NCBI GenBank assembly: GCA_964504195.1
Contig: CAZDDI010000003.1
Span: forward strand, 83,380-147,379
Length of the DNA stretch: 64,000 nt
DNA from: an uncultured Anaerolineales bacterium
Lineage (GTDB): Bacteria; Chloroflexota; Anaerolineae; B4-G1; SLSP01
Direction: 5' to 3'
Numbering within the stretch: the first letter of the stretch is position 1; the number at the start of each line of letters is the position of its first letter. The notes below the pieces were generated by a model. That model saw nothing but the letters and a program-made list of their open reading frames with translations. It made no database searches and was not told the origin of the DNA. Both the position numbers and the translations under genes were made by a program. Shown one piece after another: positions 1-64,000 of this stretch.

Positions 1-105
1 ATAGATTTAGGTTACTGGTTGCTAGTTGCTGGTTGCCTGACGACAGACTACCGACCACGCTTTGCACACTTGAGGTCTGTAGTCAGTGGTCTACGACAAA
101 GTTGC

Positions 106-1278
106 CTACACGCTGCGATGCCGCTGCACGAAGCGCGCGATGCGCTCTAGGGCGATTTCCAGCTTCTCGTAAGCGGTGGCGTAGGAGATACGGACGTAGC
201 CCACGCCCGACGCCCCGAAGCCACGCCCCGGAATCAAGGCGACCCGCTCTTCTTGCAGTAGCTGCTCGGCGAAGTCGCTATCATCCATGCCGGTGCTTTG
301 TACACACGGGAAAGCGTAGAACGCGCCCTGCGGCTCCACACAGTTCAGGCCGATGTTGTTCAGCCCGGCAACGATGAGCTTCCGGCGGCGGTCGTATTCC
401 GCGCGCATCTCCTGCACAAACGGCTCGCCAATCTCCAGCGCCTTGAGCGCGGCCCACTGCGAGGGCGTCGGCGCGGACATGATGAGGTACTGGTGGATTT
501 TGCGCATCTCACCTACCAGCTCCGCTGGGCCGAGAATTTGGCCGATGCGCCAACCGGTCATTGCATACGCCTTCGAGAAGCCCTGCAAGACTACCGTGCG
601 CTGATACATCCCTGGCAGGCTGGCGAAGCAGGTATGCTCCACGCCATACACCAGGCGGTCATAGATTTCGTCGGAGATGACCATGAGGTTGTGCTTCTTG
701 GCGACGGTGGCGATTTCGTTCAGCCGTTCGCGGCTCAGCACCGTGCCGGTGGGGTTGTTGGGCGACGCGACAAAGATAACCTTCGTGCGCTCGGTCACAG
801 CGGCTTCGATGGCCTCTGCTGTGATTTGGAAGCCAGTATCTGCTGTAGTGGGTAGGGCTACCGGCTTCGCTCCCAATAACAGCGCCGTGGGAATATAAGA
901 CACGAAGCTGGGTTCAGGGAAGATGATCTCATCGCCCGGATCGAGCAGTGCCGCCATGACCAGGAACAGCGCCTCAGAGACGCCAACGGTGATGAGGATT
1001 TCGCTCACCGGGTTGTAGGTCTGCCCGTAGAGCTTATCCATCTGCTCGGCAATCGCGCGGCGCAGTTCCACCAGCCCGGAGTTCGAAGTGTAGTGCGTCT
1101 CACCCCGCTCCAGTGATTCGATGCCGGCCCGGATGATTGGCTCCGGCGTGTCGAAGTCCGGCTCGCCAATGCCCAAACTGATGACGTTCTCCATCGTTGC
1201 TGCGATGTCGAAAAACCGGCGAATCGCCGATGGCGGCATCGTCCTGACTCGATTAGAAATAAAGCGTTCTGGATCCAT
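106..1278 (-). CDS. Class I/II PLP-dependent aminotransferase (aspartate/aromatic aminotransferase-like)
   Basis: 390-aa ORF with an aminotransferase fold signature including SFSKAYAMTGWRIG (PLP-binding Lys). An AGGAG RBS lies before the MDPERF start on the minus strand. Confidence 0.8.
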   Translation of the reverse strand: MDPERFISNRVRTMPPSAIRRFFDIAATMENVISLGIGEPDFDTPEPIIRAGIESLERGETHYTSNSGLVELRRAIAEQMDKLYGQTYNPVSEILITVGVSEALFLVMAALLDPGDEIIFPEPSFVSYIPTALLLGAKPVALPTTADTGFQITAEAIEAAVTERTKVIFVASPNNPTGTVLSRERLNEIATVAKKHNLMVISDEIYDRLVYGVEHTCFASLPGMYQRTVVLQGFSKAYAMTGWRIGQILGPAELVGEMRKIHQYLIMSAPTPSQWAALKALEIGEPFVQEMRAEYDRRRKLIVAGLNNIGLNCVEPQGAFYAFPCVQSTGMDDSDFAEQLLQEERVALIPGRGFGASGVGYVRISYATAYEKLEIALERIARFVQRHRSV

Positions 1279-1295
1279 AGTGCCTCCTGAAAATC

Positions 1296-1350
1296 TCAAA
1301 TCTCAAATAGCAAATTTCGAATGGTGAATGGCGAATAGCGAATTTATGCG
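1296..1350. repeat. Degenerate heptanucleotide tandem array in a 5' leader
   Basis: The sequence reads AAATCTC AAATCTC AAATAGC AAATTTC GAATGGT GAATGGC GAATAGC GAAT, a period-7 array. It sits in the leader of the aminotransferase. Related GAATGGC/GCGAATG arrays occur at 2381-2412 and 63745-63775. Confidence 0.6.
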
Positions 1351-1377
1351 CTCGTGTTTACAAAAAAATCCAAAAAT

Positions 1378-2364
1378 CTAAAATCCACAATCGGAAGAAT
1401 CGCCCAGGTTGAGGCTGTGGAATGTCCCCGTGACTTTGGCCCAGCGGCCAATGAGCGATTCGGTCAACAGCGCGCCCTCAATCTGTGCATCCTCATCCAC
1501 GATGGTATCGTGCAACACGCTCTCGCGCACCTGCGCGCCTGCCCCGATGGACACATGCGGCCCGATGACCGACCGCTCGATCACCGCCTGCGGGTGGATG
1601 TAGACCGGCGGGATGAGCGTTGTGCCAGGGCGCAACGCCTCGAAGCTGTTATCGTAGCCGTGCTCCAGGATGTACCGGTGCGTCTCCAGCGTTGTCTCTG
1701 GCTTGCCTGTATCCAGCCACACGCCCACTTCACGGGTGGCGAAGTTCGCCCCCTGCTGAATCATCAGCGTGACTGCATCGGCCAGATAATACTCACCCTT
1801 CGTCTGGATGCGGCGCTCCATCAGCTCGCCGCACGCGCGCGCCAGCCACGCCCCATCCTGGAAGTAGTACAGGCCCATGAGGACCTTCTTGTTCTCCACC
1901 GATTCGGGCTTCTCGATGAGGCGCGTCGCCCGGCCCTGTGCATCAGTCTCCACCACGCCGAACCGGCGGGGGTCGTCTTCCTCTTTGGTGAAGATGATGC
2001 CATCCTGTCCGGGACGCTCCAATTTCGCGAAATTCGTGTCATCAAAGAGCGTATCCACGAACATCATAAACATCGGCCCGGTCAGATATTCGCGGGCGAG
2101 CCAGAGCGCGTGCGCCTGGCCCAGCATTTCCTTTTGCTCGACAAAATGCGCTGGTAACTGGTAATTCTCGCGCATATAGACATCCACCTGATCGCCCAGC
2201 CAGCCGGTGATGAAGACATATTCTTCGATGGGCAAATCGCGGAAACGCTCGAAGATATGCGCCAGCATCGGCTTCCCGGCGATGGGCAACAGCGGTTTGG
2301 GGCGCGTCCAAGTGTGGGGGCGCATCCGCGTCCCAAATCCGGCCATAGGAATAACGAGTTTCAT
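1378..2364 (-). CDS. Sugar-phosphate nucleotidyltransferase (glucose-1-P thymidylyl/guanylyltransferase-like) with C-terminal left-handed beta-helix
   Basis: N-terminal MKLVIPMAGFGTRMRP...KPLLPIAGKP is the NTP_transferase G-x-G-T-R motif. A C-terminal hexapeptide-repeat-like region follows. An AGGAG RBS is present. Confidence 0.7.
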   Translation of the reverse strand: MKLVIPMAGFGTRMRPHTWTRPKPLLPIAGKPMLAHIFERFRDLPIEEYVFITGWLGDQVDVYMRENYQLPAHFVEQKEMLGQAHALWLAREYLTGPMFMMFVDTLFDDTNFAKLERPGQDGIIFTKEEDDPRRFGVVETDAQGRATRLIEKPESVENKKVLMGLYYFQDGAWLARACGELMERRIQTKGEYYLADAVTLMIQQGANFATREVGVWLDTGKPETTLETHRYILEHGYDNSFEALRPGTTLIPPVYIHPQAVIERSVIGPHVSIGAGAQVRESVLHDTIVDEDAQIEGALLTESLIGRWAKVTGTFHSLNLGDSSDCGF

Positions 2365-2511
2365 AGTAGCTCCTGTTCAAATTTGCAAATAGCGAATGGC
2401 GAATGGCGATCTGAGTTACAAGTAATACGGTCAGGATTTTCTTCACGCATCACGTTTCACGTCTCTTTTTGTGTGGCTGGTCATGCGTGGGATGAGCATA
2501 CCCAACGCCTA

Positions 2512-3750
2512 TTAAAAATCCCAATCGAATTCCGGGACGGGCAGCCGCAGCACGCGATCCAGATCCCGCAGCAGCTCCGGTGGGCCGGCAAGCGCATCGG
2601 TCACGGCCAGGCGGGAGGGCTGCCGCACGCCCAGCCACATCCGGCTGAAGGCATTGACCGTCGCCACGAGCGTGGGGAGCGCCGGATCGTTGCCCGGTGC
2701 CGCGCTGGATTCCGGCCCTAACGTGACGATATACTCGCCGCCGATACCCTGCCAGGGAGCATCCTCTCCCAGGTGACGGGTGATCGGATCGGTGAGCGCC
2801 AGGTTGAAGCGCACCGTTTCGCCAGGTAGATGGGTCTTTGCCAGACAGCCCGCCAAATCGCAGATGCGCAGTTGGTGATAGCCATCGCCCCAAGCGCGAT
2901 TCTCGAACTTGCCCTTGGAGGTCAGTCTGCGGAAGCGGAACGGTTGCTTGAGCAAATCCTGGAACTGGATGCCATGTGGCTCGCGCAGATGGATCGCATG
3001 TACCTGATTGCCCAGATTCCGCATTAGGGCGACCAGCTCTAACAATTGCGTGCTGTTCTGATAAACCAATTGCCAGACCCAATACGGGCCGTCCTCCATA
3101 TTGTCACTGCTGAACCAAACGTAATGCGAAAGTGCGCCATCCGGGCCATCATCATAGCCCAGCCCGAAGCCGGTCTTGCTGAAAACCATATCCCCGCGCG
3201 TCATATTGGCGGATGCCAATGAACACGCACCATGCCCAGCCATGCGGGTCAAGCGCGCCGCATGGGCAGCTTCCCAATCATCAAGCGTGATGCGGCGCGG
3301 GATGCGCGCCGTGACCGGCACCTGGAGCTGCGCCGGATCGAAGGCTACCCAACGCACATAAGGCAGCGCGCCAAAGCCCAACTGATCGTAGTACCCCTGC
3401 TCGAACATCCCCAGGCCCGCCACCTGCACACCCGCAGCAACCTCTTCCGCGAGCAGTTGCGCGAGCAGCCGCGCCGCTAACCCTTGCTTGCGTGCGATGC
3501 GGCTTGTTGCCACCGCAGCCACACCGCCCAGTGTGAGCGTTTCATCGAGATATTGGAATGTGCCGGGAATGATAGAGACGGAACTTTCCGCCGTGCCATT
3601 GATTTCAGCCACTAACGTGCTTCCGGCGGCGAAGAAACGCCCTGCAGCCGCATCTATCTCCTCGCTGCGCTGAATCCAGCCCACCTCTTGCCAGATCCGG
3701 CAAACGGCGTCATGGTCTTTTTCGGCTTCATACGGGCGAATGGTAATCAA
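2512..3750 (-). CDS. GNAT family N-acetyltransferase, Eis-like (GNAT + C-terminal extension)
   Basis: 412 aa. The N-terminal GNAT core motif is QGLAARLLAQLL...GMFEQGYYDQLGFG. Length and architecture resemble Eis-type acetyltransferases. A TTG start follows a GGAG RBS. Confidence 0.6.
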   Translation of the reverse strand: MITIRPYEAEKDHDAVCRIWQEVGWIQRSEEIDAAAGRFFAAGSTLVAEINGTAESSVSIIPGTFQYLDETLTLGGVAAVATSRIARKQGLAARLLAQLLAEEVAAGVQVAGLGMFEQGYYDQLGFGALPYVRWVAFDPAQLQVPVTARIPRRITLDDWEAAHAARLTRMAGHGACSLASANMTRGDMVFSKTGFGLGYDDGPDGALSHYVWFSSDNMEDGPYWVWQLVYQNSTQLLELVALMRNLGNQVHAIHLREPHGIQFQDLLKQPFRFRRLTSKGKFENRAWGDGYHQLRICDLAGCLAKTHLPGETVRFNLALTDPITRHLGEDAPWQGIGGEYIVTLGPESSAAPGNDPALPTLVATVNAFSRMWLGVRQPSRLAVTDALAGPPELLRDLDRVLRLPVPEFDWDF

Positions 3751-3794
3751 AATAGTTTCTCCTTGTCAAATGGCGAATATCGTCTAAGGCGATG

Positions 3795-4037
3795 TTATCC
3801 TCGAGCGCGAGCCGGGATGCCTAGCAAGGGCGCGGATTCCCCAGTAGCGCGGCGGGTGTTGGCCTGTGTGGCCTGCTCTAGCGCGATTTCGGGGTTCAGA
3901 GTGATGTAGTCCTGCACGGTATCATCCACTGTTGCGATCCAGTCGAGCGGGGCCTGGGGGAGCGCAACGGCGGTCAGCGTCCCACTTGCCAACTGTGCCA
4001 GGGCTTCGTGGATGGTCAATGCTGGCGAGTTGAGCAT
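3795..4037 (-). pseudogene. gatA: gatA (Glu/Asp-tRNA amidotransferase subunit A) N-terminal remnant, 80 codons only
   Basis: The translation LTIHEALAQLASG...TGESAPLLGIPARARG matches the GatA N-terminus up to the conserved PL.GIP block. It then stops, and the amidase Ser-cisSer-Lys region is absent. It lies directly downstream of an intact gatC. Confidence 0.5.
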
Positions 4038-4042
4038 ACCGG

Positions 4043-4318
4043 TCAGCGGGTCGGCGGCGCGATAAAATAGCCGTCTTCAATGGCGGGCGCGTTAGCGAGC
4101 GTAGTTTCGCGGGCTAACCCGACATGCAGTGTATCCTCGCGCAAGACCGACCCTGGCGGTAGTGTTGGGGCCGCAGAATTAGTATCTAGCGTTTGCAACC
4201 ACGCGGCATACTCCAGAATCGCAGTGAGCTGATCTGGGTATAACATCAGTTCTGCCTCGCTCAATTCCAGTTGCGCTAATTTCGCGATGTGCGCAACATC
4301 GTCACAGGTCAAAATCAT
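4043..4318 (-). CDS. gatC: Asp/Glu-tRNA amidotransferase subunit C
   Basis: 91 aa. MILTCDDVAHIAKLAQLELSEAEL... is a typical GatC sequence, and its position immediately 5' of the gatA fragment fits. Confidence 0.75.
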   Translation of the reverse strand: MILTCDDVAHIAKLAQLELSEAELMLYPDQLTAILEYAAWLQTLDTNSAAPTLPPGSVLREDTLHVGLARETTLANAPAIEDGYFIAPPTR

Positions 4319-4539
4319 AGCTACTTCCTATAGTGACTAGTGAGCAGTTCGTCGAGAGATGGAGAAATTACTTCTCGTTGCTCATCGCTTACTGCTCACC
4401 TTGTGGTACTTCTCATTCCTTCTTCTCTATGCTATAATTTCCTGTGGATTTCACAAGTGAGGGGCTTCTACAATTAGGGTGACAAAGTTACCTCTTGTGA
4501 TGTTGGATTTGCGATTTACCGATTTTCAAGGGAGTGTTA

Positions 4540-5174
4540 TGTTCAATCTTGACCCACAAACCATTTTGCCGTCGTTGGCGATTGTACTACTCGCCATTCC
4601 CATCCACGAGTGGGCGCACTGTTGGGCAGCTTATATGCTAGGCGATCCTACGCCGGGTAGCGAGGGCCGGCTTACGCTCAACCCTTTGCTCCACCTCGAT
4701 CCTATCGGGACGCTGATGATTTTTGTAACCGGCTTTGGCTGGGGCCGCGCCGCGCGCGTCAATCCCTATCAGATGTGGCGCGTGAAAAATCCGCGCGTCG
4801 GGATGGCAATTACGGCCTTTGCCGGCCCTTTCTCCAACATTGTGCTGGCGCTGTTCTTTGCCTTACCGTTTCGCTTGGGTTTAATCAATCCGCAACAAGC
4901 AGGCTTCTTAACCAATTTTCTTTACTATATTATTGTGATCAATGTTGGCCTGGCGATGTTCAATTTGCTCCCTATCCCCCCGCTAGATGGATCGCGTATC
5001 TTGGCCGGTTTTGCCCCACCCGCTGTTGCCGATTTCATCGAAAGCCTTGAACCGGCTGCGCCCGTTATTTTAATGGTTGTGTTATTTTTGTTGCCGATGG
5101 TAGGGCTTGATCTGATCAATCTGTTACTCCGCCCGGCGATGACCTTCATGTTGCAGGCAATTTTCTGGTGGTAA
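4540..5174 (+). CDS. Site-2 protease family (M50) membrane zinc metalloprotease
   Basis: It has multi-TM hydrophobic segments, an HEWAH (HExxH) motif and an LNPLLHLDPIGT motif. A GGGAG RBS precedes an ATG at 4540. Confidence 0.7.
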
Positions 5175-5680
5175 ACCGCGCCCGTCCCGGCCATCGCATT
5201 ACGCAGTTTTTCGCTACTTTGTTCGCGCCGCTTTTGCCGGTTGATACAGCGTATGCGGCTGTTCAGCTCTCTCCGGTTCTGTTGACGTTGTTCCAACGTA
5301 TGGCCCGTGCCGAGCAACGGCACGGCATCGCGCTCTGCCGTCGGTTGGCGGAGCAAGGACACACTACCCCGGATTTACTGGCAGCGGCGCTACTCCATGA
5401 TGTGGGCAAGCTGTGCGCCCCACCGCGCCTCTGGGAACGGGTGTGGGTCGTACTGGCGGAAGCGTTCGCGCCGGAGCGTGCCGCGCGCTGGAGCGCCAGC
5501 ACGTCCCCGCGCTGGTGGCAACGCGCATTGGTGGCACGGCGTCAACATGCCGCCTGGGGGGCAGAACTGGCCGCCGAAGCCGGTGCAACGGCCCGCACCG
5601 TCTCCCTGATCCGCACCCACCACGACCCGCCCGGCGATGATGCAGATTTGCGCGCGTTACAAGTGGCCGACGAAACGTAA
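5168..5680 (+). CDS. HD-domain phosphohydrolase-like protein
   Basis: It carries an LLHDVGK HD motif. The start is uncertain (GTG at 5168 overlapping the M50 stop). Confidence 0.5.
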   Translation: MVNRARPGHRITQFFATLFAPLLPVDTAYAAVQLSPVLLTLFQRMARAEQRHGIALCRRLAEQGHTTPDLLAAALLHDVGKLCAPPRLWERVWVVLAEAFAPERAARWSASTSPRWWQRALVARRQHAAWGAELAAEAGATARTVSLIRTHHDPPGDDADLRALQVADET

Positions 5681-5723
5681 ATTTCAAGCTGCGGTTCATG
5701 CGCCTGGAGCAAAGGATACCCCT

Positions 5724-6575
5724 ATGAAAAACTTCGCCGTGTTGCAACTTTCGGGCTGCGCGGGATGTGAAGTCTCGCTCCTCAACGCCGATGCCTGGAT
5801 CAAGGACTACCGCCTGCTCTACATGCCGCTGGTGGTCTCTGCCCATGATGTGCCGGATGTGGATGTGTTGCTCATCAGCGGCGGGGTGCGCACGGATGAA
5901 GACCTCTACAAATTGCGGCGGGCGATCCACCACGCGCAGCAGGTCGTCGCCGTCGGCACCTGCGCCATCTCCGGCGGCGTCGCCAACCTGGGCGACCGCG
6001 ATGAGGTGCGCGCGCTCTTCATGGCCCACGCTGAAGAGCATCACGACCTGCCGCGCCTGCTGCCGCGCTCCCATCCCATTGATGCCATCGTGGAGGTGGA
6101 TCGCTACCTGCCCGGCTGTCCGCCTACGCCGGAGCTCTTCATGGCCGTGCTCTCCGATCCCGATGCGTTTGTGGCCGGGCGCACCGTCTGCCACGAGTGC
6201 GGGCGCAAGAAGCTCAAAGATATGCGCCCGCAAAAATTGCTTGGCTTCCAGCAAGGCCATGTTGACCCGGACATCTGCCTCATCAATCAGGGCTATCTTT
6301 GCATCGGCTCCTCGACGCGGGGCGGTTGCCGCGCCCCCTGCACGCGCGCGGGTCACCCCTGCGTGGGTTGTCGCGGCCCTTCGGATGCGTTCATCGAGAA
6401 GGAATCCGAGGCCTGGTTCACCAGCATCCAGCGCGTCTTCGCCGCCATGACCGACGTGCCGGAGGAAGACCTCACCGCTGGGCTACGTTCTCCGCAAATG
6501 GCCCTGTTCCTCTTCCAGTTCTCCGATTACGCTGGCGGCGGGCGTCCCGCGCGCCTGAAAGAGAAGGTGCTGTGA
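5724..6575 (+). CDS. [NiFe]-hydrogenase small subunit (NuoB-like 20 kDa fold + Cys-rich FeS region), cytoplasmic
   Basis: MKNFAVLQLSGCAGCE...LPGCPPTPE is the hydrogenase small-subunit / NADH-dehydrogenase 20-kDa signature. A C-terminal region carries about 8 Cys. There is no twin-arginine signal. The stop overlaps the large-subunit start (TGATG). Confidence 0.8.
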   Translation: MKNFAVLQLSGCAGCEVSLLNADAWIKDYRLLYMPLVVSAHDVPDVDVLLISGGVRTDEDLYKLRRAIHHAQQVVAVGTCAISGGVANLGDRDEVRALFMAHAEEHHDLPRLLPRSHPIDAIVEVDRYLPGCPPTPELFMAVLSDPDAFVAGRTVCHECGRKKLKDMRPQKLLGFQQGHVDPDICLINQGYLCIGSSTRGGCRAPCTRAGHPCVGCRGPSDAFIEKESEAWFTSIQRVFAAMTDVPEEDLTAGLRSPQMALFLFQFSDYAGGGRPARLKEKVL

Positions 6576-7885
6576 TGACCACATTGACTTTTCCCCTCAG
6601 CCGTATCGAAGGCCACGCGCGCGTGGTGATCGAAGTGCGCGAAGGCGCGGTGCTGTCCGCTCATTTCCAGGCCACCGAGCTGCGCGGGTTCGAGTACCTC
6701 ATCAAAGGCGCACCGGCGGAGCAAATGCCGGTCATCGTGCCGCGGATCTGCGGCGTTTGTTCGACTGCGCATCACGTCGCCGCCGTCAAGGCGCTGGAAG
6801 ACGCCTACGGCATCGAGCCGCCGCCGCTGGCGTTGCAGATCCGCGAGCTGTTGATGCTGGGCCAGTTGATTCAGAACCAGGCCACGTCGCTGTTCATCTT
6901 CACCATGCCCGACCGGTTGGGCGTGGCGAGTCTCTTCCAGGTGGATGCGGCCAGCGAGGCTGAGGCCGCATCTGGTATAGCCGTGCGCGCGCTGCAAGTC
7001 CGCAAGGCCGGCACCGATCTCATCGGGGTGGCCGGCGGACAATTCATCCACCCGGTCAAGGCCGTGATCGGCGGAGTGACGAGCGGCATCACGCCGAGCG
7101 CCGCCGCCCAGATGCGTGAGCAGTTGCAAGCCGCGCTCCCTATCGCCTGCGAGCTCTTCGATTATTACTGGGAGACCTCGGTAGCGCTGGGCGAGCGGTT
7201 GGGCACCTGGGGCGATGACGAACCGGCTTGTTACATCTCCGCCGTCTCCGGGCTGCGCCCCAACTTCTACGGTGACGCTATCCGGCTGGTGGGGTGTGAG
7301 GGTGATTCGTGTGCGCTCTTCCCGGCGCGGCATTTCCGCGAATATCTGAGCTACGACGACACCGATTACAGCTACGCGGCCAAATCCAGCTACCAGGGCA
7401 ATGTTCTGCGGGCCAACAGCCTGGCGCGCATCAACATCGTTGAGCAGCTGGGGACGCCCTGCGCTGATCGTTACCTTAAACAATTCAAGGCGACATTTGG
7501 CTCGCCCGCCCACGCGATTCTGCTCTTCGACCTGGCGCGCGGCATCGAACTGGTCTACGCGCTGGAGCGGGCCATCGAGCTGCTGGCCGCGCCGTTGGAT
7601 GTAGGCCCGGAAGCCGTGCCGTACACCCCCCGCGACGGCGAGGGTTACGGGCTGGTCGAAGCCCCGCGTGGGCCGCTCATCCATCACTACCGTATCGAAA
7701 ACGGCCTGATAGCGCAAGCCGAATTCATCATCCCTACCGTGCATAACGTGCTCGCCATCGAGCGTGCGCTGCGTGTGGCGGCGAACCGCTACATCACGGC
7801 AGATAGCGTCAACCTGGAGCTGGAGCGCGCGGTCGGGCGCGTTGTGCGGGCCTTCGATCCGTGCATTGCCTGTGCGACACACTAG
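6575..7885 (+). CDS. [NiFe]-hydrogenase large subunit; terminates at the His of DPCIACATH (no cleavable C-terminal extension)
   Basis: The N-terminal motif is RICGVCSTAHH and the C-terminal motif is DPCIACATH*. The protein is 437 aa and translationally coupled to the small subunit. Confidence 0.85.
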   Translation: MTTLTFPLSRIEGHARVVIEVREGAVLSAHFQATELRGFEYLIKGAPAEQMPVIVPRICGVCSTAHHVAAVKALEDAYGIEPPPLALQIRELLMLGQLIQNQATSLFIFTMPDRLGVASLFQVDAASEAEAASGIAVRALQVRKAGTDLIGVAGGQFIHPVKAVIGGVTSGITPSAAAQMREQLQAALPIACELFDYYWETSVALGERLGTWGDDEPACYISAVSGLRPNFYGDAIRLVGCEGDSCALFPARHFREYLSYDDTDYSYAAKSSYQGNVLRANSLARINIVEQLGTPCADRYLKQFKATFGSPAHAILLFDLARGIELVYALERAIELLAAPLDVGPEAVPYTPRDGEGYGLVEAPRGPLIHHYRIENGLIAQAEFIIPTVHNVLAIERALRVAANRYITADSVNLELERAVGRVVRAFDPCIACATH

Positions 7886-8020
7886 TGTCCTGCGGTATGG
7901 CCGTTCCAAGAATTAAAACCGTTCACCTTGCTCGGCGTGGATTGTCAAATCCACGCCTCTGAGCTACACAGGGCCCGGGAATCGCTGGAGTTAGCAATCC
8001 AGCGAGAGCAGGATGCGCCG

Positions 8021-8053
8021 TTCGCGTGCCCGCGAAGCCGCCGCTTCGCGCTA
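8021..8053 (+). terminator. Hairpin CGCGAAGC-cgcc-GCTTCGCG followed by a T-rich tract
   Basis: This is a perfect 8-bp stem with the T-rich tract CTATATCTATTTTC displaced 3'. The same stem sequence recurs at 18005-18024. Confidence 0.25.
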
Positions 8054-8088
8054 TATCTATTTTCAAGGAAACAGGAAAGGAGGCGCGG

Positions 8089-11001
8089 ATGCGCTGTTCG
8101 CAATGCGGCCAAGAGTGGCCGGAGACCTACATAGGTTGCCCTGAATGTTTCATCCCCTTTAGCGTCACCGCTTCCGGCGAGCGGGGTATCGCTATTGGCG
8201 GCAACGCTCATAATAACACCTTCAACCTCGGCGATACTTATGTATCGCCCGATGCTCCACCCGAAGAACTGCTCCACGCCTATTACCGCTCACTGGCCGC
8301 AGAGTGCGCGCGGCTGCCGCTGGGCGTGGTGGATCCCAAATTCGCTGCGCCGGGCCGCGAGGGGGAAGTGAGCCTGCACCAGGTCTACGTGGGGCTGGAT
8401 GTGGTCGTCCCCGTGCGCGAGGAAACCGAAGACACCCATGCTTGGGGACTGCGCCTGGCGCGCGGCGAGGGCGAGGGCCGCATGCCGTTGCTTGAAGCTT
8501 TGGCTGCGCCCGCCGCGATGCGCGCTGTGCTCCTGGGCGATGCCGGTTCCGGCAAGACCACCTTCGTCAACTACCTGGTCTACCGGCTGGCTGCTGCCGC
8601 CAGCGCCGGGGATGTTCACGTCGAAGATCTGCCGGCGGCATTCCAGGGCTTGTGGCCCGTACGCCTGCTGCTGCGTGAGGTAGCAACTCACATGCCGGCC
8701 GCGGTCACTTGCGGCACCGCGACCATGTTGTGGGAGGCGCTCCAGGCAGATATAGCCAGCCGGTTGGGGGCGGTGGCGGCGGAACGCCTGCTGCCCTACA
8801 TGCAGGCGCGAGTGTTGCGACGCGGCGGTTTCTTACTGCTGGATGGCCTGGATGAAGTGCCCGAAGCCGGACGGCGGCGCAAGTGCCTGCTGGAAGCGTT
8901 GCAAGCCCTGGCGGATAGCCTGCCCGCCGGTGCGCGGGTGCTGCTCACCGCGCGCCCCTACGCCTACGCTGACCCCGCCTGGCAACTAGGTGATTTCCCC
9001 ATCCTGGCGCTGGCGCCCTTTGATGAAACGCAAGTGGAACGCTTTGTCGCCCGCTGGTATCAGGCAGTGCGCCCGGCGTTGGGGTGGGATGCGGCGGCCG
9101 CCGCGGCGCGGGGTGCGCAGTTGACCCAGGCCTTGCAGGAGCGGACATACCTGGCAGACCTGGCCTCGCGCCCGTTGCTCCTCACCTTGATGGCGACCCT
9201 GCACAGCAGTTGGGGGCAGCTGCCGGAGGATCGCGCTGATCTGTACGAGGAATCGGTCAAATTGCTGCTTTCACGCTGGCAGCGGGGCCGCCTGGTGCGC
9301 GAGGGACAGCAAATAGTGACCGAACCGGGCATCGCGGCGGCGTTGGGTTGGGGGGAAGCCCGCATTCGCGCGGCGTTGGAGAAACTGGCGTTTAACAGCC
9401 ACCAGCGGCAGGGCAGCGAGGCCGAGCGTGAGGATGCCCCCGCCGATATTCCCCAGGCGGCGGTGTTGGCGGCCTTTGCCGGCGTGCCTGAAAACGTCAA
9501 TCCGTGCGTGGTGCTCACCTATCTGGAACAACGCGCCGGGCTGCTCATGGGCCGCCGCGAAGAGGTCTATGTCTTTCCGCATCGCTCCTTTCAGGAATAC
9601 CTGGCGGCGTGTTACCTGAATGCCGACCCGGAATCGGCCGGCCGCTTGCGGAAACTGGTCTATGCCGACCCGGCCTGGTGGCGGGAGGTTTTCCTGCTGG
9701 GGGTGGGCAAGAAACGGCTGGGCAGTCTGGGCGATGCCGTGAATACCGTGAATACCCTCTTGCCGTGCGATGTAGAGAAATGCGCCCCGCCGCAACCGGC
9801 GGATTGGCGCGCGGCGGTGCTGGCCGGCAAAGCCGTGTTGGAATTGCGCTTGCGCGAGCGGGGCGCGGCGCAGGAGCATAGCGCGGTGTTGGTGGAGCGC
9901 GTGCGCGACTGGCTGGCGGCTCTGGTGACGGGTGGGCAGTTGCCGGCCCCAGAACGCGCCGAGGCCGGTGACGTGCTGGGCGCGCTGGGCGACCCGCGTC
10001 CGGGGGTGGGCGTAAGGGCGCACGGCCCGGTGGGGGCGCACGGCCGTGCGCCCTTACCCGATATTGTCTGGTGTGCCGTGCCCGCCGGGTCGTTCCTGAT
10101 GGGAAGTGTGGCGGATGAACCGGAGACCTATCCTGATGAAAAGCCCCAACATGCGGTGGACTTGCCCGCGTTCTATCTCAGCCGGTATTTGGTGACCAAC
10201 GCGCAGTTCCGGCCCTTTGTGGAGGGGGATGGCTACCGCAACCCGGCTTACTGGACGCCGGAAGGTTGGGCCTGGCGGCAGGGCGCGGAACCGGATTTGA
10301 CGCCATTGGAGGGTATGAGCGAAGATTGGCAACGTCAATATCGTGAATGGTTGGCCGGGCGCTCGCTTGAAAAGCGCGGTTGCCCGTTTTATTGGGAGCA
10401 CCCACAATTAAGTGTGCCTAATCGCCCGGTGGTGGGGATTACCTGGTACGAAGCGGCGGCGTATGGCCGGTGGCTGGAGGAACAGTTGCGAGTTACGGGT
10501 TCGGAGTTGCGCGTGTGGCAGGAGAATGAATGCACAATTCGCAACTTGAAACTCGGCACCTTCAACGTGCAACTGCCTAGCGAAGCGGAGTGGGAGAAGG
10601 CGGCGCGGGGTGAAGATGGCCGACGGTATCCCTGGGGCGGGGAGTGGCAGGAAGATTGCGCGAATACGGAAACCACCGAGTTGGGCCAGACCAGCGCCGT
10701 GGGGTTATTCCCGGCGGGGGTTAGTCCTTATGGATGCCTGGATCTGGTGGGCAATATGTGGGAGTGGACGCGGAGTCGTTGGGGGTGCAATGTGTTGCGC
10801 CCGGATTTTGGATATCCGTATACTGCTAATGATGGCCGTGAAGCTGAAAGTAGCGCTGCTGTGCCGGTGCTTCGCGGCGGCTCCTGGCTCAACAGTCAGT
10901 GGAGCGCCCGGTGCGCTTCCCGCAACAGGAACGTACCTGCCAACTTCATTGACGATGTCGGGTTTCGGGTGCTGTTGTCCCTGGGGGATGCTGATTTCTG
11001 A
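8089..11001 (+). CDS. STAND/NACHT-family NTPase with N-terminal zinc ribbon and C-terminal FGE-sulfatase (SUMF1/EgtB-like) domain
   Basis: The domains in order are:
- Zn ribbon: CSQCG...CPEC.
- Walker A: GDAGSGKTT.
- Walker B: LLLDGLDEV.
- NACHT winged-helix motif: FPHRSFQEYLAACYL.
- C-terminal FGE motifs: YLVTNAQF, GITWYEAAAY, LPSEAEWEKAARG, YPWGG, GNMWEWT, RGGSW, VGFRV.
A strong AAAGGAGG RBS precedes the ATG at 8089. Confidence 0.8.
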   Translation: MRCSQCGQEWPETYIGCPECFIPFSVTASGERGIAIGGNAHNNTFNLGDTYVSPDAPPEELLHAYYRSLAAECARLPLGVVDPKFAAPGREGEVSLHQVYVGLDVVVPVREETEDTHAWGLRLARGEGEGRMPLLEALAAPAAMRAVLLGDAGSGKTTFVNYLVYRLAAAASAGDVHVEDLPAAFQGLWPVRLLLREVATHMPAAVTCGTATMLWEALQADIASRLGAVAAERLLPYMQARVLRRGGFLLLDGLDEVPEAGRRRKCLLEALQALADSLPAGARVLLTARPYAYADPAWQLGDFPILALAPFDETQVERFVARWYQAVRPALGWDAAAAAARGAQLTQALQERTYLADLASRPLLLTLMATLHSSWGQLPEDRADLYEESVKLLLSRWQRGRLVREGQQIVTEPGIAAALGWGEARIRAALEKLAFNSHQRQGSEAEREDAPADIPQAAVLAAFAGVPENVNPCVVLTYLEQRAGLLMGRREEVYVFPHRSFQEYLAACYLNADPESAGRLRKLVYADPAWWREVFLLGVGKKRLGSLGDAVNTVNTLLPCDVEKCAPPQPADWRAAVLAGKAVLELRLRERGAAQEHSAVLVERVRDWLAALVTGGQLPAPERAEAGDVLGALGDPRPGVGVRAHGPVGAHGRAPLPDIVWCAVPAGSFLMGSVADEPETYPDEKPQHAVDLPAFYLSRYLVTNAQFRPFVEGDGYRNPAYWTPEGWAWRQGAEPDLTPLEGMSEDWQRQYREWLAGRSLEKRGCPFYWEHPQLSVPNRPVVGITWYEAAAYGRWLEEQLRVTGSELRVWQENECTIRNLKLGTFNVQLPSEAEWEKAARGEDGRRYPWGGEWQEDCANTETTELGQTSAVGLFPAGVSPYGCLDLVGNMWEWTRSRWGCNVLRPDFGYPYTANDGREAESSAAVPVLRGGSWLNSQWSARCASRNRNVPANFIDDVGFRVLLSLGDADF

Positions 11002-11170
11002 TTTCTGGTTGCTGTGATTTCTGGATCTCTGAATCCTGGGGGGATTCCAAAGGGGGCGCGCCCCCTTTGGCCGCCGCGTAGCGGCGGAGCTCGCGGCAAT
11101 TGTGCTGGTTGCTGGAAGCTGGCTGCTTGAAACTTGAGGCTTGCTGCTTGTGACTTGCCGCTTTCTCGCC
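10996..11170. repeat. Two period-7 degenerate tandem arrays (TGATTTC units; GCTKGNN units) in the NACHT-partner intergenic region
   Basis: The first array is TGATTTC TGATTTC TGGTTGC TGTGATTTC. The second is GCTGGTT GCTGGAA GCTGGCT GCTTGAA ACTTGAG GCTTGCT GCTTGTG ACTTGCC GCTTTCT. Confidence 0.6.
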
Positions 11171-11193
11171 TAATCATTTTACGGAGGCTACTT

Positions 11194-11916
11194 ATGAAAA
11201 CTCAAGAACAGGAAATCGTGACGGTATTGGCGGAGCTCGTCCCGGATGGGGGAACGGCGCTGGCGCGGCGGGTGGGGCCGCAGGCGTTGGCCCACGCCCA
11301 GGCCATTCAGGGCGAAATCGTGCCCTGGCTGGAGGCCAATGAGTTGACGGCGCGGGCCTGGCAAGCCTTTCAACAATCGCCTCAGGCGCAGAAGCCAAAG
11401 TTGCTCACCGTTGTGCAACTCATTCTGGACGATGATGTGGATCTGGCGGCGCGGCTGGACGCGCTGTTGCGGGCCTATCAGCAGGCGCAGCCCGCCGGCA
11501 AGCAGGAGACGCGCACCGTGACCGCTTCCGGCGAGCGCAGCGTCGCCATCGGCGGGAATGCCCGCGGCAACACCTTCAATACAGGCGACCAGATCCAGAC
11601 CCTCCAACCCGGCCTGGATGCGGATGCTGTGACCCGGCTCTTCGCGCAGGCGTTGGACTTGGCCCGGCAACAGCCCGTGGAACTCCGCGAAGACGTGGCG
11701 GCAGCCGTGGAAACGGCGCAAGAAGAGGTTGCGGCTGGGCCAGATGCCGACAAAGCTTTGCTGAATAAGATGCTCGACGTGTTGCTTGATAAGGCCCCAG
11801 ACGTGCTGGAACTGGTCGTTGAGGCCATCCTCAACCCGGCTGCCGCAGTGGGCAAGGGCGCCAAACTGCTGGCGAAACAAGCGCGCGAGAGCTTGCAAAA
11901 GCAACGCTCCGCGTAA
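11194..11916 (+). CDS. Hypothetical alpha-helical protein sharing a 23-aa motif with the upstream NACHT protein
   Basis: The start is MKTQEQEIV after an ACGGAGG RBS. Its internal VTASGERSVAIGGNARGNTFNTGD motif matches VTASGERGIAIGGNAHNNTFNLGD in the NACHT protein. The DNA is also conserved (17/17 nt, ACCGCTTCCGGCGAGCG). The rest of the protein is predicted helical and Ala/Leu/Gln-rich. Confidence 0.6.
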   Translation: MKTQEQEIVTVLAELVPDGGTALARRVGPQALAHAQAIQGEIVPWLEANELTARAWQAFQQSPQAQKPKLLTVVQLILDDDVDLAARLDALLRAYQQAQPAGKQETRTVTASGERSVAIGGNARGNTFNTGDQIQTLQPGLDADAVTRLFAQALDLARQQPVELREDVAAAVETAQEEVAAGPDADKALLNKMLDVLLDKAPDVLELVVEAILNPAAAVGKGAKLLAKQARESLQKQRSA

Positions 11917-12139
11917 GGCTTACTGTATTGGTGCGTGTGCAGGAAAAACTCGTGTCTGAAGCAAAGGGGAGTCCACGGAAAAACCGCCAGCCGCTCACGT
12001 TCAGATGCACAATGCTAAGAAATTTCTGCTTCTAACGGATTCTCTTGAATATCAAAGATGCTGAATGAAGCGGATATTTGTTACTTGTTCACAATTGCAC
12101 CTGTGTTATACTCACGTTACAATTTAATAAGACTGTGCA

Positions 12140-12300
12140 TTTCCGAGTCTCTCTACCTACCGGCCAGTAGCCCAGGGGAGCGAGACCATTGGGTGTAGCG
12201 GGAAACGGCTACGCCTCCCGTATTTGAAAAGGAAGTGCGCCGCAGTGCCATAATACCTTTCCCCTAGGCAACAGCTTCATTGCTTGGGGGCAGGTAGTTA
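12140..12300 (+). ncRNA. Structured 5' leader / riboswitch candidate (possibly cobalamin-type) upstream of the BtuF/FecB-like ABC importer
   Basis: It shows nested helices: CTACCTACC...GGCAGGTAG, GTAGCC...GGCTAC, and a GGGAAAC-loop hairpin. The blocks AAGGAAGUGCG and CAGUGCCAU resemble the E. coli btuB leader. An intrinsic terminator follows just before the RBS. Confidence 0.35.
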
Positions 12301-12310
12301 TGTGTGTATT

Positions 12311-12341
12311 ACGGCGTCCTTTTCAGGACGCCGTTTTTTGT
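12311..12341 (+). terminator. Intrinsic terminator (expression-platform candidate) ACGGCGTCC-TTTTCA-GGACGCCGT + T6
   Basis: This is a perfect 9-bp stem followed by TTTTTT, about 95 nt upstream of the SBP start codon. Confidence 0.55.
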
Positions 12342-12436
12342 TGTCACCTGTCTGCATCTGCAATCGCGCGCGAAGGTTTACGCTGGTGAGTGGATGTGGA
12401 TACTGATCTCAAATCTATAGACGGAGGAAATAAGAG

Positions 12437-13990
12437 ATGTCGAAAATATGGAAACAACTGTGGATAGGGCTGTTATTGGTGGTGATATTGGCGAGCTGTG
12501 CGCCCACGCCGACCACGGCGCCGCCCGAACCCTCACCTGCCACGCTCAGCCCGGCGACCCCAGAGACGCCCGCTGCAACTTTGCAAGTAAGTGGCGCGAT
12601 GGCCTCAGAACGCGCCTTTACGACGGAAGACCTCACGGCGCTGGGACTGCAAGAGTCCTTGTATACCAACCGTGATGGAGAATCTACGACCTATACGGGC
12701 GTCTCCATAGCTCTCTTGCTAAACACTGTGACGCCAGCCGCCGACGCTACCACCCTGGTCTTAGTGGCTAGTGATGGTTATGAGGCGCAAGTCCCGCTCG
12801 CTGATGCACTGGTCTGTGCGGAGTGCATTGTGGCATTTGAAGCGGATGGTAGCTTCCGCGCCGTATTGCCGGACTTCCCCGGTAATGTCCAGGTGCGCGA
12901 TTTGGTCGCGCTCCAGGTGCTGAGCGCTGCCGAAGCTCAACCCGAACCGCCCCCCACTTCCGAGGACACCATTCCCAATGATGGGCCGGTGACGATTACC
13001 GATGCTGCCGGGCGCACCGTGAGTCTGGAACAACTCCCGCGGCGCATTGTGGTCGTCGGGCGCGGCCCGTTTATGGCCCTCCATCTACTCTACATGTTCC
13101 CTGAAGGCCGTACCCGGTTGGTCGGGGCAGAAAGTCGCAGCGCCACCCCTAGCGATTTTCTACCTTACGTCCAACCGGATTTTCTGGAGCGCATCGTGGG
13201 CATGGCCGCCAATCCCAACGCGGAACAGATTGCTACGCTTGAGCCAGATTTGGTGATAATCAAGAGTGTCGCATTGGAGCAAATAGGCGAGTCCCTGGCG
13301 CAGGTCAACATTCCGGTCGTGTACCTGGGGCTGGAAACACCGGAGCAATTCTTCCAGGATGTGACCAATCTGGGGGCGTTGTTGGGCAATCCCACCCGCG
13401 CGCAGGGGATCATCGCTTTCTATCAAGCGCGCCTGGAGCGCATCGAAGCCGGCGTCGCGGATATTCCTGAGAACGAACGCCCGCGCGTGTTGCTGTTGGA
13501 GCATTCTGACCGGAGCGGGGAAGTTGCAGGCCGGGTGCCTCCGTTGGTGTGGATGCAGACCATTCAAGTCGAGGCCGCCGGCGGCGTCCCGGTGTGGCGC
13601 GAGGCTGTGCAAGTGACGGATGGCTGGACGGTGGTGAATTTCGAACAGATTGCCGCCTGGGATCCGGATAAAATTTTCATGGTGATCTCATACCAGCTCG
13701 ATCCCCAAGAGGTGATAGATGGTTTCAAAGCGGATCCGCAATGGCGTGCTCTGAGCGCGGTGCAAAATGAAGAGCTATACGCCTTCCCCGGAGACATCTT
13801 CGGCTGGGACACCCCCGAAGCCCGGTGGTTGCTCGGCGTGAACTGGTTAGCCACCCGTCTGCACCCCGAGGTTTTTGCGGATTTAGACCTCGAAACGGAG
13901 ATTTACACCTTTTTTGGCGAACTCTATGACATGGAACGGGATGTGATAGATTCTGCTATCTTGTCCCAAGTGTATCTGGATGTCCATTAG
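12437..13990 (+). CDS. ABC transporter periplasmic substrate-binding lipoprotein, FecB/BtuF (class III SBP) family, with extra N-terminal domain
   Basis: It has a signal peptide plus lipobox (LLLVVILASCAP). The C-terminal half (RIVVVGRGPFM...EPDLVIIKS...) matches iron-siderophore/cobalamin binding proteins. The roughly 200-aa N-terminal domain is of unknown function. Confidence 0.7.
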   Translation: MSKIWKQLWIGLLLVVILASCAPTPTTAPPEPSPATLSPATPETPAATLQVSGAMASERAFTTEDLTALGLQESLYTNRDGESTTYTGVSIALLLNTVTPAADATTLVLVASDGYEAQVPLADALVCAECIVAFEADGSFRAVLPDFPGNVQVRDLVALQVLSAAEAQPEPPPTSEDTIPNDGPVTITDAAGRTVSLEQLPRRIVVVGRGPFMALHLLYMFPEGRTRLVGAESRSATPSDFLPYVQPDFLERIVGMAANPNAEQIATLEPDLVIIKSVALEQIGESLAQVNIPVVYLGLETPEQFFQDVTNLGALLGNPTRAQGIIAFYQARLERIEAGVADIPENERPRVLLLEHSDRSGEVAGRVPPLVWMQTIQVEAAGGVPVWREAVQVTDGWTVVNFEQIAAWDPDKIFMVISYQLDPQEVIDGFKADPQWRALSAVQNEELYAFPGDIFGWDTPEARWLLGVNWLATRLHPEVFADLDLETEIYTFFGELYDMERDVIDSAILSQVYLDVH

Positions 13991-15005
13991 GGCGCAAGCA
14001 GCCGCCGCGCGTTCCCGGCGTTTCCGGCGGCAATTATGGAGTCTGGCAGGGTTGCTATTGCTGACCATTTTGCTCTCGCTGCTTCTGGGCCGCTATCCCG
14101 GCCCATACTTTACGCCCCTGGCGACCTTGCGCGAGAATGCGTTAGCACGCACCGTGGTGCTGAACTTGCGCCTCCCGCGCATTTTGGCCGCCGTTTTTCT
14201 GGGAGCGACGCTGGCCGCTGCCGGCACGACCTTTCAGCTCATCTTCCGCAATCCGCTGGTGGATGCTGGCTTTTTAGGGGTTTCACAAGGCGCGGCCTTT
14301 GGCGCTTCCCTGGCGATTGTTTTTCTGGGCGGCACGGCTGCGGCGGTGCAGGGGAGCGCGGCAGCCTTTGCTTTTGTGGGGCTTGCCGCTAGCTACCTGA
14401 TGGCGCAGCGCTTGCGCTTGGGAGATTGGGTGCTCCGTTTGGTCATGGCGGGAATTGGAGTCTCCGCCTTCTATGCTGCCGGCACCGGGGTGATCAAATA
14501 TCTGGCCGATCCCTTAAAGCAACTGCCAGACATCACCTTTTGGTTGTTGGGCGGCTTGTGGGCTATCACCTGGCGCGATATCCTGCATATCTTGCCCGTC
14601 GTGGCGCCGGCGCTCATCATCATCTACTTGATGCGCTGGCGGCTGAATTTACTCGCGCTTCAGGATACTACGGCTTTTGCGTTAGGGGCAGTGCCGGGGC
14701 GGGAACGGCTGGTCATGCTGATAGCCGCGACGGCTGCGACCGCCGCGGTGGTCTCCAAAGCCGGGCAAATCGGTTGGGTGGGCCTGATTGTACCCCATAT
14801 CGCCCGCCGGGTGCTCGGCGCGGATGCGCAATTGACCGTACCTGGCGGGATGTTCATCGGCGCGTTGTTTGTGCTGGGTTGTGATAATCTGGCGCGCACG
14901 GTGCTCTCCGGTGAAATCCCGTTGGGCATCCTCACCTCACTCATTGGCGCATTGGTTTTCTTTAGCTTGCTGTTGCGCAATGACCTGGAGCTGAAAAAAC
15001 GATGA
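13980..15005 (+). CDS. ABC transporter permease, FecCD/BtuC family
   Basis: About 9 TM helices with a typical FecCD fold. It overlaps the upstream SBP gene. Confidence 0.8.
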   Translation: MSIRAQAAAARSRRFRRQLWSLAGLLLLTILLSLLLGRYPGPYFTPLATLRENALARTVVLNLRLPRILAAVFLGATLAAAGTTFQLIFRNPLVDAGFLGVSQGAAFGASLAIVFLGGTAAAVQGSAAAFAFVGLAASYLMAQRLRLGDWVLRLVMAGIGVSAFYAAGTGVIKYLADPLKQLPDITFWLLGGLWAITWRDILHILPVVAPALIIIYLMRWRLNLLALQDTTAFALGAVPGRERLVMLIAATAATAAVVSKAGQIGWVGLIVPHIARRVLGADAQLTVPGGMFIGALFVLGCDNLARTVLSGEIPLGILTSLIGALVFFSLLLRNDLELKKR

Positions 15006-15778
15006 CCCCCGCAGTATCACTCACAGACCTGGCTTTTCGCTATACTCCGACCGCGCCCGATGTGGTGCAAAACATCACCCTGGACTTGCCCTCACGCGCA
15101 GTGACAGCAATTTTAGGCCCTAATGGTTCAGGAAAAACCACGTTGCTGCATCTCATCTTGGGGCTGCTCACGCCACAGCAGGGGCGCATCGCGTTGAATG
15201 GTACACAGCACACCGGCTACGCGCGTCGGGAGGTCAGTCATATTCTGGGATTGGTACCCCAAGAAGAACCGCCAGCGTTCAACTTGAATGTGCTGGAAAC
15301 GGTGCTGTTAGGCCGCGCCCCCTATCTCAAACTGCTCCAGCGGCCCAGCGAACGTGATTACACGACCGCTTTTCGCTCATTAGAGCAGGTCGGCATCGCG
15401 GATTTATGGGCGCGCCCGGTGCCCGCGTTGAGCGGCGGCGAACGACAGTTAGCCGTGTTAGCCCGCGCCTTGACGCAAGAACCGGACATTCTGTTGTTGG
15501 ATGAACCGACTTCACATCTGGACGTGAACAACGCGCGCCAGATTTTAAGCCTCATGCGTGACTTACGAACGCAAGGCAAAACCATTGTCTTTACCACACA
15601 TGATCCTAATGCGGCTGCCGCTACGGCGGATTATGTGGTGCTGATGCGTCAGGGCCGGGTGTTGTATGCCGGCACCGCCCACGAAACTTTGACCGGAGAA
15701 CATCTGAGCGCCACCTATGATGTGCCCATTGAAGTGGTGCGCGATCATCTGGGCCGTTTATTGGTGGTAGTCTATTAA
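15002..15778 (+). CDS. ABC transporter ATP-binding protein (FecE/BtuD-like)
   Basis: Walker A GPNGSGKTTLL, signature LSGGERQ, and Walker B LLLDEPTSHLD. There is a 4-nt overlap with the permease. Confidence 0.85.
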   Translation: MTPAVSLTDLAFRYTPTAPDVVQNITLDLPSRAVTAILGPNGSGKTTLLHLILGLLTPQQGRIALNGTQHTGYARREVSHILGLVPQEEPPAFNLNVLETVLLGRAPYLKLLQRPSERDYTTAFRSLEQVGIADLWARPVPALSGGERQLAVLARALTQEPDILLLDEPTSHLDVNNARQILSLMRDLRTQGKTIVFTTHDPNAAAATADYVVLMRQGRVLYAGTAHETLTGEHLSATYDVPIEVVRDHLGRLLVVVY

Positions 15779-15791
15779 GAGGAGCCTGATT

Positions 15792-16643
15792 GTGGAATCT
15801 ATACCTGATTGGTTGACCTTATGGCGAGAATTAGCCGAAGCCCATGCCCACAACTATCCGCAAGCCAGCGGCGCTGCTGCGCCCGATGCCTGGGCTACCC
15901 GGGCGCGCAGCTATCACGAATCCGTCCAACAGCGGTGGGCGCAACCGGATTCCAGCCGCGATTTTCTTGCGGCTGATTTACGACAGCATCCCCACAACAC
16001 GGTCGTAGATATTGGCGCTGGCACCGGCGCGTGGGCGATTTTCCTGGCCCGGCACGCGCGCCAGGTGACGGCGGTGGATCCTTCCCCCGCGATGCTGGAA
16101 ATACTGCGGGAGAATGTCGCGGCCAGCGGTTTGACCAACATCACCATCACCGAAGGCGGCTGGCCCACCGTGACCGTGCCGCAGCATGATGTGACCTTCT
16201 GTTCCCATGCGCTCTACAGCATTGCAGATTTCACGGCGCTTGTGCGCAAGATGGAGGCGACCGCGCGCCGGCGCTGCTATCTCCTGTTGCGCGTCTTCCT
16301 CCCCCACAGCATCATGGCGCAAGCCTCGCAACGTATTTGGGGTCAGCCTTACGATAGCCCCAACTTCCAGATCGCTTACAATGCTCTGTTGCAACTGGGC
16401 ATCTTTGCTAATGTTCTGTTAGAAGACAGTGGTCTGTGGCAACCGTGGACCAATGCGAATCTCGATGAAGCCTTTGCCGAAGTCAAACGCCGGTTTGGTT
16501 TGGAGCAAGATACCACCCACGATCAATTCTTACGCGAATTGCTGCGCCAACATTTGACCGAAGTAGCTGGTCGGGTAGTATGGCCGCGCGGCACCCGCTC
16601 GGCCCTGGTGTATTGGGATCTGGGCAAGCCGCGTTGTGAATAG
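15792..16643 (+). CDS. Class I SAM-dependent methyltransferase
   Basis: VVDIGAGTGAWAIFLA is SAM-binding motif I. It is the last gene of the ABC transporter operon. Confidence 0.65.
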   Translation: MESIPDWLTLWRELAEAHAHNYPQASGAAAPDAWATRARSYHESVQQRWAQPDSSRDFLAADLRQHPHNTVVDIGAGTGAWAIFLARHARQVTAVDPSPAMLEILRENVAASGLTNITITEGGWPTVTVPQHDVTFCSHALYSIADFTALVRKMEATARRRCYLLLRVFLPHSIMAQASQRIWGQPYDSPNFQIAYNALLQLGIFANVLLEDSGLWQPWTNANLDEAFAEVKRRFGLEQDTTHDQFLRELLRQHLTEVAGRVVWPRGTRSALVYWDLGKPRCE

Positions 16644-17567
16644 CCTGACCTATCACGAAGCGGTGACGTTGTTTGAACAGTGGGGCTTGCAAGTAGCACC
16701 GGGTCCCCGCGCGGGCGAAGTAACCCTGATGTTAGTTGCAGAGGATGCACATACTTATGCCGCCCACCCGCAATACTGCTTACCGCAGATGGCCGCAGTG
16801 ATTTGGGCCGCGCGCTGGCAGAATGGAAGCATCGGTTGTGGGCGGGTTGCCATGTCGGGCATACAGTGTGGTTAATGCGGAAGGAGAGTTACAGCTCAGC
16901 ACAAAAAAACTATTCTGGTTCTATCAAATACCCAATCTACCGATAGCTCTTTTGCGGTGGATTAAAAGACTGTAAAAGTATAATTTCCCGTTATAGCCGT
17001 GTTTTAACGGTAAAATTCGGGAACTTATAAATTTACGAACTTTAAGATGAATGGCCCACAGACATTTCTGGTGACCTAGTGGCGCGGTAAATCATAGTGC
17101 AATTACGCGCTGCGCTGGCATAACAAGCCATGACTTTTTTTGAAGTTGCAACATTAAACTTCATGTTGATTTGTTCTGATGAGGTGTTTTTTGGCAGCCG
17201 CGCTTTCCATAAGCGCGGCTGCTAACGCATTTGAAACATACCCACAACAAATTGGTTTAATGGTTATTAAATTACACCTCTCACATACGAAAAGTGTATT
17301 ATGACATTAGTGTAGTGTATGACGATAGGCTATAATAAACAGAATTTTAACATCTTTTAGTACTTATTGGCGTGGCTAGATCTACCGGCGGATTTCGCCA
17401 TTCCCTGCGCGGTTCCGTCATGGCTCTACCACACCAACAGTAACGCAAATGCGGGTAACTGGCGTCCCTCTCAGAGTCAGCTGCTCAGAGTGGATCCTTA
17501 GATCCACGACCGGTCAAATTTTTAGATTTGCCACTCGTTATTTGTTGTTTTAGGAGGGCCTTAATCC

Positions 17568-17930
17568 ATGAAGAGCTTAGAAGAATTGCGGAAGATAAAA
17601 GAACGGGCGTTGGAGCGGCGACAGCTGGCAGGGGCGGGGGCGCGCGCGCGGGTGACGGTGGCGATGGGCACGTGCGGTATCGCGGCGGGCGCGCGGGACA
17701 CCATGACGGCCATCCTCAACGAGATGGAGAAGCGCCAGCTGACCGATGTGGTGGTCACGCAGACCGGGTGCATGGGCCTGTGCGAGTACGAGCCGCTGGT
17801 GCAGATCCAGGTGGGTGAGGAAGAAGTGGTCACTTACGGCAAAATTGATCCCTCTCGCGTCCCCGACCTCATCGAGGCGCACCTGGTCAAGGGCGAACCG
17901 GTTGCAGCGTGGCAGGTACAGACGCAATAA
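17568..17930 (+). CDS. Small thioredoxin-like [2Fe-2S] ferredoxin-domain protein (HndB/NuoE-N-like), copy 1
   Basis: 120 aa with MGTCGI...TGCMGLCEYEP. A GGAGGG RBS is present. It is 97% identical to 28701-29063. Confidence 0.7.
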   Translation: MKSLEELRKIKERALERRQLAGAGARARVTVAMGTCGIAAGARDTMTAILNEMEKRQLTDVVVTQTGCMGLCEYEPLVQIQVGEEEVVTYGKIDPSRVPDLIEAHLVKGEPVAAWQVQTQ

Positions 17931-18069
17931 GCCCGCGTTTCCATGTGCCATTGGCATACCAACGCTGACGAAAATGTAATGCGAACTATTAGTTCGCAAC
18001 CACGCGAAGCAGACGCTTCGCGCTACGTCAGGCTTGATTTGTGATTTGCAGATTTTTTGAGGAGGTAGT

Positions 18070-19842
18070 ATGGTTTACCGCGCACATGTCTTGATCTGCG
18101 GGGAACCCCGTTGTGTTGAAAAGGGCGCGCGGGATGTTGAGGCGGCGCTGACCCAAAAAATACAGGAGCTGGGCCTGGAAAACGAGGTCCAAATTCTGGA
18201 AGCCAGCGCGCTAGGGCATGGCGAACAAGGCCCGGAACTGGTGGTCTACCCCGAAGGCGTCCATTACGTCAACCTGCGCCCGGAAGACGCCACGCGCATT
18301 GTTGAAGAGCATCTGTTCAAGGGACGCCCCATCGCGGAATTGCAGTACAAAGAACCGCCTTCGGAGCCGCTGCCCGCGCCATCCCACAAAGAAATCCGCG
18401 TGGTGCTGGATAAAATCGGCAAAATTGATCCCGAAAATATTGATGATTACATCGCGCTGGATGGCTATGCCGCGCTGGCGAAAGTGCTGGGCGGGATGTC
18501 CCGCGACGAGGTGCTGGTCGTGCTCAAAACGTCCGGGCTGCGCGGGCGCGGCGGGGCGGGCTTCCCTACCCACCTCAAGTGGAGTTTCGCCAAGAACGCG
18601 CCCGGCGATGTGAAATACGTCATCTGTAACGCTGATGAGGGCGACCCCGGCGCGTTCATGAACCGGCGCGTGCTCGAAGGCGACCCGCACGCCGTCATCG
18701 AAGGTATGGCGATTGCGGCGTATGTCATCGGCGCGCGGCAGGGCTATATCTATGTTCGCGCCGAGTACCCCATCGCCATCAGCACTTTGCGCGTGGCATT
18801 GGCACAGGCCCGCGAGTATGGTCTGCTGGGGGAAAACATCCTCGACACTCATTTTAGTTTCGATCTGGAAATCCGCATGGGCGCGGGGGCCTTCGTCTGT
18901 GGCGAAGAGACCGCGCTGATGAAATCCATCGAAGGCGTGCGGGGGATGCCGACCACCCGCCCGCCCTTCCCGGCCACGTCGGGCCTGTGGGGCAAGCCCT
19001 CCAACATCAACAACGTAGAGACCTACGCCAACGTGCCGCAGATTTTGCTCAAGGGCGGCGCGTGGTTTGCCTCGATGGGCACGGAGAAGAGCAAGGGCAC
19101 CAAGACCTTTGCGGTGGCCGGAAAAGTGGCGCGCACTGGCTTGATCGAAGTGCCGCTGGGCATCACCATTCGCGAAATCGTCTACGATGTGGGCGGCGGT
19201 GTGCTCGATGGCAAGAAGTTCAAGGCCGTGCAGACCGGCGGCCCGATGGGCGGTTGTATCCCAGAGAAGTATCTTGACCTGCCGGTGGATTACGAAAACC
19301 TGGCGGCCGTCGGCTCGATCATGGGTTCGGGCGGCTTCGTCGTGATGGATGAAGAAACCTGTATGGTGGATATCGCTCGCTTCTTCATGGAGTTCACGCA
19401 GGAAGAATCGTGCGGTAAATGTGTGCCGTGCCGCGTGGGCACCCGGCGGATGTTGGAGATTCTCGAACATATCTGCGCGGGCAAGGGCAAGCCCGGTGAT
19501 ATCGAGATGCTGGAAACCCTGGCCGAGAAGATCGGTTTTGGCTCGTTGTGCGGGCTGGGTCAGGGAGCGCCAAATCCGGTGCTCAGCACGCTAGAGCACT
19601 TCCGTGACGAGTACGAGGCACACATCTACGAGAAGCGCTGCCCGGCGAAGGTCTGCAAGGCCCTGATCGAGTACCGCATCGAGGCCGAGACCTGTATCGG
19701 CTGCACACGCTGCGCTCGTAACTGCCCGGTCAACGCCATTAGCGGCAAGGCCAAACAGGTGCATGTGATTGATCCTGAGACCTGCATCCGCTGCGGTATC
19801 TGCGCGCAGGTTTGTCCGGTAGACGCCGTGAAAGTTGAGTGA
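18070..19842 (+). CDS. NuoF-like NAD(P)H-binding flavoprotein subunit (HoxF/HndC/HydB-type) with N-terminal Trx-like domain and C-terminal 2x[4Fe-4S] ferredoxin domain, copy 1
   Basis: The motifs are GRGGAGFPTHLKWSF (NADH/FMN site) and ESCGKCVPCRVG ([4Fe-4S] N3). The C-terminal CIGCTRCARNCP and CIRCGICAQVCP are two ferredoxin motifs. Confidence 0.85.
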   Translation: MVYRAHVLICGEPRCVEKGARDVEAALTQKIQELGLENEVQILEASALGHGEQGPELVVYPEGVHYVNLRPEDATRIVEEHLFKGRPIAELQYKEPPSEPLPAPSHKEIRVVLDKIGKIDPENIDDYIALDGYAALAKVLGGMSRDEVLVVLKTSGLRGRGGAGFPTHLKWSFAKNAPGDVKYVICNADEGDPGAFMNRRVLEGDPHAVIEGMAIAAYVIGARQGYIYVRAEYPIAISTLRVALAQAREYGLLGENILDTHFSFDLEIRMGAGAFVCGEETALMKSIEGVRGMPTTRPPFPATSGLWGKPSNINNVETYANVPQILLKGGAWFASMGTEKSKGTKTFAVAGKVARTGLIEVPLGITIREIVYDVGGGVLDGKKFKAVQTGGPMGGCIPEKYLDLPVDYENLAAVGSIMGSGGFVVMDEETCMVDIARFFMEFTQEESCGKCVPCRVGTRRMLEILEHICAGKGKPGDIEMLETLAEKIGFGSLCGLGQGAPNPVLSTLEHFRDEYEAHIYEKRCPAKVCKALIEYRIEAETCIGCTRCARNCPVNAISGKAKQVHVIDPETCIRCGICAQVCPVDAVKVE

Positions 19843-19854
19843 CAAGGAGGCAGC

Positions 19855-20343
19855 ATGGATAAAGCGTTGACCCAAACGATACATCGGGCGCTCACGCGCC
19901 ACGCTAACAGTCAGGAATCTCTGGTGGAAATGCTGCGCGAGATCAACGCCGAGCTAGGCTATTTGAGTGCGGAGACGTTGGGCGGGTTGGCCGATGCGCT
20001 GAAATTGCCGCGCAGCCAGGTGCTCAGCGTTGCTAGCTTCTACAGTATGCTCGATTTGGAACCGCGCGGGACGCACGTCATCAAGCTGTGCCAGGACGCG
20101 CCGTGCCACGTCGCCGGCGGACAGGAGATTTGGGAGACCCTGGAGCGTGAGTTGGGGATCAGCTTTGGCGCGACTACACCGGATGGCAAATGGACGCTGC
20201 TGACGACCAGCTGCATCGGCGCGTGCGCGGTCGGGCCGGTGATGATGGTGGATGACGACATCTACGGCAATCTCACCCCGGAGCGGGTGCGGGAGATTCT
20301 CGCGCAGGTTGCCGACCAAGACCGGGCAGGAGGTAGAACATGA
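19855..20343 (+). CDS. NuoE-like [2Fe-2S] subunit (HoxE/HndA-type)
   Basis: CQDAPCHVAGG...TTSCIGACAVGPV is the NuoE 2Fe-2S cysteine pattern. A GGAGG RBS is present. Confidence 0.85.
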   Translation: MDKALTQTIHRALTRHANSQESLVEMLREINAELGYLSAETLGGLADALKLPRSQVLSVASFYSMLDLEPRGTHVIKLCQDAPCHVAGGQEIWETLERELGISFGATTPDGKWTLLTTSCIGACAVGPVMMVDDDIYGNLTPERVREILAQVADQDRAGGRT

Positions 20344-21920
20344 TACGCGCGCATGTGTTGATTTCCGGGGATGCGCTGAGCCTCTCGCGCGGCGCAGAGG
20401 AAACCCGGCTTGCCATCGAGGCAGAGCTCTCGTTTCTGGGGCTAGATAAGGAAGTGCTGGTGAGCTACACTAGCCAGGTAGAGCGCACGGATGAGTTGCC
20501 GATGGTGATGGTCTTCCCAGAGGGGATCCGGTATGGCTCAGTTCATCCGGAGGACGGTGCGTACATTGTCCAGGAGCATCTCTACAAAGGGCGTATTGTT
20601 GAACATTTGCGGTTGCCTCCGGAAATACTCTCTGGTCACATTGTACATATACCTGGCAAACTTGGCGCGCTCTACGCGCAGAAGCGCGTGGTCTTGCGCC
20701 GTGCCGGTCTGATTGATCCCACTAGTATTGAAGACTACATCGCCCACGACGGCTACTTTGCGCTGGGCAAAGCCCTCACCGAGATGCAATCGGCTGACGT
20801 GCTGCAAGCGGTAAAAGATTCCGGCTTGCAAGGTCGCGGCGGCGCGGGTTTCCCCACCGGCTTGAAATGGAGCTTCGCAGTGAACCAGCCGGGCGAGAAG
20901 TACATCGTCTGCAACGCGGATGAATCCGAGCCGGGCACGTTCAAGGATCGCCTGATCCTGGAGGGCGACCCGCACGCCGTGTTGGAAGGCATGGCCCTCG
21001 CCGGGTATGCCTGTGGCGCGGCGCAGGGCTGGATTTACATTCGCGGTGAGTATGTGCAGGCGCGCGAACGGCTCGAGCACGCCATCAAGCAGGCGGAAGA
21101 GTACGGGCTGCTGGGCGACAACATCATGGAGACCGGGTTCTCCTTCCACATCCATGTCCACGCGGGCGCGGGCGCGTATGTCTGCGGTGAGGAAACGGCT
21201 CTGCTGGAAAGCCTCGAAGGCAAACGCGGCACGCCGCGCATCCGTCCGCCGTATCCCACAGTGCGCGGTTTTCGCGATCAACCGACGCTGGTCAACAACG
21301 TGGAGACGCTAGCGAATGTGCCGGCCATTATCCTCAACGGGTCGGACTGGTTCCGCTCCATTGGGACGCACACCAGCCCTGGCACCAAGGTCTATACCAT
21401 GCTGGGCGATGTCAACATCACCGGTTTGATCGAAGTGCCGATGGGCATCACTCTCCGCGAAGTCATCGAAATCTACGGCGGCGGCGTGAAGAACGGCAAG
21501 GCCTTCAAGTGCGCGCAGACGGGCGGCGCTTCCGGCAGCATCATCCCGGCAGCGTTGCTGGATGTGCCGATGGATTTTGCTTCGATGCAGGCGCAGGGCG
21601 CGTCCCTGGGCAGCGGTGCGCTTCTGGTGTGTGACGAGGATACCGATGTGGTAGACCTGGCTTATGTGCTGGTGCGCTTCTTTGCAACTGAATCGTGCGG
21701 CAAGTGTGTGCCCTGCCGGGTGGGGTCAGCGCAAATGTTGGAGGCGCTGGAACGGCTGCGCAAGGGCTATGCCAAACCTGCCGATTTGCAGCGGCTTGAA
21801 GAGATTGCCACCCATGTTCAGGAAACCTCATTCTGCGGCCTGGGGCAGGCCGCGCCAGTGCCGATTCTTACCGGGCTACGCTTCTTCCGCGCCGAGTTCG
21901 AGGCCCGCGTACAAGCCTAG
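20340..21920 (+). CDS. Second NuoF-like flavoprotein subunit (no C-terminal ferredoxin domains; degenerate Cys-less N-terminal Trx-like domain)
   Basis: GRGGAGFPTGLKWSF and ESCGKCVPCRVG motifs. ATGA overlap with the upstream gene. Confidence 0.85.
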   Translation: MIRAHVLISGDALSLSRGAEETRLAIEAELSFLGLDKEVLVSYTSQVERTDELPMVMVFPEGIRYGSVHPEDGAYIVQEHLYKGRIVEHLRLPPEILSGHIVHIPGKLGALYAQKRVVLRRAGLIDPTSIEDYIAHDGYFALGKALTEMQSADVLQAVKDSGLQGRGGAGFPTGLKWSFAVNQPGEKYIVCNADESEPGTFKDRLILEGDPHAVLEGMALAGYACGAAQGWIYIRGEYVQARERLEHAIKQAEEYGLLGDNIMETGFSFHIHVHAGAGAYVCGEETALLESLEGKRGTPRIRPPYPTVRGFRDQPTLVNNVETLANVPAIILNGSDWFRSIGTHTSPGTKVYTMLGDVNITGLIEVPMGITLREVIEIYGGGVKNGKAFKCAQTGGASGSIIPAALLDVPMDFASMQAQGASLGSGALLVCDEDTDVVDLAYVLVRFFATESCGKCVPCRVGSAQMLEALERLRKGYAKPADLQRLEEIATHVQETSFCGLGQAAPVPILTGLRFFRAEFEARVQA

Positions 21921-21975
21921 CAGCGCTACCTGAAGCTGCTTCACAGAAGATTTATTTCAAGGAGTGAAGGAACTC

Positions 21976-23673
21976 ATGAGCGAGATACATTTGAACATTA
22001 ACGGGCAGGACGTTGTGGCGCAGAGCGGCCAGACGGTGCTGGAGGCTGCGAAGTCTGCCAGCATTGAGATTCCGGTGCTTTGTCATCATCCGGCGCTCAC
22101 CAACTGGGGCGCATGCCGCATGTGCGTGGTCGAAGTGGAAGGGATGCGCACGGTGCAGACTGCCTGTACGCTTCCGGTGTCCGAGGGTATGAAGGTCACA
22201 ACGCATACCGAAAAAACCACCAGCCTGCGCAAGTTCGTGCTGGAGCTGCTGTTCTCTGAGCGCAACCACTATTGCATGTACTGCCAGATGAGCGGTGATT
22301 GTGAGCTGCAAGATCAGGCTTACGCGCACGGTCTGGATCACTGGACTTATCCGCGCCCTTACGAGAAATTGAGCGTGGATGCGTCACGCAAATACTTCAT
22401 CATGGATCACAATCGCTGTATCCTCTGCTCGCGCTGTGTCCGTGCGTGTAGCGAGGTGGCGGCGAATCACACCCTGAACCTGCGCAATCGCGGGGCCAAG
22501 ACGATGATTGTGGCCGACCTGGATGTGCCGTTTGGCGAATCCAGCTGCGTGGAGTGCGGCTCCTGTTTGCAGGTGTGTCCCACCGGCGCGCTGGTGGATG
22601 CCAAGAGCGCCTACGGTGGGCGCGAGAAGGACGTGACGCACACCATCACGACCTGTATGCAGTGCAGCATTGGCTGTGAGCTGGATGTGGTGACGCGCTA
22701 CAGCCGCCTGCTCCGCGTGGACGGCGTCTGGGGGGCTGACCCCAACGGCGGCCTGCTGTGTGTGGATGGCCGCTTCAAGCCGCTGTACGAAGAGCGCAAG
22801 CGCATCACCGCCCCGATGCTCCGCAAGGATGGCAACCTGGTCGAGGCTTCCTGGGATGAGGCGCTCGCGCTGGTCGCCGAGAAGCTCCAGGGCGGCGAGT
22901 GCCAGGGCCTGGCCGCGTGCGCCACCACCAACGAGGCGTTGGCGGCCTTCGCGCAGCTCATCGCCAAAGTGGGTGGCAAGGCCGGGCGGCTCGAACCGGT
23001 CGCCCCGACGTTGGGCTACGGCACACCCGCCAAAGTTACGGACGTGCTCGACGCCGATTTCATCATCGTGGCCGGGGCGCAACCGCTGGATTACCAGCGC
23101 GTCGTCGGCTACTTCATCCATCGTGCTGCCGACAAGAAAGTGCCGGTCGCGGTCATCAGCGACTCAGAGAACGCCCTCAGCCCGCGCGCAGCTATGACGG
23201 TCGCCTCAGCGCAGGCAGGTGTAGTGGCGCAGGCCGCTGCCGCCGCCGCGAAGGTCGTGCTGGTCTACAGCGTGGGCCTCAAGCCGGAAGTGATTGCCGC
23301 GCTCAAGCCGCTGGGCGACAAAGTCCACTTCCTGGCGCTCGACCCGGCGCGGAATGGCAAGGGGGCGGAAGCTGCAGGTCTCAAGCCGCAAGCCCCAAGC
23401 AAAGTGGATGTGGGATATTTCCTGTTGGGTGAACAACTGCTGGATGAGACGCTCCAGCCGAAGGCGGGCTTCAAGGTGGTGCAGGCTGCGTACTTCTCGC
23501 CGCTGGCGGAGCAGGCCGATGTGGTGCTGCCCACGCCGATTTGGTCGGAGCGTAGCGGGCACATCACCAATCTCGATGGGACGGTCAAGCCGTTGAATGT
23601 GGTGTTGCCCGCGCCCGCCGGCGTCCGCGACGAGGTGGAAGTCCTGGCGCAGCTGGCCGCACTGTTGGCATAA
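21976..23673 (+). CDS. NuoG/HoxU-like FeS subunit (N-terminal 2Fe-2S + 4Fe-4S domains, truncated molybdopterin-oxidoreductase-like C-terminus lacking a catalytic domain)
   Basis: The N-terminus is INGQDV...CHHPALTNWGACRMCVVEV, a 2Fe-2S ferredoxin-type sequence. A His(Cys)3 cluster follows, then CxxCxxC ferredoxin motifs and CMQCSIGC (the MopB N-terminal 4Fe-4S). Confidence 0.8.
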   Translation: MSEIHLNINGQDVVAQSGQTVLEAAKSASIEIPVLCHHPALTNWGACRMCVVEVEGMRTVQTACTLPVSEGMKVTTHTEKTTSLRKFVLELLFSERNHYCMYCQMSGDCELQDQAYAHGLDHWTYPRPYEKLSVDASRKYFIMDHNRCILCSRCVRACSEVAANHTLNLRNRGAKTMIVADLDVPFGESSCVECGSCLQVCPTGALVDAKSAYGGREKDVTHTITTCMQCSIGCELDVVTRYSRLLRVDGVWGADPNGGLLCVDGRFKPLYEERKRITAPMLRKDGNLVEASWDEALALVAEKLQGGECQGLAACATTNEALAAFAQLIAKVGGKAGRLEPVAPTLGYGTPAKVTDVLDADFIIVAGAQPLDYQRVVGYFIHRAADKKVPVAVISDSENALSPRAAMTVASAQAGVVAQAAAAAAKVVLVYSVGLKPEVIAALKPLGDKVHFLALDPARNGKGAEAAGLKPQAPSKVDVGYFLLGEQLLDETLQPKAGFKVVQAAYFSPLAEQADVVLPTPIWSERSGHITNLDGTVKPLNVVLPAPAGVRDEVEVLAQLAALLA

Positions 23674-23683
23674 GGAGTCACGC

Positions 23684-24238
23684 ATGGGTAAAATTAAAGT
23701 TGCAACGGGGTGGTTGGAGTCGTGCGCCGGCTGCCACATGTCGTTTTTGGATATTGACGAGCGCATTGTCGAGTTCTTTAAGCACGTCGAGCTGACCTCT
23801 TCGCCGATTACCGATCTGAAACACCCGCCCATAGAGGGCGTGGATGTGGGCATCCTCACCGGCGGTATCGGCAATGAGGATCAGATTCACGAGGCCAAAG
23901 AGATGCGCGAGCGGAGCAAAATCCTCATCGCGCTGGGCGATTGCGCGGTCACGGGCGGTATCTGTACCATGCGCAACTTCTTCCCCCTGGAAGAGGTGCT
24001 GCGGCGCGGGTACATCGAGACCGAGAGCACGGTGGATGGCGAGATTCCGGCACACGAGGATCTAGCCGTGTTGACAGACCAGGTCAGCGGCATAGATGAG
24101 GTTGTGCCGGTAGACATCTATCTGCCCGGCTGCCCGCCCACCGCCGACGCGATCTGGTTTGTGTTGACCGAATTGTTGGAGGGCCGGATGCCGAAGTTGG
24201 AAGGCAAGGTCCTGAAGTATGGTATGGATGGGGGGTAA
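23684..24238 (+). CDS. hoxY: [NiFe]-hydrogenase small subunit, HoxY-type (group 3)
   Basis: MGKIKVATGWLESCAGCHMSF...LGDCAVTGGI...LPGCPPTADAI is the short NuoB-like small subunit typical of bidirectional hydrogenases. Confidence 0.8.
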   Translation: MGKIKVATGWLESCAGCHMSFLDIDERIVEFFKHVELTSSPITDLKHPPIEGVDVGILTGGIGNEDQIHEAKEMRERSKILIALGDCAVTGGICTMRNFFPLEEVLRRGYIETESTVDGEIPAHEDLAVLTDQVSGIDEVVPVDIYLPGCPPTADAIWFVLTELLEGRMPKLEGKVLKYGMDGG

Positions 24239-24246
24239 AACATAGT

Positions 24247-25671
24247 ATGGCTGAGAAAATTACCATTTCACCCGTGACCCGTATCGAGGGCCACGCGAAA
24301 ATCACGATCTACGTTGGCGATGACGGGAAGGTGACGGATTCGTACTTCCATGTGGAACAGTTCCGGGGCTTCGAGAAGTTCAGCGAAGGCCGCATGTTCT
24401 ACGAAATGCCCCAGATCACGCCGCGCACCTGCGGCATCTGCCCGGTGAGCCATCACCTGGCTTCGACCAAAGCTTGTGACGTGATCGCCGGCACCGCGCC
24501 GACGCCCACCGCGCACAAGCTGCGCGATCTGATGCACATGGGGCAGATGATCCAGTCGCACGGGATGCACTTCTTCGAGCTGGCCGGCCCGGACTTCATC
24601 ATGGGCTTCGACGCCGACCCGAAGGTGCGCCATGTGGGCGGCGTCATCGGCGTGAACCCTGATCTGGCCGTGAAGGCGGTCAAGTTGCGCGCCTTCGGGC
24701 AGGAGATCATCCGCAAGCTGGGCGAGCGGCGCGTGCATCCGATCTTCGGCGTGCCGGGCGGGGTGACCCGCCCGCTCGATCCCGCCGACCGCGAGTGGAT
24801 TTTGCGCGAGGTGGACAATCACATCGCCACGACGATGGTGGGCATCTCGTTCCTCAAGAGCTGGATGCAGGATAACCACCAGATGATGGAGGAGTTCGCC
24901 GTGTTCCCCTCGGCCTACATGGGGCTGGTGCAGCCGGATGGCGCGCTGGAGCTCTATGATGGGCAGCTGAAGATGGTGGACGCGGACGGTTCATTCCTGG
25001 AGCAGTTCGATCCGGCGGACTACCTGGACTACATCGCCGAGCACGTCAATCCCTATACCTATCTCAAGGCCCCGTACTACAAAAAGCGTGGCTACGAGAA
25101 GGGCATCTATCGCGTTGGCCCGCTGGGGCGGTTGAACGTCGCCACCCACATTAACACGCCGATGGCGCAGAGCGAGATGCGGCTGTGGAAGCAGCTCAAC
25201 GGCGGTAAGCCCGTCGAGGGGACGCTGTACTTCCACTACGCGCGGCTCATCGAGACGGTGTATGCTCTGGAGCATGTGAAGGGGCTGATGGATGATCCCG
25301 ACATCCTGGGGACGGATGTGGTGGCCCCGCCCGGACACATCACCGGCGAGGGCGTGGGTGTGCTCGAGGCGCCGCGCGGTACGCTCTTCCATCACTACTG
25401 GACCGACAGCAATGGCGTAATCCAAAAGGTGAACATGATCGTCGCCACCGCCGGCAACGCCTGGGCGATGAACCACTCAGTCAACATGGCCGCCAAGCGC
25501 TATGTTGACGGCACGCAGCTCACCGAGGGGATGCTCAACCGCGTTGAGCACGCCATCCGCGCGCATGACCCGTGCCTCTCCTGCTCGACCCACGCGATAG
25601 GGCAGATGCCTATCCAGATCGAGCTCATCGGGTCAGATGGAGCTGTGCTGGATGTGTTGAAGCGGGATTAG
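24247..25671 (+). CDS. hoxH: [NiFe]-hydrogenase large subunit, HoxH-type, with cleavable C-terminal extension
   Basis: The N-terminal motif is RTCGICPVSHHLAS and the C-terminal motif is DPCLSCSTHAIGQMPIQ... The tail after His is the substrate of the maturation protease. Confidence 0.85.
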   Translation: MAEKITISPVTRIEGHAKITIYVGDDGKVTDSYFHVEQFRGFEKFSEGRMFYEMPQITPRTCGICPVSHHLASTKACDVIAGTAPTPTAHKLRDLMHMGQMIQSHGMHFFELAGPDFIMGFDADPKVRHVGGVIGVNPDLAVKAVKLRAFGQEIIRKLGERRVHPIFGVPGGVTRPLDPADREWILREVDNHIATTMVGISFLKSWMQDNHQMMEEFAVFPSAYMGLVQPDGALELYDGQLKMVDADGSFLEQFDPADYLDYIAEHVNPYTYLKAPYYKKRGYEKGIYRVGPLGRLNVATHINTPMAQSEMRLWKQLNGGKPVEGTLYFHYARLIETVYALEHVKGLMDDPDILGTDVVAPPGHITGEGVGVLEAPRGTLFHHYWTDSNGVIQKVNMIVATAGNAWAMNHSVNMAAKRYVDGTQLTEGMLNRVEHAIRAHDPCLSCSTHAIGQMPIQIELIGSDGAVLDVLKRD

Positions 25672-25778
25672 CTTTTACAAATTCCACGCGAAGCCTTGGC
25701 GGACTGAGTCTACCAGGGCTTTTGCTTTTCCAATTTAGTGATATACAATGCGCTACAGGCGAAAGTAAGGGGAGTAAT

Positions 25779-26870
25779 ATGCGCTTAAGCAAAATCTCTG
25801 TAGAAGGTTTCAAATCTCTCCAGGAAGTTAAGGACTTAAAACTGCGCAATCTTAATGTGCTTATCGGTGCAAATGGTGCAGGAAAGAGCAATTTTATTGC
25901 GCTATTTAGGCTTCTCAACCAGATGGTAAGCGGCAACTTCCAAACAGCGGTGCTGCAGCAGGGCGGAGCAAATGCGTTACTATACCTGGGTGAAAAAACC
26001 ACGCCACAAATCACCGTGCAATTAGATTTTGAGCGCAACGCTTATTATTGCGTTTGGATCCCCACTGTAGATGAACGTCTCATTTTTGCGAAGGAAACAT
26101 GCATATTCTATGGTGATCGCGTACCACAATGGGAGAAACAATTAGGAAGCGGCCATCTGGAAAGCCGGTTGCCCCAAGCCGCTCAGGAAACCAAAGAACC
26201 TGTGCTGGATTATGTTTTGCAGGGTTTGAATGCCTGGAAGGTCTATCACTTCCACGATACCAGTGACAGTGCCCTGGTTAAAAAGAGCCGTGCTCTGAAT
26301 GACAATCTATACTTGCGGCCTGATGCTGCTAATCTGGCGGCTTTTCTCTACAGGCTACAACAAAGCGCGCCTCAATATTATGCAGCTATTCGGGAGACAG
26401 TACAGCTGGTGTTCCCAGTTTTTGATGATTTCCTGCTGCGCCCGCAGCCGGAAAATGAAAATCTGATTCGGCTCGAGTGGCGCGAGCAAGGCTCAGATTA
26501 TCCATTCATGGCCTACCATTTATCCGATGGTACGTTACGTTTCATCTGTCTGGCAACTTTATTGTTACAACCGGAACTACCCCCTACCATCCTGATTGAT
26601 GAACCGGAATTGGGATTGCATCCTTATGCCATAGAAGTTTTAGCCTCGCTAATGCGCAGCGCGGCAGAGCGCACCCAATTGATTGTCGCCACGCAGTCAG
26701 TCACACTGGTCAACCATTTTACGCTGGAAGATATACTCGTTGTGGAAAACCGCAAGCGAGCAACAACGATAGAACGGTTAGACTCGGAACAGCTGAGCGA
26801 TTGGTTGGAGGATTACGCACTCGGCGAACTATGGGAAAAGAACGTCTTTGGCGGGAGGCCAACTCGATGA
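25779..26870 (+). CDS. ABC/AAA-type ATPase of the OLD/AAA_21 (SMC-like) family; candidate defense ATPase
   Basis: N-terminal Walker A NVLIGANGAGKSNF. A C-terminal Walker B/D-loop region ILIDEPELGLHP. Low GC relative to its flanks. ATGA overlap with the downstream gene. Confidence 0.75.
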   Translation: MRLSKISVEGFKSLQEVKDLKLRNLNVLIGANGAGKSNFIALFRLLNQMVSGNFQTAVLQQGGANALLYLGEKTTPQITVQLDFERNAYYCVWIPTVDERLIFAKETCIFYGDRVPQWEKQLGSGHLESRLPQAAQETKEPVLDYVLQGLNAWKVYHFHDTSDSALVKKSRALNDNLYLRPDAANLAAFLYRLQQSAPQYYAAIRETVQLVFPVFDDFLLRPQPENENLIRLEWREQGSDYPFMAYHLSDGTLRFICLATLLLQPELPPTILIDEPELGLHPYAIEVLASLMRSAAERTQLIVATQSVTLVNHFTLEDILVVENRKRATTIERLDSEQLSDWLEDYALGELWEKNVFGGRPTR

Positions 26871-27553
26871 GCGACAGTTATGCGCGCGTGAACATCATCG
26901 TTGAAGGCCATACCGAAGAAACATTCGTGCGTGATGTGTTGACGGAGCCATTGGCAGCGCAGCACGTGTTCATCACAGCTCGCCGCGTGGAAACGGGACG
27001 TTCTTCCAGGCAGATTTATCGCGGCGGCATGACCACTTATGCCAAGGCCCGCCGCGATATCATGCGCTGGTTGGCTCAAGATCGTCAAGCATATGTCACT
27101 ACCATGTTCGACCTTTACCGAATCCCACTGGATTTCCCCGATGTGCGCTTAATTCCACCAGGCATTGAACCTTACGCCAGAATTACAGCATTGGAGAAGG
27201 CATTGGAGGCTGATATCGGCATTGAGCGGTTCATCCCCTACCTGCAATTACACGAATTCGAAAACCTACTGTTCAGTGATGTGCAAGCAATTGATACAGT
27301 ATTGGGATTAAGACGCTCTCAACTACAGGCATTACAAGCCCTTCGCGAAGAGTTTACCTCACCGGAGTTGATTGATGATGGGGAGGACACGGCACCCTCC
27401 AAAAGGTTGCAGAAGCTCTACGAAGGATACGATAAATTGGCTTTCGGGCCGCGCATCGCAACCCATATTGGACTGGCAAAACTGCGCCAGGAGTGTCCTC
27501 ATTTCAATGCCTGGTTTTCTAGATTGGAAAATCTGCAATTTAGTAACCTTTAG
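26867..27553 (+). CDS. DUF4276-like small protein with Toprim-like N-terminal motif (candidate nuclease partner of the ATPase)
   Basis: The start VNIIVEGHTEETFVRDVL resembles the conserved Toprim IVEG-x-TE acidic motif. About 228 aa. Translationally coupled to the ATPase. Low GC. Confidence 0.6.
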   Translation: MSDSYARVNIIVEGHTEETFVRDVLTEPLAAQHVFITARRVETGRSSRQIYRGGMTTYAKARRDIMRWLAQDRQAYVTTMFDLYRIPLDFPDVRLIPPGIEPYARITALEKALEADIGIERFIPYLQLHEFENLLFSDVQAIDTVLGLRRSQLQALQALREEFTSPELIDDGEDTAPSKRLQKLYEGYDKLAFGPRIATHIGLAKLRQECPHFNAWFSRLENLQFSNL

Positions 27554-27558
27554 AAGCT

Positions 27559-28068
27559 ATGAACCACGCACGACGCATTCTCATCGTAGGATTCGGCAAT
27601 CAGTACCGGCGGGATGACGGCGTTGGGCCGTATGTGATCAATCTGGTGCGCGCGGCGCTGGCCCGTTCGCCTTTCGATCCGCTTGATGATGGCTTCGACA
27701 CGCTGGGTGAAACGGTGGATACCATCGTGCTGCATCAACTCGTGCCGGAGCTGGCGGAGACCTTCAAGGATTACGATCAGCTGATCTTCGTGGATGCGCA
27801 TGTGGGCGACCTGCCCGAACCCATCCGCGAGGAGCGGCTCGATGCGGCGTACACGCAGCCCTTCGTCTCGCATCAATTCCACCCCTCGACGGTGCTGGCG
27901 CTGACGCAACAGCTCTACGGGCGCGCGCCGCAGACTGTGCTGCTCTCTATTCGTGGGCACGATTTCGACTTCGGCGAGGGACTTTCGCCCGAAACTGAGG
28001 CCCTCGCGCAGGAAGTCGCGGCGCGGATTATACAGAGTATCACGGATTCTGCTTTCCCCGCACGTTGA
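27559..28068 (+). CDS. hoxW: Hydrogenase maturation endopeptidase (HoxW/HycI/HybD family)
   Basis: ILIVGFGNQYRRDDGVGPYV is the GNxxxxDDGxG motif. VDAH gives the Glu/Asp/His metal ligands. About 169 aa. Confidence 0.8.
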   Translation: MNHARRILIVGFGNQYRRDDGVGPYVINLVRAALARSPFDPLDDGFDTLGETVDTIVLHQLVPELAETFKDYDQLIFVDAHVGDLPEPIREERLDAAYTQPFVSHQFHPSTVLALTQQLYGRAPQTVLLSIRGHDFDFGEGLSPETEALAQEVAARIIQSITDSAFPAR

Positions 28069-28700
28069 AGTAGAACTGCCTCGTGCAAGTCCCCCGCGCC
28101 CCCGTGAAAAACACAGGAGCGCGCTTTTTTGCCCCCCACGCTCTTCGCGTATCATGCTTGCTCAATCCCTCAAGGTGGATGTCTTAACGACATCATTCAA
28201 GTTGCCACCCGCACTTTTGACCACAGTCGGCTGACAACGGACGACCTTTGGAATGTAAAACGTGGTCTGTCATCACTGGTCGGTGGTCTACGTCTAGAAA
28301 GTAACAATTTGGTTTAACATATCCACACTCGGTCATTCAAAACGGAATTTGGCAAGGCATTGGTATGACCTTTGCAAGGTTTAACTGTATCGGTGGAATA
28401 ATGTCACTATGCCGTTAGGTGAGATTGCGGTATAATGAACGGTGGTATTTTGTAAGCGGGAAAGCAGGTATTGGAAATGAAGCGAGACGACATCTTGCAC
28501 GCCTTAGCTCAATTTCAAGAGCTAACCCAGGTCGAATTTGGCATCACGCACAGTCGAGATTTTTAGCCACGAATCACACGAATTTTACGAACTTAGCTGA
28601 TGTTTTCGCGTTAATTTGTGAAATTCGTGGCAAATTCTGGAAAATGTCGGTAGTGAATTCGTAACTTGTCATTTGTAATCTTACAGGAGGAACTTAGTCC

Positions 28701-29063
28701 ATGAAGAGCTTAGAAGAACTACGGAAGATCAAAGAACGGGCGTTGGAGCGTCGGCAGCTGGCCGGGGCGGGGGCGCGCGCACGGGTGACGGTGGCGATGG
28801 GCACGTGCGGTATCGCTGCGGGCGCGCGGGACACCATGACGGCCATCCTCAATGAGATGGAGAAGCGTCAACTCAGCGATGTGGTGGTCACACAGACCGG
28901 ATGCATGGGCCTGTGCGAGTATGAGCCGCTGGTGCAGATCCAGGTAGGTGAGGAAGAAGTGGTCACTTACGGCAAAATTGATCCCTCTCGCGTTCCCGAA
29001 CTCATCGAGGCGCACCTGGTCAAGGGCGAACCGGTTGCAGCGTGGCAGGTGCAAACTGCCTAG
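28701..29063 (+). CDS. Small thioredoxin-like [2Fe-2S] ferredoxin-domain protein, copy 2
   Basis: 117/120 aa identical to 17568-17930. Confidence 0.7.
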   Translation: MKSLEELRKIKERALERRQLAGAGARARVTVAMGTCGIAAGARDTMTAILNEMEKRQLSDVVVTQTGCMGLCEYEPLVQIQVGEEEVVTYGKIDPSRVPELIEAHLVKGEPVAAWQVQTA

Positions 29064-29202
29064 AGCGCAGGGCGCGCGTGAGCATTCATCCGGTACAGCC
29101 CTGATGATGGGAATAGCAGCCTGAGAGCGAACTAAAGTTCGCGTTATGTTTGCTACATTGATTTGTGATCCGCTGATTTGCAGATTTTCTTGAGGAGGTA
29201 TT

Positions 29203-30975
29203 ATGGTTTACCGCGCACATGTCTTGATCTGCGGGGAACCCCGCTGTGTCGAAAAGGGCGCGCGGGACGTCGAGGCGGCGCTGACCCAAAAAATACAGGA
29301 ACTGGGCCTGGAAAACGAGGTCCAAATTCTGGAGGCCAGCGCGCTGGGGCATGGCGACCAAGGGCCGGAGCTGGTCATCTACCCCGAAGGCGTCCATTAC
29401 GTCAACGTGCGTCCGGAAGATGCGGCGCGCATTGCTGAGGAGCATCTGCTCAAAGGGCGTCCCATCGCGGAATTGCAGTACAAAGAGCCGCCGAGCGAAC
29501 CGTTGCCTGCGCCTTCTGTCAAAGAAATTCGCGTGGTGCTGGGCAAAATCGGCAAAATTGACCCGGAAAACATTGAGGATTACATCGCGCTGGATGGCTA
29601 CGCCGCACTGGCGAAGGTGTTGGGCGGCATGTCCCCCGATGATGTGCTGGCCGAGCTTAAAACATCCGGGCTGCGTGGCCGTGGTGGTGCGGGTTTCCCC
29701 ACGCACCTCAAGTGGAGCTTCGCCAAGAATGCACCCGGCGATGTGAAATACGTCATCTGTAACGCTGATGAGGGTGACCCCGGTGCGTTTATGAACCGGC
29801 GTGTGCTCGAAGGCGACCCGCACGCCGTCATCGAGGGGATGGCGATTGCGGCGTATGTCATCGGCGCGCGGCAGGGCTACATTTACGTCCGTGCCGAGTA
29901 CCCCATCGCTATCAGCACCTTGCGCGTGGCGCTGGCGCAGGCCCGCGAGTATGGGTTGCTGGGAGAGAACATCCTCGGTACCGATTTCAGCTTTGACCTG
30001 GAAATCCGCATGGGGGCCGGCGCCTTCGTCTGTGGTGAAGAGACCGCGCTGATGCAATCTATCGAAGGCGCGCGCGGGATGCCCACCACGCGCCCCCCGT
30101 TCCCCGCCACCAAGGGTTTGTGGGGCAAGCCTTCCAACATCAATAACGTGGAGACCTACGCCAATGTCCCGCAGATTTTGCTCAAGGGCGGTGCGTGGTT
30201 CGCCTCGATGGGTACGGAGAAAAGCAAGGGCACCAAGACCTTCGCCATTGCGGGGAAAGTGGAACGCACCGGGCTGGTGGAAGTGCCGTTGGGGATGACC
30301 ATCCGCGAAATCGTCTATGATGTGGGCGGTGGCGTGCTCGATGGCAAAAAGTTCAAGGCCGTGCAGACCGGCGGGCCGATGGGTGGTTGTATTCCGGAGA
30401 AGTACCTGGATTTGCCTGTGGATTACGAGAATCTTGCCGCAGTGGGTTCTATGATGGGGTCGGGCGGTTTTGTCGTGATGGACGAAGAAACCTGTATGGT
30501 GGACATCGCCCGCTTCTTCATGGAGTTCACGCAGGATGAGTCGTGCGGCAAGTGTGTGCCGTGTCGCATCGGTACGCGGCGGATGCTGGAGATTCTCAAC
30601 GATATTTGCGCGGGCAAGGGCAAGTCGGGTGATATCGAGATGCTGGAACAGTTGAGCCGCTATATCAACAAAGGCTCGTTGTGCGGCCTGGGTCAGGGTG
30701 CGCCGAACCCCGTGCTCAGTACGTTGGAACACTTCCGCGATGAGTATGAGGCGCACATCTTCGAGAAGCGCTGCCCGGCGAAAGTTTGCAAGGCCCTGAT
30801 CGAGTACAAGATCGAGCCGGACGCCTGTATCGGCTGCACGCGCTGCGCGCGCAACTGCCCGGTCAACGCCATTGCGGGTTCGCCCAAGCAAGTGCATGTG
30901 ATTGACCCTGAGACGTGCATCCGCTGTGGCATCTGCAAGCAGGTCTGCCCGGTCAACGCGGTCTACATCGAGTAG
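29203..30975 (+). CDS. NuoF-like flavoprotein subunit with C-terminal 2x[4Fe-4S] domain, copy 2 (FDH-associated)
   Basis: About 93% aa identical to 18070-19842 and has the same motifs. Confidence 0.85.
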   Translation: MVYRAHVLICGEPRCVEKGARDVEAALTQKIQELGLENEVQILEASALGHGDQGPELVIYPEGVHYVNVRPEDAARIAEEHLLKGRPIAELQYKEPPSEPLPAPSVKEIRVVLGKIGKIDPENIEDYIALDGYAALAKVLGGMSPDDVLAELKTSGLRGRGGAGFPTHLKWSFAKNAPGDVKYVICNADEGDPGAFMNRRVLEGDPHAVIEGMAIAAYVIGARQGYIYVRAEYPIAISTLRVALAQAREYGLLGENILGTDFSFDLEIRMGAGAFVCGEETALMQSIEGARGMPTTRPPFPATKGLWGKPSNINNVETYANVPQILLKGGAWFASMGTEKSKGTKTFAIAGKVERTGLVEVPLGMTIREIVYDVGGGVLDGKKFKAVQTGGPMGGCIPEKYLDLPVDYENLAAVGSMMGSGGFVVMDEETCMVDIARFFMEFTQDESCGKCVPCRIGTRRMLEILNDICAGKGKSGDIEMLEQLSRYINKGSLCGLGQGAPNPVLSTLEHFRDEYEAHIFEKRCPAKVCKALIEYKIEPDACIGCTRCARNCPVNAIAGSPKQVHVIDPETCIRCGICKQVCPVNAVYIE

Positions 30976-30995
30976 CCGAGATTGCGAGGGATAGG

Positions 30996-31475
30996 ATGAC
31001 AATGAATACAACTTTGATGGACACTGTTTTTGAGCGTTACGGGAGCGATGCAGAAGCGCTGGTCGAAATCCTCCGTGATCTGAACCAGGCTGAGGGCTAC
31101 CTCTCCCAAGAACTGATGATAGCCGTAGCTGACCGGCTGCGCTTGCCGCGCGGTCATGTGTTTAGTGTGGCTTCGTTCTATAGTATGATGAATGTAAAAC
31201 CGCGTGGGCAGCATGTGGTGCTGATGTGCCAGGATGCGCCCTGTCATATAGCTGGCGGGCGCGAGGTCTGGGACGCGCTGGAAGAGACACTGGGCATCGC
31301 CTTTGGCGAGACCTCGCCCGATGGCAAGTGGACGCTGGAAGTCGCCAGCTGCCTGGGTCTGTGCGCGGTTGGCCCGGTGGTGCAGATTGATGGTGAAGTG
31401 TACGGCAATATGACCCCAGACAAGGTGCGGGCATTGCTGGTGCGCTTCGATGGGGATGCAGGAGGTGCAGCATGA
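30996..31475 (+). CDS. NuoE-like [2Fe-2S] subunit (paralog of 19855-20343)
   Basis: CQDAPCHIAGG...ASCLGLCAVGPV. About 55% identical to the hydrogenase-operon paralog. Confidence 0.8.
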   Translation: MTMNTTLMDTVFERYGSDAEALVEILRDLNQAEGYLSQELMIAVADRLRLPRGHVFSVASFYSMMNVKPRGQHVVLMCQDAPCHIAGGREVWDALEETLGIAFGETSPDGKWTLEVASCLGLCAVGPVVQIDGEVYGNMTPDKVRALLVRFDGDAGGAA

Positions 31476-33133
31476 TCCGCGCCCGTGTGATGATTTCTGG
31501 CGACCCCATCAGCCTGGCCCATGGCGCTGAGGCGCTCAAGCTGGCGATGGAAGCGGAACTGGCTTATTACGGCCTGGAAAACGAGGTGCAGGTGGGCTTC
31601 ATCGGGCAGGTGGGCCGCCGCGACGTGCTGCCGTTTGCGCTGGTCTATCCTGAAGGTACGCTGTATGGCCCGCTGCGGCTGAGCGATGTGCCGTTCCTGG
31701 TGCAGGAGCATCTCTACAAGGGGCGCGTGGCCGAAGCGCTGTTGGCCCCGCCCGATGTATTGTCCGGTAAAATTGCCCGTCTGCCCCGGCGCGAGGGCGT
31801 GCTTTACGGGCAGCAGCGCGTGGTCTTGCGCCGCGCGGGTTTGATTGACCCCAAGAATATCGAAGAGTACATCGCGCACGATGGATATTTCGCGCTGGGT
31901 AAGGCCGTCACCGAGATGACGCCCGCCGAGGTGCTGCAAACCGTGAAAGATTCCGGCTTGCAGGGACGCGGCGGCGCAGGTTTCCCCGCCGGGGTGAAGT
32001 GGGGCTTTGTAGCTGCGCAACCGGGCGATGAGAAGTACATTGTCTGTAACGCGGATGAATCTGAGCCGGGCACGTTCAAGGATCGCCTGATCCTGGAAGG
32101 CGACCCCCACGCGGTGCTGGAAGGTATGGCCCTGGCCGGGTATGCCTGTGGCGCATCGCAGGGCTGGATTTACATTCGCGGCGAGTACACGCTGGCGAAA
32201 GAGCGCATCGAGCTGGCAATCCAGCAGGCTGAAGAGCTGGGTGTGCTGGGCAACAACCTCTTTGAGAGCGATTTCTCGTTCCATATTCACGTCCACGCGG
32301 GTGCGGGCGCGTATGTCTGCGGCGAGGAGACGGCGCTGCTGGAGAGCCTCGAAGGCAAGCGCGGCATCCCGCGCATCCGTCCGCCGTATCCACCAGTGCA
32401 GGGCTATCACCAGAAGCCCACCGCTGTCAACAACGTGGAAACGCTGGCGAACGTACCGGCGATTATCCAGAATGGCGCGGCGTGGTATCGCGGCATCGGC
32501 ACGGAAAAAAGCCCCGGCACCAAGGTCTATACTATGCTGGGCGATGTGAATGTGACGGGCCTGATCGAAGTGCCGATGGGCATTACCCTGCGCGAAGTCA
32601 TCGAAGTCTACGGCGGCGGCATGAAGGGCGAGCTGGCGTTCAAGTGCGCGCAGACCGGCGGCGCGGCGGGCAGCATCATCGCCCCGGCGCTGCTGGATGT
32701 GCCGATGGATTTCGCTACGATGCAGGCGAACGGCGCCTCTTTGGGCAGCGGCGCGTTGCTCGTCTGCGGCGAGGATAAGTGTATCGTAGACCTGGCTTAC
32801 GTCTTGATGCGCTTCTTTGCGACCGAATCGTGCGGCAAGTGCGTTCCCTGTCGTTTGGGCACGCGCCGCATGGTGGAGATTCTGGATCGCCTGCGACATG
32901 GACATGGCACGCTGGAAGACCTGGATGCGCTCGAAATAATGGCGCCGCAAGTCATTGCGACCTCGTTCTGCGGGTTGGGGCAGGGCGCGCCGGTTTCAAT
33001 CATTACCGCGCTACGCCACTTCCGCGCCGAGTTCGAGGCCCACGTCGCCGGGACCTGTCCCGCGGGCGTTTGTCCTATGCACAGTCCGGTGGCCGAGCAA
33101 CCGGTATCGCACGCCTACCTGGCGTTTGCTTAA
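31472..33133 (+). CDS. NuoF-like flavoprotein subunit (paralog of 20340-21920)
   Basis: GRGGAGFPAGVKWGF and ESCGKCVPCRLG motifs. ATGA overlap with the upstream gene. Confidence 0.85.
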   Translation: MIRARVMISGDPISLAHGAEALKLAMEAELAYYGLENEVQVGFIGQVGRRDVLPFALVYPEGTLYGPLRLSDVPFLVQEHLYKGRVAEALLAPPDVLSGKIARLPRREGVLYGQQRVVLRRAGLIDPKNIEEYIAHDGYFALGKAVTEMTPAEVLQTVKDSGLQGRGGAGFPAGVKWGFVAAQPGDEKYIVCNADESEPGTFKDRLILEGDPHAVLEGMALAGYACGASQGWIYIRGEYTLAKERIELAIQQAEELGVLGNNLFESDFSFHIHVHAGAGAYVCGEETALLESLEGKRGIPRIRPPYPPVQGYHQKPTAVNNVETLANVPAIIQNGAAWYRGIGTEKSPGTKVYTMLGDVNVTGLIEVPMGITLREVIEVYGGGMKGELAFKCAQTGGAAGSIIAPALLDVPMDFATMQANGASLGSGALLVCGEDKCIVDLAYVLMRFFATESCGKCVPCRLGTRRMVEILDRLRHGHGTLEDLDALEIMAPQVIATSFCGLGQGAPVSIITALRHFRAEFEAHVAGTCPAGVCPMHSPVAEQPVSHAYLAFA

Positions 33134-33167
33134 GCTTACATCGAATTATTGAGTTAAGGAGGACTGC

Positions 33168-35897
33168 ATGTCTCAAATGATCAATCTAACCATTGATGGC
33201 AAGCGCGTCGCCGTGCCAGGTGGTTCAACGGTATTGGAAGCGGCCCAGGCCGCCGGTATTGAAATCCCGACCTTGTGCCATCATCCCGCGCTCACGCCCA
33301 CCGGCTCGTGCCGCCTGTGCGTGGTTGCGGTTGAGGGGATGCGGGGGCCGACGACGGCCTGCACCCTGCCCGCAAACGAGGGCATGGTGGTCAACACGCA
33401 CACCGACGAGGTAGTGACGCTGCGCAAGTTCGTGCTCTCGATGCTGCTCACCGATCACCCTAACGATTGTATGAAGTGTGAGGTGGACGGCAACTGCGAG
33501 TTGCAGCGCTGGGTCTATGAGTACGATGTGGAATGGCCGGTGCATAGCGGTGCGCGCCACGCCTATCCTATAGATTCTGACCCCAATCCGGTGGTCTTTG
33601 TGGATATGAATAAGTGTATCCTGTGCGGGCGCTGTGTGCGCACCTGTCAGGAGATTCAGGGCTGCGACGTGTGGAACTTCTCGCAGCGCGGGTTCGATAC
33701 GCACGTTGTCGCCGGGGCTGAGCAGCTGATGCTCGATTCCGGCTGCGAGTCCTGCGGTAACTGTGTTGCAATCTGCCCCGTCGGCGCGCTGTTCGACAAG
33801 CCTTCGATTGGGTGGGGACGCGCGGCCTATCAAGAGAAAGTCCGCACGACCTGCACCTACTGCGGCGTCGGTTGCCAGTTCGATTTCAACGTCAAAGACG
33901 GCAAGATCACGCGCGTTACCTCCGCTGAGGATGCGCCGGTCAACGGGCTGGCGTTGTGCGTGAAGGGCCGCTATGGGTGGGACTTCATCCATCGCGAGGA
34001 TCGCCTGACCGCTCCGCTTATCCGCGACGAGAGCGTGACCGACGGCCCTTGGCCGGGCTTCCGCGAGGCGAGTTGGGACGAGGCACTCGATCTGGTCGCC
34101 AGCAAGCTGACACACTACCGCGACACGACCGGCCCGGATAGCGTAGGCTATCTGAGTTCGGCGAAATGCACGAACGAAGAGAATTATTTGATGCAGAAGA
34201 TCGCGCGTGGTATCGGCAAGACCAATAACGTAGATCACTGCGCGCGCCTGTGCCACGCCTCCACGGTGGCGGGCCTGGCGACGACGTTGGGCAGCGGTGC
34301 GATGACCAACTCGATTGAAGATAGCACGATGCAGAGCAAAGTGCTCTTTGTCATCGGCTCGAACACCACCGAGCAGCACCCGGTCATCGGCACGAAGATG
34401 CGCAAGGCTGTGCGCGAGAACGGCACGAAGATCATCGTGGCCGACCCGCGCCGCATCAGCCTGACGCGCCTGCCGGGCTGCCTGCACTTGCAGCAGCGGC
34501 CTGGTACGGATATCGCGCTGGTCAACGGCCTGATGCGCGAAATCCTGGTCAACGGCTGGGAGGATGCGGAGTACATCGCCGCGCGCACGGAAGGTTTTGA
34601 GGAACTCAAAACTGTGGTGATGACGTACACGCTGGAGAAGACTGAGGAAATTACTGGTGTCCCGGCGGCGAAAATTGCTGAGGCAGCGCGCATCCTGGGC
34701 GAGAACAAGCCCGGCGCGGTCTTCTGGTCTATGGGTATCACGCAGCACACCACCGGTGTCTACAACGTGATGTCGCTCTCGAATATGCAGATGCTTTTGG
34801 GCAACCTGGGCGTCGCGGGCGGCGGTGTGAACCCGCTGCGCGGGCAGAACAATGTACAGGGTGCGTGCGACCTGGGCTGTCTGGTCAACGTCTACCCCGG
34901 CTATCAGGCCGTTACCAATCCCGATTTCAAGGCCAAGTTCGAGAAGGCCTGGGGTGTTGAGGGGCTGTCGGATAAAGTGGGTTTGACTGTGGTTGAGCAG
35001 ATGCACGCGGCGCACGATGGCCGGGTCAAAGCATTGTTCATCATGGCTGAAAACCCAATGACCTCCGACCCTGATCTCAACCATGTCAAAGAGGCGCTGG
35101 AGACGGTGGACTTCCTGGTGGTGCAGGAAATCTTCATGAGCGAGACGGCCAAGTTCGCGGATGTGATTCTGCCGGGTCTGTCGTTCGCGGAGAAAGAAGG
35201 CACGTTTACCAATACTGAGCGCCGCATCCAGCTGATTCGCAAGGCGGTGGAAGGCCCAGGCATCGCGCGCGCCGACTGGGAAATTCTCTGCGATCTGGCG
35301 ACGCGCATGGGCTATCCCATGCACTACAACAGCCCGGCGGAGATCATGGATGAGATGGCGCAGGTAACGCCGATTTATGCGGGCGTCCACTTCTCCCGTC
35401 TGGAGGCTGGTGAGCAGCTCTGCTGGCCGGTGAAGGGCGACGAGCATCCCGGCACACCGATCCTGCACATCGGACAGTTCTCGCGGGGCAAGGGCCTCTT
35501 CAAGGCGCTTGAGCACATCGAGCCGCAGGAAGCGCCCGATGCCGAGTATCCGTTCACGATGACGACAGGGCGCGTGATCTACCACTGGCACGGCGGCGAG
35601 CAGACGCGCCGTTCGGAGAGCCTGATGGCGCTCTATCCAGGGCCGCGTGTGGAAATCAACCCGGCGGACGCTTCGCGGCTGGGCGTCGTCGAAGGGGACG
35701 ACCTCAAGGTGGCCTCGCGGCGCGGCGAGTTCCACGCCAAGGCGGAAGTGACGGAGCGCGTAGAGCCAGGCATCATCTTCGGCACCTTCCACTTCCCGGA
35801 GGGTAACGTCAACTGGGCCACCGGCGCGTTCCTCGACCCCATCGCCAAGATTCCGGAGTTCAAGGTCACGGCGGTGAAAGTGGAGAAGGTCGCGTAA
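33168..35897 (+). CDS. fdhA: Formate dehydrogenase catalytic (alpha) subunit, molybdopterin-dependent, Cys-type, with fused NuoG-like N-terminal 2Fe-2S/4Fe-4S domains
   Basis: 909 aa. The N-terminus parallels the HoxU-like gene (INLTIDGKRV...CHHPALTPTGSCRLCVV). The catalytic-site block NNVDHCARLCHASTVAGL has Cys at the position occupied by Sec in FdhF-type enzymes. MopB and molybdopterin dinucleotide-binding regions are present. Confidence 0.85.
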   Translation: MSQMINLTIDGKRVAVPGGSTVLEAAQAAGIEIPTLCHHPALTPTGSCRLCVVAVEGMRGPTTACTLPANEGMVVNTHTDEVVTLRKFVLSMLLTDHPNDCMKCEVDGNCELQRWVYEYDVEWPVHSGARHAYPIDSDPNPVVFVDMNKCILCGRCVRTCQEIQGCDVWNFSQRGFDTHVVAGAEQLMLDSGCESCGNCVAICPVGALFDKPSIGWGRAAYQEKVRTTCTYCGVGCQFDFNVKDGKITRVTSAEDAPVNGLALCVKGRYGWDFIHREDRLTAPLIRDESVTDGPWPGFREASWDEALDLVASKLTHYRDTTGPDSVGYLSSAKCTNEENYLMQKIARGIGKTNNVDHCARLCHASTVAGLATTLGSGAMTNSIEDSTMQSKVLFVIGSNTTEQHPVIGTKMRKAVRENGTKIIVADPRRISLTRLPGCLHLQQRPGTDIALVNGLMREILVNGWEDAEYIAARTEGFEELKTVVMTYTLEKTEEITGVPAAKIAEAARILGENKPGAVFWSMGITQHTTGVYNVMSLSNMQMLLGNLGVAGGGVNPLRGQNNVQGACDLGCLVNVYPGYQAVTNPDFKAKFEKAWGVEGLSDKVGLTVVEQMHAAHDGRVKALFIMAENPMTSDPDLNHVKEALETVDFLVVQEIFMSETAKFADVILPGLSFAEKEGTFTNTERRIQLIRKAVEGPGIARADWEILCDLATRMGYPMHYNSPAEIMDEMAQVTPIYAGVHFSRLEAGEQLCWPVKGDEHPGTPILHIGQFSRGKGLFKALEHIEPQEAPDAEYPFTMTTGRVIYHWHGGEQTRRSESLMALYPGPRVEINPADASRLGVVEGDDLKVASRRGEFHAKAEVTERVEPGIIFGTFHFPEGNVNWATGAFLDPIAKIPEFKVTAVKVEKVA

Positions 35898-35917
35898 GAC
35901 GGATTTCTCGTATAGTA

Positions 35918-35956
35918 ACGTCCTGGCAGAGGCTTCTGCCAGGACGTTTGTTTTTG
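35918..35956 (+). terminator. Intrinsic terminator after fdhA
   Basis: ACGTCCTGGCAGA-GGCT-TCTGCCAGGACGT is a 13-bp stem followed by TTGTTTTTGTG. Confidence 0.6.
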
Positions 35957-36132
35957 TGAGAGGGAAGTGAGAAGTAAACTTACCTTAAAATTGACAAAGC
36001 CGATGGTTATTTTACAATAGAAATGTGGGACGGCAGGCAAAGGCGTGACCTGAAGCGATAATGAAGGGCTGAAATTTTGCTATCTAGCGCTCTTTGCGCT
36101 GGATAGCGCCAGTCTGAAATAGGAGGGGAAGG

Positions 36133-36600
36133 ATGAAACTTTCCAAGACCATGAGACGATTCGGCTGGTTGGCATTTGTGCTCATGTGGATCCCTTTCGT
36201 CACCCTGGTTACTCTCCCCCCTGGTGACCATGCCTGGTCAGAATTACCTTCGTTCATTCGCTATTCCCTTACGGTTAGCGGGGGATTGTGTATTGTCTCG
36301 AACTTGCTCTTGGTTGGTGCACCCATCATCAGCGCCATCCATCATCACAACCTCCTCACCAATGGGGTGCCAGCTCAGGCCACTATCCTCGAAGTGTCCG
36401 ACACCGGTACCACCATCAACGATGATCCGGTAGTGCGGCTGCTGCTGGAAGTCGAACCATCCGGTCAACCAATCTTCCAGGCTGAAACTGAGCGCGTGAT
36501 GTCTCGTGTGCAGCTCTCCCAATTCCAGCGGGGGACGGTCGTGCAGGTGAAGTACAACCCTGCCAGTCGTGCTGTGGCGTTGCTGGTTGAAAGCGATTAG
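36133..36600 (+). CDS. Hypothetical membrane-anchored protein
   Basis: 155 aa with two N-terminal TM segments and a GGGGAAGG RBS. No recognisable catalytic motif. Confidence 0.45.
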   Translation: MKLSKTMRRFGWLAFVLMWIPFVTLVTLPPGDHAWSELPSFIRYSLTVSGGLCIVSNLLLVGAPIISAIHHHNLLTNGVPAQATILEVSDTGTTINDDPVVRLLLEVEPSGQPIFQAETERVMSRVQLSQFQRGTVVQVKYNPASRAVALLVESD

Positions 36601-36723
36601 GTCCTTGGATGAGTTTTTTTGCGGTGTGGCTCCTAACCTTGTGGATGGGGTGAAGTGGGGCAGCACATGACACTGGCTTTGATTTGAGATTTGCTGATTT
36701 GTAGATTTTCAAGGGGGTGACTT

Positions 36724-37401
36724 ATGCAAGACCGCATTCTGGCCTGGGATGGATGTATCAATGTCCGTGATCTTGGAGGACTGCGGATTGGCGATGGTCG
36801 CGCGACGCTGTTGGGGTCCCTGGTGCGCTCGGATACGCCCGCCCGGCTTACCGAGGCAGGCTGGGCGGCGCTCTATGCGTATGGCATCCGCACGATGATC
36901 ACGCTCCACACAGTGGGCATGGTGGAAAATGAGCTTGATTTCACGTCACCATACCCTGATATCGCCACCGTGCGCGTGGCAATAGAGGATGTTACGGATA
37001 TGGAATTTGCGCGTCGGTGGGCTGTGTCTGATCTTTGGTGTACGCCGCTCTATTACCCGGATGCGCTGCAACGCTGGCCGGAGCGCCACGCGGCTGTGAT
37101 GACAGCTATTGCCCAGGCGCAACCTGGCGGCGTGCTGTTCCATTGCGCTCGCGGCCATGATCGCACCGGCATCATTACGCTGCTACTGCTCGCGCTCGCC
37201 GGTGTGACGCTTGATGACATTGTTGCGGATTATGAGCTGAGCACTGATCCCGCGCGCGATAAGCTGCTGGCGGATGAGCATACCTCGGTCCGCGAGGTCT
37301 TCCTCGGCATATTGGCTGGGCTTGATATTGACAAATACCTGACTATGGGCGGAGCAAGCCAGGCTGATCTAGTCGCTGTTCGCAAGCGGCTGCTGGGGTG
37401 A
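36724..37401 (+). CDS. Tyrosine/dual-specificity protein phosphatase family protein
   Basis: FHCARGHDRTG is the CX5R P-loop motif. 225 aa. Confidence 0.6.
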   Translation: MQDRILAWDGCINVRDLGGLRIGDGRATLLGSLVRSDTPARLTEAGWAALYAYGIRTMITLHTVGMVENELDFTSPYPDIATVRVAIEDVTDMEFARRWAVSDLWCTPLYYPDALQRWPERHAAVMTAIAQAQPGGVLFHCARGHDRTGIITLLLLALAGVTLDDIVADYELSTDPARDKLLADEHTSVREVFLGILAGLDIDKYLTMGGASQADLVAVRKRLLG

Positions 37402-37465
37402 AGTCGCTGCTGATGAGGACTGTAGCCAGGCTTATGGGCAAAGAATTACCTACACGGAGGCACTC

Positions 37466-38098
37466 ATGGATATTTTAGTCGAACAAACCCGCGCGACCCG
37501 CGCAACGTGTTATCAGAACGAAGCCGCGCTGATGGCGGAACTAGCGCAGGGTCAGCACCCCGGGCTGCTGTACATCGGTTGTTCCGACTCGCGGATTCTG
37601 CCCTCACACATCCTCGATGCACACCCCGGCACGGTGTTCACCACGCGCAACATCGCCAACATCGTGCCGCCCTACGCGGCGTTGGAACAGGGTGAAACGG
37701 CGGTCGCTGCCGTGCTGGAGTATGCCGTGCTGCACCTCAAGGTCAGCGATATTGTGTTGTGTGGGCATAGCTGTTGCGGTGGGATGCAGGCGTTGGCCCA
37801 CGCGCACGCGCTTGAACCGGGTTTGCGCGCCTGGTTGACCTACGCGGAGGACGCTCAAGAGCGTGTGCCAGCCGATCTTTCCGGTGCCGCGCAGCTGGAT
37901 GCGCTTATCGAAGCGAATGTGCTGTTGCAAGTGGAACATCTGCGCAGCTACCCGTTCATTGCGGAGGCCGAACAAGCCGGGACGCTGCGCTTGCACGCCT
38001 GGGTGTACGATCTCGCTACTGAGCAGGTACGGGCTTATGATGAGGCGGAAGATCACTTTGTGGAAGAGCCGCCGTTTAGCAAGGACGGGCAATTGTGA
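37466..38098 (+). CDS. Beta-class carbonic anhydrase
   Basis: YIGCSDSR and CGHSCCGG are the beta-CA zinc-ligand motifs. Confidence 0.8.
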   Translation: MDILVEQTRATRATCYQNEAALMAELAQGQHPGLLYIGCSDSRILPSHILDAHPGTVFTTRNIANIVPPYAALEQGETAVAAVLEYAVLHLKVSDIVLCGHSCCGGMQALAHAHALEPGLRAWLTYAEDAQERVPADLSGAAQLDALIEANVLLQVEHLRSYPFIAEAEQAGTLRLHAWVYDLATEQVRAYDEAEDHFVEEPPFSKDGQL

Positions 38099-38691
38099 CA
38101 CATCTAGCCTTTCCTAGCCATCTTCCTGAAAACTACAACGAAGTGTTGTACTGGAAATTGTCCCACCACAAAAAATTACTCATCGTACTGAACGTGGTCG
38201 GCATCGTATTGATGGGATTGGCATTTGTATTGTTTTCCGCCTGGGCGCAATTGTGGCATGTAGTCACTGGGGGGGAAATCTATGCCGCGCAAATGCTATT
38301 GGCAATCGTTATGATTGTTCTGACTGTCGTGCTGCACGAACTAACGCACGGTCTCGCGCTGCGCTACTATGGTGCCACGCCCACCTATGGGGTGCTGTGG
38401 AAAGAAATGATGTTCTACGCAACTGCGGCCGGCCATGCCTTTCCCCGTAATGCCTATGTGGTCATCGCGCTCGCACCGCTAGGGGGATTGAGCGCGCTTG
38501 CGATGGTCTTACTGGCGCTGCCCTTGCCGCTGTGGCTCGTGATGACGGTTATCTTATGTGCTGCGTTTAACGTCGGCAGTGCCATCGGGGATATGTGGTT
38601 GGTGCGGGTGGCGTTGGGTTATCCACGAGCAGCTTACATCGTTGACGAGAAAGATGGCTTGCGCGTGTTTATGCCGCTGGCGGAGGGGTGA
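38095..38691 (+). CDS. Membrane protein with HExxH motif (DUF3267-like putative zincin)
   Basis: About 4 TM segments and an HELTHGLA HExxH motif embedded in a membrane region. It overlaps the carbonic anhydrase stop. Confidence 0.45.
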   Translation: MTHLAFPSHLPENYNEVLYWKLSHHKKLLIVLNVVGIVLMGLAFVLFSAWAQLWHVVTGGEIYAAQMLLAIVMIVLTVVLHELTHGLALRYYGATPTYGVLWKEMMFYATAAGHAFPRNAYVVIALAPLGGLSALAMVLLALPLPLWLVMTVILCAAFNVGSAIGDMWLVRVALGYPRAAYIVDEKDGLRVFMPLAEG

Positions 38692-38744
38692 GTACGGGAA
38701 GAATTACTCTTCATCAGCGAAGTATAAAATGCTAATATAGCAAA

Positions 38745-38769
38745 CACCCCCGCTCTGTGCGGGGGTGTT
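38745..38769. terminator. Bidirectional terminator hairpin between convergent genes
   Basis: ACACCCCCGC-TCTGT-GCGGGGGTGT is a perfect 10-bp stem. It has an A/T-rich flank on the focA side and TGTGGTTG on the other. Confidence 0.45.
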
Positions 38770-38791
38770 GTGGTTGCGGTGATGAATGAGA

Positions 38792-39658
38792 TTACTTCTT
38801 GCGCAGATAGATGAACCAGTAAACTACACCGACCATGACTGCGCCGCCGATGATGTTGCCGATGGTGACGGGGAGCAGGTTCTTGATGAAGAAGTTGCCC
38901 CAAGTCAGATTCTGGAAATCAGCCGCCGTCTTGCCAATAGCAGTCCAGAAGCTTTGATCCGCACCGCTCTTGATAAACAATGCTATAGGGATGAAGTACA
39001 TATTGGCGATGCTGTGCTCGAAGCCAGCCGCCACAAAGGCAGAGATCGGGAAGATAATGGAGAGGATTTTATCAGTGGTGCTGCGGGCCGAGAAGCACAA
39101 CCACACTGCCATACAGACTAGCGCATTACACATAATACCCAGGGCTACCGCCGGGAGGAAATCGAGGCCAGATTTGGCATTGCCGATATTGAGCGCGGTG
39201 AGGCCCATCGCGCCACCACCGAAGGTGTACTGCTTGCTGTAGAACATGATGATGGCGGTAGCCAGGGAGCCGACGAAGTTGCCTGCATAAACAATGCCCC
39301 AGTTGCGGAGTAGTTGTGCCGTGGTAACTTTCTTGTTCGCCCAGGCCATGATGATGAGGTTGTTGCCCGTGAATAGTTCTGCTCCACCTACAATCACCAG
39401 GATGAGGCCGAGAGAGAAGACTGTGCCGGCCATCAAGCGCTGCACGCCGTAAGGCAACGAGCCGGAGCCAGCCAGAACGGTGGTGCAATAGATACCGCCC
39501 AGACTGATGAACGCGCCGGCTAGAATTGCCAATGCAAAGAGCTGCAGGGCATCGCCGGTGGCTTTTTTAACGCCGACGGTTTCAGCCTTCGCCGCCATTT
39601 CGCCCGGCAACAGAGCATCGAGTTTGACCTCGGGTACAGAGTGATTGGGATTCGCCAT
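38792..39658 (-). CDS. Formate/nitrite transporter (FNT family, FocA/NirC-like)
   Basis: Six TM segments. FTGNNLI and the family-typical GAELFTGN loop motifs are present. Confidence 0.8.
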   Translation of the reverse strand: MANPNHSVPEVKLDALLPGEMAAKAETVGVKKATGDALQLFALAILAGAFISLGGIYCTTVLAGSGSLPYGVQRLMAGTVFSLGLILVIVGGAELFTGNNLIIMAWANKKVTTAQLLRNWGIVYAGNFVGSLATAIIMFYSKQYTFGGGAMGLTALNIGNAKSGLDFLPAVALGIMCNALVCMAVWLCFSARSTTDKILSIIFPISAFVAAGFEHSIANMYFIPIALFIKSGADQSFWTAIGKTAADFQNLTWGNFFIKNLLPVTIGNIIGGAVMVGVVYWFIYLRKK

Positions 39659-39891
39659 TTTTTTTCCTCCTATGAAATGAATAAGTTATTGGAAATTCCC
39701 AATACTATTATAACCGGTTAGGGGTTTTGTCAAATGGTTAAATATCATGTTTGCATTTGATACTATTCTGCTATTGGCTAAACAGCTTATAAGAGTGTCT
39801 TTTACAAATCGTGGACATAGAAACTGCGTAGCTGCAAAATTCGCAGTCGTGGTAAAATGGTTATGACAATCGTGTAGATTGAGGAGATGAT

Positions 39892-40500
39892 TTGAACTAT
39901 AGTGGGGTAATTTTAGCCGGCGGCAGTGGTACCCGTATGGGTATGGATAAGCGTTTTTTACAACTGCATGGCAAACCGTTGGTGTTATGGGTTGTAGAGA
40001 GCCTCCGCCCATTAGTGGATGAGGTCGTGCTGGCAGTTCAAGACGTGACCCACTTCGCTGATTACGGTTTGCGTCTGGTTGTGGATCACTACCCTGGACA
40101 GGGTGTCTTGGCTGGGATGCATGCTGGCCTGGCTACCGCGCAGGGCGCGTGGGCTGTGGTTGTGGGGGGCGATATGCCCTTGCTCAATCCAGACTTGCTG
40201 ACGGCTATGCTGCAACTCACCTCCACCGCAGCGGCGGATGTCATTGTGCCAGAATGGCAGGGCAATCTTGAACCCCTCCATGCCCTCTATCGGACTGCGG
40301 TCTGTGCGCCAGCGGCGGAGGCGGCGTTACAAGCCGGTAAGCGGCGTATTGTGGCTTTCTATCCAGCGGTGCGGGTTAAGGTGTTCCCCCAGGCCGAAGT
40401 TGCCCGTTGGGATCCAGACGGGCTTTCGTTCTTCAATATTAACACTATGGATGATTGGACTGCAGCTGTGCAGTATTTGAACAAGCAGCACGTGCTTTGA
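39892..40500 (+). CDS. mobA: Molybdenum cofactor guanylyltransferase
   Basis: GVILAGGSGTRMGMDKRFL is the MobA N-terminal nucleotide-binding motif. TTG start after a GAGGAG RBS. Confidence 0.7.
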   Translation: MNYSGVILAGGSGTRMGMDKRFLQLHGKPLVLWVVESLRPLVDEVVLAVQDVTHFADYGLRLVVDHYPGQGVLAGMHAGLATAQGAWAVVVGGDMPLLNPDLLTAMLQLTSTAAADVIVPEWQGNLEPLHALYRTAVCAPAAEAALQAGKRRIVAFYPAVRVKVFPQAEVARWDPDGLSFFNINTMDDWTAAVQYLNKQHVL

Positions 40501-40578
40501 AAATTGAAATGATACATATTCATTGGACATGGTTGCGAAATTGGATCTGGCATCACGCGATCATAGAATAGAGGGGCT

Positions 40579-40920
40579 ATGCACGAACTACCCGTAACCG
40601 AAGAAATCCTGCGCATTGCAGCGCAACACGCCAGCGAGCAGCGCATCACGGACATCCATCTGGTGATTGGCGAGCTGAGCAGCTTTATTGATGACTCCAT
40701 TCAGTTCTATTTCGATTTGCTCGCGCCAGGGACAGTCGCCGAGGGTGCGACGTTGCACTTCAAGCGTATCCCGGTGCGCTTCCGCTGCCGGGCGTGCGCA
40801 GCGGAATTTGCACCCACCGCGCTGGATTGGCATTGTCCGGTGTGCAACGCCTTGGGCGGTGATGTCATCGCGGGCAAAGAATTCTATGTCGAAAGCATTG
40901 AAATCACCAGCAACCAGTAA
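40579..40920 (+). CDS. hypA: Hydrogenase nickel incorporation protein HypA
   Basis: The start MHELPVTEEIL is the MHE Ni-binding N-terminus. It has a CxxC...CxxC zinc finger and is 113 aa. Confidence 0.8.
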   Translation: MHELPVTEEILRIAAQHASEQRITDIHLVIGELSSFIDDSIQFYFDLLAPGTVAEGATLHFKRIPVRFRCRACAAEFAPTALDWHCPVCNALGGDVIAGKEFYVESIEITSNQ

Positions 40921-40930
40921 AGGAGGAACT

Positions 40931-41632
40931 ATGTGCGATCATTGCGGTTGTGAAGATCACGAACATGAGCATGAGGAAGCCCGGCGCATTCCTGTTGTCC
41001 AAAGAATTCTGAGTGCCAACGATGAGGCGGCGCTGGGAAACCGGCAGTATTTGCGGGCGCATGGAATCTCGGCGATCAATATCATGTCCTCGCCAGGCGC
41101 GGGGAAGACGACGCTGCTACTGGCGACGATTGCCGCGCTGGGCGAGCAGATGCGCCTGGGCGTCATCGAGGGCGATACCGCCTCGCAGGTGGATGCGGAG
41201 CTCATCGCGGATACGGGTACGCCGGTGGTGCAGATCAACACGGGCGGCGGCTGCCACCTCGATGCGCCGATGGTGCATAATGCGCTCCACGCGCTACCGC
41301 TCGATGCGCTCGATGTGCTCTTCATCGAGAACGTGGGCAACCTCATCTGCCCGGTCTCGTTCGATCTGGGGCAAGACTACAAGGTAGCGCTCCTCAGTGT
41401 GCCGGAGGGCCACGATAAGCCCTACAAATACCCGGCGATCTTCGAGGCGGTGGATCTGGTCGTGATTACCAAAGCTGATCTGATGCCCTATCTCGATTTC
41501 GACCTGGTGAAGTTCAAAGAACTGGTACATGGGCTGAACCCCCACGCGCCAGTGCTGATGCTTTCGGCTAAAACTGGTGAGGGGCTGGCTGCGTGGCTTG
41601 CCTGGGTGCAGGAGCGCTGGGGCGTGCAGTGA
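40931..41632 (+). CDS. hypB: Hydrogenase nickel incorporation GTPase HypB
   Basis: His/Cys-rich N-terminus MCDHCGCEDHEHEHEE. P-loop GAGKTTLL. CH...C metal site (GGGCHLD). A C-terminal G-domain with NKAD-like ITKADL. Confidence 0.85.
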   Translation: MCDHCGCEDHEHEHEEARRIPVVQRILSANDEAALGNRQYLRAHGISAINIMSSPGAGKTTLLLATIAALGEQMRLGVIEGDTASQVDAELIADTGTPVVQINTGGGCHLDAPMVHNALHALPLDALDVLFIENVGNLICPVSFDLGQDYKVALLSVPEGHDKPYKYPAIFEAVDLVVITKADLMPYLDFDLVKFKELVHGLNPHAPVLMLSAKTGEGLAAWLAWVQERWGVQ

Positions 41633-41652
41633 GCATCGCTGCTGTACAATGT

Positions 41653-41692
41653 AACCTGGATGGGGAAAACCTCATCCAGGTTTTGTTTTTGG
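41653..41692 (+). terminator. Intrinsic terminator after hypB
   Basis: AACCTGGATG-GGGAAAACCT-CATCCAGGTT is a 10-bp stem followed by TTGTTTTTGG. Confidence 0.6.
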
Positions 41693-41867
41693 TTGACGTT
41701 TCACGTTTCACGCATCTTATGTTATAATTTTAACAACAATCTTGCGTGATTGCATATTAGACATCCATGAACGAGCAACCAATTTGCGACCATCAGCCCT
41801 GTGCTGTCAGTAATGCTACTGACAGGCCGGGCTTTTTTTTGTCTATACCCCCAGAAGTGAGTGATCT

Positions 41868-43262
41868 ATGAATCTGTCTGTCGTGATTCTAGCCGCTGGA
41901 ATGAGCACCCGGTTTAAGTCTGCTACGCCCAAAGTGCTGCATCCGCTGGTGGAACAGCCCTTGCTGGCCTACTCGCTTGATCTGGCAGAGCAATTATCCA
42001 CCGAGCTGCCGGTGCTGATCGTCGGCCCAGAGACCGAGGCCGAAATCCGCGCCTGGGCGGGGGGGCGCGCGCGCTGTGTGGTGCAGGAGCCACGCCTGGG
42101 CACCGGCCACGCAGCGATGCAGGCTGCGCCGATGCTGGCCGGACATGCGGAACAGGTGCTCGTCCTCTATGGCGATATGCCGTTGTTGCGTGAAAGCACG
42201 CTGCGCGCGCTGGTGGAGCAGCAACAGCAGTGCCAGGCTGCCGTCGCGGTGCTGACCGTCGAGCGGGACGATCCGCGCGGGTTTGGGCGCATCGTCCGCA
42301 ACAGCGCCGGCGACATCATGGCTATCATCGAAGATCACGAGGCTACGCCGGAGGTGCTGGCGATTCGGGAGCTCAACACCGGCGTTTACACTTTCCGGGC
42401 GGATTTTCTGTGGGGCGCGTTGCCGCAACTGCAACCCAGCCCGCGCAAGGGGGAATACTACCTTACCGATCTGATCGCGCTGGCGGCAAACGTGGGGGAG
42501 CGGGTGATAGGGGTGCAGGTGGAAGATGCGACCGAGGGCATGGGCATCAACACGCGCGCGGATATGGCGCTGGCAGCGGCAGCGTTGCGCGAGCGCATCA
42601 ATCTGCACTGGATGCTGGCCGGCGTCACCATCGTTGACCCGGCGACCACCTACATCGGCCCGCGCGTCACGCTCGGCATGGATACTGTCATCCACCCCAA
42701 CACGCACCTGCGCGGGCAGACCGCTATCGGCGCGGGGTGCGCTATCGGCCCAAACAGCATTATTGAGGATTGCACGCTTGGCAATCGCTGCCAGGTGGTG
42801 GCTTCGGTGTTGGAGCAGGCGGTGATGGAGGAGGAGAGCCATATCGGGCCGTTCGGCCATCTGCGCAAGGGCGCGCGGCTGTGTGTGGGCGCGCACATGG
42901 GCAACTTCGGCGAGATGAAGAACAGTACGCTTGGCCCGGGTGCGAAGATGGGGCATTTCAGTTATCTCGGCGATGCGGAGATAGGCCCGAATGCCAACAT
43001 TGGCGCAGGGACGATTACCTGCAATTACGATGGGACACGCAAACACGCGACGGTGGTTGAGGCCGGCGCGTTTATTGGATCGGATACGATGCTGGTGGCG
43101 CCGGTGCGCGTGGGCACGGGCGCGAAGACGGGCGCGGGGGCGGTGGTGACGCATGATGTGCCGCCGGGTGCAGTAGTGTATGGGGTCCCGGCGCGTATCG
43201 TCGGGACGGTTACAACGGATCAAGAGACAGACAAGGAGAAAGGAGACTGTGGACGACGGTAA
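41868..43262 (+). CDS. glmU: Bifunctional UDP-GlcNAc pyrophosphorylase / GlcN-1-P N-acetyltransferase
   Basis: N-terminal VVILAAGMSTRFKSATPKVLHPL. A C-terminal left-handed beta-helix hexapeptide repeat region. 464 aa. Confidence 0.85.
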   Translation: MNLSVVILAAGMSTRFKSATPKVLHPLVEQPLLAYSLDLAEQLSTELPVLIVGPETEAEIRAWAGGRARCVVQEPRLGTGHAAMQAAPMLAGHAEQVLVLYGDMPLLRESTLRALVEQQQQCQAAVAVLTVERDDPRGFGRIVRNSAGDIMAIIEDHEATPEVLAIRELNTGVYTFRADFLWGALPQLQPSPRKGEYYLTDLIALAANVGERVIGVQVEDATEGMGINTRADMALAAAALRERINLHWMLAGVTIVDPATTYIGPRVTLGMDTVIHPNTHLRGQTAIGAGCAIGPNSIIEDCTLGNRCQVVASVLEQAVMEEESHIGPFGHLRKGARLCVGAHMGNFGEMKNSTLGPGAKMGHFSYLGDAEIGPNANIGAGTITCNYDGTRKHATVVEAGAFIGSDTMLVAPVRVGTGAKTGAGAVVTHDVPPGAVVYGVPARIVGTVTTDQETDKEKGDCGRR

Positions 43263-43269
43263 TTTATGG

Positions 43270-44529
43270 TGGTTGTTAGTTTTGTTAGCGGGGCAATTTA
43301 TGCTTTCATTGGCACGTGCAACATTGCATCGTGCGCGCCGGGAGACCAACGAGGAGCGCATTGGAATGCTCCCGAATATTACACATCTGAGCATCGCGCT
43401 CGATTTTGCCCACTTGTTGATGCTGGGCGGTTATTTTATCCTCGGCGCCCGTTATGGGCATCCAGTCTTGCTGCATGTGTTTTCGACTCCCCTAGAGCCG
43501 TCGCCTGTGTGGCTGGCCCCTATCACTTATGGTGTGCTGCTGCTGCTGCTGGCGTGGGTTAGTTTGAGCGTCGGGTGGCTCGCGCCAGAAGCTATCGGTT
43601 ATGAGCTCGCTCAGCCTACCGCCGAGCGGATCACGCGTCTGGCGCAGTTTATTTCTGGCCTGCTCAAGCCATTTACGCTTACCGCGCTGGCGTTGGGTAA
43701 TGCCATCTCGCGCTGGTTGGGGGGCGCGTCGTTGCAGCGTTTCGCGCTCATTACCGAAGAGGAAATCAAGACTCTGGTCATCGCTGGCGAGCATGAAGGC
43801 GTGATTGAAGAGGGTGAGCGGGAGATGATTTATTCGATCTTCCGGTTGGGGGATATGATTACCCGTGAGATCATGATTCCACGCATTGACTTGGTTGCCT
43901 TTGATGTGGATACGCCGATTCACGAGACTCTTGAGGTTATCGTGGCGAGTGGGCATTCGCGTATTCCCATCTACGCCGACACAATTGATAACATCATCGG
44001 GGTTCTGTATGTCAAGGATTTGATCCCCTATCGGAGCCGGGGTGACGCTTTACCGACGTTGCGTGATATTTTGCGCCCGACTTACTTCGTCCCTGAATCC
44101 AAACGGTTGGATACGCTGCTCCGAGAGATGCAGGAGGCCAAAATCCAGTTGGCGATTGTGGTGGATGAGTATGGTGGTGTCTCGGGCATGGTAACGCTGG
44201 AGGATATTGTCGAGGAGATTGTGGGTGAGATTCAGGATGAGTACGACCGCGAGGAACCAGAAGTCACCGCGTTGGAAGCTGGTGGGTATCTCTTTGATGC
44301 GCGCATCCCGTTGGATGATGTGCAGGAGATTCTAGATATCCCGTTGCCGCTGGAGGAAGCTGATTCGTTGGGGGGGTTCGTCTACAATCAATTGGGGCAT
44401 ATTCCTACGGCCAAAGAGCAACTTACGTTTGACGGTATCGTTTTTGAAGTCGCTGAGATTACCGGTCGCCGTATTCGTAAGGTGAAAGCGACCAAAATTA
44501 CCACACCAGAGGAGGCAATGGAAACATGA
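43270..44529 (+). CDS. CNNM/CorC-HlyC family membrane protein (DUF21 TM domain + CBS pair + CorC_HlyC C-terminal domain)
   Basis: N-terminal TM helices are followed by CBS-like MIPRIDLVAFDVD...GHSRIPIY and a C-terminal transporter-associated domain. The start codon is uncertain (TTG/ATG near the glmU stop). Confidence 0.65.
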   Translation, partial: WLLVLLAGQFMLSLARATLHRARRETNEERIGMLPNITHLSIALDFAHLLMLGGYFILGARYGHPVLLHVFSTPLEPSPVWLAPITYGVLLLLLAWVSLSVGWLAPEAIGYELAQPTAERITRLAQFISGLLKPFTLTALALGNAISRWLGGASLQRFALITEEEIKTLVIAGEHEGVIEEGEREMIYSIFRLGDMITREIMIPRIDLVAFDVDTPIHETLEVIVASGHSRIPIYADTIDNIIGVLYVKDLIPYRSRGDALPTLRDILRPTYFVPESKRLDTLLREMQEAKIQLAIVVDEYGGVSGMVTLEDIVEEIVGEIQDEYDREEPEVTALEAGGYLFDARIPLDDVQEILDIPLPLEEADSLGGFVYNQLGHIPTAKEQLTFDGIVFEVAEITGRRIRKVKATKITTPEEAMET

Positions 44530-44927
44530 CCACTTCTTTACAGCCAGAATTGTTGATTTCGCGGGCCATTGAGGCCCGCGAAATGGCCTACGCGCCCTAC
44601 TCCCACTACCAGGTAGGGGCGGCTCTGCTTACCGAAGACGGCGAAATTTTCTCCGGCTGCAATGTCGAGAACGCCGTCTACCCACTGGGTATCTGCGCCG
44701 AGCGTAATGCTGTCTCGCTGGCGGTGCTCCAGGGCCAGCAGCGCATCCTGGCCGTGGCCGTCGCCACGCATAACGGGGGGACGCCCTGCGGTGCCTGCCG
44801 ACAAACCCTGCGGGAGTTTGCTGATCCGAGTATTCCTATTTACATCGCGCGCCCCGATGGGAGCTATCGTACTACGACACTAGAGGCGCTGCTGCCGGAG
44901 AGTTTTTCGGTAGCGGATCTGGCATAA
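44526..44927 (+). CDS. cdd: Cytidine deaminase
   Basis: CAERNAV and PCGACRQ are zinc-ligand motifs. 133 aa. 4-nt overlap with the upstream gene. Confidence 0.75.
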   Translation: MTTSLQPELLISRAIEAREMAYAPYSHYQVGAALLTEDGEIFSGCNVENAVYPLGICAERNAVSLAVLQGQQRILAVAVATHNGGTPCGACRQTLREFADPSIPIYIARPDGSYRTTTLEALLPESFSVADLA

Positions 44928-45078
44928 AATGTAATAGTGCAAAGGAGCAGCCCGGTGGCTGAGCCTGCCGAAGCCTCTCCCGGTGGCCCTCCGGCATTGC
45001 CTTTGACCGCAATCGCGCCAAAGTCGCCCTGTCACAGCCGTCAATAGGCGTGTTTTGAGCAACCTACCGGGTTAGTTT

Positions 45079-46806
45079 TTAGGGGGCTGTCATCAGCGGT
45101 AGGTATATCCTCCAGCGTATGTCACCCATGATCGCCCATACTGGCCCGTGGAAGGTGCGGATGCCGGAGATGTCCATATCTTCCAGGCGATAGTAGTAGG
45201 TGACGCCGGGTAGCGCGGTGGTGTCGAGGTACGCGTACTCCCCCCCGTGGGCTTGACCGGGGAACTGTGGCGGGATGAGTGCGGTATTGAGCCGCATCCA
45301 CGGGCCACGCGTGGTTGCCCCCCGATAGAGATTGAACCCCAGGTTATCCAGCTCTGCCGCAGTTTCCCAAGTGATGAGAATTGCCTCGGCTTGCGGCGTA
45401 GCGGTGAAGTCCACGAGCGTGACGGCGGTGGGCTGGTTCATGATGATGCTGGTATGGGTAGGCCCGATTTGTATTTTCCCCACGCGCCCGTAGCTCTGTT
45501 GGGTATAAGTGCCGTTGACAGCGGGCACGTTGACTTTGAAAATCAGGCGCAATTCTCCGGGATTGTTCGGGCCGCTCGCCGCCGGCACGCGGTATGACGT
45601 TCCCGCAATCCCACGCCAGAGCAAGGTCCTGCCTGCGCCGCTGGCGGGATAGCGGCTGGAAGTGCTTTCGTCCACATCACTGGTAGCGGCGATGCTATCG
45701 AAGGTTAGCCCGGAGGCCAGGGTTACGGTGATGGTGTTGAGCTTCACCGGCTGGGTAAAGACATTGGTGAAGCGTACCGTGTAGGTCACCACCCCGGCAT
45801 GATTCAATTGTGTGGGTGTCACCTCACTCGTGACCTGTAAAGACAGGCTGGCCTCGGGGAAAGTGGTGAAGTAGACGCCATATCTATTTGAGTATTTACC
45901 CGGTTGACCGATGCCGCTATTTGTCCATGGGGTTGAAGTCGTTGCCGCCTGGCATTGCGCCTGCCAGAAGTACACGGCTGTTAGCTGCCGATTTTGTGCC
46001 GTAGGGGTAACCTGGGGGAAGTACAATTGATTGCGCGTTCCAATTGGCATGTTTGCCACATTCGAAGCCGTAATTTCAGTACCTAGCAAACGAAAACATG
46101 CATCCGCAAAACCCACATCACCGGTAGGCTGTAAAAGAACGCCTTGAAGGTTGGGGTGGAATTGATAGGTCACTGTTTGGGTAAAAATTTGACCGATGGC
46201 AATGGTACTGCCTCGACTGGATGTGATAACATCGGTGCCGCCAACGCCTTCTGATAAACGGGTGGTAAGGTGTCCGGTATATTGGGCTGGCGCATTCAGA
46301 TTGTTTGCTGTCACCGTGAGTGTGTAGGCATCAGTTAGCCCTGCGTAAGGCGTGCTCTGGCAGGCGCCGCTATAATCTACATACCAGTAGCCATAATATA
46401 CTGCCCCGGGGGCGAGATTGCCTATATAGCGCAGCGGATCGGCCGTCAACTTATAGTGATTGGAAGTGAAGCCGGTGAGTTCAACCCTTACCTCCGTCAA
46501 AGTCTCGGTAGTGTGATTGTTGGTGACGGCGATTCCTAACCACAGCGCGCGTGGGCCTTCAGGGGCCGTGGCGCACGCCTCCGCCGCATCCATCCAAGCG
46601 ATGTTGCCGCTGAGGAGCGTGAACTCGATATGTGTCGGCTCCGCGTGCAGGTCTGCTCCGACCACCACAACAGGGCTGACGCTCAACAGCGCCAGCCATA
46701 ACATAGCCAGACCTATTGCCGCCAGACAGCCGGTAGTAATAAATTTTCTTGCCATAGTTTTTGATACTCCTTTGAGGTGCAACGCACTTGTATGAGTGCG
46801 TTGCAC
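45079..46806 (-). CDS. Secreted protein with N-terminal signal peptide and a conserved ~110-aa C-terminal domain shared with 47360-50074
   Basis: It has a signal peptide/TM (LAAIGLAMLWLALL). The C-terminus AVTLVDFTATPQAEAILITWETAAELDNLGFNLYRG...GVTYYYRLEDMDISGIRTFHGPV is about 85% identical to the C-terminus of the neighbouring gene. Confidence 0.6.
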   Translation of the reverse strand: MQRTHTSALHLKGVSKTMARKFITTGCLAAIGLAMLWLALLSVSPVVVVGADLHAEPTHIEFTLLSGNIAWMDAAEACATAPEGPRALWLGIAVTNNHTTETLTEVRVELTGFTSNHYKLTADPLRYIGNLAPGAVYYGYWYVDYSGACQSTPYAGLTDAYTLTVTANNLNAPAQYTGHLTTRLSEGVGGTDVITSSRGSTIAIGQIFTQTVTYQFHPNLQGVLLQPTGDVGFADACFRLLGTEITASNVANMPIGTRNQLYFPQVTPTAQNRQLTAVYFWQAQCQAATTSTPWTNSGIGQPGKYSNRYGVYFTTFPEASLSLQVTSEVTPTQLNHAGVVTYTVRFTNVFTQPVKLNTITVTLASGLTFDSIAATSDVDESTSSRYPASGAGRTLLWRGIAGTSYRVPAASGPNNPGELRLIFKVNVPAVNGTYTQQSYGRVGKIQIGPTHTSIIMNQPTAVTLVDFTATPQAEAILITWETAAELDNLGFNLYRGATTRGPWMRLNTALIPPQFPGQAHGGEYAYLDTTALPGVTYYYRLEDMDISGIRTFHGPVWAIMGDIRWRIYLPLMTAP

Positions 46807-46929
46807 GATAGTTTCTACACGGTAAAACGGTCTCTCTCAGACGTGGCAGGTTTCACAAACTGCCACGTCTGCCATAAAAGCCGGTCAGACGGGTATAGGA
46901 TAAATTATTGGAGATTTTCCCCTTATCCC

Positions 46930-47066
46930 CCTGCCCCCTTTTCTCCGCTTGCGCGGGAAAGGGGGGCTGTTTTTGAAGGTGTTTTGGACTGCGGCGAAGC
47001 CGCCGTCCAAAACACCTGTTATTTTCGCCCCCTCCCCGCGCCGCATAGCGGCGTGGGGAGGGGGCC
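46930..47066. repeat. Cluster of three GC-rich imperfect hairpins (REP-like)
   Basis: The three hairpins are GCCCCCTTTTCTCCGC/GCGGGAAAGGGGGGC, GGTGTTTTGGACTGCGGCG/CGCCGTCCAAAACACC and CCCCTCCCCGCGCCGC/GCGGCGTGGGGAGGGG. Confidence 0.4.
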
Positions 47067-47296
47067 AGGGGAAGGGGCAAAATTCTCAACATGAGACAGC
47101 CGACAAGTCTGGGAGGTATTTTTCAGATAAGAATCGTTCTTTATTCAATAATTTGTTGTATATCCCGGTAAGACTTTCATGGCGTATGGCTGGTCATGCG
47201 CAGCAGCGCATATCCGACGCCCTACTTCCTTACCATACCATAACCTTAGGCCCTTGTGACTGTACTTTTAGTACAGTCAAAGTACAGTCTTGCGAC

Positions 47297-47335
47297 AAAA
47301 AAACCCACCCGTCCCCTGAAACAGGGACGGGTGGG
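47297..47335 (-). terminator. Rho-independent terminator of the 904-aa surface protein gene
   Basis: On the minus strand it reads CCCACCCGTCCC-TGTTTCAG-GGGACGGGTGGG followed by TTTTTTT, a perfect 12-bp stem. Confidence 0.65.
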
Positions 47336-47359
47336 TAAGAGAATGGTTAGTTTTGCCGT

Positions 47360-50074
47360 TTAGCGTGCTTTAGCGAGTGTTGCCGGGGCGGATGCAGGCG
47401 CGCACGACACTAACGGCATATAAACCTGCCAACGCACTTCACCCATGACCGCCGATACTGGCCCGTGGAAGGTGCGGACGCCGAAGATGTCCACATCTTC
47501 CAGGCGATAGTAGTAGGTGACGCCGGGCAGCGCGGTGGTGTCGAGGTACTCGTACTCCCCGCCGTGGGCTTGACCGGGGAACTGTGGCGGGATAAGCGCG
47601 CTCGTGAGTTGCGCCCATGGGCCAGTGGCGGACTCGCTGCGGTGGAGGTGGAAGCCGAGGTTGTCGAGCTCCGCGGCGGTCTCCCAGGTGACGCGGATGC
47701 CTTCAGGTTGCGGGGTCGCAGCGAAGCTGACGAGGGTGACGGCGGTGGGCTGGTTGCCGCCGGTGAAATCAGAGAAGGCGGTCAATCCGCTGAAGGAGAT
47801 TTGATTGGTGCTAGTATCAATGCTGCCGCCCGTGCTAGACCAAGAGGCAGCATGTCGCCGATATGCCTGGATACTGCTTTCAGTTCCATTGATGTCAGCA
47901 TCCAGGTAATCGAATGTTGCGCTTGCGCTGAAGCCAGTGATACCAGAGGCAGTTACACTCCAAAAACGGGAAAGATAGTGTGTAGGACTATTGTTATTAG
48001 GGTGTCTAGCGTCTCGCAAATTGACACAAGCTTGTCCAGAAGCGAACGTGCCAGAGGCGAAATTCACAGTGGCGGGAGAATACTCCGCTGTGCCGGTGGC
48101 ATCGCCGACGGGGAAGAAGTATGAGCCATCTGCGCTGTAATTTTTACACAGCGTTCCCGCTCCATCGGCCACAATCATAGTAGCATCATTAAATGTTCCT
48201 GCAATAGCAGGAGCGCTATCGCCCAACGTGAGCTTGTAACTGCCCAGCGTGAGCCGTCCGCTCGTGAGCGTCAACTGATTGGCGACGGTTTGCGCCCTGC
48301 CCAGGCTCGCGCCGGTGCTGTTGTTGAGCGTGAGGTTGTAGAAGTCGGTGGTCGCGTTTCCGCCAATGGTCTGTGCAGTCGAGCCGTTGAAGATGACGGT
48401 GCCGTCGTTGTTGTGGGTGAAGGTGCCGTGGTTGGTCCAGTTGCCGCCAACGGTAAGCGTTCGTGCTTGTCCACTTTCGCTTACTAATGTTGCCCCACTC
48501 TTAATTAGCACATTGCCGGTGGCTGTTGTTTGGTCAATGAAGGTACCTATTCCAGCCGAAACGTATATATGCCGAATGGGTATAACTTCTCCCCCCATAT
48601 CACTGGAATAATTACTAGTAATATCAAAGTTGCGAGTTTGACTACTATTATAATCCCAGATTCTTTCCGTGCGCACAGCAACCCCACTACCCATGCTGGC
48701 AAATCCGGCCTGTGTGCGATAGCGGTTGTCAGAGGTAGTAGGTGGATCAATTCCTAAAGAAGTTTGCCACTCCCCACTACTATTAGCTATCCAAAAATAA
48801 AGTCCAAATTCACCAGTTTTATTCAATCCAACACTAGATCTTGGTATTCGCCAATGAGTTTTATTAGTTGTTCCACTGATTGTGCGATATAATTCTGTAG
48901 CCGCATACATATTAGTAGCGGTGCCCCATCCAGTGTCACTCCGGGTGAACAAATCAAGATTTGTGTTGTTCAGAGAACGTATAATATACTCCGGTGTTAA
49001 ATAGCCAGCAAATGAAACACCAGCAAAATCTGCTGTTGTGATTCCTGAATCTATGCCTGGATTTACATCAACCGCTACATTAAGTTGAGCAGTGTTATCA
49101 TCATATCCGCCATCGAAATAGATATACAGGTAGCGATCATCCCAAGTGGCGTAAAAATTAGCGTTTCCATTGTCATCTCCTACTTTTTCGTTGGAACGCC
49201 AAATATTAAAATTGCTACTAATGTTAATAGAGTGATTTGTTGTTGTTGCATTACTAACATAAAGATACAGATAGTTTGTTTCTGTATTTCCAGTATTTCC
49301 CATAAAATCAGTATATTGGGCGCGTAAGCGATATACCCCTTCGCTGAAAGAAGGATTAGTTAAGCGATAACTCCAGTTATTACCTTCATCAGAATACCAA
49401 CTAAAATTAGTTCCATAGGTGCTCAAATCAGACCAATTGCTTCCTGTGACACTCCACTTTTCATATTCTATTTGTACAAGGATAGGTGAGATGGTGACAT
49501 CACTGGCTGCACTACTAGCATTTGTCAGTCCATTGGCGTAAACCTCTACATCAATAGTAAAATTTTCGCCGACATTCACATGCTTGTTCGTTGAGCCATT
49601 AAAATCTTGGTTCCCTATAAAGGTTACTCCGCTAAAATCTAATTGAGCAGCATCGCAACTGACAGATGCATAGGGATCGGCACCATCATTGATAGTGATT
49701 CCGTAGGGATTGCCCTGGGCTAGCATATAGGTGTTACAAGAACCTATGCTGTCAAATGTTAAATTGGCTCCAGAAGCGGGGAACCATTGTGTAGTATCAC
49801 TGCGATAAAACTTGTACTCATCATTGTTTTCAAGTGGGCTGTTAATAGTAAGATTTAGAGAATGGATATAATCCCCTGAAAACTGGTCTCCGTTCGTGCC
49901 ATCGTCGTAGAGCTGACAACCCGAATCCCAATTACATTGTTCACCACGCAGATAATAGGTTCCACCTGCAGCCATAAGTGGTATTTGTAACATGACCAAA
50001 GACAATAGTAAAGCTCCAGAGAAGAGTAAAAATAAACCATACACAGCGATTTTGTTAGTTGCCTGTTTCATCAC
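47360..50074 (-). CDS. Large secreted Asn/Ser/Thr/Gly-rich surface protein (adhesin/S-layer-like) with shared C-terminal domain
   Basis: 904 aa with a signal peptide. The N-terminal two-thirds are low-GC and Asn/Thr-rich. The C-terminal ~110 aa are high-GC and near-identical to the C-terminus of 45079-46806. Confidence 0.6.
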   Translation of the reverse strand: MMKQATNKIAVYGLFLLFSGALLLSLVMLQIPLMAAGGTYYLRGEQCNWDSGCQLYDDGTNGDQFSGDYIHSLNLTINSPLENNDEYKFYRSDTTQWFPASGANLTFDSIGSCNTYMLAQGNPYGITINDGADPYASVSCDAAQLDFSGVTFIGNQDFNGSTNKHVNVGENFTIDVEVYANGLTNASSAASDVTISPILVQIEYEKWSVTGSNWSDLSTYGTNFSWYSDEGNNWSYRLTNPSFSEGVYRLRAQYTDFMGNTGNTETNYLYLYVSNATTTNHSINISSNFNIWRSNEKVGDDNGNANFYATWDDRYLYIYFDGGYDDNTAQLNVAVDVNPGIDSGITTADFAGVSFAGYLTPEYIIRSLNNTNLDLFTRSDTGWGTATNMYAATELYRTISGTTNKTHWRIPRSSVGLNKTGEFGLYFWIANSSGEWQTSLGIDPPTTSDNRYRTQAGFASMGSGVAVRTERIWDYNSSQTRNFDITSNYSSDMGGEVIPIRHIYVSAGIGTFIDQTTATGNVLIKSGATLVSESGQARTLTVGGNWTNHGTFTHNNDGTVIFNGSTAQTIGGNATTDFYNLTLNNSTGASLGRAQTVANQLTLTSGRLTLGSYKLTLGDSAPAIAGTFNDATMIVADGAGTLCKNYSADGSYFFPVGDATGTAEYSPATVNFASGTFASGQACVNLRDARHPNNNSPTHYLSRFWSVTASGITGFSASATFDYLDADINGTESSIQAYRRHAASWSSTGGSIDTSTNQISFSGLTAFSDFTGGNQPTAVTLVSFAATPQPEGIRVTWETAAELDNLGFHLHRSESATGPWAQLTSALIPPQFPGQAHGGEYEYLDTTALPGVTYYYRLEDVDIFGVRTFHGPVSAVMGEVRWQVYMPLVSCAPASAPATLAKAR

Positions 50075-50429
50075 TAAACCTCCTGTAGATATTCAAATAC
50101 ACAAAAACCGGCCCACCGATCAAAGTCCCTCGATCAGCGGCCGGTTTCAATCATACCTTTGCAGCACTATGCTTTTGCACCCACACGACTCCATCACGGG
50201 CTAAACGCCGCATCCAACAAGGCAGGGTCTGCCCACAGTTTGGATGAGAAGAGTATCAGAGAGGCTCATTTTAATTATTATACCAGCAAAATGGAGGCAT
50301 TGCAAGTACTCGTAATCTATATTGCAGTTGCAGACACGCTATCCGCAAAACGTGACCGCAAACAAAACCGCCCTGGGAGCCGTGCGACTCCCAGGGCGGT
50401 GAAGCTAAGCGTCCGCGCTATTGCGCCCG

Positions 50430-53400
50430 CTACCGCGCCCGCGCGCGGTGTAAGGTTAGCGTGAGTGTGTACTCGCGCAGCACGGCGGGCAGGTAGATGA
50501 AGTATGCGTCATCGTTCTGGGTGAAGGTGGCCGTGCAGGTCTTGTCTGCGTCCATCGTGACCGCGCCATCTGCGCAGTCGGGAGCGCCGCTCCACCCGGC
50601 GAAGCTGGAACCGGCGTCCGGGGTGGCGTTCAACGTGATGACCGTTCCGGAGATGTATGTATACGTCCCCGGCAGTGGCGTGACCACGCCGCTGCCCGTG
50701 CCCGCCGTGGTGATGGTTAACGTATAGGTAATCGGCGGCGTCTCCATGAACGTGGCATGAATGGTGTGATCGGCGGTGACATTGTGGAACGTGTACGCGC
50801 TCACCACGCCCAGCGCCACCTCATCCACGAAGACGTTGGCGATGTAGTAGCCGGGATCGGTCTGGATGGTGAAACTGACAGTGTCGCCGTGGTTGACCGT
50901 CTGCGGTATCGCCGGGATGATGCTCCCGCCGGTTTCTGCCGTCGGTGTGATCGTGTAGGTGCGGAGCGTGAACGTCGCGGTGATGACCAGCGGGGCCTCA
51001 AACCAAATCGCCACCGGGTTCTGGGTGCTTTCCAGACCGCCCGACCAGCCCGCAAAAACCGAGTCTGCATTGGCCTGCGCGCGCAGTGTGACCCAGCGTG
51101 GTTCTGGATACGTATGGACTCCCACCGTCGGGCTGATGACGCCGTTGCCGTTGCCGTCCACGCGCATGGTGAGGGTGAACAAAGGTTGATCCTGTGTGAA
51201 CGTGGCCGTGCAGGTCTTGCTCGCATCCATCGTCACCGAGCCGTCTGCACAGTCGGGATCGCCGCTCCAGCCGCCAAAGGTTGAGCCGGGATGCGGCGAC
51301 GCGCTCAGCGCAACCACCGTGCCTTCATCGTATACATGCGTACCTACCGTAGGCGTGACCACGCCGCTGCCCGTTCCTGCTGTGGCGATCGTCAGCACCA
51401 CGCCGGTGCGCGCCGCCGCGTGAATGGCGAACGCATCCAGCGCGCCTAGCGTGGTGTTCACAATGTTTCCCGTGCTGTTGATGCTGATCGTGCGCCCGGT
51501 GCAGCCGGAGGCGTCCGGCAGCAGCTCGCCCTGGGTCACATCGCAATAGGTCCCGGCGGGCAGGCTCGTCTGATAGGTCGTGGTCGCCTGGCTGCCCGTG
51601 CCGTTGATGGCGACAAAGCCCTGATCACCGCGCCCAAATGCGATGTGGTCGCTGCTCACGTTGATCCAGTCGGTCACGGGTTCGCCGTCCGTGACCTGGC
51701 GGAACTGCACCATATTGGCCGTTTCCGGGCGGCGATGCTCGCAGGCCCACTTACCCCAGGTAAAAGTCGCTGCGCAGTTAGCCGGGTCCCCGTTCACGTA
51801 GACCGGCAACGTCGCCCCACTGCTCCCCGGCCCGCCATTGACCGTGGGCGGCCCCAGGCTATCGCCCGTATCATCGTTTGGGTCGCTCTGCCAGTAGTAG
51901 CTCGACATCACCGAAGGGTAGCCATAGGGATGGGCCAGCGCGAAGATGTTGGCGAGGCTATGCGCTTGCCCGTCCCGGTGATCCACGATGCAGCGCCCCG
52001 GCCCTACGCCGTGCCCGCGCTGATTGTCGTGATTGTCCGTGAAGACCACTGCAAAGCGCGAGTCTAACAGCCCGCCGGTGAACGCTTGCAGTCCGCTCAA
52101 CGTGCCGGCGCAGCCACTATCGAAGGCATCCCCCAGCGCATACGAATAATCGAACTCCGTGACATCGCCGTAGGGCGTGTACTCCCAATCGCGGATGCGC
52201 TCTGTGGGGTCCTGATCAATCACTTCCTGGAAAACGTAGAAATCGCCCGTGATGCCCTCCAGAATCGCGCCCACCTCATAAGCGGCGACGTGCTTCGCGC
52301 CATCGAGCCGGAACCCGGCCACCCCGGCATCCACGAGCGCCTGGAAGTAGTTACGCAACTGCGCTTGCACATAGCTCTGCCCGGTATCGAGATCGGGCAG
52401 GCCCGAAAGCGCGCAGTTCTGCACCTCAGCGCGATCCTTGTAGTTGCTGATGGTACAATCCTCATGGAAATGCGCGCTGGTGTACTGCGTTCCATAGTAG
52501 CGCGCGGCCTTCGGCGAGGAGAGGTAGGGCGTTCCGTGCGTGCCCACATCCGCCACGCCGACCGGATACAGCCCCATGTGGTTGATGACCGCATCCACAT
52601 AGATGTCTACCCCCAGCGCGTTACAAGTCTGTACCATGCTCTCGAACTCGGTCCACGTCCCGCTGCGGCTGGTCATCGTGCTGATGAGATGGGTCACGGG
52701 CTGGTACCGCACCCACCAGGGATAATCGTTGGCCGGATCGAGCATATTCTCCACCGGCACGATGTGCTCATTGGGCGGTGAAACCTGCACGGCGCTGTAG
52801 CCCTTCTCCGCCAGGAACGTACATTCTTGTTCGATATCGGCCCAGCGCCACTCGAAGAGGTGAACGAAGACACCGCCGGGAGGGGCTGGGCGCGGATCGC
52901 CCGCCGGGATGATGGTAATCAGCCCATCGCCCTGGTCGTCGTCGAGCGGATCGCTGCCAATGTCGTAGGTATCCTCTTTCCACTGCGGCCCTTCGCCGTC
53001 TTTCTGGCAATAGGTCGTAAAGCCATACGTTCCCGGCTCCAGCGCATTGAGCGCCGCCTGTGGAAGCGTGGCCTTGTATTCATCGTTATCGCCGATGTCG
53101 CCGTTGTAGCTCATGACCAGATCGCTCCACGGTTCGCCATACGCGCCCCAATGCAGATAGCACGCGATACCTGCGCCCTGGCCTGGCCCTGGCGTCACAC
53201 CGGTCTCATAGACCTGCACAAAAACATCGAAGCCGGTCGGCCCAAAGGCGTCCTCCTGGATGGCGTGAGCGACGCCGCCGCGCGGCCACATCAGCCCCAC
53301 CCAATCCAACGAGCTGGGCGCGGTCAACAGATGCGTAGAAACAAAGACCACGGTGGTGCGCGCCGGAATGGTGAATGCGCCGGTGCTGTTGTTGAAGGTC

Positions 53401-56400
53401 GCGCCGCCCGTAATCACCGGGTCGTCATCCAGCCCGTCCGTATGTACCGGGTGTAGCGTGAAGCTCTTCCCGACGGCTTCGGGAATCGTATAGGTCTGGA
53501 CGATCTTGTGGGCGTTGAAGAAAACCAGGATGGTCTCCAGATTCGGGTCGAGATCGGGTGCCGGGCCGTCGGAGAGGTGCATGACGAGCAGCCCCGCGTG
53601 CGTGTTGGCGGTGTTGTAGTGTGAGGTACGCGCGTTGATGTCGGCGCGGGTACGCAGGCGGAACAACGGGGAGCTGTAGCGCAGCCGCAGGAGCTCGCGG
53701 AATTGCGCCGCCGCGAAAGTGATGTCGCTGGAGGCCGGATCGAGCGCGGTGTTTGCCAGTAGCGGCGACATGATGGGCCACCGGCTGCTGTTGTCCCAGG
53801 CTGGCGGCAAGCCCTGCCCGAAGTTGTTGTGGCTGTAATCCCAATAGACGCGGTTGAACCAATCGCCGGAATCGTAGGAGTTGCGGTCGAGCGATTTGGA
53901 GCGCAGCATATCGCTGCTCATGTGGAAGAAGGGCACGCCCTGCGCCAGCGCCATGATGCTCAGCCCCACATTCTGCGCGCGCACCCGCTCGGTCATACTG
54001 ACACTGCTGGGCAGCTTGAAGATGTTTTGATCGAACAGCGTCTCGTTATCATGCTTGGAGACATACGGGATGGATTCCTGCGGGTCGGCAGCGAAAGGCC
54101 CGCCTTGCCCGTTCCAGTCATCGCCGCTGCCGCGCAACGCGCTGCGCAGCGTATCCATGGCCGCGTGCAGGTCGCTCTCGAAGCGGCGGTCGTACTCGTA
54201 GCCGTTCCAATCGTAGCTCAGGCCGTTGCTGAAACCCTGCCGCCGAATTTGCAGCGAGTCCTGCTCGTATCCGCCGTGCGTGGCGTCGCGGATGATGTCG
54301 TTGAAGAGGCCGATGCCCATGCCGGTCATGTTGTACTTGTGCGCGTAGCACCAGCCATCGGTGCAATTCGTCAGCCCCTTATCTTTGGCCGAGCCGAAAT
54401 CCCAGCCCTCGCCGTAGAGATAGATTTTGCTGCCGTCCACGCCATGCGCGCCCGGTGTCAACGCCGCAATTGCCGTCTGCACATTGAGCATGTTCCCCTG
54501 CGTGTGCAGATTCATCAGGTCGAAGCGGAAGCCATCTACCTTGTAATCCACCGCAAAGCGGATGAGCGTATCAATCATCAGCTTTTCCATCATGGCGTAC
54601 TCGCAGGCGGTGTCCGGGCAACAACTGGATTGTTGCAAGACGCCGTCGCGGTCGTAGCGGTAGTAGTAGCCCGGCACGACCTTGTCTAGCACGGATTGCG
54701 CGTATTGCCCGCTGGCCGAGGTGTGATTGTAAACCACGTCCATCACCACCCGCAGCCCATTTTCGTTGAGGCGCTGCACCATCTCGCGGAATTCGATGAT
54801 GCGCTGCACGCCATCGGGATCGGTGCTGTAGGAGCCTTCCGGCACGCCGTAGTGATAGGGATCGTAGCCCCAGTTGAACCCGTCAAGCGTGCGGGAAATA
54901 GCGATGGTCGCCTGCTGTTGATCGCTATCGCGGGCATGTCCCGTAGGATTGGGCCAGACCTCGCGGGGCACGTTGGCTTCCAGCACAGAGGCAATGTCGA
55001 AAATCGGCATCAAATGCACATGGGTCAACCCGGCGTCTTGCAGGGCCAGCACGTGCGTCATCCCGGCGGATAGCGTGCGCCCGTCGCGCCCATCATAAGT
55101 GAACGCCATGTAGGTACCCCGATCAGCCTGTGCCACGGTGCTATCGTTGATGCTGAAATCGCGGACGTGCATCTCGTAGATGGTGATATCCTCGAAAGCC
55201 GCCAGCGCGGGCTTGGCGAGGCTCGTCCAGCCTACCGGCATCAGATCGCTATCGGCCAGATTCACGAACTGGCTGCGCGCGCTGTCGGTGGAGAGGCTTA
55301 CCGCGTAAGGGTCGGTGACGAGGTTGTTGAGGACGGCATCCTCACTGGGGACATAGACCTCCACATCTAGCAGGTAGTATTGGCGATCCCAACTCGCCGC
55401 GCCGGTGACGCTCCACACGCCAGAGGCCGTAGCTTCAGTCAACGTATGGGTCGTATAGGTGCTCGTGGTGGAATCGGCATACCGGCGCAGTGTGACCGAT
55501 CTGGCGGTGGGCGCCCACACGCGCAGCGTGGGCACGCCCGCGCTATAGCTTACGCCGAGCGTCTGCGTCTTGGCGCTGTCCGCGTAGAGCGCATCGAGTA
55601 CGCTCTGAATTTGCACGTGGCTGATATCGAGCAACGCAGTGCTCCCATCGTAGCTGGCGACTACCACCTGCCCCTTGAGCAAGTGCTTGGCATTGGCCGC
55701 AGAGAGTCCCGTCAACAGGCGCGGCAGTCCCGTGGCGTTGGGGTTTTTGGGGTAGCCGCTCACCGTACCGCTGGCTGTGAGGTTTACGTGGCAGGGCGCG
55801 GTAGGTGCGGGGAAGGTGCAAACCGTCGCCCCGGCGACCGCCGGATCCAGCGCGCCGTCGGGATCGTAGAGCAGCTTGTAGCTCGTGCCGGCCGCGCCGT
55901 TCCAGCCGATGGTGTTAGTATCGAGCCAGAACGCGCGCATTCCGGTGGGCGTGCCGCTGGGCGGGTTGACAGTAATCCGGCCATTGCCGATGTCGTCGCC
56001 ACCATCTTGCTTCCAAATATCTATTCCATCAGAGGTGCAATACGCCGAGAACTCATACAGGCCGGCGCTTGGGGTGATGGTGCCTTTGTACTCATCGTTG
56101 TTCACCTGATCGGCATGGTAACTCATCGGCGTATGGGTAATAACGCCCCAGGGGGCGCCGAAGTAGCTTACCTCACTCCAGGCGAGTGTGCAGGTAATCC
56201 CCGGTCCTTGTCCTGGCCCAGGCGTCACGCCATCTTTCCAGACCTGGATGTAGACATCGTAACTGGTCCCTTGGGTGATCGTTTCATGCGTGCCGCCGCG
56301 CGGCCACATCCACCCGACCCACCCCCAGGTCATCGCCTGTACCGGCCCTGGCGCGCTCAACAGCGCGGGGAACAGGCTTGTCAACAAGGCCAAAGCCAAC

Positions 56401-56429
56401 ATGATATGCAACCAACGTCTCTGTCCCAT
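50430..56429 (-). CDS. Giant secreted amylopullulanase: pullulanase-type GH13 + alpha-amylase-type GH13 catalytic domains, duplicated N-terminal binding-like domains and four C-terminal InlB-B-repeat-like domains
   Basis: The domain evidence is:
- An N-terminal signal peptide.
- Pullulanase motif: [18 protein letters not shown] (YNWGYDP).
- GH13 region II: [10 protein letters not shown].
- [10 protein letters not shown] (region IV-like).
- Four C-terminal ~70-aa repeats: [10 protein letters not shown]...[24 protein letters not shown]. Confidence 0.85.
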
Positions 56430-56656
56430 GATTTACCTCCTGATGAAAATAGTAAATTACCTCGTACATCCCGTCAAATTTTCGTTAGCGTGGGTGTGGC
56501 ATAAGCCATAGGAGAACCCTGTGATTAGCACTGATGTGCCTGAGCAGCGGCGTGCTGGGGAGATCGTAGCTACGGCCTCCATTTGTGTACGAGACCGGCC
56601 TGCGGTAGTTACAAAACGGCTGTGATAGCGCGGAATAAGGGAATGCTTTGTACCTG

Positions 56657-59600
56657 CTAAGCCCTTGCGGAGTCAGGTGGCGCGGTTTCAGCTGGAAGCG
56701 TGAACCAGAACGAACTGCCGCCGTCCGGGAGGCTTTCGACGCCGACTTCGCCATCGAGTTTTTTAACGATGCGCTCAACGATGGATAATCCCAAACCATG
56801 ACCTTCGGCGCGCATTTCGTGCAATCGGGTGAACTGGGTAAACAACTGGGCTTGTTCTTCCTGCGTCAGTCCCGGGCCATTATCTCGCACCCAGAATTTG
56901 ATGCTGGATACTGGAATCTGGTCAGACGATTCCCCAGCTTCTGGCAACGAAGTTTTAGCCTCCAGCATCGTGTAGCCCAATTTTACCTGTGGTGGCTGCC
57001 CGCCATACTTGAGGGCATTGCTGATGTAATTGATCCAGACTTCCTCTATCCACGGCGCGTGTCCTAGCGCTACCGGCCAATTTGTAGGGACAATAAGGTG
57101 GGTCTCATACTCCGCCAGCATGGACATCAGCCGTTTTTGCACTTCAGTAATAATCTCACCCATATCCAAAGGCCGGCGCGGTACATCTTCGATTTTGCGA
57201 ATGCCAGAGAGCAACAACAGCTCATTGATGATACTGACCATCTTGTGGCCGGTAGTTGTGATACGGTCAAGGTTTTCGCGCACAATCTGCGGGGAGAGTG
57301 CTTCCAAGCGTTGGCTCAGCAGTTCGCTAAATCCCACCACCACCGTCAGCGGATTTTTAAGGTCATGCGCAACCGTATGCGCGAACGCATCTAATTCTGT
57401 ATTGCTGGCCTGCAATTCCTCGGCATAGCGGCGCAGAGCAGCTTCAGATTCCTTACGCTCAGTAATATCTTCTTTGACTGCAACATAGTGAGTGATGGCT
57501 CCCACGTTATTCGTCAGTGGTGCGATGGTGGCTGTTTCCCAGAACAAGGTACCATCTTTGCGCCGATTGAGGAATTCACCGTGCCAGATTTTTCCGGTGC
57601 TGATGGTGTTCCACAGCGTTTTGTAATACGCCGCATCATGTTCACCTGATTTCAAAATCCGGGGGGTGTTTCCCAGCGCTTCGGCGCGCGAGTAGCCAGT
57701 CAATTCTTCAAAGCGGGGGTTGGCGTATTCAATCGCGCCCTCTGTATCTGTAATTACAACAGTGTTACCGCTTTGCTCCAGGGCCAGGAAGTATTTCCGC
57801 ATTTCATCACGGCTCCGCACTGCCCGGTCGCGTACCTCCGCCAAATCACGGGTCCGCTCAACCACGCGCCCTTCGAGCAAGTCGCGTTCCTGTTGTAACA
57901 AATTCAGAGCTTGGGTTTCCTGTTGCCAAGCTTTGTTGATACTACGCAATAGGACGCTACTTGTCATTAATAAGGTGGTTGCAGTGGCTAAGAAAACCAG
58001 CAGATTGGCTAGGCCAAACTCAATCGTTCGGGGTGCGATGGGCGTATCCACGGCGCTGGGAGGAATGTAATGGCCTCGCCCAATTTGCCAGCCAAAGCTG
58101 GCCAGGGTAAACAGACTGATGCCTAGCATAATCAAGCCGTTGCGCTGGCCGCGCAGCAGTACCGCCAGGGCGACCAGGACCAAGAAATACATAAATGCTT
58201 CGACCGAATACCCATAATATACAACTTCAGCCAAGGCTAATGTGTAGAACAACAACAAGAAGATGTTCGTGCGATAGTTGAAATTGATCTGACGTGCCAG
58301 GCTAAGTCCCCAGAGCAAGATGAGAATACAACCAAACAACAACAATATACCGATTTTGCTGGCCTCTGGAAGAATCGTGGGCGCGTGGACGAGCAGTGCC
58401 AGGGTTCCGAATAGCGCTGCGAAGCGCAGCATGATGGTAAAGGCGCGTTCCAGCGATTGGGTGAGGAGTGGGTTTGTGCCGGGGGGCGTGGTAAGATTGG
58501 GCTTTATCGCTGGCAATAACCATTTAATCAGTACCCCAAAACGGCCTAATTGAGGAATCGGTAACGGTTCCGCTGGGGGGGTAACTTCTACAGCCGGTGT
58601 CGGGGATTCATGCAGCGGTGGCTCAATCAAAGTCGCCGCGGATATAATCACCTCACGGATGACCGCAACGCGCCCCAACAAGCGTTGTTGGCGATCCTGG
58701 AGTGGCGTTATGCGCACGGCATAGCGCCGTTGCGTTTCTCCTTGCCCGACAGTAATTTCATCCTGCCCTTCCAGAACAGCTTTGAACCGTTTTGCCAGGT
58801 GCGGCCAGGGCGCCAACGCCTCCTCCACGGTTTTACCTAGCACCTGCCGGGTAGGTAGTCCAATCATGTGTGCAGCCGCAGGATTGATGTCGGCAATGCG
58901 TCCCTGGATGTCCAGCACGATCATGCCTTCACGTAAGCCTTCGATAACCAGATCCCGAGCAATCGGCGCGATATCGCCTAGGCGATAGCCGAAAACAGCC
59001 CAGGTAAGTGCAATCAGGGTGAGGGTAAAAGCGAAGGGGGTTGGGTCGAGTTCGGGGATGGGGCTAAGCCCGCTCAAATGTACGATATTGCCTAGCCAGG
59101 TGAAGATGACCGCGATAATTACAGCTACCGCTTGGGCGCGGTATAATTGCTGGCCCTGGCGTAGCGCGGATAACAAGATATAAGCACCAACCACCAGGAA
59201 GGTGTATGAAAATACCACATTGATCCAGAATCCCAGACCATAAGTGATGTCTAACACCAACAACGTATCGGTTTGCTTCAGTGCGGTTGCGCTCCAAATC
59301 AAACCATGCCATGGGTTGGTCAAAGCCAGGATCAGGGTCGTAAGCGGCCATACTATCAACCAGCGCCAATGACCAAGTGGTAAAGGGCGGAACTGATGGG
59401 TGTATGCGCGCGCAAACAGCAGCCACAAGTAGGGGATGAAGGCGATCCCCAGATACTGGAACTGGCCCCAGAAATATTTGGTGGGTAGGTCGGTCCCGGC
59501 AATCTCCAAAGCGTAGCCTAGTGCCCATAACGCAATAGCAATGGAAATTTCTACTAAGGCCATGGCTCCTTGCGCGCGGCGGCGTGGCAATACATACGCA

Positions 59601-59707
59601 GCGATCAACAGAGCAATCGCAGTAGCGACAAGTAAGGGCAGGATAAAGGGTGTATAGGTAAAATTTAACACGGTGTTCCTATAAATTCGACAAACGCAGG
59701 CCTTCAT
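56657..59707 (-). CDS. Membrane-bound multi-PAS sensor histidine kinase (7TM-type N-terminal sensor, PAS/PAC, HisKA, HATPase_c)
   Basis: Multiple TM helices at the N-terminus. PAS-like regions. H-box HDLKNPLTVVVGFSELL. Phospho-acceptor + ATPase G-boxes (GHGLGLSIV). No receiver domain. Confidence 0.8.
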   Translation of the reverse strand: MKACVCRIYRNTVLNFTYTPFILPLLVATAIALLIAAYVLPRRRAQGAMALVEISIAIALWALGYALEIAGTDLPTKYFWGQFQYLGIAFIPYLWLLFARAYTHQFRPLPLGHWRWLIVWPLTTLILALTNPWHGLIWSATALKQTDTLLVLDITYGLGFWINVVFSYTFLVVGAYILLSALRQGQQLYRAQAVAVIIAVIFTWLGNIVHLSGLSPIPELDPTPFAFTLTLIALTWAVFGYRLGDIAPIARDLVIEGLREGMIVLDIQGRIADINPAAAHMIGLPTRQVLGKTVEEALAPWPHLAKRFKAVLEGQDEITVGQGETQRRYAVRITPLQDRQQRLLGRVAVIREVIISAATLIEPPLHESPTPAVEVTPPAEPLPIPQLGRFGVLIKWLLPAIKPNLTTPPGTNPLLTQSLERAFTIMLRFAALFGTLALLVHAPTILPEASKIGILLLFGCILILLWGLSLARQINFNYRTNIFLLLFYTLALAEVVYYGYSVEAFMYFLVLVALAVLLRGQRNGLIMLGISLFTLASFGWQIGRGHYIPPSAVDTPIAPRTIEFGLANLLVFLATATTLLMTSSVLLRSINKAWQQETQALNLLQQERDLLEGRVVERTRDLAEVRDRAVRSRDEMRKYFLALEQSGNTVVITDTEGAIEYANPRFEELTGYSRAEALGNTPRILKSGEHDAAYYKTLWNTISTGKIWHGEFLNRRKDGTLFWETATIAPLTNNVGAITHYVAVKEDITERKESEAALRRYAEELQASNTELDAFAHTVAHDLKNPLTVVVGFSELLSQRLEALSPQIVRENLDRITTTGHKMVSIINELLLLSGIRKIEDVPRRPLDMGEIITEVQKRLMSMLAEYETHLIVPTNWPVALGHAPWIEEVWINYISNALKYGGQPPQVKLGYTMLEAKTSLPEAGESSDQIPVSSIKFWVRDNGPGLTQEEQAQLFTQFTRLHEMRAEGHGLGLSIVERIVKKLDGEVGVESLPDGGSSFWFTLPAETAPPDSARA

Positions 59708-59848
59708 CAGTTATTATGCCAGCATTTGTGATTTTGACAAGACATATCATCATATCTCTAAAGGGATTCTATTTCTATTGTTGACTTTACTGGAACTACT
59801 TTGAATTAGAGCAGGCAGCAACTTGCGTTGTGATATCTTGTGCTAAAA

Positions 59849-59995
59849 CGTAAGGAAATCGTAAGGAAGCCGTCAAGTAAAGGCTCCTCCCGTTTGTTAT
59901 AATATAGTCAGTATTGAGAACGGGGCCGCGATGAGATTCTCCTCCTTCTGCGAAACCGGGGGCTTTTGAAAGCCCCCGGTTTTACGTTGTCTACG
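59849..59995 (+). ncRNA. Candidate small-RNA gene unit A (direct repeats CGTAAGGAA x2, -10 TATAAT, CU-rich anti-SD-like core, intrinsic terminator)
   Basis: The elements in order are: ACGTAAGGAAATCGTAAGGAAGCCGTCAAG ... TTGTTATAATAT ... GGGGCCGC..TTCTCCTCCTTCTG ... AACCGGGGGCT-TTTGAA-AGCCCCCGGTT + TTTAC. It is repeated in tandem at 60009-60152. Confidence 0.4.
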
Positions 59996-60008
59996 TTTGT
60001 TCCATAGA

Positions 60009-60152
60009 ACGTAAGGAAATCGTAAGAAATCCGTCAAGCACAGGCTGGGTGCATGTGGTATAGTAATCTCAGATATGGGATTTGGGGCCGCACATGTTCT
60101 CCTCCTTCTGAGAAAACCGGGGGCTGGGGGAGCCCCCGGTTTTACTTTGTCT
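60009..60152 (+). ncRNA. Candidate small-RNA gene unit B (tandem copy of 59849-59995)
   Basis: ACGTAAGGAAATCGTAAGAAATCCGTCAAG ... TATAGTAAT ... GGGGCCGC..TTCTCCTCCTTCTG ... AACCGGGGGCT-GGGGG-AGCCCCCGGTT + TTTAC. Confidence 0.4.
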
Positions 60153-60166
60153 CCTTTCCGCGCCGC

Positions 60167-60194
60167 TTGACATCCACGCAGCACTCTTTACAAT
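60167..60194 (+). promoter_or_regulatory. Near-consensus sigma70-type promoter TTGACA-N16-TACAAT
   Basis: TTGACATCCACGCAGCACTCTTTACAAT. It sits about 230 nt upstream of the 60428 start codon. Confidence 0.35.
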
Positions 60195-60427
60195 GGCCTA
60201 TGGAGCAAAATTACTGGAAGGCCTTAGGTATGTATCCGAAAATTCCGTTGGCGGTGGGGTTAGGCGGGCGGTAGTGGGGTTCGGCAGGCTCACCCACCGC
60301 CTGCCGAACCCCACCATCACCTTTACGAGTTTTCGGATAGATGCTTAGCCGAGGAGATGGCTGTGCGCGTTGAGAATCCAATGCCTGTTGCTTGCTTGTG
60401 CCTGCTGAGCGCGCGAGGTGGTAAGCC

Positions 60428-61771
60428 ATGACCCCCCGCCAAACGCGCTTGTTGGTTGTGATGGCGCTGGCCGTTTTAGCCATGCTGGGCTTCTTAGGTT
60501 GGACTGTGTGGAGCACGCTTAATGCTCCTGTAAACACGGTGTCGCTCTTGCCCACGCCACTGCCGCCTTCACCCACGCCTACACCTACCCGTGATCCGTT
60601 TACCCTGACCCCTTCGCCTACACCGCCCTTTGAGATGCGCGAAACTGGCGAGATTGCCGCCGCTGTGGCTCAGGCGCGCGAACTGCTCCCCCGTTGGGAA
60701 ACCCCTTTCAACTTCGTGTCCGAGTATGAACTTAGTATCATTCTCCACTATCGTTACCAGACCGTACAACCCTTCCCCGTGCGCGAGCAGCGCACGTTGC
60801 AAATTCTCGATCTCTGGCCTGAAGGGCCGGTAAGCGTAGATGCGGTGGCTCAGGCAAAGTCTGCTGCGGCACTCTATTTACCTGAAGAGGAACAACTTTA
60901 TCTGCGCCGCGATTGGACTGGCTCCGCCGATAACTTGCGTAAATTGCTTGCCTATAGCTTCGCGCGTGCTATCCCGGAACAGCACGGCAACCTCCAACGG
61001 TTGCGCGCGGACGCTCCTACACTCGATCAACGGTTGGCCTTGGATGCGGTGGCCGAGGGGGATGCCTGGTTTTCTCTCACGCGCTATGTGGGCCTTGCTC
61101 CGGATGATCCTGCTACGGCGGAACTGTCTGCGCTTATCGCGCGGGCCGCCTATCCGCAATGGCGCGCACAAGATCCGCTGGTTTTCGACTTGAATTGGCT
61201 CGCGCTCAAGATGGGGGCGCACTTTGCTGCTGCTCGCTACGCTCAGGGGGGCATCCCCGCACTTGATGAAGCCCTGCGCCGTCCACCACGCTCTACCGAG
61301 CAGCTGTTATATCCTGACCGTTATGCCGCCGATGATCGCCCGATGCTGGTCGAACCCGTCACGCCGCCTCTGGGCCGGGGATGGCAAATTACACTGACCG
61401 AAACTCTCGGTGCAGCGATGATGCAGGTGATGTTGGAGACAGTTTTGCCGCCCAACAGCTTTGCCGTGGAAGGCTGGGGGGGCGACCTGATCCAGGTGTG
61501 GGAAGGGCCGGATGGTGCGCGTCTTTATATCTGGCAGACTGTCTGGGACAGCGGCAGCGCAGCTGCCGTGATGGTGTCACCGTTCAAGACACTGTTGCCA
61601 CAGCGCGTCGCCGCCACCGGCACGAGTGTGCTGCCCGCTGGATTGCCACGCGGACAATGGTGGACAGGGCGGCGTGGTGGGGCGTTTTTCTACCGCACCG
61701 CTAACCATATTTGGCTGATCTGGGGCGATGATCCTGATGTGGTCAAAGCTGCCACGAGCATCATTCCATGA
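60428..61771 (+). CDS. Hypothetical membrane-anchored/secreted protein with Pro/Thr-rich linker
   Basis: N-terminal TM (LLVVMALAVLAMLGFLGW), then a PTPLPPSPTPTPT linker. The remaining ~380 aa have no recognised motif. Confidence 0.5.
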   Translation: MTPRQTRLLVVMALAVLAMLGFLGWTVWSTLNAPVNTVSLLPTPLPPSPTPTPTRDPFTLTPSPTPPFEMRETGEIAAAVAQARELLPRWETPFNFVSEYELSIILHYRYQTVQPFPVREQRTLQILDLWPEGPVSVDAVAQAKSAAALYLPEEEQLYLRRDWTGSADNLRKLLAYSFARAIPEQHGNLQRLRADAPTLDQRLALDAVAEGDAWFSLTRYVGLAPDDPATAELSALIARAAYPQWRAQDPLVFDLNWLALKMGAHFAAARYAQGGIPALDEALRRPPRSTEQLLYPDRYAADDRPMLVEPVTPPLGRGWQITLTETLGAAMMQVMLETVLPPNSFAVEGWGGDLIQVWEGPDGARLYIWQTVWDSGSAAAVMVSPFKTLLPQRVAATGTSVLPAGLPRGQWWTGRRGGAFFYRTANHIWLIWGDDPDVVKAATSIIP

Positions 61772-61780
61772 GGTACGTAT

Positions 61781-62452
61781 ATGGAAACCCTTAAAGAGCA
61801 CCCCTTCTGGCGCTATCGCTGGTTCTTTGTGTTGGATTTTCTTCTCATCAGTGCGGGCGTGCTGGCCTGGACATTGTGGACGTTGACCATACGCTTCGAG
61901 TATCTTATCTTCCGCGCGCCGGAGTACGTCCCGGAACGCCCGGTGGCGGTTGTCTTTGGTGCGGGCTACTGGCCCGATGGACGGCTTAGTCCAGTATTGC
62001 AAGATCGCATTGATTCTGGCATTGAGCTCTACCGGGCCGGGCGCGTGCAAAAGCTACTCTTCAGCGGTGATAATCGCTTCGAGCATTATGACGAGCCGGG
62101 ACGTATGTTGGAGTACGCGCTGGAACAGGGTGTGCCTCGTGAGGCCATCGTGCTTGATTATGCTGGGCGGCGTACCTATGATACGTGTTATCGCGCCCGC
62201 GATATTTTCCAGGTGCAGCAGGTGGTGCTGGTTACGAATCGCTACCACTTGCCGCGCGCACTGGAAACCTGCCAGGCGCTGGGCCTGGATGCGGTGGGCT
62301 ATGCCGCTGATCGGCAACCTTACATCCGCCGCTATCTTGCCTGGTACTGGGCGCGGGAATTCCCCGCAATATGGCGTGGCTGGTGGGATGTGTATGTCGC
62401 CCGCCCCTTGCCCGTTCTCGGTGATCCGCTGCCGATTTTCCCTTCACAATAA
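61781..62452 (+). CDS. DUF218 / SanA-YdcF family protein
   Basis: N-terminal TM, then VVFGAGYWPDG...LLFSGDN...VTNRYHLPRA, typical of the DUF218 (SanA/ElyC) fold. Confidence 0.65.
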   Translation: METLKEHPFWRYRWFFVLDFLLISAGVLAWTLWTLTIRFEYLIFRAPEYVPERPVAVVFGAGYWPDGRLSPVLQDRIDSGIELYRAGRVQKLLFSGDNRFEHYDEPGRMLEYALEQGVPREAIVLDYAGRRTYDTCYRARDIFQVQQVVLVTNRYHLPRALETCQALGLDAVGYAADRQPYIRRYLAWYWAREFPAIWRGWWDVYVARPLPVLGDPLPIFPSQ

Positions 62453-62522
62453 CTTCTGTGCGTGGTATATCTTATGGGACTTATTCTCGATGTGCTAGTT
62501 GTAATTTGAAAGGAGTCCCCCG

Positions 62523-63557
62523 ATGGTATCAGAGGAAACACAGCCCACAAGAAAACCCTCCAAACCTGATTGGTTGAAGGATCTCATGCCTTATCAAAAG
62601 GCAGACCTCAAAAAGTCGCTTTGGCAGTTGACGCACACACTTATTCCATACTTTGCCCTGCTCGTGTGGATGGTTTACACTGTACAGCAGGGCTACTCCT
62701 ACTGGCTCACCCTGGCGTTGGCCGTACCTGCCGGTGGGTTGCTCGTGCGGATTTTTATTTTCTTTCACGATTGTGGACATGGCTCGTTTTTCGCACAGCG
62801 CTGGGCCAACACGCTCGTAGGCTATATTACTGGCATTCTTACCTTTACGCCTTATGAGGATTGGCGACACGCGCATGGTATTCATCACGCGGCAGCGGGC
62901 AATCTGGATAAGCGTGGGGTGGGTGATGTGCTGACGCTGACAGTAGCCGAGTACCTGGCGTTACCCCGATTGCAACGGCTGGGGTATACGCTATTTCGTA
63001 ACCCGTTTATTATGTTCGGGCTAGGGCCGGCGTTTATCTTCTTGCTTAGTTCCCGACTGCCTGGCAAACGTACCACGGCGGCTGGTCGGCGTAGCGTCTT
63101 TATCACGAATAGCGCACTCCTGGTGATCATCGCTGTTTCCAGTCTTACCATTGGGTTGCGCACGTATCTGCTAGTGCAGTTACCGGTCATCTTAATCGCT
63201 GCGGGGATGGGTGTGTGGCTGTTTTATGTACAGCATCAATTTGTCGGGGTCTATTGGGCGCGACAGGAGACATGGGATGCGGTGCGTGCCTCGCTGGAGG
63301 GGAGTTCCTACTACCGGTTGCCTGGCGTGTTGCGTTGGTTCACCGGTAACATCGGCTTGCACCATATTCATCACTTACGCCCGCGCATCCCCAATTACAA
63401 CCTACAAGCCTGTTATGATGCCATACCCGAAGTACGCGCCGTCAAGCCGTTGACGCTTCGCGCCAGCCTTGCGTCGTTGCGGCTCAATCTGTGGGATGAA
63501 ACGGCTCAAAGGCTGGTCAGCTTTAGCGATTTACGCCGGATGCGCGTGAAGGCGTAA
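62523..63557 (+). CDS. Membrane fatty-acid (acyl-lipid) desaturase
   Basis: Three His boxes: HDCGH, HAHGIHH and HHIHH. Four TM helices. 344 aa. Confidence 0.8.
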   Translation: MVSEETQPTRKPSKPDWLKDLMPYQKADLKKSLWQLTHTLIPYFALLVWMVYTVQQGYSYWLTLALAVPAGGLLVRIFIFFHDCGHGSFFAQRWANTLVGYITGILTFTPYEDWRHAHGIHHAAAGNLDKRGVGDVLTLTVAEYLALPRLQRLGYTLFRNPFIMFGLGPAFIFLLSSRLPGKRTTAAGRRSVFITNSALLVIIAVSSLTIGLRTYLLVQLPVILIAAGMGVWLFYVQHQFVGVYWARQETWDAVRASLEGSSYYRLPGVLRWFTGNIGLHHIHHLRPRIPNYNLQACYDAIPEVRAVKPLTLRASLASLRLNLWDETAQRLVSFSDLRRMRVKA

Positions 63558-64000
63558 CCGAGTCATGAAGTTAAGACCGGGCAGGTTTCGCCCAAATTGG
63601 GTGGGGTAGTATTCTATCAGTGAATAACAGCTTCAAGGCCTTGAAACCTGCCAGGTCTATGGCCTAAACTTAATGACATTGAATTGCAACTACACAGCCG
63701 TTGTCATTGTGATTGGTATCTGTAGCGCAATCTCATCTGAAAATGGCGAATAGCGAATGGCGAATCTCAAATACTTGACCTGTAGTGGGTCTCAAAAGCG
63801 CTGACATCTGGGAACGGATTGTAGAGCAGCGGTTGCCGGGCTTCTGCCCTCTTGGAACAGGCAACCTCAAGCCGGTATTTTTGAGCGGTGCGGACTTGCG
63901 TCGGCACATCAACCACGTCAAACAAGAGCGACACCTGCTAAATTATCACGAAATTGCCCTGCGTTTCAAGGTGAAATCTACAGTGGTCGCTCGCTGGATT

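Follow-up and report, generated by a model that had tools for sequence, protein, structure and literature searches.

A shared 5' end of adjacent hydrogenase and formate dehydrogenase operons in an uncultured Anaerolineales bacterium, probably copied by ectopic recombination, stops inside a flavoprotein gene

The window analyzed here, a stretch of 64,000 nt, carries adjacent hydrogenase and formate dehydrogenase (FDH) operons, two anciently diverged paralogues in one genome, both of which open with a ferredoxin (Fd) gene and a flavoprotein gene. In comparisons with relatives, the two window copies pair with each other in the Fd and in flavoprotein codons 1 to ~150, and with orthologues of their own operon type in the NuoE/NuoF genes that follow. 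The right end of the tract lies inside the flavoprotein gene. This phylogenetic switch argues for ectopic gene conversion or segmental replacement, and the copying, limited to the first ~1 kb, is ordinary recombination between paralogues. It is likely that the 5' head end was copied between the operons by such an event, from one truncated template. The palindrome present in both spacers is most likely an RNA hairpin.

Organization of the two operons

Copy 1 designates the hydrogenase operon and copy 2 the formate dehydrogenase operon (Table 1). Both start with genes for a small thioredoxin-like ferredoxin and a BfuB/HydB-type flavoprotein and go on with a NuoE/NuoF pair and a NuoG-type catalytic subunit, the catalytic type being a [NiFe] hydrogenase in the first and a formate dehydrogenase in the second. 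The Fd of copy 1 has homologues in Aquifex Fd4 and in the N-terminal domain of NfnB/HydB. The flavoprotein of copy 1 assembles an N-terminal thioredoxin-like domain, a NuoF core, and a C-terminal 2x[4Fe-4S] domain (Pfam), and matches NiFe-HydB (7t2r_B) over its full length (E = 4.5e-250). The second NuoF-like flavoprotein of each operon (526 or 553 aa) is devoid of the ferredoxin domain and has its own NuoE.

Table 1. Features of the two operons and of the hairpin family (window coordinates)
Feature	Position	Strand	Description
Fourth family hairpin	8031-8050	+	CGCGAAGC-CGCC-GCUUCGCG; intergenic, 3' of second NiFe hydrogenase gene, followed by CUAUAUCUAUUUUC
Left homology edge and Shine-Dalgarno leader of Fd copy 1	17533-17567	+	Counterpart 28664-28700; start of blastn block
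Fd copy 1	17568-17930	+	120-aa thioredoxin-like [2Fe-2S] ferredoxin, HydD-like; partial match to PF01257
Fd-to-flavoprotein spacer, copy 1	17931-18069	+	139 nt
Hairpin H1a	17980-17998	+	UGCGAACU-AUU-AGUUCGCA; -9.9 kcal/mol, z = -4.9; copy-1 palindrome of the initial annotation
Hairpin H1b	18003-18022	+	CGCGAAGC-AGAC-GCUUCGCG; 8-bp stem identical to that at 8031-8050
GATTT(G/T)NN tandem-repeat leader and Shine-Dalgarno, before flavoprotein copy 1	18036-18066	+	
Flavoprotein copy 1	18070-19842	+	590 aa, BfuB/HydB type (Pfam)
NuoE-like / NuoF-like, hydrogenase operon	19855-20343 / 20340-21920	+	Core pair
NuoG/HoxU-like subunit, hydrogenase operon	21964-23673	+	
NiFe small subunit	23684-24238	+	
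NiFe large subunit	24247-25671	+	
Fd copy 2 with leader	28664-29063	+	ORF 28701-29063, 120 aa
Fd-to-flavoprotein spacer, copy 2	29064-29202	+	139 nt; holds hairpin H2 and the GATTT-repeat leader
Hairpin H2	29127-29142	+	GCGAAC-UAAA-GUUCGC
GATTT-repeat leader, copy 2	29160-29198	+	
Flavoprotein copy 2	29203-30975	+	590 aa; identical to database protein P0001
NuoE-like / NuoF-like, formate dehydrogenase operon	31002-31475 / 31472-33133	+	Core pair
Formate dehydrogenase alpha subunit	33168-35897	+	TIGR01591, 850 bits vs cut-off of 666

The database contigs that carry the window sequence are all metagenome assemblies. A chimeric join or a mis-assembled repeat, a concern raised by the initial annotation, is extremely unlikely to have produced the duplication. 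Nothing was found in its favor, and three independent assemblies (ENA ERZ27252295, 89 kb; ENA ERZ27252296; JGI 3300033178) agree with the window at 100% identity over 14–22 kb. In addition, sequence L081 (parent contig of 89 kb) runs from the 3' part of flavoprotein copy 1, across the region between the heads, to the end of copy 2. The copies differ at 6–14% of bases and cannot collapse in assembly because 14% of bases differ; both reading frames are uninterrupted and evolve under purifying selection.

Extent of the repeat

The repeat described in the initial annotation (17568-19842 vs 28701-30975) is real. The Fd copies share 117/120 amino acids, as had been counted, and 93.8% of their nucleotides (17568-17930 vs 28701-29063). 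The flavoproteins are 92.2% identical in amino acids, close to the ~93% announced, and 85.9% in nucleotides, and the downstream paralogues, placed at ~55–70%, are 54% (NuoE) and 73% (NuoF) identical in amino acids. A discrete 2.3-kb unit, however, does not emerge from these comparisons: homology covers a four-gene front and the N-terminus of the catalytic subunit, with uneven divergence, and blastn returns a single 4.4-kb block (17533-21910 vs 28664-33045, 79% identity). Upstream of 17533/28664, the sequences are unrelated (36–49% in alignment).

Grouping by genome and by operon type

In the downstream genes, orthologues of the same operon type are the closest. NuoE and NuoF of the hydrogenase operon are 87% and 89% identical (aa) to the orthologues of relative L088, and those of the formate dehydrogenase operon are 78% and 84% identical to the orthologues of relative L084 (78–84% for the downstream genes of this operon), vs about 54–55% and 73% between hydrogenase and FDH paralogues. 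The hydrogenase subunits of L088 are 90–96% identical (aa) to those of the window, while its Fd reaches merely 70%. Within the window, the Fd copies are 98% and the flavoproteins 92% identical, with at most 85% to any relative, and the pS between the Fd copies is 0.23, vs 0.56 or more in every comparison with a relative. Quartet sites (concerted : by-type : other) follow the same switch, with 26:2:2 in the Fd, 31:10:3 in flavoprotein codons 1–150, 11:18:6 in codons 450–590, 4:79:10 in NuoE, and 31:136:20 in NuoF. Among 120 database homologues, codons 1–150 of the two window copies are 92% identical, the next best value being 74%. The exchange between operon fronts proposed initially is thus supported by quartets and database identities, but the tract fills less than the 2.3 kb assigned to it.

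Among the relatives, operon type sorts the heads imperfectly: the hydrogenase head of L088 has its nearest counterpart in the FDH head of L092, and the window Fd is closest to the hydrogenase-type Fd of L089. The outgroup heads may themselves be homogenised.

Neutral sites and the boundary of the tract

Four-fold-site differences between the copies increase along the locus (0.20, 0.21, 0.29, then 0.36–0.42). The maximum chi-square method places the breakpoint at codon ~70 of the flavoprotein (permutation p = 0.011), and the saturation baseline is 0.58. The four-fold-site differences amount to 0.20–0.21 in the Fd and flavoprotein codons 1–80. For three quarters of the flavoprotein gene, neutral sites are therefore not less diverged than in the downstream paralogues, contrary to the initial view of an elevated nucleotide identity: codons 151–590 (0.36–0.42) equal NuoE (0.43) and fall inside the NuoF range (0.34–0.53). 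The term “recent” was likewise too strong, as the four-fold divergence of the tract, 0.20, is about half that to the closest known relative.

These values bear on the proposal that the complete 2.3-kb unit, Fd and flavoprotein up to the stop codon of the latter, was duplicated or converted in one recent event. Such an event would fit the sharp fall of nucleotide identity at the flavoprotein/NuoE junction, from 75–88% to 41–54%, and the contrast in protein identity between the flavoprotein (92%) and the genes downstream (54–73%). The junction drop is, however, accounted for by a difference in protein constraint, dN/dS between copies being 0.08 in the flavoprotein vs 0.23–0.27 downstream. Besides the four-fold divergence of codons 151–590, the concerted quartets are lost past codon ~300, and in codons 401–590 copy 1 is nearer to the orthologues of other species than to copy 2 (89% to hydrogenase-type orthologues vs 87.4% between copies; 120 database homologues). 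A whole-unit event is hence improbable. The high protein identity past codon ~150 reflects purifying selection on a flavoprotein that evolves slowly everywhere. Flavoprotein copy 1 is a mosaic: its 5' part has been homogenised with that of copy 2, and its 3' third is the hydrogenase operon's own.

Conversely, an ancient duplication without any exchange, in which the head would be held under very strong purifying selection, is very unlikely. It would agree with the 72–84% identity of the flavoprotein among 120 Anaerolineae homologues and with the dN/dS of the head genes between copies (0.03–0.08). Yet the Fd and the N-terminal domain of the flavoprotein evolve fast between species (58–80% nt, dN 0.2–0.35) and are 92–98% identical between the window copies. 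Synonymous divergence is halved in that tract alone, and not between species, and the copies share a derived truncation and an expanded spacer. A constraint acting on the synonymous sites is ruled out, as the four-fold sites of the 5' tract are unconserved between species (0.40–0.56).

Truncated heads and a candidate mechanism

In every relative sampled, the gene order is NuoE~169, HATPase_c~190, Fd, flavoprotein. Neither NuoE-like or HATPase_c genes nor their relics were found ahead of the heads in the window, and the Fd-to-flavoprotein spacer has the same length in both copies, vs 8–68 nt in relatives. The shared truncation and expanded spacer argue that both heads stem from one truncated template.

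In the preferred reading, ectopic homologous recombination (gene conversion or segmental replacement) would have moved the 5' head end from one operon into the other. The copied tract would start ~35 nt upstream of the Fd, run through the Fd and the spacer, and extend into the first ~70–150 flavoprotein codons, a weaker and older signal reaching ~codon 400. Since then, the four-fold sites of the copies would have accumulated about 0.2 differences per site. Both heads would derive from a single template lacking the NuoE-like and HATPase_c genes and carrying the expanded spacer. Single loci are the basis for the direction of transfer and for the species tree, as no relative contig with both operons was recovered. 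The spacer, which is part of the youngest tract, shows a much higher divergence than the adjoining four-fold sites, with a similarity outside the hairpin and leader no better than that of shuffles; two separate tracts or a rapid indel turnover are therefore needed. Homology was not detectable at the left junction. The loss of upstream genes at both loci is left unexplained by simple conversion.

The intercistronic hairpins

The palindromes reported between the two genes, GCGAACTATTAGTTCGC (17981-17997) and GCGAACTAAAGTTCGC (29127-29142), are indeed present, and their pattern has no other match in the window (0.00 expected from shuffles). A global spacer alignment points to H1b as the probable positional homologue of the palindrome in copy 2; copy 1 carries two tandem hairpins vs one in copy 2. 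The tandem of H1a and H1b folds at -23.9 kcal/mol (z = -5.0). Together with the hairpin at 8031-8050, these elements form a family of four members, each in a non-coding spacer at a hydrogenase or FDH locus, with 96.9% of cells paired, compensatory changes in 3/8 pairs, and loops of 3–4 nt that differ in sequence. The stems are modest (6–8 bp, -8 to -13 kcal/mol; fold z-scores of -2.6 to -5.0), and no U-tract is present 3' of H1a or H1b. The element was not found in relatives.

Between the conserved operator and the RNA hairpin put forward initially, compensatory changes and variable loops favor the hairpin; the conserved palindrome most likely forms an RNA stem-loop. This stem-loop would most likely cause partial termination or stabilise 3' ends, so that Fd expression is uncoupled from that of the genes that follow.

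A DNA operator for a dimeric regulator, either a LexA-type CGAAC-N4-GTTCG box or the site of a dedicated regulator of hydrogen/formate metabolism, is unlikely. A Gram-positive-type LexA box is reported for Chloroflexi, copy 2 is an exact CGAACNNNNGTTCG match (the sole perfect one in the window), and the confinement of the family to hydrogenase/FDH spacers would suit such a regulator. However, arm spacing varies among members (3, 4, and 4 nt), copy 1 fails the LexA pattern with its N5 spacing, and the inner stem positions covary instead of staying fixed. The sites lie within transcription units, 70–90 nt upstream of an internal gene, no convincing promoter was found near the palindromes, and an SOS box is physiologically unmotivated in a redox operon.

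A small dispersed REP-like palindromic repeat that invaded the spacers and expanded them to 139 nt, with no dedicated local function, is rather doubtful. The recurrence of the 8-bp stem in an unrelated spacer (8031-8050), the differing hairpin numbers of the two copies, and the much shorter spacers of relatives without the element point in this direction. Against it, the 64 kb hold only 4 copies, another 10 kb from this genome hold none, 4/4 hairpins sit in hydrogenase or FDH loci, and no RAYT-type transposase gene happened to be noticed.

The near-identical leader noted upstream of the flavoprotein holds for the last ~45 nt before the start codons, which match save for a 7-nt indel; its GATTT-repeat motif is not specific to this locus, as it also precedes unrelated genes at 4506, 36681, and, on the minus strand, 1385.

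Comparison with known systems

Intercistronic stem-loops set differential mRNA stability or partial termination in the malE-malF REP and in the Rhodobacter puf operon. As in these cases, the GC-rich hairpins of the window stand between the gene of a small, presumably abundant subunit and downstream genes, with conserved stems and variable loops. Unlike them, they are predicted from sequence, with short stems, four known copies, and no U-tract in copy 1.

The tufA/tufB genes exemplify interlocus gene conversion between bacterial paralogues. Gene conversion and concerted evolution are also described for the RF1/RF2 genes (PMC4530459). The window shares with interlocus gene conversion the closer relationship of same-genome paralogues than of orthologues over a bounded tract, the phylogenetic switch at its boundary, and the lower synonymous divergence inside. 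It differs from both gene pairs in that the tract comprises two genes and a spacer heading two functionally different operons, ends within a gene to yield a mosaic flavoprotein, and coincides with upstream-gene loss at both loci.

The NiFe-HydABCSL of Acetomicrobium mobile is an electron-bifurcating enzyme of the Bfu family (PDB 7t2r/7t30, PMC8880783), which also includes Fdh-Bfu types (PMC9304861). The window operons resemble these enzymes, with putative bifurcation: the flavoprotein aligns with HydB from end to end, including the C-terminal 2x[4Fe-4S] domain, and NuoE-like, NuoG-like, and NiFe small and large subunits, or a pterin FdhA, are encoded. They depart from Bfu enzymes by the addition of the second NuoF-like flavoprotein with its own NuoE and of a free-standing 120-aa ferredoxin, and from the sampled relatives by the lack of a NuoE-like gene ahead of the BfuB-type gene.

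The tetrameric NADH-dependent [FeFe] hydrogenase of Caldanaerobacter subterraneus (Thermoanaerobacter tengcongensis) is encoded in the order hydC, HK-like, hydD, hydB, hydA. The relatives of the window display the same order, with a NuoE-like protein, a HATPase_c-only protein, a small Trx-like Fd, and a HydB-like flavoprotein. Unlike in C. subterraneus, the module precedes here an extra NuoE/NuoF pair together with a catalytic unit of the NiFe or FDH type, and the window genome keeps the Fd and HydB-like half alone.

Organisation of the two operons

The hydrogenase operon (operon 1) and the formate dehydrogenase (FDH) operon (operon 2) are co-directional and lie 11.1 kb apart. Each begins with a head, formed by a ferredoxin (Fd) gene and the gene of a 590-residue flavoprotein, followed by a core of NuoE-like and NuoF-like genes and by the catalytic genes. 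The flavoprotein aligns over its full length, up to residue 587, with HydB of the electron-bifurcating NiFe-HydABCSL complex (7t2r_B, E = 4.5e-250). Its NuoF core includes the domains for FMN/NADH binding and for the N3 cluster (PF01512, 2.8e-48; PF10589, 2.3e-35), and the protein is terminated by a 2x[4Fe-4S] ferredoxin domain (Fer4 and Fer4_21, residues 536-588); the N-terminal domain of HydB-type proteins is homologous to Fd. By domain content and alignment, the flavoprotein is of the BfuB/HydB type of the Bfu family, bifurcation being only putative. The window belongs to an Anaerolineae (Chloroflexota) bacterium; the named homologues of the flavoprotein are labelled Anaerolineae, Anaerolineales or Chloroflexota. 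The enzymes of both operons belong to the Bfu/HydABC group (PMC9304861, PMC8880783), as compared to which the operons of the window carry an unusual double-flavoprotein layout, common in Anaerolineae. No homologue of the ~169-residue NuoE-like protein, the BfuC partner, was found ahead of either head within the window, whose only NuoE-like genes are the partners of the second NuoF.

A second [NiFe] hydrogenase small and large subunit pair (5637-7885) is located 10 kb upstream of operon 1; it is distantly related, with 28-31% identity to the operon-1 subunits, and the hairpin at 8031-8050 comes after it. A Moco (molybdenum/tungsten cofactor) riboswitch (12132-12250, 63.8 bits) precedes a transporter operon (12437-15778; Peripla_BP_2, FecCD, ABC_tran). 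The importer is of type II, which sets it apart from ModABC; it may be a molybdate/tungstate importer of the MolABC-like kind that supplies the nearby formate dehydrogenase. Between the two operons, a two-gene candidate defence system (25779-27553; HEC-01A, E = 2e-150; HEC-01B, E = 5e-77) exhibits a G+C content of 0.50-0.54, versus about 0.60 in the flanking operons; in L088, a close relative, it does not follow the hydrogenase genes.

Coordinates of the operon genes, hairpins and leader repeats (L088, L092, L094 and L095 are loci of relatives)
Feature	Coordinates	Strand	Remark
Fd copy 1	17568-17930	+	120 aa, thioredoxin-like [2Fe-2S] ferredoxin, operon 1
Flavoprotein copy 1	18070-19842	+	590 aa, operon 1
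NuoE-like	19855-20343	+	operon 1
NuoF-like	20340-21920	+	operon 1
NuoG/HoxU-like	21964-23673	+	operon 1
[NiFe] hydrogenase small subunit	23684-24238	+	operon 1
[NiFe] hydrogenase large subunit	24247-25671	+	operon 1
Fd copy 2	28701-29063	+	operon 2
Flavoprotein copy 2	29203-30975	+	590 aa, operon 2
NuoE-like	31002-31475	+	operon 2
NuoF-like	31472-33133	+	operon 2
Formate dehydrogenase alpha subunit	33168-35897	+	TIGR01591 850 bits, cut-off 666; operon 2
Hairpin	8031-8050	+	CGCGAAGC-CGCC-GCTTCGCG
Hairpin H1a	17980-17998	+	TGCGAACT-ATT-AGTTCGCA
Hairpin H1b	18003-18022	+	CGCGAAGC-AGAC-GCTTCGCG
Hairpin H2	29127-29142	+	GCGAAC-TAAA-GTTCGC
GATTT(G/T)NN repeats	4506-4530	+	M50-like peptidase gene
GATTT(G/T)NN repeats	18036-18056	+	flavoprotein copy 1
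GATTT(G/T)NN repeats	29160-29188	+	flavoprotein copy 2
GATTT(G/T)NN repeats	36681-36708	+	tyrosine-phosphatase-family gene
GATTT(G/T)NN repeats	1385-1366	-	about 65 nt upstream of aminotransferase ORF
Fd leader repeat	L094:7830-7931		(ATTACTC)n
Fd leader repeat	L095:100-177		AATTTCT units
Fd leader repeat	L088:9440-9521		GACTTGTGACT units
Fd leader repeat	L092:1150-1232		GATTTG units

The repeat and its assembly

The observation of a duplicated front-end made in the initial annotation is confirmed, and its interpretation is partly supported. The Fd copies share 117/120 residues (93.8% of nucleotides) and the flavoprotein copies 92.2% (85.9%), while the NuoE and NuoF paralogues are indeed more diverged (54% and 73% amino-acid identity). 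The repeat is, however, not the discrete 2.3-kb segment first described: blastn yields one 4.4-kb block (17533-21910 versus 28664-33045, 79%), and the repeat is therefore the entire four-gene front, with uneven divergence. An assembly artefact, which had been envisaged, is very unlikely because the copies differ at 6-14% of bases. Contigs of three independent metagenome assemblies, ERZ27252295, ERZ27252296 and JGI 3300033178, also match the window at 100%; one locus, L081, on an 89-kb parent contig, spans the 3' part of the copy-1 flavoprotein gene to the end of copy 2.

Probable exchange between the two heads

The NuoE/NuoF cores cluster by operon type and the heads cluster by genome. The hydrogenase core is 87% (NuoE) and 89% (NuoF) identical in amino acids to that of L088, a hydrogenase-type relative, and the FDH core 78% and 84% identical to that of L084, an FDH-type relative; the hydrogenase and FDH paralogues share ~55% and ~73%. 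Between L088 and the window, the hydrogenase subunits are 90-96% identical, Fd only 70% and the flavoprotein 82%. The two copies of the window share 98% in Fd, which reaches at most 85% with relatives. Among 120 flavoprotein homologues, codons 1-150 are 92% identical between the two copies and at most 74% elsewhere, and codons 151-400 are 96% identical versus 92% for the best other. For codons 401-590, the value is 87.4% between copies versus 89% between copy 1 and hydrogenase-type orthologues. The 3' third of the gene thus escaped homogenisation, its high identity being due to purifying selection (dN/dS 0.08; class-wide orthologues 72-84% identical).

Quartet-informative sites for copy 1, copy 2, L088 and L084
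Segment	Concerted	By operon type	Other
Fd	26	2	2
Flavoprotein codons 1-150	31	10	3
Flavoprotein codons 150-300	14	11	2
Flavoprotein codons 300-450	7	5	11
Flavoprotein codons 450-590	11	18	6
NuoE	4	79	10
NuoF	31	136	20

Judged from these site patterns, the topology changes along the locus in the way classically expected of ectopic recombination. Interlocus gene conversion between bacterial paralogues has a precedent in PMC4530459. Paralogues closer than orthologues within the tract, phylogenetic discordance with the flanks, and lowered neutral-site divergence with a statistically supported breakpoint are found here, and the locus is an ordinary case of such conversion or of segmental replacement.

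The breakpoint was placed at flavoprotein codon ~70 (maximum chi-square, permutation p = 0.011), with four-fold differences between copies of 0.19 to its left and 0.39 to its right. By segment, these differences amount to 0.20 in Fd, 0.21 and 0.29 in flavoprotein codons 1-80 and 81-150, 0.36-0.42 in codons 151-590, 0.43 in NuoE and 0.53, 0.34 and 0.53 in three segments of NuoF, for a saturation baseline of 0.58 within the genome. The low values are not a matter of synonymous constraint, since the same sites differ by 0.40-0.56 between species. The clearly homogenised tract covers about 17533 to 18300-18520, and beyond it a weaker signal, of older date, reaches to about 19270. Gene conversion or duplication confined to the front-end had been proposed: the quartet switch upholds the exchange, but the four-fold sites support neither its recent age nor its full 2.3-kb extent. 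The neutral divergence of the tract is about half that between the window and L088 (0.32-0.40 at four-fold sites), which is not recent in absolute terms.

To note, a central stretch of the NuoF paralogues (20922-21021 versus 32057-32156) is 91% identical in nucleotides amid divergence. Four-fold divergence is 0.34 in codons 151-450 versus 0.53 in the flanks, and the quartets still favour grouping by operon type. Either an earlier micro-conversion or just the conservation of the FMN/NADH site could account for this stretch.

Heads in relatives

Gene order was compared in all recovered relative loci with sequence upstream of Fd. L088 comes from assembly GCA_964508025.1 and L089 from GCA_015657915.1. 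Hydrogenase-type (L088, L089, L094, L140, L141) and FDH-type loci (L084, L085, L092) display an identical order: NuoE-like (~169 aa), HATPase_c-only (~190 aa), Fd, flavoprotein, NuoE, NuoF and catalytic genes, usually with CBS-HATPase, DRTGG and PHP genes 5' of this block. As one order is found in both operon types, the head before both is old and widespread. The genome of the window is the exception because everything upstream of Fd is missing from both heads. Searches upstream of both heads for relics of the NuoE, HATPase, PHP, DRTGG and CBS genes, by tblastn and with HMMs built from 17-43 relatives, returned noise (best -0.8 bits). The Fd-flavoprotein spacer is 139 nt long in both copies, as compared to 8-68 nt in relatives. 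Synteny with L088 and L084 reveals rearrangements around both operons that are not reducible to a simple path.

Two broader scans had a limited yield. The flavoprotein alignment detected universal NuoF motifs in genome contigs, with only 52-62% relatives among the matches listed, and was unusable as an orthology test; the Fd alignment matched a coiled-coil-like pattern in metagenomes, about 6 close loci being usable among the matches listed. The flavoprotein homologue P0116 was discarded as a closer relative: it is a fragment (86% identical) on a contig devoid of the 5' end and the spacer. In L094, a second NuoE/NuoF pair (16740-18283) directly follows the hydrogenase genes, without its own Fd/flavoprotein head, at the contig end. 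This pair suggests that some lineages serve two enzymes from one head.

The spacer hairpins

Both palindromes reported between the Fd and flavoprotein genes are present at the coordinates given, as the sole matches to the pattern in the window (0.00 expected from shuffles). The rest of the spacer, save its last ~45 nt, is no more similar between the copies than shuffles. They belong to a family of four perfect hairpins, 4/4 intergenic and 4/4 in hydrogenase or FDH loci. By global alignment, H2 would be the positional counterpart of H1b, copy 1 then harbouring an extra tandem hairpin. In the alignment of the four, 96.9% of cells are paired, both sides having changed in three of eight pairs, and sliding the partners by one column abolishes pairing. 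The covariation score is 0.417, versus 0.178 in shuffles (3/500 as high). Loops vary in length and sequence, and fold z-scores range from -2.6 to -5.0. Between the operator and the RNA hairpin initially proposed, this covariation, together with the variable loops and the fold z-scores, speaks for a putative stem-loop in the transcript rather than an operator of fixed spacing. Incidentally, copy 2 matches the Cheo-type (Gram-positive-type) LexA box CGAAC-N4-GTTCG; copy 1, with a 5-nt spacing, does not match even with one mismatch allowed.

An intrinsic-terminator scan flagged copy 2 on the + strand (tail GUUAUGUUUG) and copy 1 on the - strand only. The hairpins conform weakly to Rho-independent terminators, and the counts from promoter and terminator scans are not above those of shuffles. 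The Rfam 15 covariance models gave only sub-threshold chance matches in both spacers and 5' leaders. No conserved hairpin was found in the spacers of relatives: one can be drawn in L084, L088, L089 and L092, with z-scores of -0.3 to -1.4 in the first three, which were folded, and L094-L096 are devoid of any spacer. The hairpins could tentatively serve as intercistronic partial terminators or 3'-end stabilisers, a role rated slightly below an even chance. The main rival explanation holds that they are a REP-like repeat without dedicated function; the 64 kb contain four copies, and 10 kb more of the same genome contain none.

A perfect 12-bp hairpin (17194-17222, GCAGCCGCGCTT-TCCAT-AAGCGCGGCTGC) is located within a 620-nt non-coding stretch upstream of operon 1, where it probably terminates the gene before it.

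The GATTT-repeat leaders

The near-identical stretch before the flavoprotein gene is formed by GATTT(G/T)NN repeats followed by a Shine-Dalgarno sequence. In the plus-strand leaders, three to four tandem 8-nt units stand immediately 5' of the latter. Five matches occur in the window for 0.00 expected, and none in 10 kb beyond it in the same genome. The similarity first noticed is real. The motif also precedes unrelated genes, and its conservation between the two copies therefore reflects a general motif of the lineage as much as shared descent. It may be specific to the lineage and act as a leader motif or in translation initiation. In relatives, the Shine-Dalgarno sequence of Fd is preceded by other T-rich tandem repeats, with units of 7-8 nt; such leaders seem general in the clade, their sequence not being conserved.

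Origin and significance of the shared head

As truncation and spacer expansion are common to both heads, these would derive from one truncated template. The right-hand junction lies inside the flavoprotein gene, at a site with homology. The left junction is about 35 nt upstream of Fd, and because homology is absent further upstream, the event would combine a conversion with later, independent deletions, or else be a replacement or rearrangement of which one end was illegitimate. Within the youngest tract, the spacer is barely alignable except for two islands, so that two separate tracts or rapid indel turnover are needed. Signals for the direction of transfer conflict: the N-terminal domain is nearest to that of the FDH-type homologue P0002 and Fd to that of the hydrogenase-type locus L089. 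Outgroup heads do not sort by operon type.

It seems quite improbable that selection maintains the homogenisation, with Fd and the N-terminal domain as an identical adaptor for both enzymes and the cis-elements in a shared programme. Under such selection, the two components of the head that evolve fast, Fd and the thioredoxin-like domain at the flavoprotein N-terminus, would act together as a portable adaptor. Through it, hydrogenase and FDH could dock to one common partner, such as a single-copy BfuC/HATPase pair encoded elsewhere, or alternatively to each other, as a soluble assembly akin to formate hydrogen lyase. A post-transcriptional programme common to the hydrogen and formate genes would then have the hairpin family and the GATTT-repeat leaders as its cis-elements.

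Three elements are new, none of them categorically so: a flavoprotein gene of mosaic structure, a head that is truncated at each of the two operons, and the small hairpin family. Since the NuoF/HydB-type genes of such operons can be mosaics, annotation and phylogeny can be misled by whole-gene trees or by operon typing based on the flavoprotein. For enzymology, this natural variant is a useful comparison for the contribution of the head module: its BfuB-type flavoprotein and small ferredoxin stand ahead of a NiFe hydrogenase as well as of a formate dehydrogenase, and the NuoE-like and HATPase_c genes that usually adjoin them are lacking at both sites. Beyond this, it is an ordinary case of ectopic recombination between paralogues.

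Candidate small RNA genes

Two tandem units of ~160 nt are found at 59844-60157. In each, CGTAAGGAA direct repeats accompany a TATAAT-like box, and the short transcript that is predicted has an anti-Shine-Dalgarno-like UUCUCCUCCUUCU stretch exposed and a strong terminator hairpin. Without a match in Rfam, they are candidate duplicated small regulatory RNA genes.

Follow-up and report, generated by a model that had tools for sequence, protein, structure and literature searches.

Two tandem Anaerolineales operons read as a Bfu-family variant with a second, non-bifurcating-type NADH port

Why would an operon for a hydrogenase, and next to it an operon for a formate dehydrogenase, each encode two NuoF-like flavoproteins? 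The question is raised by a 64,000-nucleotide stretch of DNA (the window) from an uncultured Anaerolineales bacterium. It carries two operons, at 17568–28068 and 28701–35897, which have a four-gene cassette (A-B-C-D) in common; all features described below lie on the + strand. Beyond the cassette, operon 1 encodes an iron–sulfur subunit (G1), the small and large subunits of a [NiFe]-hydrogenase and a maturation protease. Operon 2 continues with an FdsA-like formate dehydrogenase as its last gene and ends in a terminator-like hairpin (14-bp stem followed by a T-run; 35917–35948). B and C are separated by a 12-nt spacer, and C and D overlap by 4 nt. All genes listed in a first-pass annotation were recovered on the same strand and at the same coordinates. 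That annotation had called two flavoproteins per complex atypical, and indeed a literature search for a published description of such a layout on a hydrogenase or formate dehydrogenase found none.

The first flavoprotein, B1 (18070–19842; 590 aa), was assigned to the bifurcating HydB/BfuB type from its Pfam domains, its match to 7t2r_B and its residue states. It contains an FMN/NADH domain, the B1 [4Fe-4S] site, a Cys3His(+Cys) site, a C-terminal 2x[4Fe-4S] domain with eight Cys and a degenerate N-terminal Trx domain. Among solved structures it is closest to chain B of the bifurcating NiFe-HydABCSL of A. mobile (7t2r_B, 835 bits), compared with ~406 bits for Nqo1 of complex I. Bifurcating and non-bifurcating types were distinguished by published residue criteria (PMC7311640, PMC9304861). 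B1 and its operon 2 paralog B2 (29203–30975) show identical states (AFM, F, GGPMG, CCCC and CCHCC), with CCAG at the B5 site. The proposal that this long NuoF with two C-terminal [4Fe-4S] motifs is HydB-like is thus borne out by the scores, the AFM and Phe positions, the CCHCC site and the ferredoxin domain. The extra N-terminal Trx-like domain ascribed to it is also there, but it has retained only two of the four cluster Cys, and D has such a domain too. [quoted passage not shown] Judged from its sequence, B falls short of a full bifurcating beta subunit in two points only, the N-terminal cluster and the Ser of GGPSG. The 120 nearest B homologs uniformly show AF[M/S], F, GGP[M/L]G, CCCC and the eight-Cys tail, and 118 of them have an intact CCHCC site (the other two read CTHCC and CSHCC). 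Those features of B that are particular to double-flavoprotein loci map to one monophyletic clade and may reflect lineage drift rather than co-adaptation.

The second flavoprotein is shorter. D1 (20340–21920; 526 aa), a NuoF-like protein identified by its Pfam domains, residue states and NCBIfam model NF010120, passes that NuoF model with 429 versus 389 bits; D2 (31472–33133; 553 aa) is likewise of the non-bifurcating type. D1 reads TFK, Y, GGASG and CCCC and has lost the Cys/His site (D,R,R,-,-), of which D2 keeps four of five ligands (C,R,H,C,C). D1 has no ferredoxin domain, and the N-terminal Trx-like domain of D is devoid of Cys. All 120 nearest D homologs share T[F/Y]K, Y, a GGxxG without Pro, CCCC and the lack of a ferredoxin tail. 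D also keeps the CGEET motif, which we take, from E. coli NuoF E183, to be an NADH-preference motif. The phylogenetic position of D is ambiguous, its core being ~50% identical to bifurcating and ~48% to non-bifurcating types. Its residues are those found in NADH-only beta subunits of the non-bifurcating kind, and it lacks the ferredoxin-reducing domain. With T-F-K, Tyr and no GGPSG (criteria of PMC7311640), D is therefore not equivalent to B. The earlier view of both systems as candidate bifurcating complexes with a double NuoF fits the sequence of B but not that of D, and the two NuoF proteins are unlike copies.

A1 (17568–17930; 120 aa) is a HydD/HndB-like small thioredoxin-fold protein. It had been described as a Trx-like 2Fe-2S protein; the gene and the fold stand, but it has only three Cys, and its weak PF01257 match (23.6 bits) falls below the Pfam gathering threshold of 24.8. 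The Cys residues of A are gone in several relatives. A1, whose paralog in operon 2 is A2 (28701–29063), stands where a gene order of the A. mobile type has hydD, and HydD, which A matches, is missing from the A. mobile enzyme as purified (PMC8880783). C1 (19855–20343; 162 aa, four Cys) is a NuoE/HydC-like [2Fe-2S] subunit (PF01257, E=4.5e-47; NCBIfam NuoE, 153 bits, cutoff 141) with 7t2r_C as its best solved relative (124.6 bits), and its stop codon overlaps the start of D1. Like its NuoE-like counterpart C2 (31002–31475; 157 aa), it is, by its sequence, a complete NuoE-type [2Fe-2S] subunit.

After the cassette, operon 1 continues with G1 (21976–23673; 565 aa), a HydA/NuoG-like subunit recognised by its Pfam domains and its match to 7t2r_A. 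Its Cys/His motifs, as read from the sequence, correspond to one [2Fe-2S] and four [4Fe-4S] clusters; it has Molybdop_Fe4S4 and degenerate molybdopterin domains and no H-cluster domain. With 310 bits to 7t2r_A and 147 to HoxU (5xf9_B), it is not the HoxU-like protein it had been taken for. The hydrogenase small subunit (23684–24238; 184 aa; PF01058, E=2e-29) has Cys for one cluster. The large subunit (24247–25671; 474 aa), with the motifs RTCGICPVSH and DPCLSCSTH and a C-terminal extension, is closest to 7t2r_D (579 bits), followed by Mvh (401) and NAD-reducing SH (386). The operon does not end here, as had been assumed, but extends to a HydP/HoxW-like maturation endopeptidase (27559–28068; TIGR00072, 76 bits, cutoff 47). 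An inserted two-gene HEC-01 cassette parts this last gene from the large subunit, which protease orthologs in relatives directly adjoin downstream. A description of operon 1 as HoxEFUYH with extras was rejected; it is of the HydABCSL type, its hydB and hydA being separated by an inserted NuoE/NuoF pair.

The last gene of operon 2 encodes an FdsA-like formate dehydrogenase alpha subunit (33168–35897; 909 aa) with a fused NuoG-like N-terminus (TIGR01591, 850 bits, cutoff 666; best solved relative 6tg9_A, 748 bits). Its catalytic pair is Cys362-His363 within ARLCHAS, confirming the earlier call of Cys rather than Sec. In relatives L011–L015 the catalytic codon is TGA, and Sec and Cys alternate among relatives. 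The neighbourhood also includes genes for a formate transporter, MobA, a CobW/HypB-like GTPase and a beta-carbonic anhydrase, as well as a Moco riboswitch.

That the two operons are paralogous, as first annotated, is upheld by the gene calls, by the amino-acid identities of A (98%), B (92%), C (53%) and D (73%) and by one collinear 4.4 kb DNA match (79% identity) joining both cassettes. Synonymous divergence (dS) between the copies is 0.28–1.27, compared with 1.1–3.7 to the orthologs at loci L006 and L017, and the cassette was duplicated as one unit inside this lineage. All cassette genes are under purifying selection (dN/dS = 0.08 for B1 versus B2). The constraint is much tighter on A and B (dN 0.02–0.05) than on C and D (0.19–0.38), which fits adaptation of C and D to different catalytic partners, with B keeping common ones.

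The arrangement recurs in relatives. About 28 of 33 informative Anaerolineae loci have B-C-D ahead of a NiFe or formate dehydrogenase module, the fuller layout being [HydC'-HATPase]-A-B-C-D-catalytic module; a search begun from B instead of D returned B-C-D at four of four loci. Relatives have two NuoE-like genes, one for each flavoprotein: a HydC' gene precedes B wherever enough upstream sequence is available, but none was found in either operon of the window. Upstream genes in the relatives encode CBS/HATPase, DRTGG, PHP and HATPase_c proteins.

The closest known system is the electron-bifurcating NiFe-HydABCSL of Acetomicrobium mobile (PDB 7T2R/7T30; Feng et al. 2022, PMC8880783). It supplies the best solved relatives of B1, C1, G1 and the large subunit (835, 125, 310 and 579 bits) and shares the order hydD-hydB-...-hydA-hydS-hydL-protease, a HydA without H-cluster but with Cys/His motifs for five clusters, a small subunit with Cys for one cluster, and a HydB with AFM, Phe, CCHCC and the C-terminal 2x[4Fe-4S] domain. 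It differs in lacking a C-D pair with non-bifurcating-type residues between hydB and hydA, in its complete N-terminal cluster Cys and GGPSG (two Cys lost and GGPMG here), in hydC' and the HATPase gene (both absent from the window, present in relatives), in the length of HydA (692 aa, versus 565 for G1) and in its host phylum (Synergistota rather than Chloroflexota).

Operon 2 resembles Fdh-Bfu (Schut et al. 2022, PMC9304861) and the NAD-dependent FdsABG of Rhodobacter capsulatus (PDB 6TG9/6TGA) in its NuoE- and NuoF-like partners and its alpha subunit with fused NuoG-like N-terminus and Cys-His active site; in Type 1 Fdh-Bfu, too, the pterin domain lies within the BfuA-like subunit (PMC9304861). 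In contrast to these, it has two flavoproteins, B of Bfu type and D FdsB/NuoF-like in its pocket residues, a HydD-like gene, and a catalytic codon that varies among relatives. D itself is reminiscent of the non-bifurcating, NADH-dependent HydAB(C) of Syntrophus aciditrophicus and Syntrophomonas wolfei (Losey et al. 2017, 2020; PMC5626996, PMC7311640), sharing Thr and Lys at the bifurcating-type Ala and Met positions, Tyr at the Phe position and the lack of GGPSG and of a C-terminal ferredoxin domain; operons made up of C-D-G-S-L alone resemble a NiFe counterpart of these enzymes. D departs from them in the cluster-less Trx-like domain at its N-terminus, in the Cys3His site typical of Bfu beta subunits, which it usually keeps, and in its setting: its partner is a NiFe or formate dehydrogenase module, and a bifurcating-type beta subunit is encoded alongside.

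Cyanobacterial HoxEFUYH, reported as bifurcating/confurcating (bioRxiv 10.64898/2026.06.25.734504), is also a soluble [NiFe]-hydrogenase that has NuoE- and NuoF-like subunits and is linked to NAD(H) and ferredoxin, and HoxF-type proteins of the Solibacter loci we collected resemble B (AFM, F, GGPSG). However, it has a single flavoprotein without C-terminal ferredoxin domain and a HoxU of about 240 aa, and the large subunit found here is further from the SH/Hox type than from HydL. StnABC/NfnABC are Bfu-type transhydrogenases with two flavin/nucleotide sites per complex (PDB 8OH5, 9N5U; PMC10482914, PMC11829005), which shows that the mid-potential chain can serve a second nucleotide port. B scores 722–760 bits to their B subunits, but their second site is a GltD-like FAD domain binding NADPH, not a NuoF-like FMN subunit.

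With about even confidence, we propose that the product of each operon is a HydABC/Bfu-family redox enzyme, cytoplasmic, NAD(H)-linked and made of several subunits, in which B is the ferredoxin branch and D a second NADH port; the subunit composition we infer from gene order only. One duplicated input cassette with two different FMN flavoproteins would feed both a [NiFe]-hydrogenase of A. mobile HydABCSL type and an FdsA-like Mo/W formate dehydrogenase (CO2 reductase). The cluster chain that links FMN to the active site in solved homologs is present in G1 and in the formate dehydrogenase N-terminus, and C-D-G would form a NuoEFG-like trunk docked on the catalytic module, a unit found alone in relatives. 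B would add a branch running from FMN through the B1 cluster and a mobile [2Fe-2S] to the C-terminal clusters, coupling H2 or formate to NAD(H) plus ferredoxin; the enzyme would confurcate when fermentation yields H2 or formate and bifurcate when running the other way. D would be the uncoupled port. No HydC' lies near B in this genome, and B must therefore use C or a HydC' encoded elsewhere. Its absence, the GGPMG in place of a strict GGPSG and the loss of two N-terminal Cys argue against this reading, as do the ambiguous phylogenetic position of D and the possible lineage drift behind the clade-specific features of B. Moreover, a non-bifurcating NADH site on the mid-potential cluster chain of the bifurcating site should short-circuit the coupling, a thermodynamic argument that would favour separate assemblies for B and D.

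Possible, though we do not favour it, is that each operon makes two alternative enzymes, with B (plus HydC' or C) and D (plus C) competing for one docking site on G or the formate dehydrogenase. This would sidestep the short-circuit. Single-flavoprotein versions of both exist, C-D-G-S-L without A or B at loci L008, L009 and L088 and HydC-HydB-HydA-S-L in A. mobile (PMC8880783); the relatives' NuoE-like genes number one per flavoprotein; and B and D are homologous (about 50% identical), so a shared docking site is plausible. However, each operon has one catalytic module and, in the window, one NuoE-like gene, and both forms in one cell would still dissipate ferredoxin coupling via the common H2/formate pool. 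In addition, B1 and B2 have hardly diverged (dN 0.05) despite only 37% identity between the NuoG-like N-termini of G1 and the formate dehydrogenase, and D has diverged four times more, which would be unexpected were B docked on G like D.

It is improbable that B, with A, stands outside both enzymes as a separate or regulatory/sensory flavoprotein co-transcribed with an NADH-dependent C-D-G-catalytic enzyme. The absence of HydD from the purified A. mobile enzyme (PMC8880783), the regulatory look of the upstream genes in relatives, the near-identity of A and B across both operons and the independent C-D-G-S-L operons would all fit. Against this, purifying selection on B is strong and its FMN, NADH, [4Fe-4S] and ferredoxin-domain ligands are all in place, every solved Bfu enzyme has a homolog of B as a structural subunit, B sits between hydD and C, just 12 nt from the latter, and B alone would have no thermodynamically sensible reaction. 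It is also quite improbable that the operons encode ordinary HoxEFUYH and FdsABG enzymes, NAD+-linked and with a NuoF paralog that is redundant, even though automatic annotations name both flavoproteins NuoF or HndC, D passes the NuoF model and the formate dehydrogenase is FdsA-like. B scores only ~400 bits to NuoF/FdsB and has bifurcating-type residues and a ferredoxin domain, G1 is HydA-like and more than HoxU-sized, and the large subunit matches HydL better than SH; the B-D pairing is kept across many species and, as purifying selection acts on both, neither is a duplicate in decay. That the tandem is an assembly artefact is scarcely credible: A and B are 82–96% identical in DNA and two other assemblies (L002, L003) break within the large-subunit gene, but an independent 89-kb ENA contig (L001) has both operons in unchanged order, the repeats have diverged (dS 0.28–0.65), flanks and A-B spacers differ, and each operon type is intact in many other genomes.

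We read both operons, from their gene content, as a Bfu-family variant carrying a second, non-bifurcating NADH port. Should B and D instead belong to two alternative enzymes, the cell would mix ferredoxin-coupled bifurcating and NADH-only forms, giving it flexibility across H2 and formate pressures.

ORF and Pfam analysis, combined with gene calls from public contigs of identical sequence, delineated two co-directional gene strings. Operon 1 lies on the + strand and starts with A1, a small Trx-fold protein (17568–17930; 120 aa). This is followed by the long flavoprotein B1 (18070–19842; 590 aa), the NuoE-like C1 (19855–20343; 162 aa), the short flavoprotein D1 (20340–21920; 526 aa), the HydA/NuoG-like G1 (21976–23673; 565 aa), and the small (23684–24238; 184 aa) and large (24247–25671; 474 aa) subunits of a [NiFe]-hydrogenase. 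The last gene, for a maturation endopeptidase (27559–28068; 169 aa), follows a two-gene insertion. Operon 2, also on the + strand, comprises A2 (28701–29063; 120 aa), B2 (29203–30975; 590 aa), C2 (31002–31475; 157 aa), D2 (31472–33133; 553 aa) and a formate dehydrogenase (33168–35897; 909 aa), with a strong terminator-like hairpin 3′ of it at 35917–35948. B1 and C1 are separated by a 12-nt spacer, C and D overlap by 4 nt, and an Rfam scan found no RNA element within either operon. Amino-acid identity between the operons is 98% for A, 92% for B, 53% for C and 73% for D, and one collinear DNA match of 4.4 kb at 79% identity joins the two A–D cassettes. The paralogous cassettes and the gene strings thus confirm the two paralogous operons described in the first-pass annotation, with corrections to the identity of their subunits.

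Synonymous divergence between the copies is 0.28 for A1/A2, 0.65 for B1/B2, 1.27 for C1/C2 and 0.80 for D1/D2, with dN values of 0.017, 0.05, 0.38 and 0.19, respectively. Since dS between the cassette genes and their orthologs in two related loci (L006 and L017) is higher, at 1.1–3.7, the whole cassette was duplicated within this lineage after its split from those relatives. Purifying selection acts on all four genes (dN/dS 0.06–0.30), and the protein-level change of C and D is four to twenty times that of A and B. The NuoG-like parts of the two catalytic modules are only 37% identical. We infer that C and D contact the differing catalytic modules, and that A and B retain shared partners (such as NAD(H), ferredoxin and each other). 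Gene conversion was considered as the cause of the A and B similarity and set aside, as the dS of B is close to that of D, although the low dS of A leaves it some room. Most of the difference in similarity is therefore attributed to stronger purifying selection.

Both A–B spacers contain a palindrome, GCGAACT-(3–5 nt)-AGTTCGC, at 17980–17998 and 29127–29142. The spacers are 139 nt long, compared with about 30–60 nt in relatives, and apart from the palindrome they are 52–61% identical to each other. It could act as an RNA hairpin, or bind a protein, to tune the expression of A versus B. The insertion in operon 1 (25779–27553, + strand) is a candidate two-gene anti-phage system, identified by PADLOC as HEC-01A (AAA_21 ATPase, E = 2e-150) and HEC-01B (DUF4276, E = 5e-77). 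It splits the large-subunit gene from the protease gene, which lies directly 3′ of the large subunit in L086, L017, L010 and L006, and its GC content is about 52% versus about 60% in the flanks. In two other assemblies carrying the same sequence (L002 and L003), independent contigs stop at a near-identical point, about 110–130 nt into the large-subunit gene. Strain variation or an assembly break is suggested, and a link to the presence or absence of HEC-01 is possible.

Published ligands and signature residues, from A. mobile HydB and from the comparison of bifurcating with non-bifurcating beta subunits (PMC9304861, PMC7311640), were located in the alignments to classify the flavoproteins. B1 and B2 contain PF01512, PF10531, PF10589 and Fer4 domains (FMN, SLBB, NADH_4Fe-4S and a C-terminal two-cluster ferredoxin), the domain set that defines BfuB (PMC9304861). 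[quoted passage not shown] Together with a ferredoxin tail of eight Cys, this bears out the reported HydB-like NuoF subunit with two C-terminal [4Fe-4S] ferredoxin motifs. The GRGGAGFPT, NADEGDPGAFM and GAGAFVCGEETAL motifs are unbroken. Of the minimal bifurcation site (PMC11829005), both proteins carry the four Cys that ligate the cluster called B1, and the ligands of the Cys/His B2 (Zn) site are also present (C,C,H,C,C).

The bifurcating signature consists of Ala or Glu and Met around the Phe of AFM, Phe in GAGAFxCGEE, and GGPSG (Losey et al., 2020; PMC7311640). Protein B has A-F-M and the Phe, with GGPMG replacing GGPSG, and all 120 of its nearest database homologs have the same states. A four-Cys N-terminal B5 site has been reported as conserved throughout Bfu (HydABC-type) enzymes (PMC9304861). 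Here it reads C,C,A,G in both B proteins, and none of the 120 homologs has all four Cys; B5 is dispensable for bifurcation (PMC11829005). One idea considered was that A provides the N-terminal cluster lost from B in trans; loss of Cys in A and in the N-terminus of B tends to coincide across lineages, in a pattern that tracks phylogeny. On its residue states, ligands and ferredoxin tail, B largely matches the bifurcating type, departing from it in the Ser-to-Met change in GGPSG and the loss of half of the N-terminal B5 ligands.

Flavoprotein D presents a different picture. D1 and D2 have T-F-K at the AFM position, Tyr in the GAGAxVCGEE motif, and GGASG or GGAAG in place of GGPSG, so that all three elements of the signature of Losey et al. 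(PMC7311640) are absent. The B1 cluster retains its four Cys; the N-terminal B5 Cys and the ferredoxin tail are missing. Lacking a ferredoxin-type domain, D1 and D2 are not BfuB as defined in PMC9304861. The Cys/His B2 site reads C,R,H,C,C in D2 and D,R,R,-,- in D1, and is likewise lost in about one third of 120 D homologs. Non-bifurcating beta subunits (S. wolfei and S. aciditrophicus HydB, NuoF and FdsB) are recognised by Thr or Ser and Lys, Ser or Ala at the AFM positions, by Tyr, and by the lack of GGPSG and of a ferredoxin domain. D1, D2 and all 120 nearest D homologs show this NADH-dependent pattern, as a match of residues and not of clade membership. D thus matches the non-bifurcating type by its residues. 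It has kept the CGEET motif, as has NADH-specific NuoF; a paper on the NADP-dependent formate dehydrogenase named no determinants of NADPH specificity. The first-pass annotation had described a double NuoF. Each operon does encode two flavoproteins, but they are of different kinds, one with A-F-M, Phe and a ferredoxin tail, the other with T-F-K, Tyr and no tail.

Neighbour-joining trees, midpoint-rooted and computed without bootstraps or named NuoF or FdsB outgroup sequences, placed the B proteins of these loci within the bifurcating (AFM/AYM) group. The D proteins formed a separate deep clade, with the T-F-K/Tyr sequences under midpoint rooting, and the idea that D is a recent duplicate of B was discarded. 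Core identity gives B1 a clear placement (58% to the bifurcating versus 45% to the non-bifurcating group). For D1 the corresponding means are nearly equal (50% and 48%), which makes the deep position of D ambiguous. D did not group cleanly with NuoF/FdsB.

The catalytic modules were compared with solved structures. In 7t2r, chain A is the best match of G1, chain B of B1, chain C of C1 and chain D of the large subunit. The large subunit scores 579 bits against A. mobile HydL (7t2r_D), 401 against MvhA and 386 against the NAD-reducing soluble hydrogenase (5xf9_D). G1, previously described as HoxU-like, has 565 aa and scores 310 bits to HydA versus 147 to HoxU (5xf9_B), and the description was dropped. 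C1 scores 125 bits to HydC versus 114 to E. coli NuoE; C1 and C2 match PF01257 (E = 1e-45 to 1e-47) and show the CxxxxC...CxxxC pattern. Fer2_4, NADH-G_4Fe-4S_3 and Fer4 domains occur in G1 and at the N-terminus of the formate dehydrogenase. C and G1 or the formate dehydrogenase are thus the BfuC and BfuA neighbours expected for a Bfu enzyme (PMC9304861), with the caveat that C is the D-adjacent paralog in relatives and that the window has no gene of the HydC′ type, the second NuoE-like gene found upstream of B in those relatives. A Pfam scan of the operon 1 proteins found no FeFe hydrogenase domain. Operon 1 contains the HydA without H-cluster, single-cluster HydS, group-3 HydL and HydB/HydC core of NiFe-HydABCSL, and its extra C–D subunits make it a variant and not a plain member. 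The 169-aa ORF passes the maturation protease model TIGR00072 (76 versus a cutoff of 47 bits), and its orthologs lie directly 3′ of the large-subunit gene in relatives.

The formate dehydrogenase exceeds the TIGR01591 (Fdh-alpha equivalog) cutoff (850 versus 666 bits), contains PF00384, PF01568 and PF04879, and is closest to R. capsulatus FdsA (748 bits). A Mo/W-bisPGD domain bearing the catalytic Cys/Sec-His position, a Molybdop_Fe4S4 domain and a dinucleotide-binding domain are present, as in FdsA/FdhF-type alpha subunits. As first proposed, the enzyme is of the Cys type and not the Sec type, with Cys362 in ARLCHAS. Cys362-His363 aligns with TGA-His in relatives: the catalytic codon is an in-frame TGA in five related loci (L011–L015) and Cys in six (L022, L030, L032, L034, L036 and L041). 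The catalytic residue of this family thus switches between Sec and Cys among related Anaerolineae.

The neighbourhood fits H2 and formate metabolism. A Moco/Wco riboswitch (RF01055; 12132–12250, + strand; 63.8 bits versus a gathering score of 36) precedes genes for a Peripla_BP_2 binding protein, a FecCD permease and an ABC ATPase (12437–15778), which possibly take up molybdate or tungstate for the formate dehydrogenase. The region 3′ of the formate dehydrogenase (36133–41632) encodes a beta-carbonic anhydrase (37466–38098), a FocA-type formate/nitrite transporter (38792–39658, − strand), a MobA-like transferase (39892–40500) and a CobW/HypB-like GTPase (40688–41632), besides a 155-aa ORF without family match, a Y_phosphatase3 protein and a DUF3267 protein. 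FocA and MobA also neighbour related formate dehydrogenase loci, two of which (L091 and L092) have FdhD too. Elsewhere in the window, a protein of about 990 aa with NACHT and FGE-sulfatase domains is encoded at 8026–11001 (+ strand; precomputed annotation of an identical contig). Very large ORFs, including ones of 575, 904, 1016 and 1999 aa, occupy 45079–59707 (− strand), with a low-GC segment at 48–50 kb (GC 0.447); the 575-aa and 904-aa ORFs had no Pfam match.

Using D1 as seed, we collected 80 loci from species-representative genomes and annotated each against the window proteins. Among these, the loci with D-type proteins are all from Chloroflexota (Anaerolineae, Anaerolineales, Thermoflexales, Caldilineaceae, Brevefilum, Roseilinea and Mesolinea). 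Their common order is [CBS/HATPase, DRTGG, PHP]-HydC′-HATPase_c-A-B-C-D, then G-S-L-protease (S and L being the [NiFe] subunits) or formate dehydrogenase. This is the order of the A. mobile operon, hydC, hisK, hydD, hydB, hydA, hydS, hydL, hydP (PMC8880783, PMC9304861), with C–D added between hydB and hydA. HydC′ is NuoE-like and about 30% identical to C; that of L006 scores 150 and 135 bits to bifurcating HydC chains, clearly above NuoE (94 bits). B accompanies C–D in about 28 loci and is absent from five (L008, L009, L088, L031 and L011), of which the first three have unrelated upstream genes and L031 has A and no B. In a B-seeded sample, four of four contigs had HydC′-HATPase-A-B-C-D ahead of a NiFe or formate dehydrogenase module. 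In L086, which is closest to operon 1 (87% identity in D), HydC′ and the HATPase gene are present and HEC-01 is missing. Neither gene was found upstream of A1 or A2, and tblastn of the whole 64 kb returned C1 and C2 only.

Two kinds of variant were seen among these loci. L008, L009 and L088, from Anaerolineales/Anaerolineae MAGs, are stand-alone operons of NuoE-like, D-type, HydA-like, small and large subunits, without A or B. These operons resemble a NiFe version of the FeFe hydrogenases that depend on NADH and do not bifurcate. In the double-flavoprotein loci L020 and L021 (Caldilineaceae), the B gene (about 6250–9321) encodes 1023 aa, and a GltD/NfnB-like domain (Fer4_20 and Pyr_redox_2) replaces the C-terminal 2x[4Fe-4S] part, which suggests NADP(H) instead of ferredoxin on the low-potential branch. 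Proteins of comparable length (about 1010–1020 aa) are encoded by single-flavoprotein loci in other phyla (L039–L042, L079, L080 and L082).

In the solved hydrogenase homolog, electrons follow the path FMN-B1-A1-A2-A3-S1-[NiFe], and in FdsABG the path FMN-B1-A1-A2-A4-A5-pterin, where the labels denote clusters. The minimal bifurcation site is B1-FMN-C1. Low-potential electrons are handed on by the mobile [2Fe-2S] domain that the NuoE-like subunit carries, and they reach ferredoxin by way of the clusters at the C-terminus of the beta subunit. Sites B2 and B5 may contain Zn and are dispensable (PMC8880783, PMC11829005). In the window, protein B carries all bifurcation parts bar its own HydC′, and D has just FMN, an NADH pocket and the B1 cluster. 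On this inventory we propose, as the likeliest reading and at about even odds, that C-D-G would form a NuoEFG-like trunk docked on the catalytic module, B would supply the ferredoxin-coupled branch, and D would be a second NADH port. H2 or formate could be made from NADH and reduced ferredoxin, or the reverse. Residue states, domains, synteny and selection are observed here, whereas the subunit make-up, the B–C pairing and the activity are inferred. Tentatively, and as a possibility well short of likely, we propose one particle with two different FMN flavoproteins, B bifurcating with a ferredoxin branch and D using NADH only. This would be an undescribed Bfu class built from one portable cassette, used with a [NiFe]-hydrogenase as well as with a formate dehydrogenase. 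Such a particle could have two modes, NADH alone at low product pressure and NADH with reduced ferredoxin at high; or else D might admit a different nucleotide.

A second arrangement, in which two alternative assemblies share one catalytic module, seems rather unlikely to us but is a serious rival, because the main objection to the proposed wiring is thermodynamic: bifurcation would be short-circuited by an uncoupled NADH site that shares its mid-potential chain. Stand-alone C-D-G-S-L operons are also consistent with it. The other explanations are less likely still. That A and B have a separate or regulatory role is improbable. An ordinary Hox/Fds enzyme with a spare paralog is, if anything, more doubtful: HoxEFUYH (group 3d) has a single HoxF, a HoxU of about 240 aa and an SH-type HoxH, and was rejected for operon 1 on its two flavoproteins, the length and HydA likeness of G1, and the lower score of the large subunit to the soluble hydrogenase than to HydL. 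An assembly artefact is scarcely credible, with the same cassette order recurring in other genomes.

On sequence, the loci are allied with Bfu/HydABC by their B, C and G proteins and by the NiFe module; two features published as universal, the four Cys at B5 and GGPSG, are absent. Schut et al. (PMC9304861), who excluded metagenomic data, reported NiFe-Bfu only in Synergistetes and Halorhabdus, and Fdh-Bfu in Chloroflexi without a second flavoprotein. A literature search with incomplete journal coverage, which included Schut et al. and papers on Hydrogenedentota, Dehalobacteriia, Margulisbacteria and Moorella, found no hydrogenase or formate dehydrogenase operon with two NuoF/HydB subunits. Nor did it find any operon encoding beta subunits of both types, bifurcating and non-bifurcating, or such enzymes in Anaerolineae. 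Public annotations name both B and D merely NuoF or HndC.

Bfu is the least understood family of flavin-based bifurcating enzymes, and the determinants of bifurcation in NuoF-like subunits are debated. The pairing of a bifurcating-type with a non-bifurcating-type beta subunit, both under purifying selection and class-wide ahead of the same module, is a natural experiment on these determinants and on how modules are wired. A complex containing both flavoproteins would represent a new enzyme architecture. Even otherwise, NiFe-Bfu is extended to Chloroflexota by these loci, which also define a NiFe hydrogenase of stand-alone NuoE-NuoF-HydA type with residues suggestive of NADH dependence. In digesters and sediments, where Anaerolineae are abundant as fermenters and syntrophic partners, their disposal of NADH and reduced ferredoxin in the form of H2 or formate bears on carbon flow.

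Follow-up and report, generated by a model that had tools for sequence, protein, structure and literature searches.

Genes and proteins at the hoxH-hoxW boundary

The window analysed here is a stretch of 64,000 nucleotides from an uncultured Anaerolineae bacterium, in which the boundary between two hydrogenase genes, hoxH and hoxW, holds a two-gene module made up of an ATPase gene and a DUF4276 gene, with the parts of this locus described below all lying on the + strand. The left flank is formed by hoxH (24247..25671; Pfam NiFeSe_Hases, precomputed PF27537 HoxH), which encodes the large subunit of a [NiFe] hydrogenase with an intact C-terminal DPCLSCSTH motif and cleavable extension, 96% identical to its counterpart in the closest related locus, L005. 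After the last base of the hoxH stop codon (25671), a 107-nt spacer leads to the ATPase gene (25779..26870), which encodes a 363-aa HEC-01A-type ABC protein of the SMC/Rad50-head-like kind. Direct reading of the sequence gives an ATGA stop/start overlap (26867..26870) between this gene and the second one (26867..27553), which encodes a 228-aa HEC-01B-type DUF4276 protein with a Toprim-like fold. Only the 5-nt spacer AAGCT (27554..27558) separates the DUF4276 stop codon from the ATG of hoxW (27559..28068), the right flank, which encodes the hydrogenase maturation endopeptidase (TIGR00072, 76 bits, above the 47.45 cutoff; 90% identical to the HoxW of L005).

The initial annotation had described the same two overlapping open reading frames (ORFs) between hoxH and hoxW, and these are confirmed, as is its view that the segment is lower in GC than its flanks. 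Its figure of 40-45% does not hold, given that segment 25672-27558 measures 48.6% and only some 300-nt windows drop to 44-45%, and its estimate of about 62% for the flanks becomes 58-63% when the flanking genes are measured. Third codon positions bring out the compositional contrast better than overall GC does, with GC3 values of 0.49 and 0.54 in the cassette genes (the second and third lowest among the 44 ORFs of the window) versus 0.71-0.86 in the flanking hox genes. The arrangement is no assembly artefact, since the identical DUF4276 protein occurs on 9 contigs, with the same neighbours at all places shown in three samples (ERZ27252295, ERZ27252296, and SRR10872647). No further recognisable defence genes were seen adjoining the cassette in the window, and no Rfam family matched positions 25000-29300 at E values up to 1.

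The ATPase combines a Walker A motif (GANGAGKS, residues 30-37), an ABC signature-like motif, and a Walker B D-E pair with an ABC-head fold, and contains ILIDEPELGLHP at residues 271-282. Its matches to Pfam AAA_21 (1e-31) and AAA_15 (3.9e-16) bear out the family assignment made earlier, and it aligns almost end to end with the PADLOC HEC-01A profile PDLC04175 (E 2.1e-150; residues 2-361 of 363, profile positions 5-362 of 363), with further matches to PADLOC mad3 (7.5e-28) and NCBIfam MADS3 (1.1e-32). The protein fits the ABC ATPases of the SMC/Rad50/OLD type: fold comparison groups it with SMC, Rad50, PtuA, AriA, and OLD, and its best PDB sequence match is the OLD protein of Thermus scotoductus. 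The catalytic motifs are conserved, all family-invariant residues are present, and both cassette ORFs are intact; a dN/dS of 0.057 against a related cassette, L090, points to purifying selection on the ATPase.

The DUF4276 protein begins MSDSYARVNIIVEGHTEETFV and matches both the Pfam DUF4276 profile (1.5e-55) and PADLOC HEC-01B (PDLC04188; E 5e-77, residues 6-224). Although a PDB sequence search with the DUF4276 profile gave no meaningful match, fold comparison worked: the structural model has a three-layer alpha/beta fold like that of solved Toprim nuclease domains, and by two methods its fold is closest to the C-terminal Toprim portion of class 2 OLD proteins. An invariant E13 lies in the VEG motif that ends strand 1, and an equally invariant E130-x-E132 follows strand 4; after strand 3 stands D82-L-Y84, in which D82 is the sole acidic residue, and the canonical Toprim DxD at this position is not evident in this DUF4276 subfamily. 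In the literature DUF4276 is treated as a Toprim member and a homologue of Mad4, and a conserved metal site has been reported for HEC-01B and DUF4276 (bioRxiv 10.1101/2024.01.29.577857 and other published work). The Pfam match and the OLD-like fold of the model uphold the Toprim-like assignment of the initial annotation, and HMM searches place the ORF in a nuclease superfamily and not in a non-nuclease family; the protein is presumed to be the nuclease effector of the pair.

Insertion and transcription at the junction

The claim that the cassette was inserted was examined against 80 related loci, and hoxW could be located in 64 of these relatives. In 51 of the 64 related Anaerolineae species hoxW lies no more than 336 nt after hoxH, at a median distance of 109 nt, and many relatives have a contiguous hoxH-hoxW-hypA-hypB order. 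A homologous pair is missing from the hoxH-hoxW junction in 62 of the 64; it adjoins hoxW in one, L084, at a different position, after hoxW. The closest relative, L005, has no pair, and the two sequences run together along the 3' arm of a hairpin up to GGGCTTTTG before they diverge. In other relatives the junction is occupied by toxin-antitoxin pairs, by a transposase gene, or by genes of other kinds; sequence comparison thus depicts the hoxH-hoxW junction of Anaerolineae as a variable spot and a recurrent landing site, also for defence-type genes. Wherever a pair is present, its GC3 (0.47-0.63) is lower than that of its host (0.77-0.85). By this comparison, and in agreement with the low GC3, the cassette very probably came into the ancestral order of hoxH and hoxW by insertion, as had been proposed, rather than being a conserved, GC-typical part of hox operons.

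As for traces of the insertion event, flanking direct repeats that could serve as a transposition signature were sought and none was convincing. A 13-nt inverted repeat (25726-25738/27519-27531; 92% complementary) was put down to chance, since the same 2.4 kb contains many other pairs that match at least as well, and blastx and blastn searches of the low-GC, 632-nt spacer after hoxW found nothing that would represent a degraded second cassette.

Directly 3' of hoxH, RNA folding reveals a terminator-like hairpin (25688..25725) that runs into UUUUGCUUUU, with a folding energy of -21.6 kcal/mol and a z score of -3.4; none of 200 shuffled sequences folds as well. A hairpin occurs at the equivalent position in the relatives that were folded, is followed by a U-tract in L005, L007, L009, and L010, and has a 3' arm, TCTACCAGGGCTTTTG, that is identical in the cassette-free L005. 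It was missed by a consensus terminator scan, and came to light through folding and comparison with relatives. Overlapping its end is a cassette-borne 5' element (25720..25778) composed of a T-rich block, TTTTGCTTTTCC, a -10-like box, TGATATACAAT (25739-25749, with TACAAT at 25744-25749), and a Shine-Dalgarno sequence, AAGGGGAG (25766-25773). As an alignment shows, the same element precedes seven related cassettes whose genomic surroundings differ; a gapped pattern failed across loci because the spacing varies, and the shorter TGANATACAAT worked, being restricted to the region upstream of these cassettes among 176 loci and having a single exact occurrence in the 64-kb window. A strict sigma-70 scan returned no + strand site upstream of the cassette. 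The element is apparently the cassette's own promoter, and we infer both promoter and terminator in silico.

At the other end of the module, the 5-nt spacer leaves no room for a separate hoxW promoter or Shine-Dalgarno sequence. A weak hairpin followed by TTTTTT lies 3' of hoxW (28095..28130) and possibly ends a cassette-hoxW transcription unit, the fold of 28060-28145 (-23.3 kcal/mol, z -2.05) being weak evidence. The initial annotation presumed co-transcription with the hox operon, which is doubtful in view of the hairpin after hoxH and the conserved promoter-like element; for the same reasons, co-transcription of the cassette with hoxW is more likely than with hoxEFUYH. We have moderate confidence in the combination of an own promoter and co-transcription with hoxW, in which case hoxW would probably now follow the two cassette genes as the third in their transcription unit. 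There is an experimental precedent for this model in the cyanobacterium Lyngbya majuscula, where foreign-looking genes likewise stand between hoxH and hoxW, and where hoxW was found by experiment to be transcribed neither from a promoter of its own nor together with hoxEFUYH, but jointly with xisH, xisI, ORF15, and ORF16 from the xisH promoter (PMC2674450). The inserted genes and the phylum differ between the two cases, and for the present locus the transcription unit is predicted from sequence.

Relation to known ATPase-Toprim systems

The module almost certainly belongs, as a new member, to HEC-01 (Hma-embedded candidate 01, PADLOC-DB), an already known family of candidate defence systems in which an ABC ATPase is paired with a TOPRIM protein (Payne et al., bioRxiv 10.1101/2024.01.29.577857). 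As in HEC-01, the A gene comes first and the B gene follows it directly on the same strand, with an overlap. HEC-01 was defined by its embedding in Hma defence systems, whereas the present pair sits in a hydrogenase gene cluster; the module type itself is known, and what is unusual is solely its repeated nesting beside hydrogenase and formate-dehydrogenase genes. The full-length HEC-01A and HEC-01B matches support the defence-like classification offered earlier, but 'defence' remains a candidate label because the single HEC-01 representative tested in Escherichia coli gave no protection against the coliphages tried (bioRxiv 10.1101/2024.01.29.577857), and we consider the balance to tip only slightly toward an antiviral role.

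The Mad3-Mad4 pair of MADS is a homologous module, composed of an AAA_15/21 ABC ATPase and a DUF4276 Toprim protein and grouped in the literature with ABC-ATPase/TOPRIM systems. The cassette ATPase scores 113.7 bits against NF047739 (MADS3), far under the 420-bit cutoff, and the cassette has no adjacent methyltransferase or other mad genes, standing alone between hoxH and hoxW. PARIS is likewise a split two-gene system, formed by the ABC ATPase AriA and the DUF4435 Toprim nuclease AriB, and provides the best-understood mechanism to borrow: on receipt of a trigger, the ATPase scaffold releases the nuclease, which cleaves tRNA. The likeness is at the level of fold, given that the cassette effector is DUF4276 and has no PADLOC AriB or Pfam DUF4435 match, and the cassette ATPase, at 363 aa, is smaller. 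[quoted passage not shown] The architectural resemblance to OLD, PARIS, and Gabija that had been noted from the sequence holds at the level of an ATPase plus a Toprim protein, as judged from the folds and the best PDB match.

The explanation we favour as a whole, and regard as likely, is that a horizontally mobile module of the HEC-01 kind was inserted at the hoxH/hoxW boundary. The ancestral boundary would have been a spacer of about 100 nt with a terminator and, presumably, a hoxW promoter, into which a compact two-gene module (about 25720 to 27553) would have arrived with its own promoter-like element and Shine-Dalgarno sequence. Because hoxW starts 5 nt past the last stop codon of the module, its expression would probably require that transcripts run on through the module, perhaps with translational coupling as well. 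By analogy with the systems above, ATP would support an ATPase dimer acting as a sensor or scaffold that keeps hold of the Toprim nuclease or licenses it; once a signal of an incoming phage or mobile element had switched the nuclease on, it would cut nucleic acid, be it DNA (as with OLD and GajA) or tRNA (as with AriB), via its conserved acidic cluster and a divalent metal, so that the infection or the cell is stopped.

Contexts of the relatives and competing explanations

The ATPase gene lies directly upstream of the DUF4276 gene in every related locus for which the upstream region is present. Relatives at 60-64% identity adjoin Lamassu, HEPN/MNT, PIN, CHAT, and STAND genes, and others are embedded ahead of PglZ or SNF2 genes. 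The family is carried by 13 plasmid records, and DUF4276 relatives number none in 50,697 phage genome records and 5 in IMG/VR, so that phages are not typical carriers of the pair. That the window and L084 cassettes simply co-diverged by vertical descent is disfavoured, as their synonymous differences are saturated (pS 0.83-0.86), whereas the hoxH and hoxW genes of the same two genomes give pS values of 0.50-0.59; a caveat to this comparison is that pS is inflated by differing GC3.

The strongest competitor of the favoured explanation, although an unlikely one in our estimation, is a selfish module of the nesting or addiction kind that does not act against viruses. It would have taken the place of the native promoter of an important host gene downstream, such that loss of the cassette would silence hoxW here and hypA, scpA, pyruvate kinase, or trpE elsewhere; the nuclease may then double as a toxin restrained by the ATPase. 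This would account for the very tight downstream junctions, which amount to 5 nt here and to an 8-nt overlap with hypA in L091 and L095/L096, and for the same-strand ORF that begins within 15 nt of the DUF4276 stop in about 18 of 76 family members. Of ten downstream ORFs checked that start at most 26 nt away, nine have a Pfam match (scpA, pyruvate kinase, trpE, an aconitase-family gene, nuoE, PIG-L, asparaginase, SNF2, and PglZ). A promoter-like element that travels with the cassette and the failure of the tested HEC-01 to protect against phages point the same way. For most family members, however, there is no such tight junction with a downstream gene, relatives reside in defence islands and within BREX-like loci, and the architecture is common to proven defence systems. 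In L184, moreover, the DUF4276 gene is reduced to about 15 codons and the ATPase gene is kept, which simple toxin-antitoxin addiction does not predict.

A second proposal, that the pair has been recruited to hydrogenase/formate-dehydrogenase biology as an accessory or regulatory factor co-expressed with hoxW and hypA, draws on the contexts of the closest subclade (DUF4276 identity of at least 66% or ATPase identity of at least 78%, plus L184 at 73%). Every resolvable member of this subclade lies within the hox-fdh-hyp supercluster, at four different positions: between hoxH and hoxW (the window), after hoxW (L084), after fdhA (L090 and L184), and directly before hypA (L091-L096). Such recurrence is not predicted by a purely random lottery of defence genes; in addition, a second, distant AAA_21 and DUF4276 pair follows hoxH in L036, and a 45%-identical relative lies 16 nt upstream of nuoEFG. 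We nevertheless hold this proposal to be very improbable, given the absence of the pair from 62 of 64 hoxH-hoxW junctions, where toxin-antitoxin pairs and a transposase gene take the same place in other species, the atypical GC3 of the pair in every lineage, the occurrence of relatives at the identity level of L184 (ATPase 73%) in defence islands, and the genomic settings of 80 more distant family members, not one of which has hox or hyp genes nearby. We also know of no step in [NiFe] maturation (the HypA-F and endopeptidase pathway) that requires an ABC ATPase plus a Toprim nuclease.

The shrinkage of the L184 DUF4276 gene to about 15 codons and the inactivity of the tested HEC-01 could suggest a decaying, functionless hitch-hiker from a past insertion, but with both ORFs intact, all family-invariant residues kept, an ATPase dN/dS of 0.057 against L090, and an identical arrangement in several independent metagenomes, this is the least credible of the explanations.

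Returning to the favoured mobile module, the four positions of its closest relatives within one supercluster of roughly 25 kb form an unexpected pattern. A wider reading, which we offer tentatively and consider rather doubtful, is that this HEC-01 lineage is a promoter-carrying nesting cassette that has landed repeatedly and independently in the Anaerolineae hydrogenase/formate-dehydrogenase/hyp supercluster. If true, such cassettes would enter the gap between a terminator and the start codon of the host gene that follows, sitting close to both and taking over the transcription of that gene (hoxW, hypA, scpA, pyruvate kinase, trpE, and nuoE are seen in the downstream position) and becoming costly to lose; the cassettes would either target these intergenic boundaries preferentially or be functionally tied, through the activity of the module, to H2/formate metabolism, and defence-type modules would use core metabolic operons, besides defence islands, as stable homes. 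The embedding of ABC-ATPase/Toprim pairs extends beyond defence loci, with family members 0-26 nt upstream of housekeeping genes, an observation relevant to the 'genomic sink' account of embedding. The Anaerolineae landing site between hoxH and hoxW parallels the experimentally characterised cyanobacterial xisHI-hoxW unit, and with foreign genes recurring at this boundary, hydrogenase maturation may come to depend on transcription from foreign DNA. Natural, conserved, and evidently selected HEC-01 copies such as the present one are reasonable candidates for a first biochemical characterisation.

Identity of the cassette and of the family to which it belongs

Listing the ORFs and reading the sequence directly both bear out the two coupled genes that the initial annotation had placed between hoxH (24247-25671, + strand) and hoxW (27559-28068, +): one for a 363-aa ATPase (25779-26870, +) and, on the same strand and joined to it by an ATGA overlap, one for a 228-aa DUF4276 protein (26867-27553, +), with spacers of 107 nt between hoxH and the cassette and 5 nt between the cassette and hoxW. 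According to NCBIfam, the flanking genes encode HoxE/F/U-type diaphorase subunits, the small and large [NiFe] subunits, and a hydrogenase maturation protease. The same proteins with the same neighbours, all identical, occur on contigs of at least three independent assemblies, and the hoxH-cassette-hoxW junctions are therefore not chimeric. The GC content of the cassette segment is indeed lower than that of the neighbouring genes (48.6% versus 58-63%), although the 40-45% originally put forward was somewhat too low; its GC at third codon positions (GC3) is 0.49 and 0.54 versus 0.71-0.86 in the neighbours, which puts the pair second and third from the bottom among the 44 plausible window genes. 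Two 13-nt stretches that bracket the cassette (25726-25738 / 27519-27531) form an inverted repeat with 92% complementarity, which is probably due to chance, comparable pairs being common in the same region.

The ATPase, with its Walker A motif GANGAGKS at residues 30-37 and ILIDEPELGLHP at residues 271-282, is matched in Pfam by AAA_21 (1e-31), AAA_15, and SMC_N, and the second protein, which begins MSDSYARVNIIVEGHTEETFV, by DUF4276 (1.5e-55), both as claimed. In PADLOC-DB the two match, end to end, the ABC ATPase HEC-01A (2.1e-150) and the TOPRIM-like protein HEC-01B (5e-77) of Hma-embedded candidate 01 (HEC-01), a family catalogued only as a candidate defence system, with weaker matches of the ATPase to AriA, mad3, AbiLi, GajA, and Old. 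The AlphaFold model of the DUF4276 protein (pLDDT 93.7) has among its fold matches AriB (7.9), GajA (7.8), and the OLD proteins of Thermus scotoductus and retron Eco8; its sole significant Foldseek match is a Xanthomonas OLD fragment, and its profile found nothing among PDB sequences. Motifs conserved across 62 ATPase homologues include Walker A, a signature-like LSDGTLR, DEPELGLHP, and a family-specific TQS. In 45 homologues of the DUF4276 protein no variation is seen at E13, E17, D82, E130, E132, E167, or K179; strand 3 of this protein is followed by D82-L-Y84, with no textbook DxD in evidence. A dN/dS of 0.057 between the ATPase and its closest relative indicates that selection acts on the protein.

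[quoted passage not shown] Taken with the PADLOC matches, this literature upholds the reading as a split OLD-like ATPase plus Toprim protein, and the cassette belongs to a known, Mad3-Mad4-like candidate family and represents no new kind of system. By analogy with PARIS, OLD, and Gabija, the ATPase would most likely serve as an ATP-driven sensor or scaffold controlling the Toprim nuclease, the sole published assay of the family being negative.

Insertion at the hoxH-hoxW junction

The junction was surveyed in one genome per species, giving 80 loci with HoxH relatives at 59-96% identity, nearly all from metagenome-assembled genomes (MAGs) of Anaerolineae or other Chloroflexota. Because hoxW lies at most 336 nt from hoxH in 51 of the 64 loci where it was located downstream (median 109 nt), because hoxH-hoxW-hypA-hypB is contiguous in many relatives, and because the closest relative, L005 (HoxH 96% identical, 85% nucleotide identity over the hox region up to the hoxH stop), does not have the pair, comparison of the junctions confirms that the cassette was inserted into what was ancestrally a short spacer. 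The junction is variable in the remaining 13 of 64 species, and in a few further ones whose locus yielded no hoxW. Its contents include further mobile or selfish genes, namely a TumE-type toxin paired with a small ORF upstream, along with genes for a methyltransferase and a carbonic anhydrase (L005:9516-11833), an MNT/HepT toxin-antitoxin pair (L018:9747-10395), and a Mutator-family transposase (L017:9684-10967), as well as an adenylate-cyclase/AAA_16 protein with a TPR protein (L029, L031, L035), DUF6585 (L041), a pentapeptide-repeat protein (L064), a CBS-domain protein (L065, L069, L070, L074), and, directly after hoxH in a Thermoflexales MAG (L036:3501-5236), a distant AAA_21-DUF4276 pair whose ATPase is 25% identical, hoxW not being found there within 8 kb. 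Depressed GC3 is shared by the toxin-antitoxin inserts that were checked, those of L005 and L018, and by the two other cassettes.

Elsewhere in the window, two paralogous modules (17568-21920 and 28701-33133), each with fdx, a 590-aa NuoF-like protein, a HoxE-like protein, and a second NuoF-like protein, head the hox genes and a 909-aa formate-dehydrogenase-like gene (33168-35897), respectively; their 79% nucleotide identity over 4.4 kb, with fdx genes about 95% identical, points to recent segmental duplication or gene conversion. Long non-coding stretches of low GC (0.42-0.48) precede both fdx genes (16950-17567 and 28069-28700) and are unlike each other save for the last ~30 nt; a search of the stretch after hoxW gave no cassette remnants, and Rfam had no match in 25000-29300. 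A 904-aa ORF (47360-50074, -) with the lowest GC3 of the window (0.465) and its 575-aa neighbour (45079-46806, -), both without a Pfam match, may mark another foreign segment.

Transcription of the cassette and of hoxW

A strong hairpin lies directly 3' of hoxH in the relatives folded, followed by a U-tract in L005, L007, L009, and L010, and is retained in the window at 25688-25725 (-21.6 kcal/mol, z -3.4). L005 has exactly the same 3' arm, TCTACCAGGGCTTTTG; past GGGCTTTTG the two genomes diverge, and the window comes to resemble what lies upstream of related cassettes from other contexts, where a T-rich block is followed by a TGAnATAcAAT box, a Shine-Dalgarno sequence, and ATG. In a set of 176 loci, TGANATACAAT was found solely in front of these cassettes. 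From this divergence and the shared cassette-specific element we infer that the left edge of the inserted DNA lies at about 25720 and that the cassette carries its own promoter. As hoxW starts 5 nt past the cassette stop codon, with no room for a promoter of its own, the likeliest present arrangement would be hoxEFUYH, a terminator, and then a cassette promoter driving ATPase-DUF4276-hoxW. Co-transcription, presumed by the initial annotation for the operon as a whole, is thus likeliest with hoxW, and is disfavoured with hoxEFUYH by the hairpin and the promoter-like element. An experimental precedent for what is here predicted from sequence comes from Lyngbya majuscula, where 3.5 kb separate hoxW from hoxH and hoxW shares a transcript, driven by the xisH promoter, with xisH-xisI-ORF15-ORF16 (PMC2674450).

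In relatives with an insert-free junction (L084:9530-9555, and the corresponding site of L012), only 6 nt separate the hoxW start codon from a preceding TACAAT box (GTGATACAATAGTCGTATG), itself similar to the -10-like box of the cassette; this spacing suggests that hoxW is translated there from a leaderless mRNA. A terminator-like hairpin of ~40 nt (CCCTCTCG...CGAGAGGG, then a T-tract) occurs on both sides of the L085 cassette (L085:150-235 and L085:2049-2140), and since the cassettes of L182 and L184, in other contexts, have it upstream too, it may travel with the cassette in this sub-lineage.

Relatives of the cassette and their neighbourhoods

The closest relatives all lie in the same hydrogenase/formate-dehydrogenase/hyp neighbourhood of related Chloroflexota, at different places: after hoxH and before hoxW in the window, after hoxW in L084, after fdhA in L090 and L184, and immediately upstream of hypA, with an 8-nt overlap into its start, in L091-L096, the last of which belongs to the same MAG as the distant pair of L036. 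In L184:8001-9200 (Chloroflexota MAG), fdhA is followed directly by an ATPase gene of 73% identity, and the DUF4276 gene is down to ~15 codons, a decaying copy that keeps the ATPase. The clustering may reflect local reshuffling of a fluid supercluster, in favour of which gene order around hoxW differs even between L005 and the window; it may also express a preference for post-terminator intergenic boundaries, or a functional tie to H2/formate metabolism. Simple co-divergence of the window and L084 cassettes is opposed by their synonymous differences (pS), which are saturated (0.83-0.86) and exceed those of hoxH and hoxW between the same genomes (0.50-0.59), a test weakened by compositional differences; this argues for separate acquisitions or allele replacement.

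A further foreign-looking gene recurs beside hydrogenase maturation genes: a Uma2-family gene (restriction-endonuclease fold) lies between hypA and hypF at L095:1814-2494, in the order cassette-hypA-Uma2-hypF, and another (ORF17) follows hoxW in L. majuscula (PMC2674450).

Relatives at 60-64% identity adjoin defence-type genes: Lamassu and HEPN/MNT genes in L182, PIN, CHAT, and DUF559 genes in L183, and STAND NTPase and HepT/MNT genes in L085. In 80 metagenome loci with DUF4276 proteins 37-59% identical, the ATPase gene is immediately upstream wherever that region is present, and none has hox or hyp genes nearby. A same-strand ORF starts within 15 nt of the DUF4276 stop in about 18 of 76 family members; nine of ten checked downstream ORFs starting at most 26 nt away have a Pfam match, comprising defence-type (PglZ, SNF2 helicase) and housekeeping genes (scpA, pyruvate kinase, trpE, an aconitase-family gene, nuoE, PIG-L, asparaginase). 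The end of one 45%-identical member (L155:368-4796) lies 16 nt upstream of a nuoE-nuoF-nuoG-like set, homologous as a module to HoxEFU; this proximity may be coincidence. The family appears in 13 plasmid records and only 5 IMG/VR contigs, and was not found in the phage genomes searched.

The value of the cassette lies in its context: a hoxH-hoxW boundary that has been recurrently invaded, nearest relatives that cluster round hydrogenase and formate-dehydrogenase genes, and a predicted, cassette-borne promoter that probably now drives hoxW.
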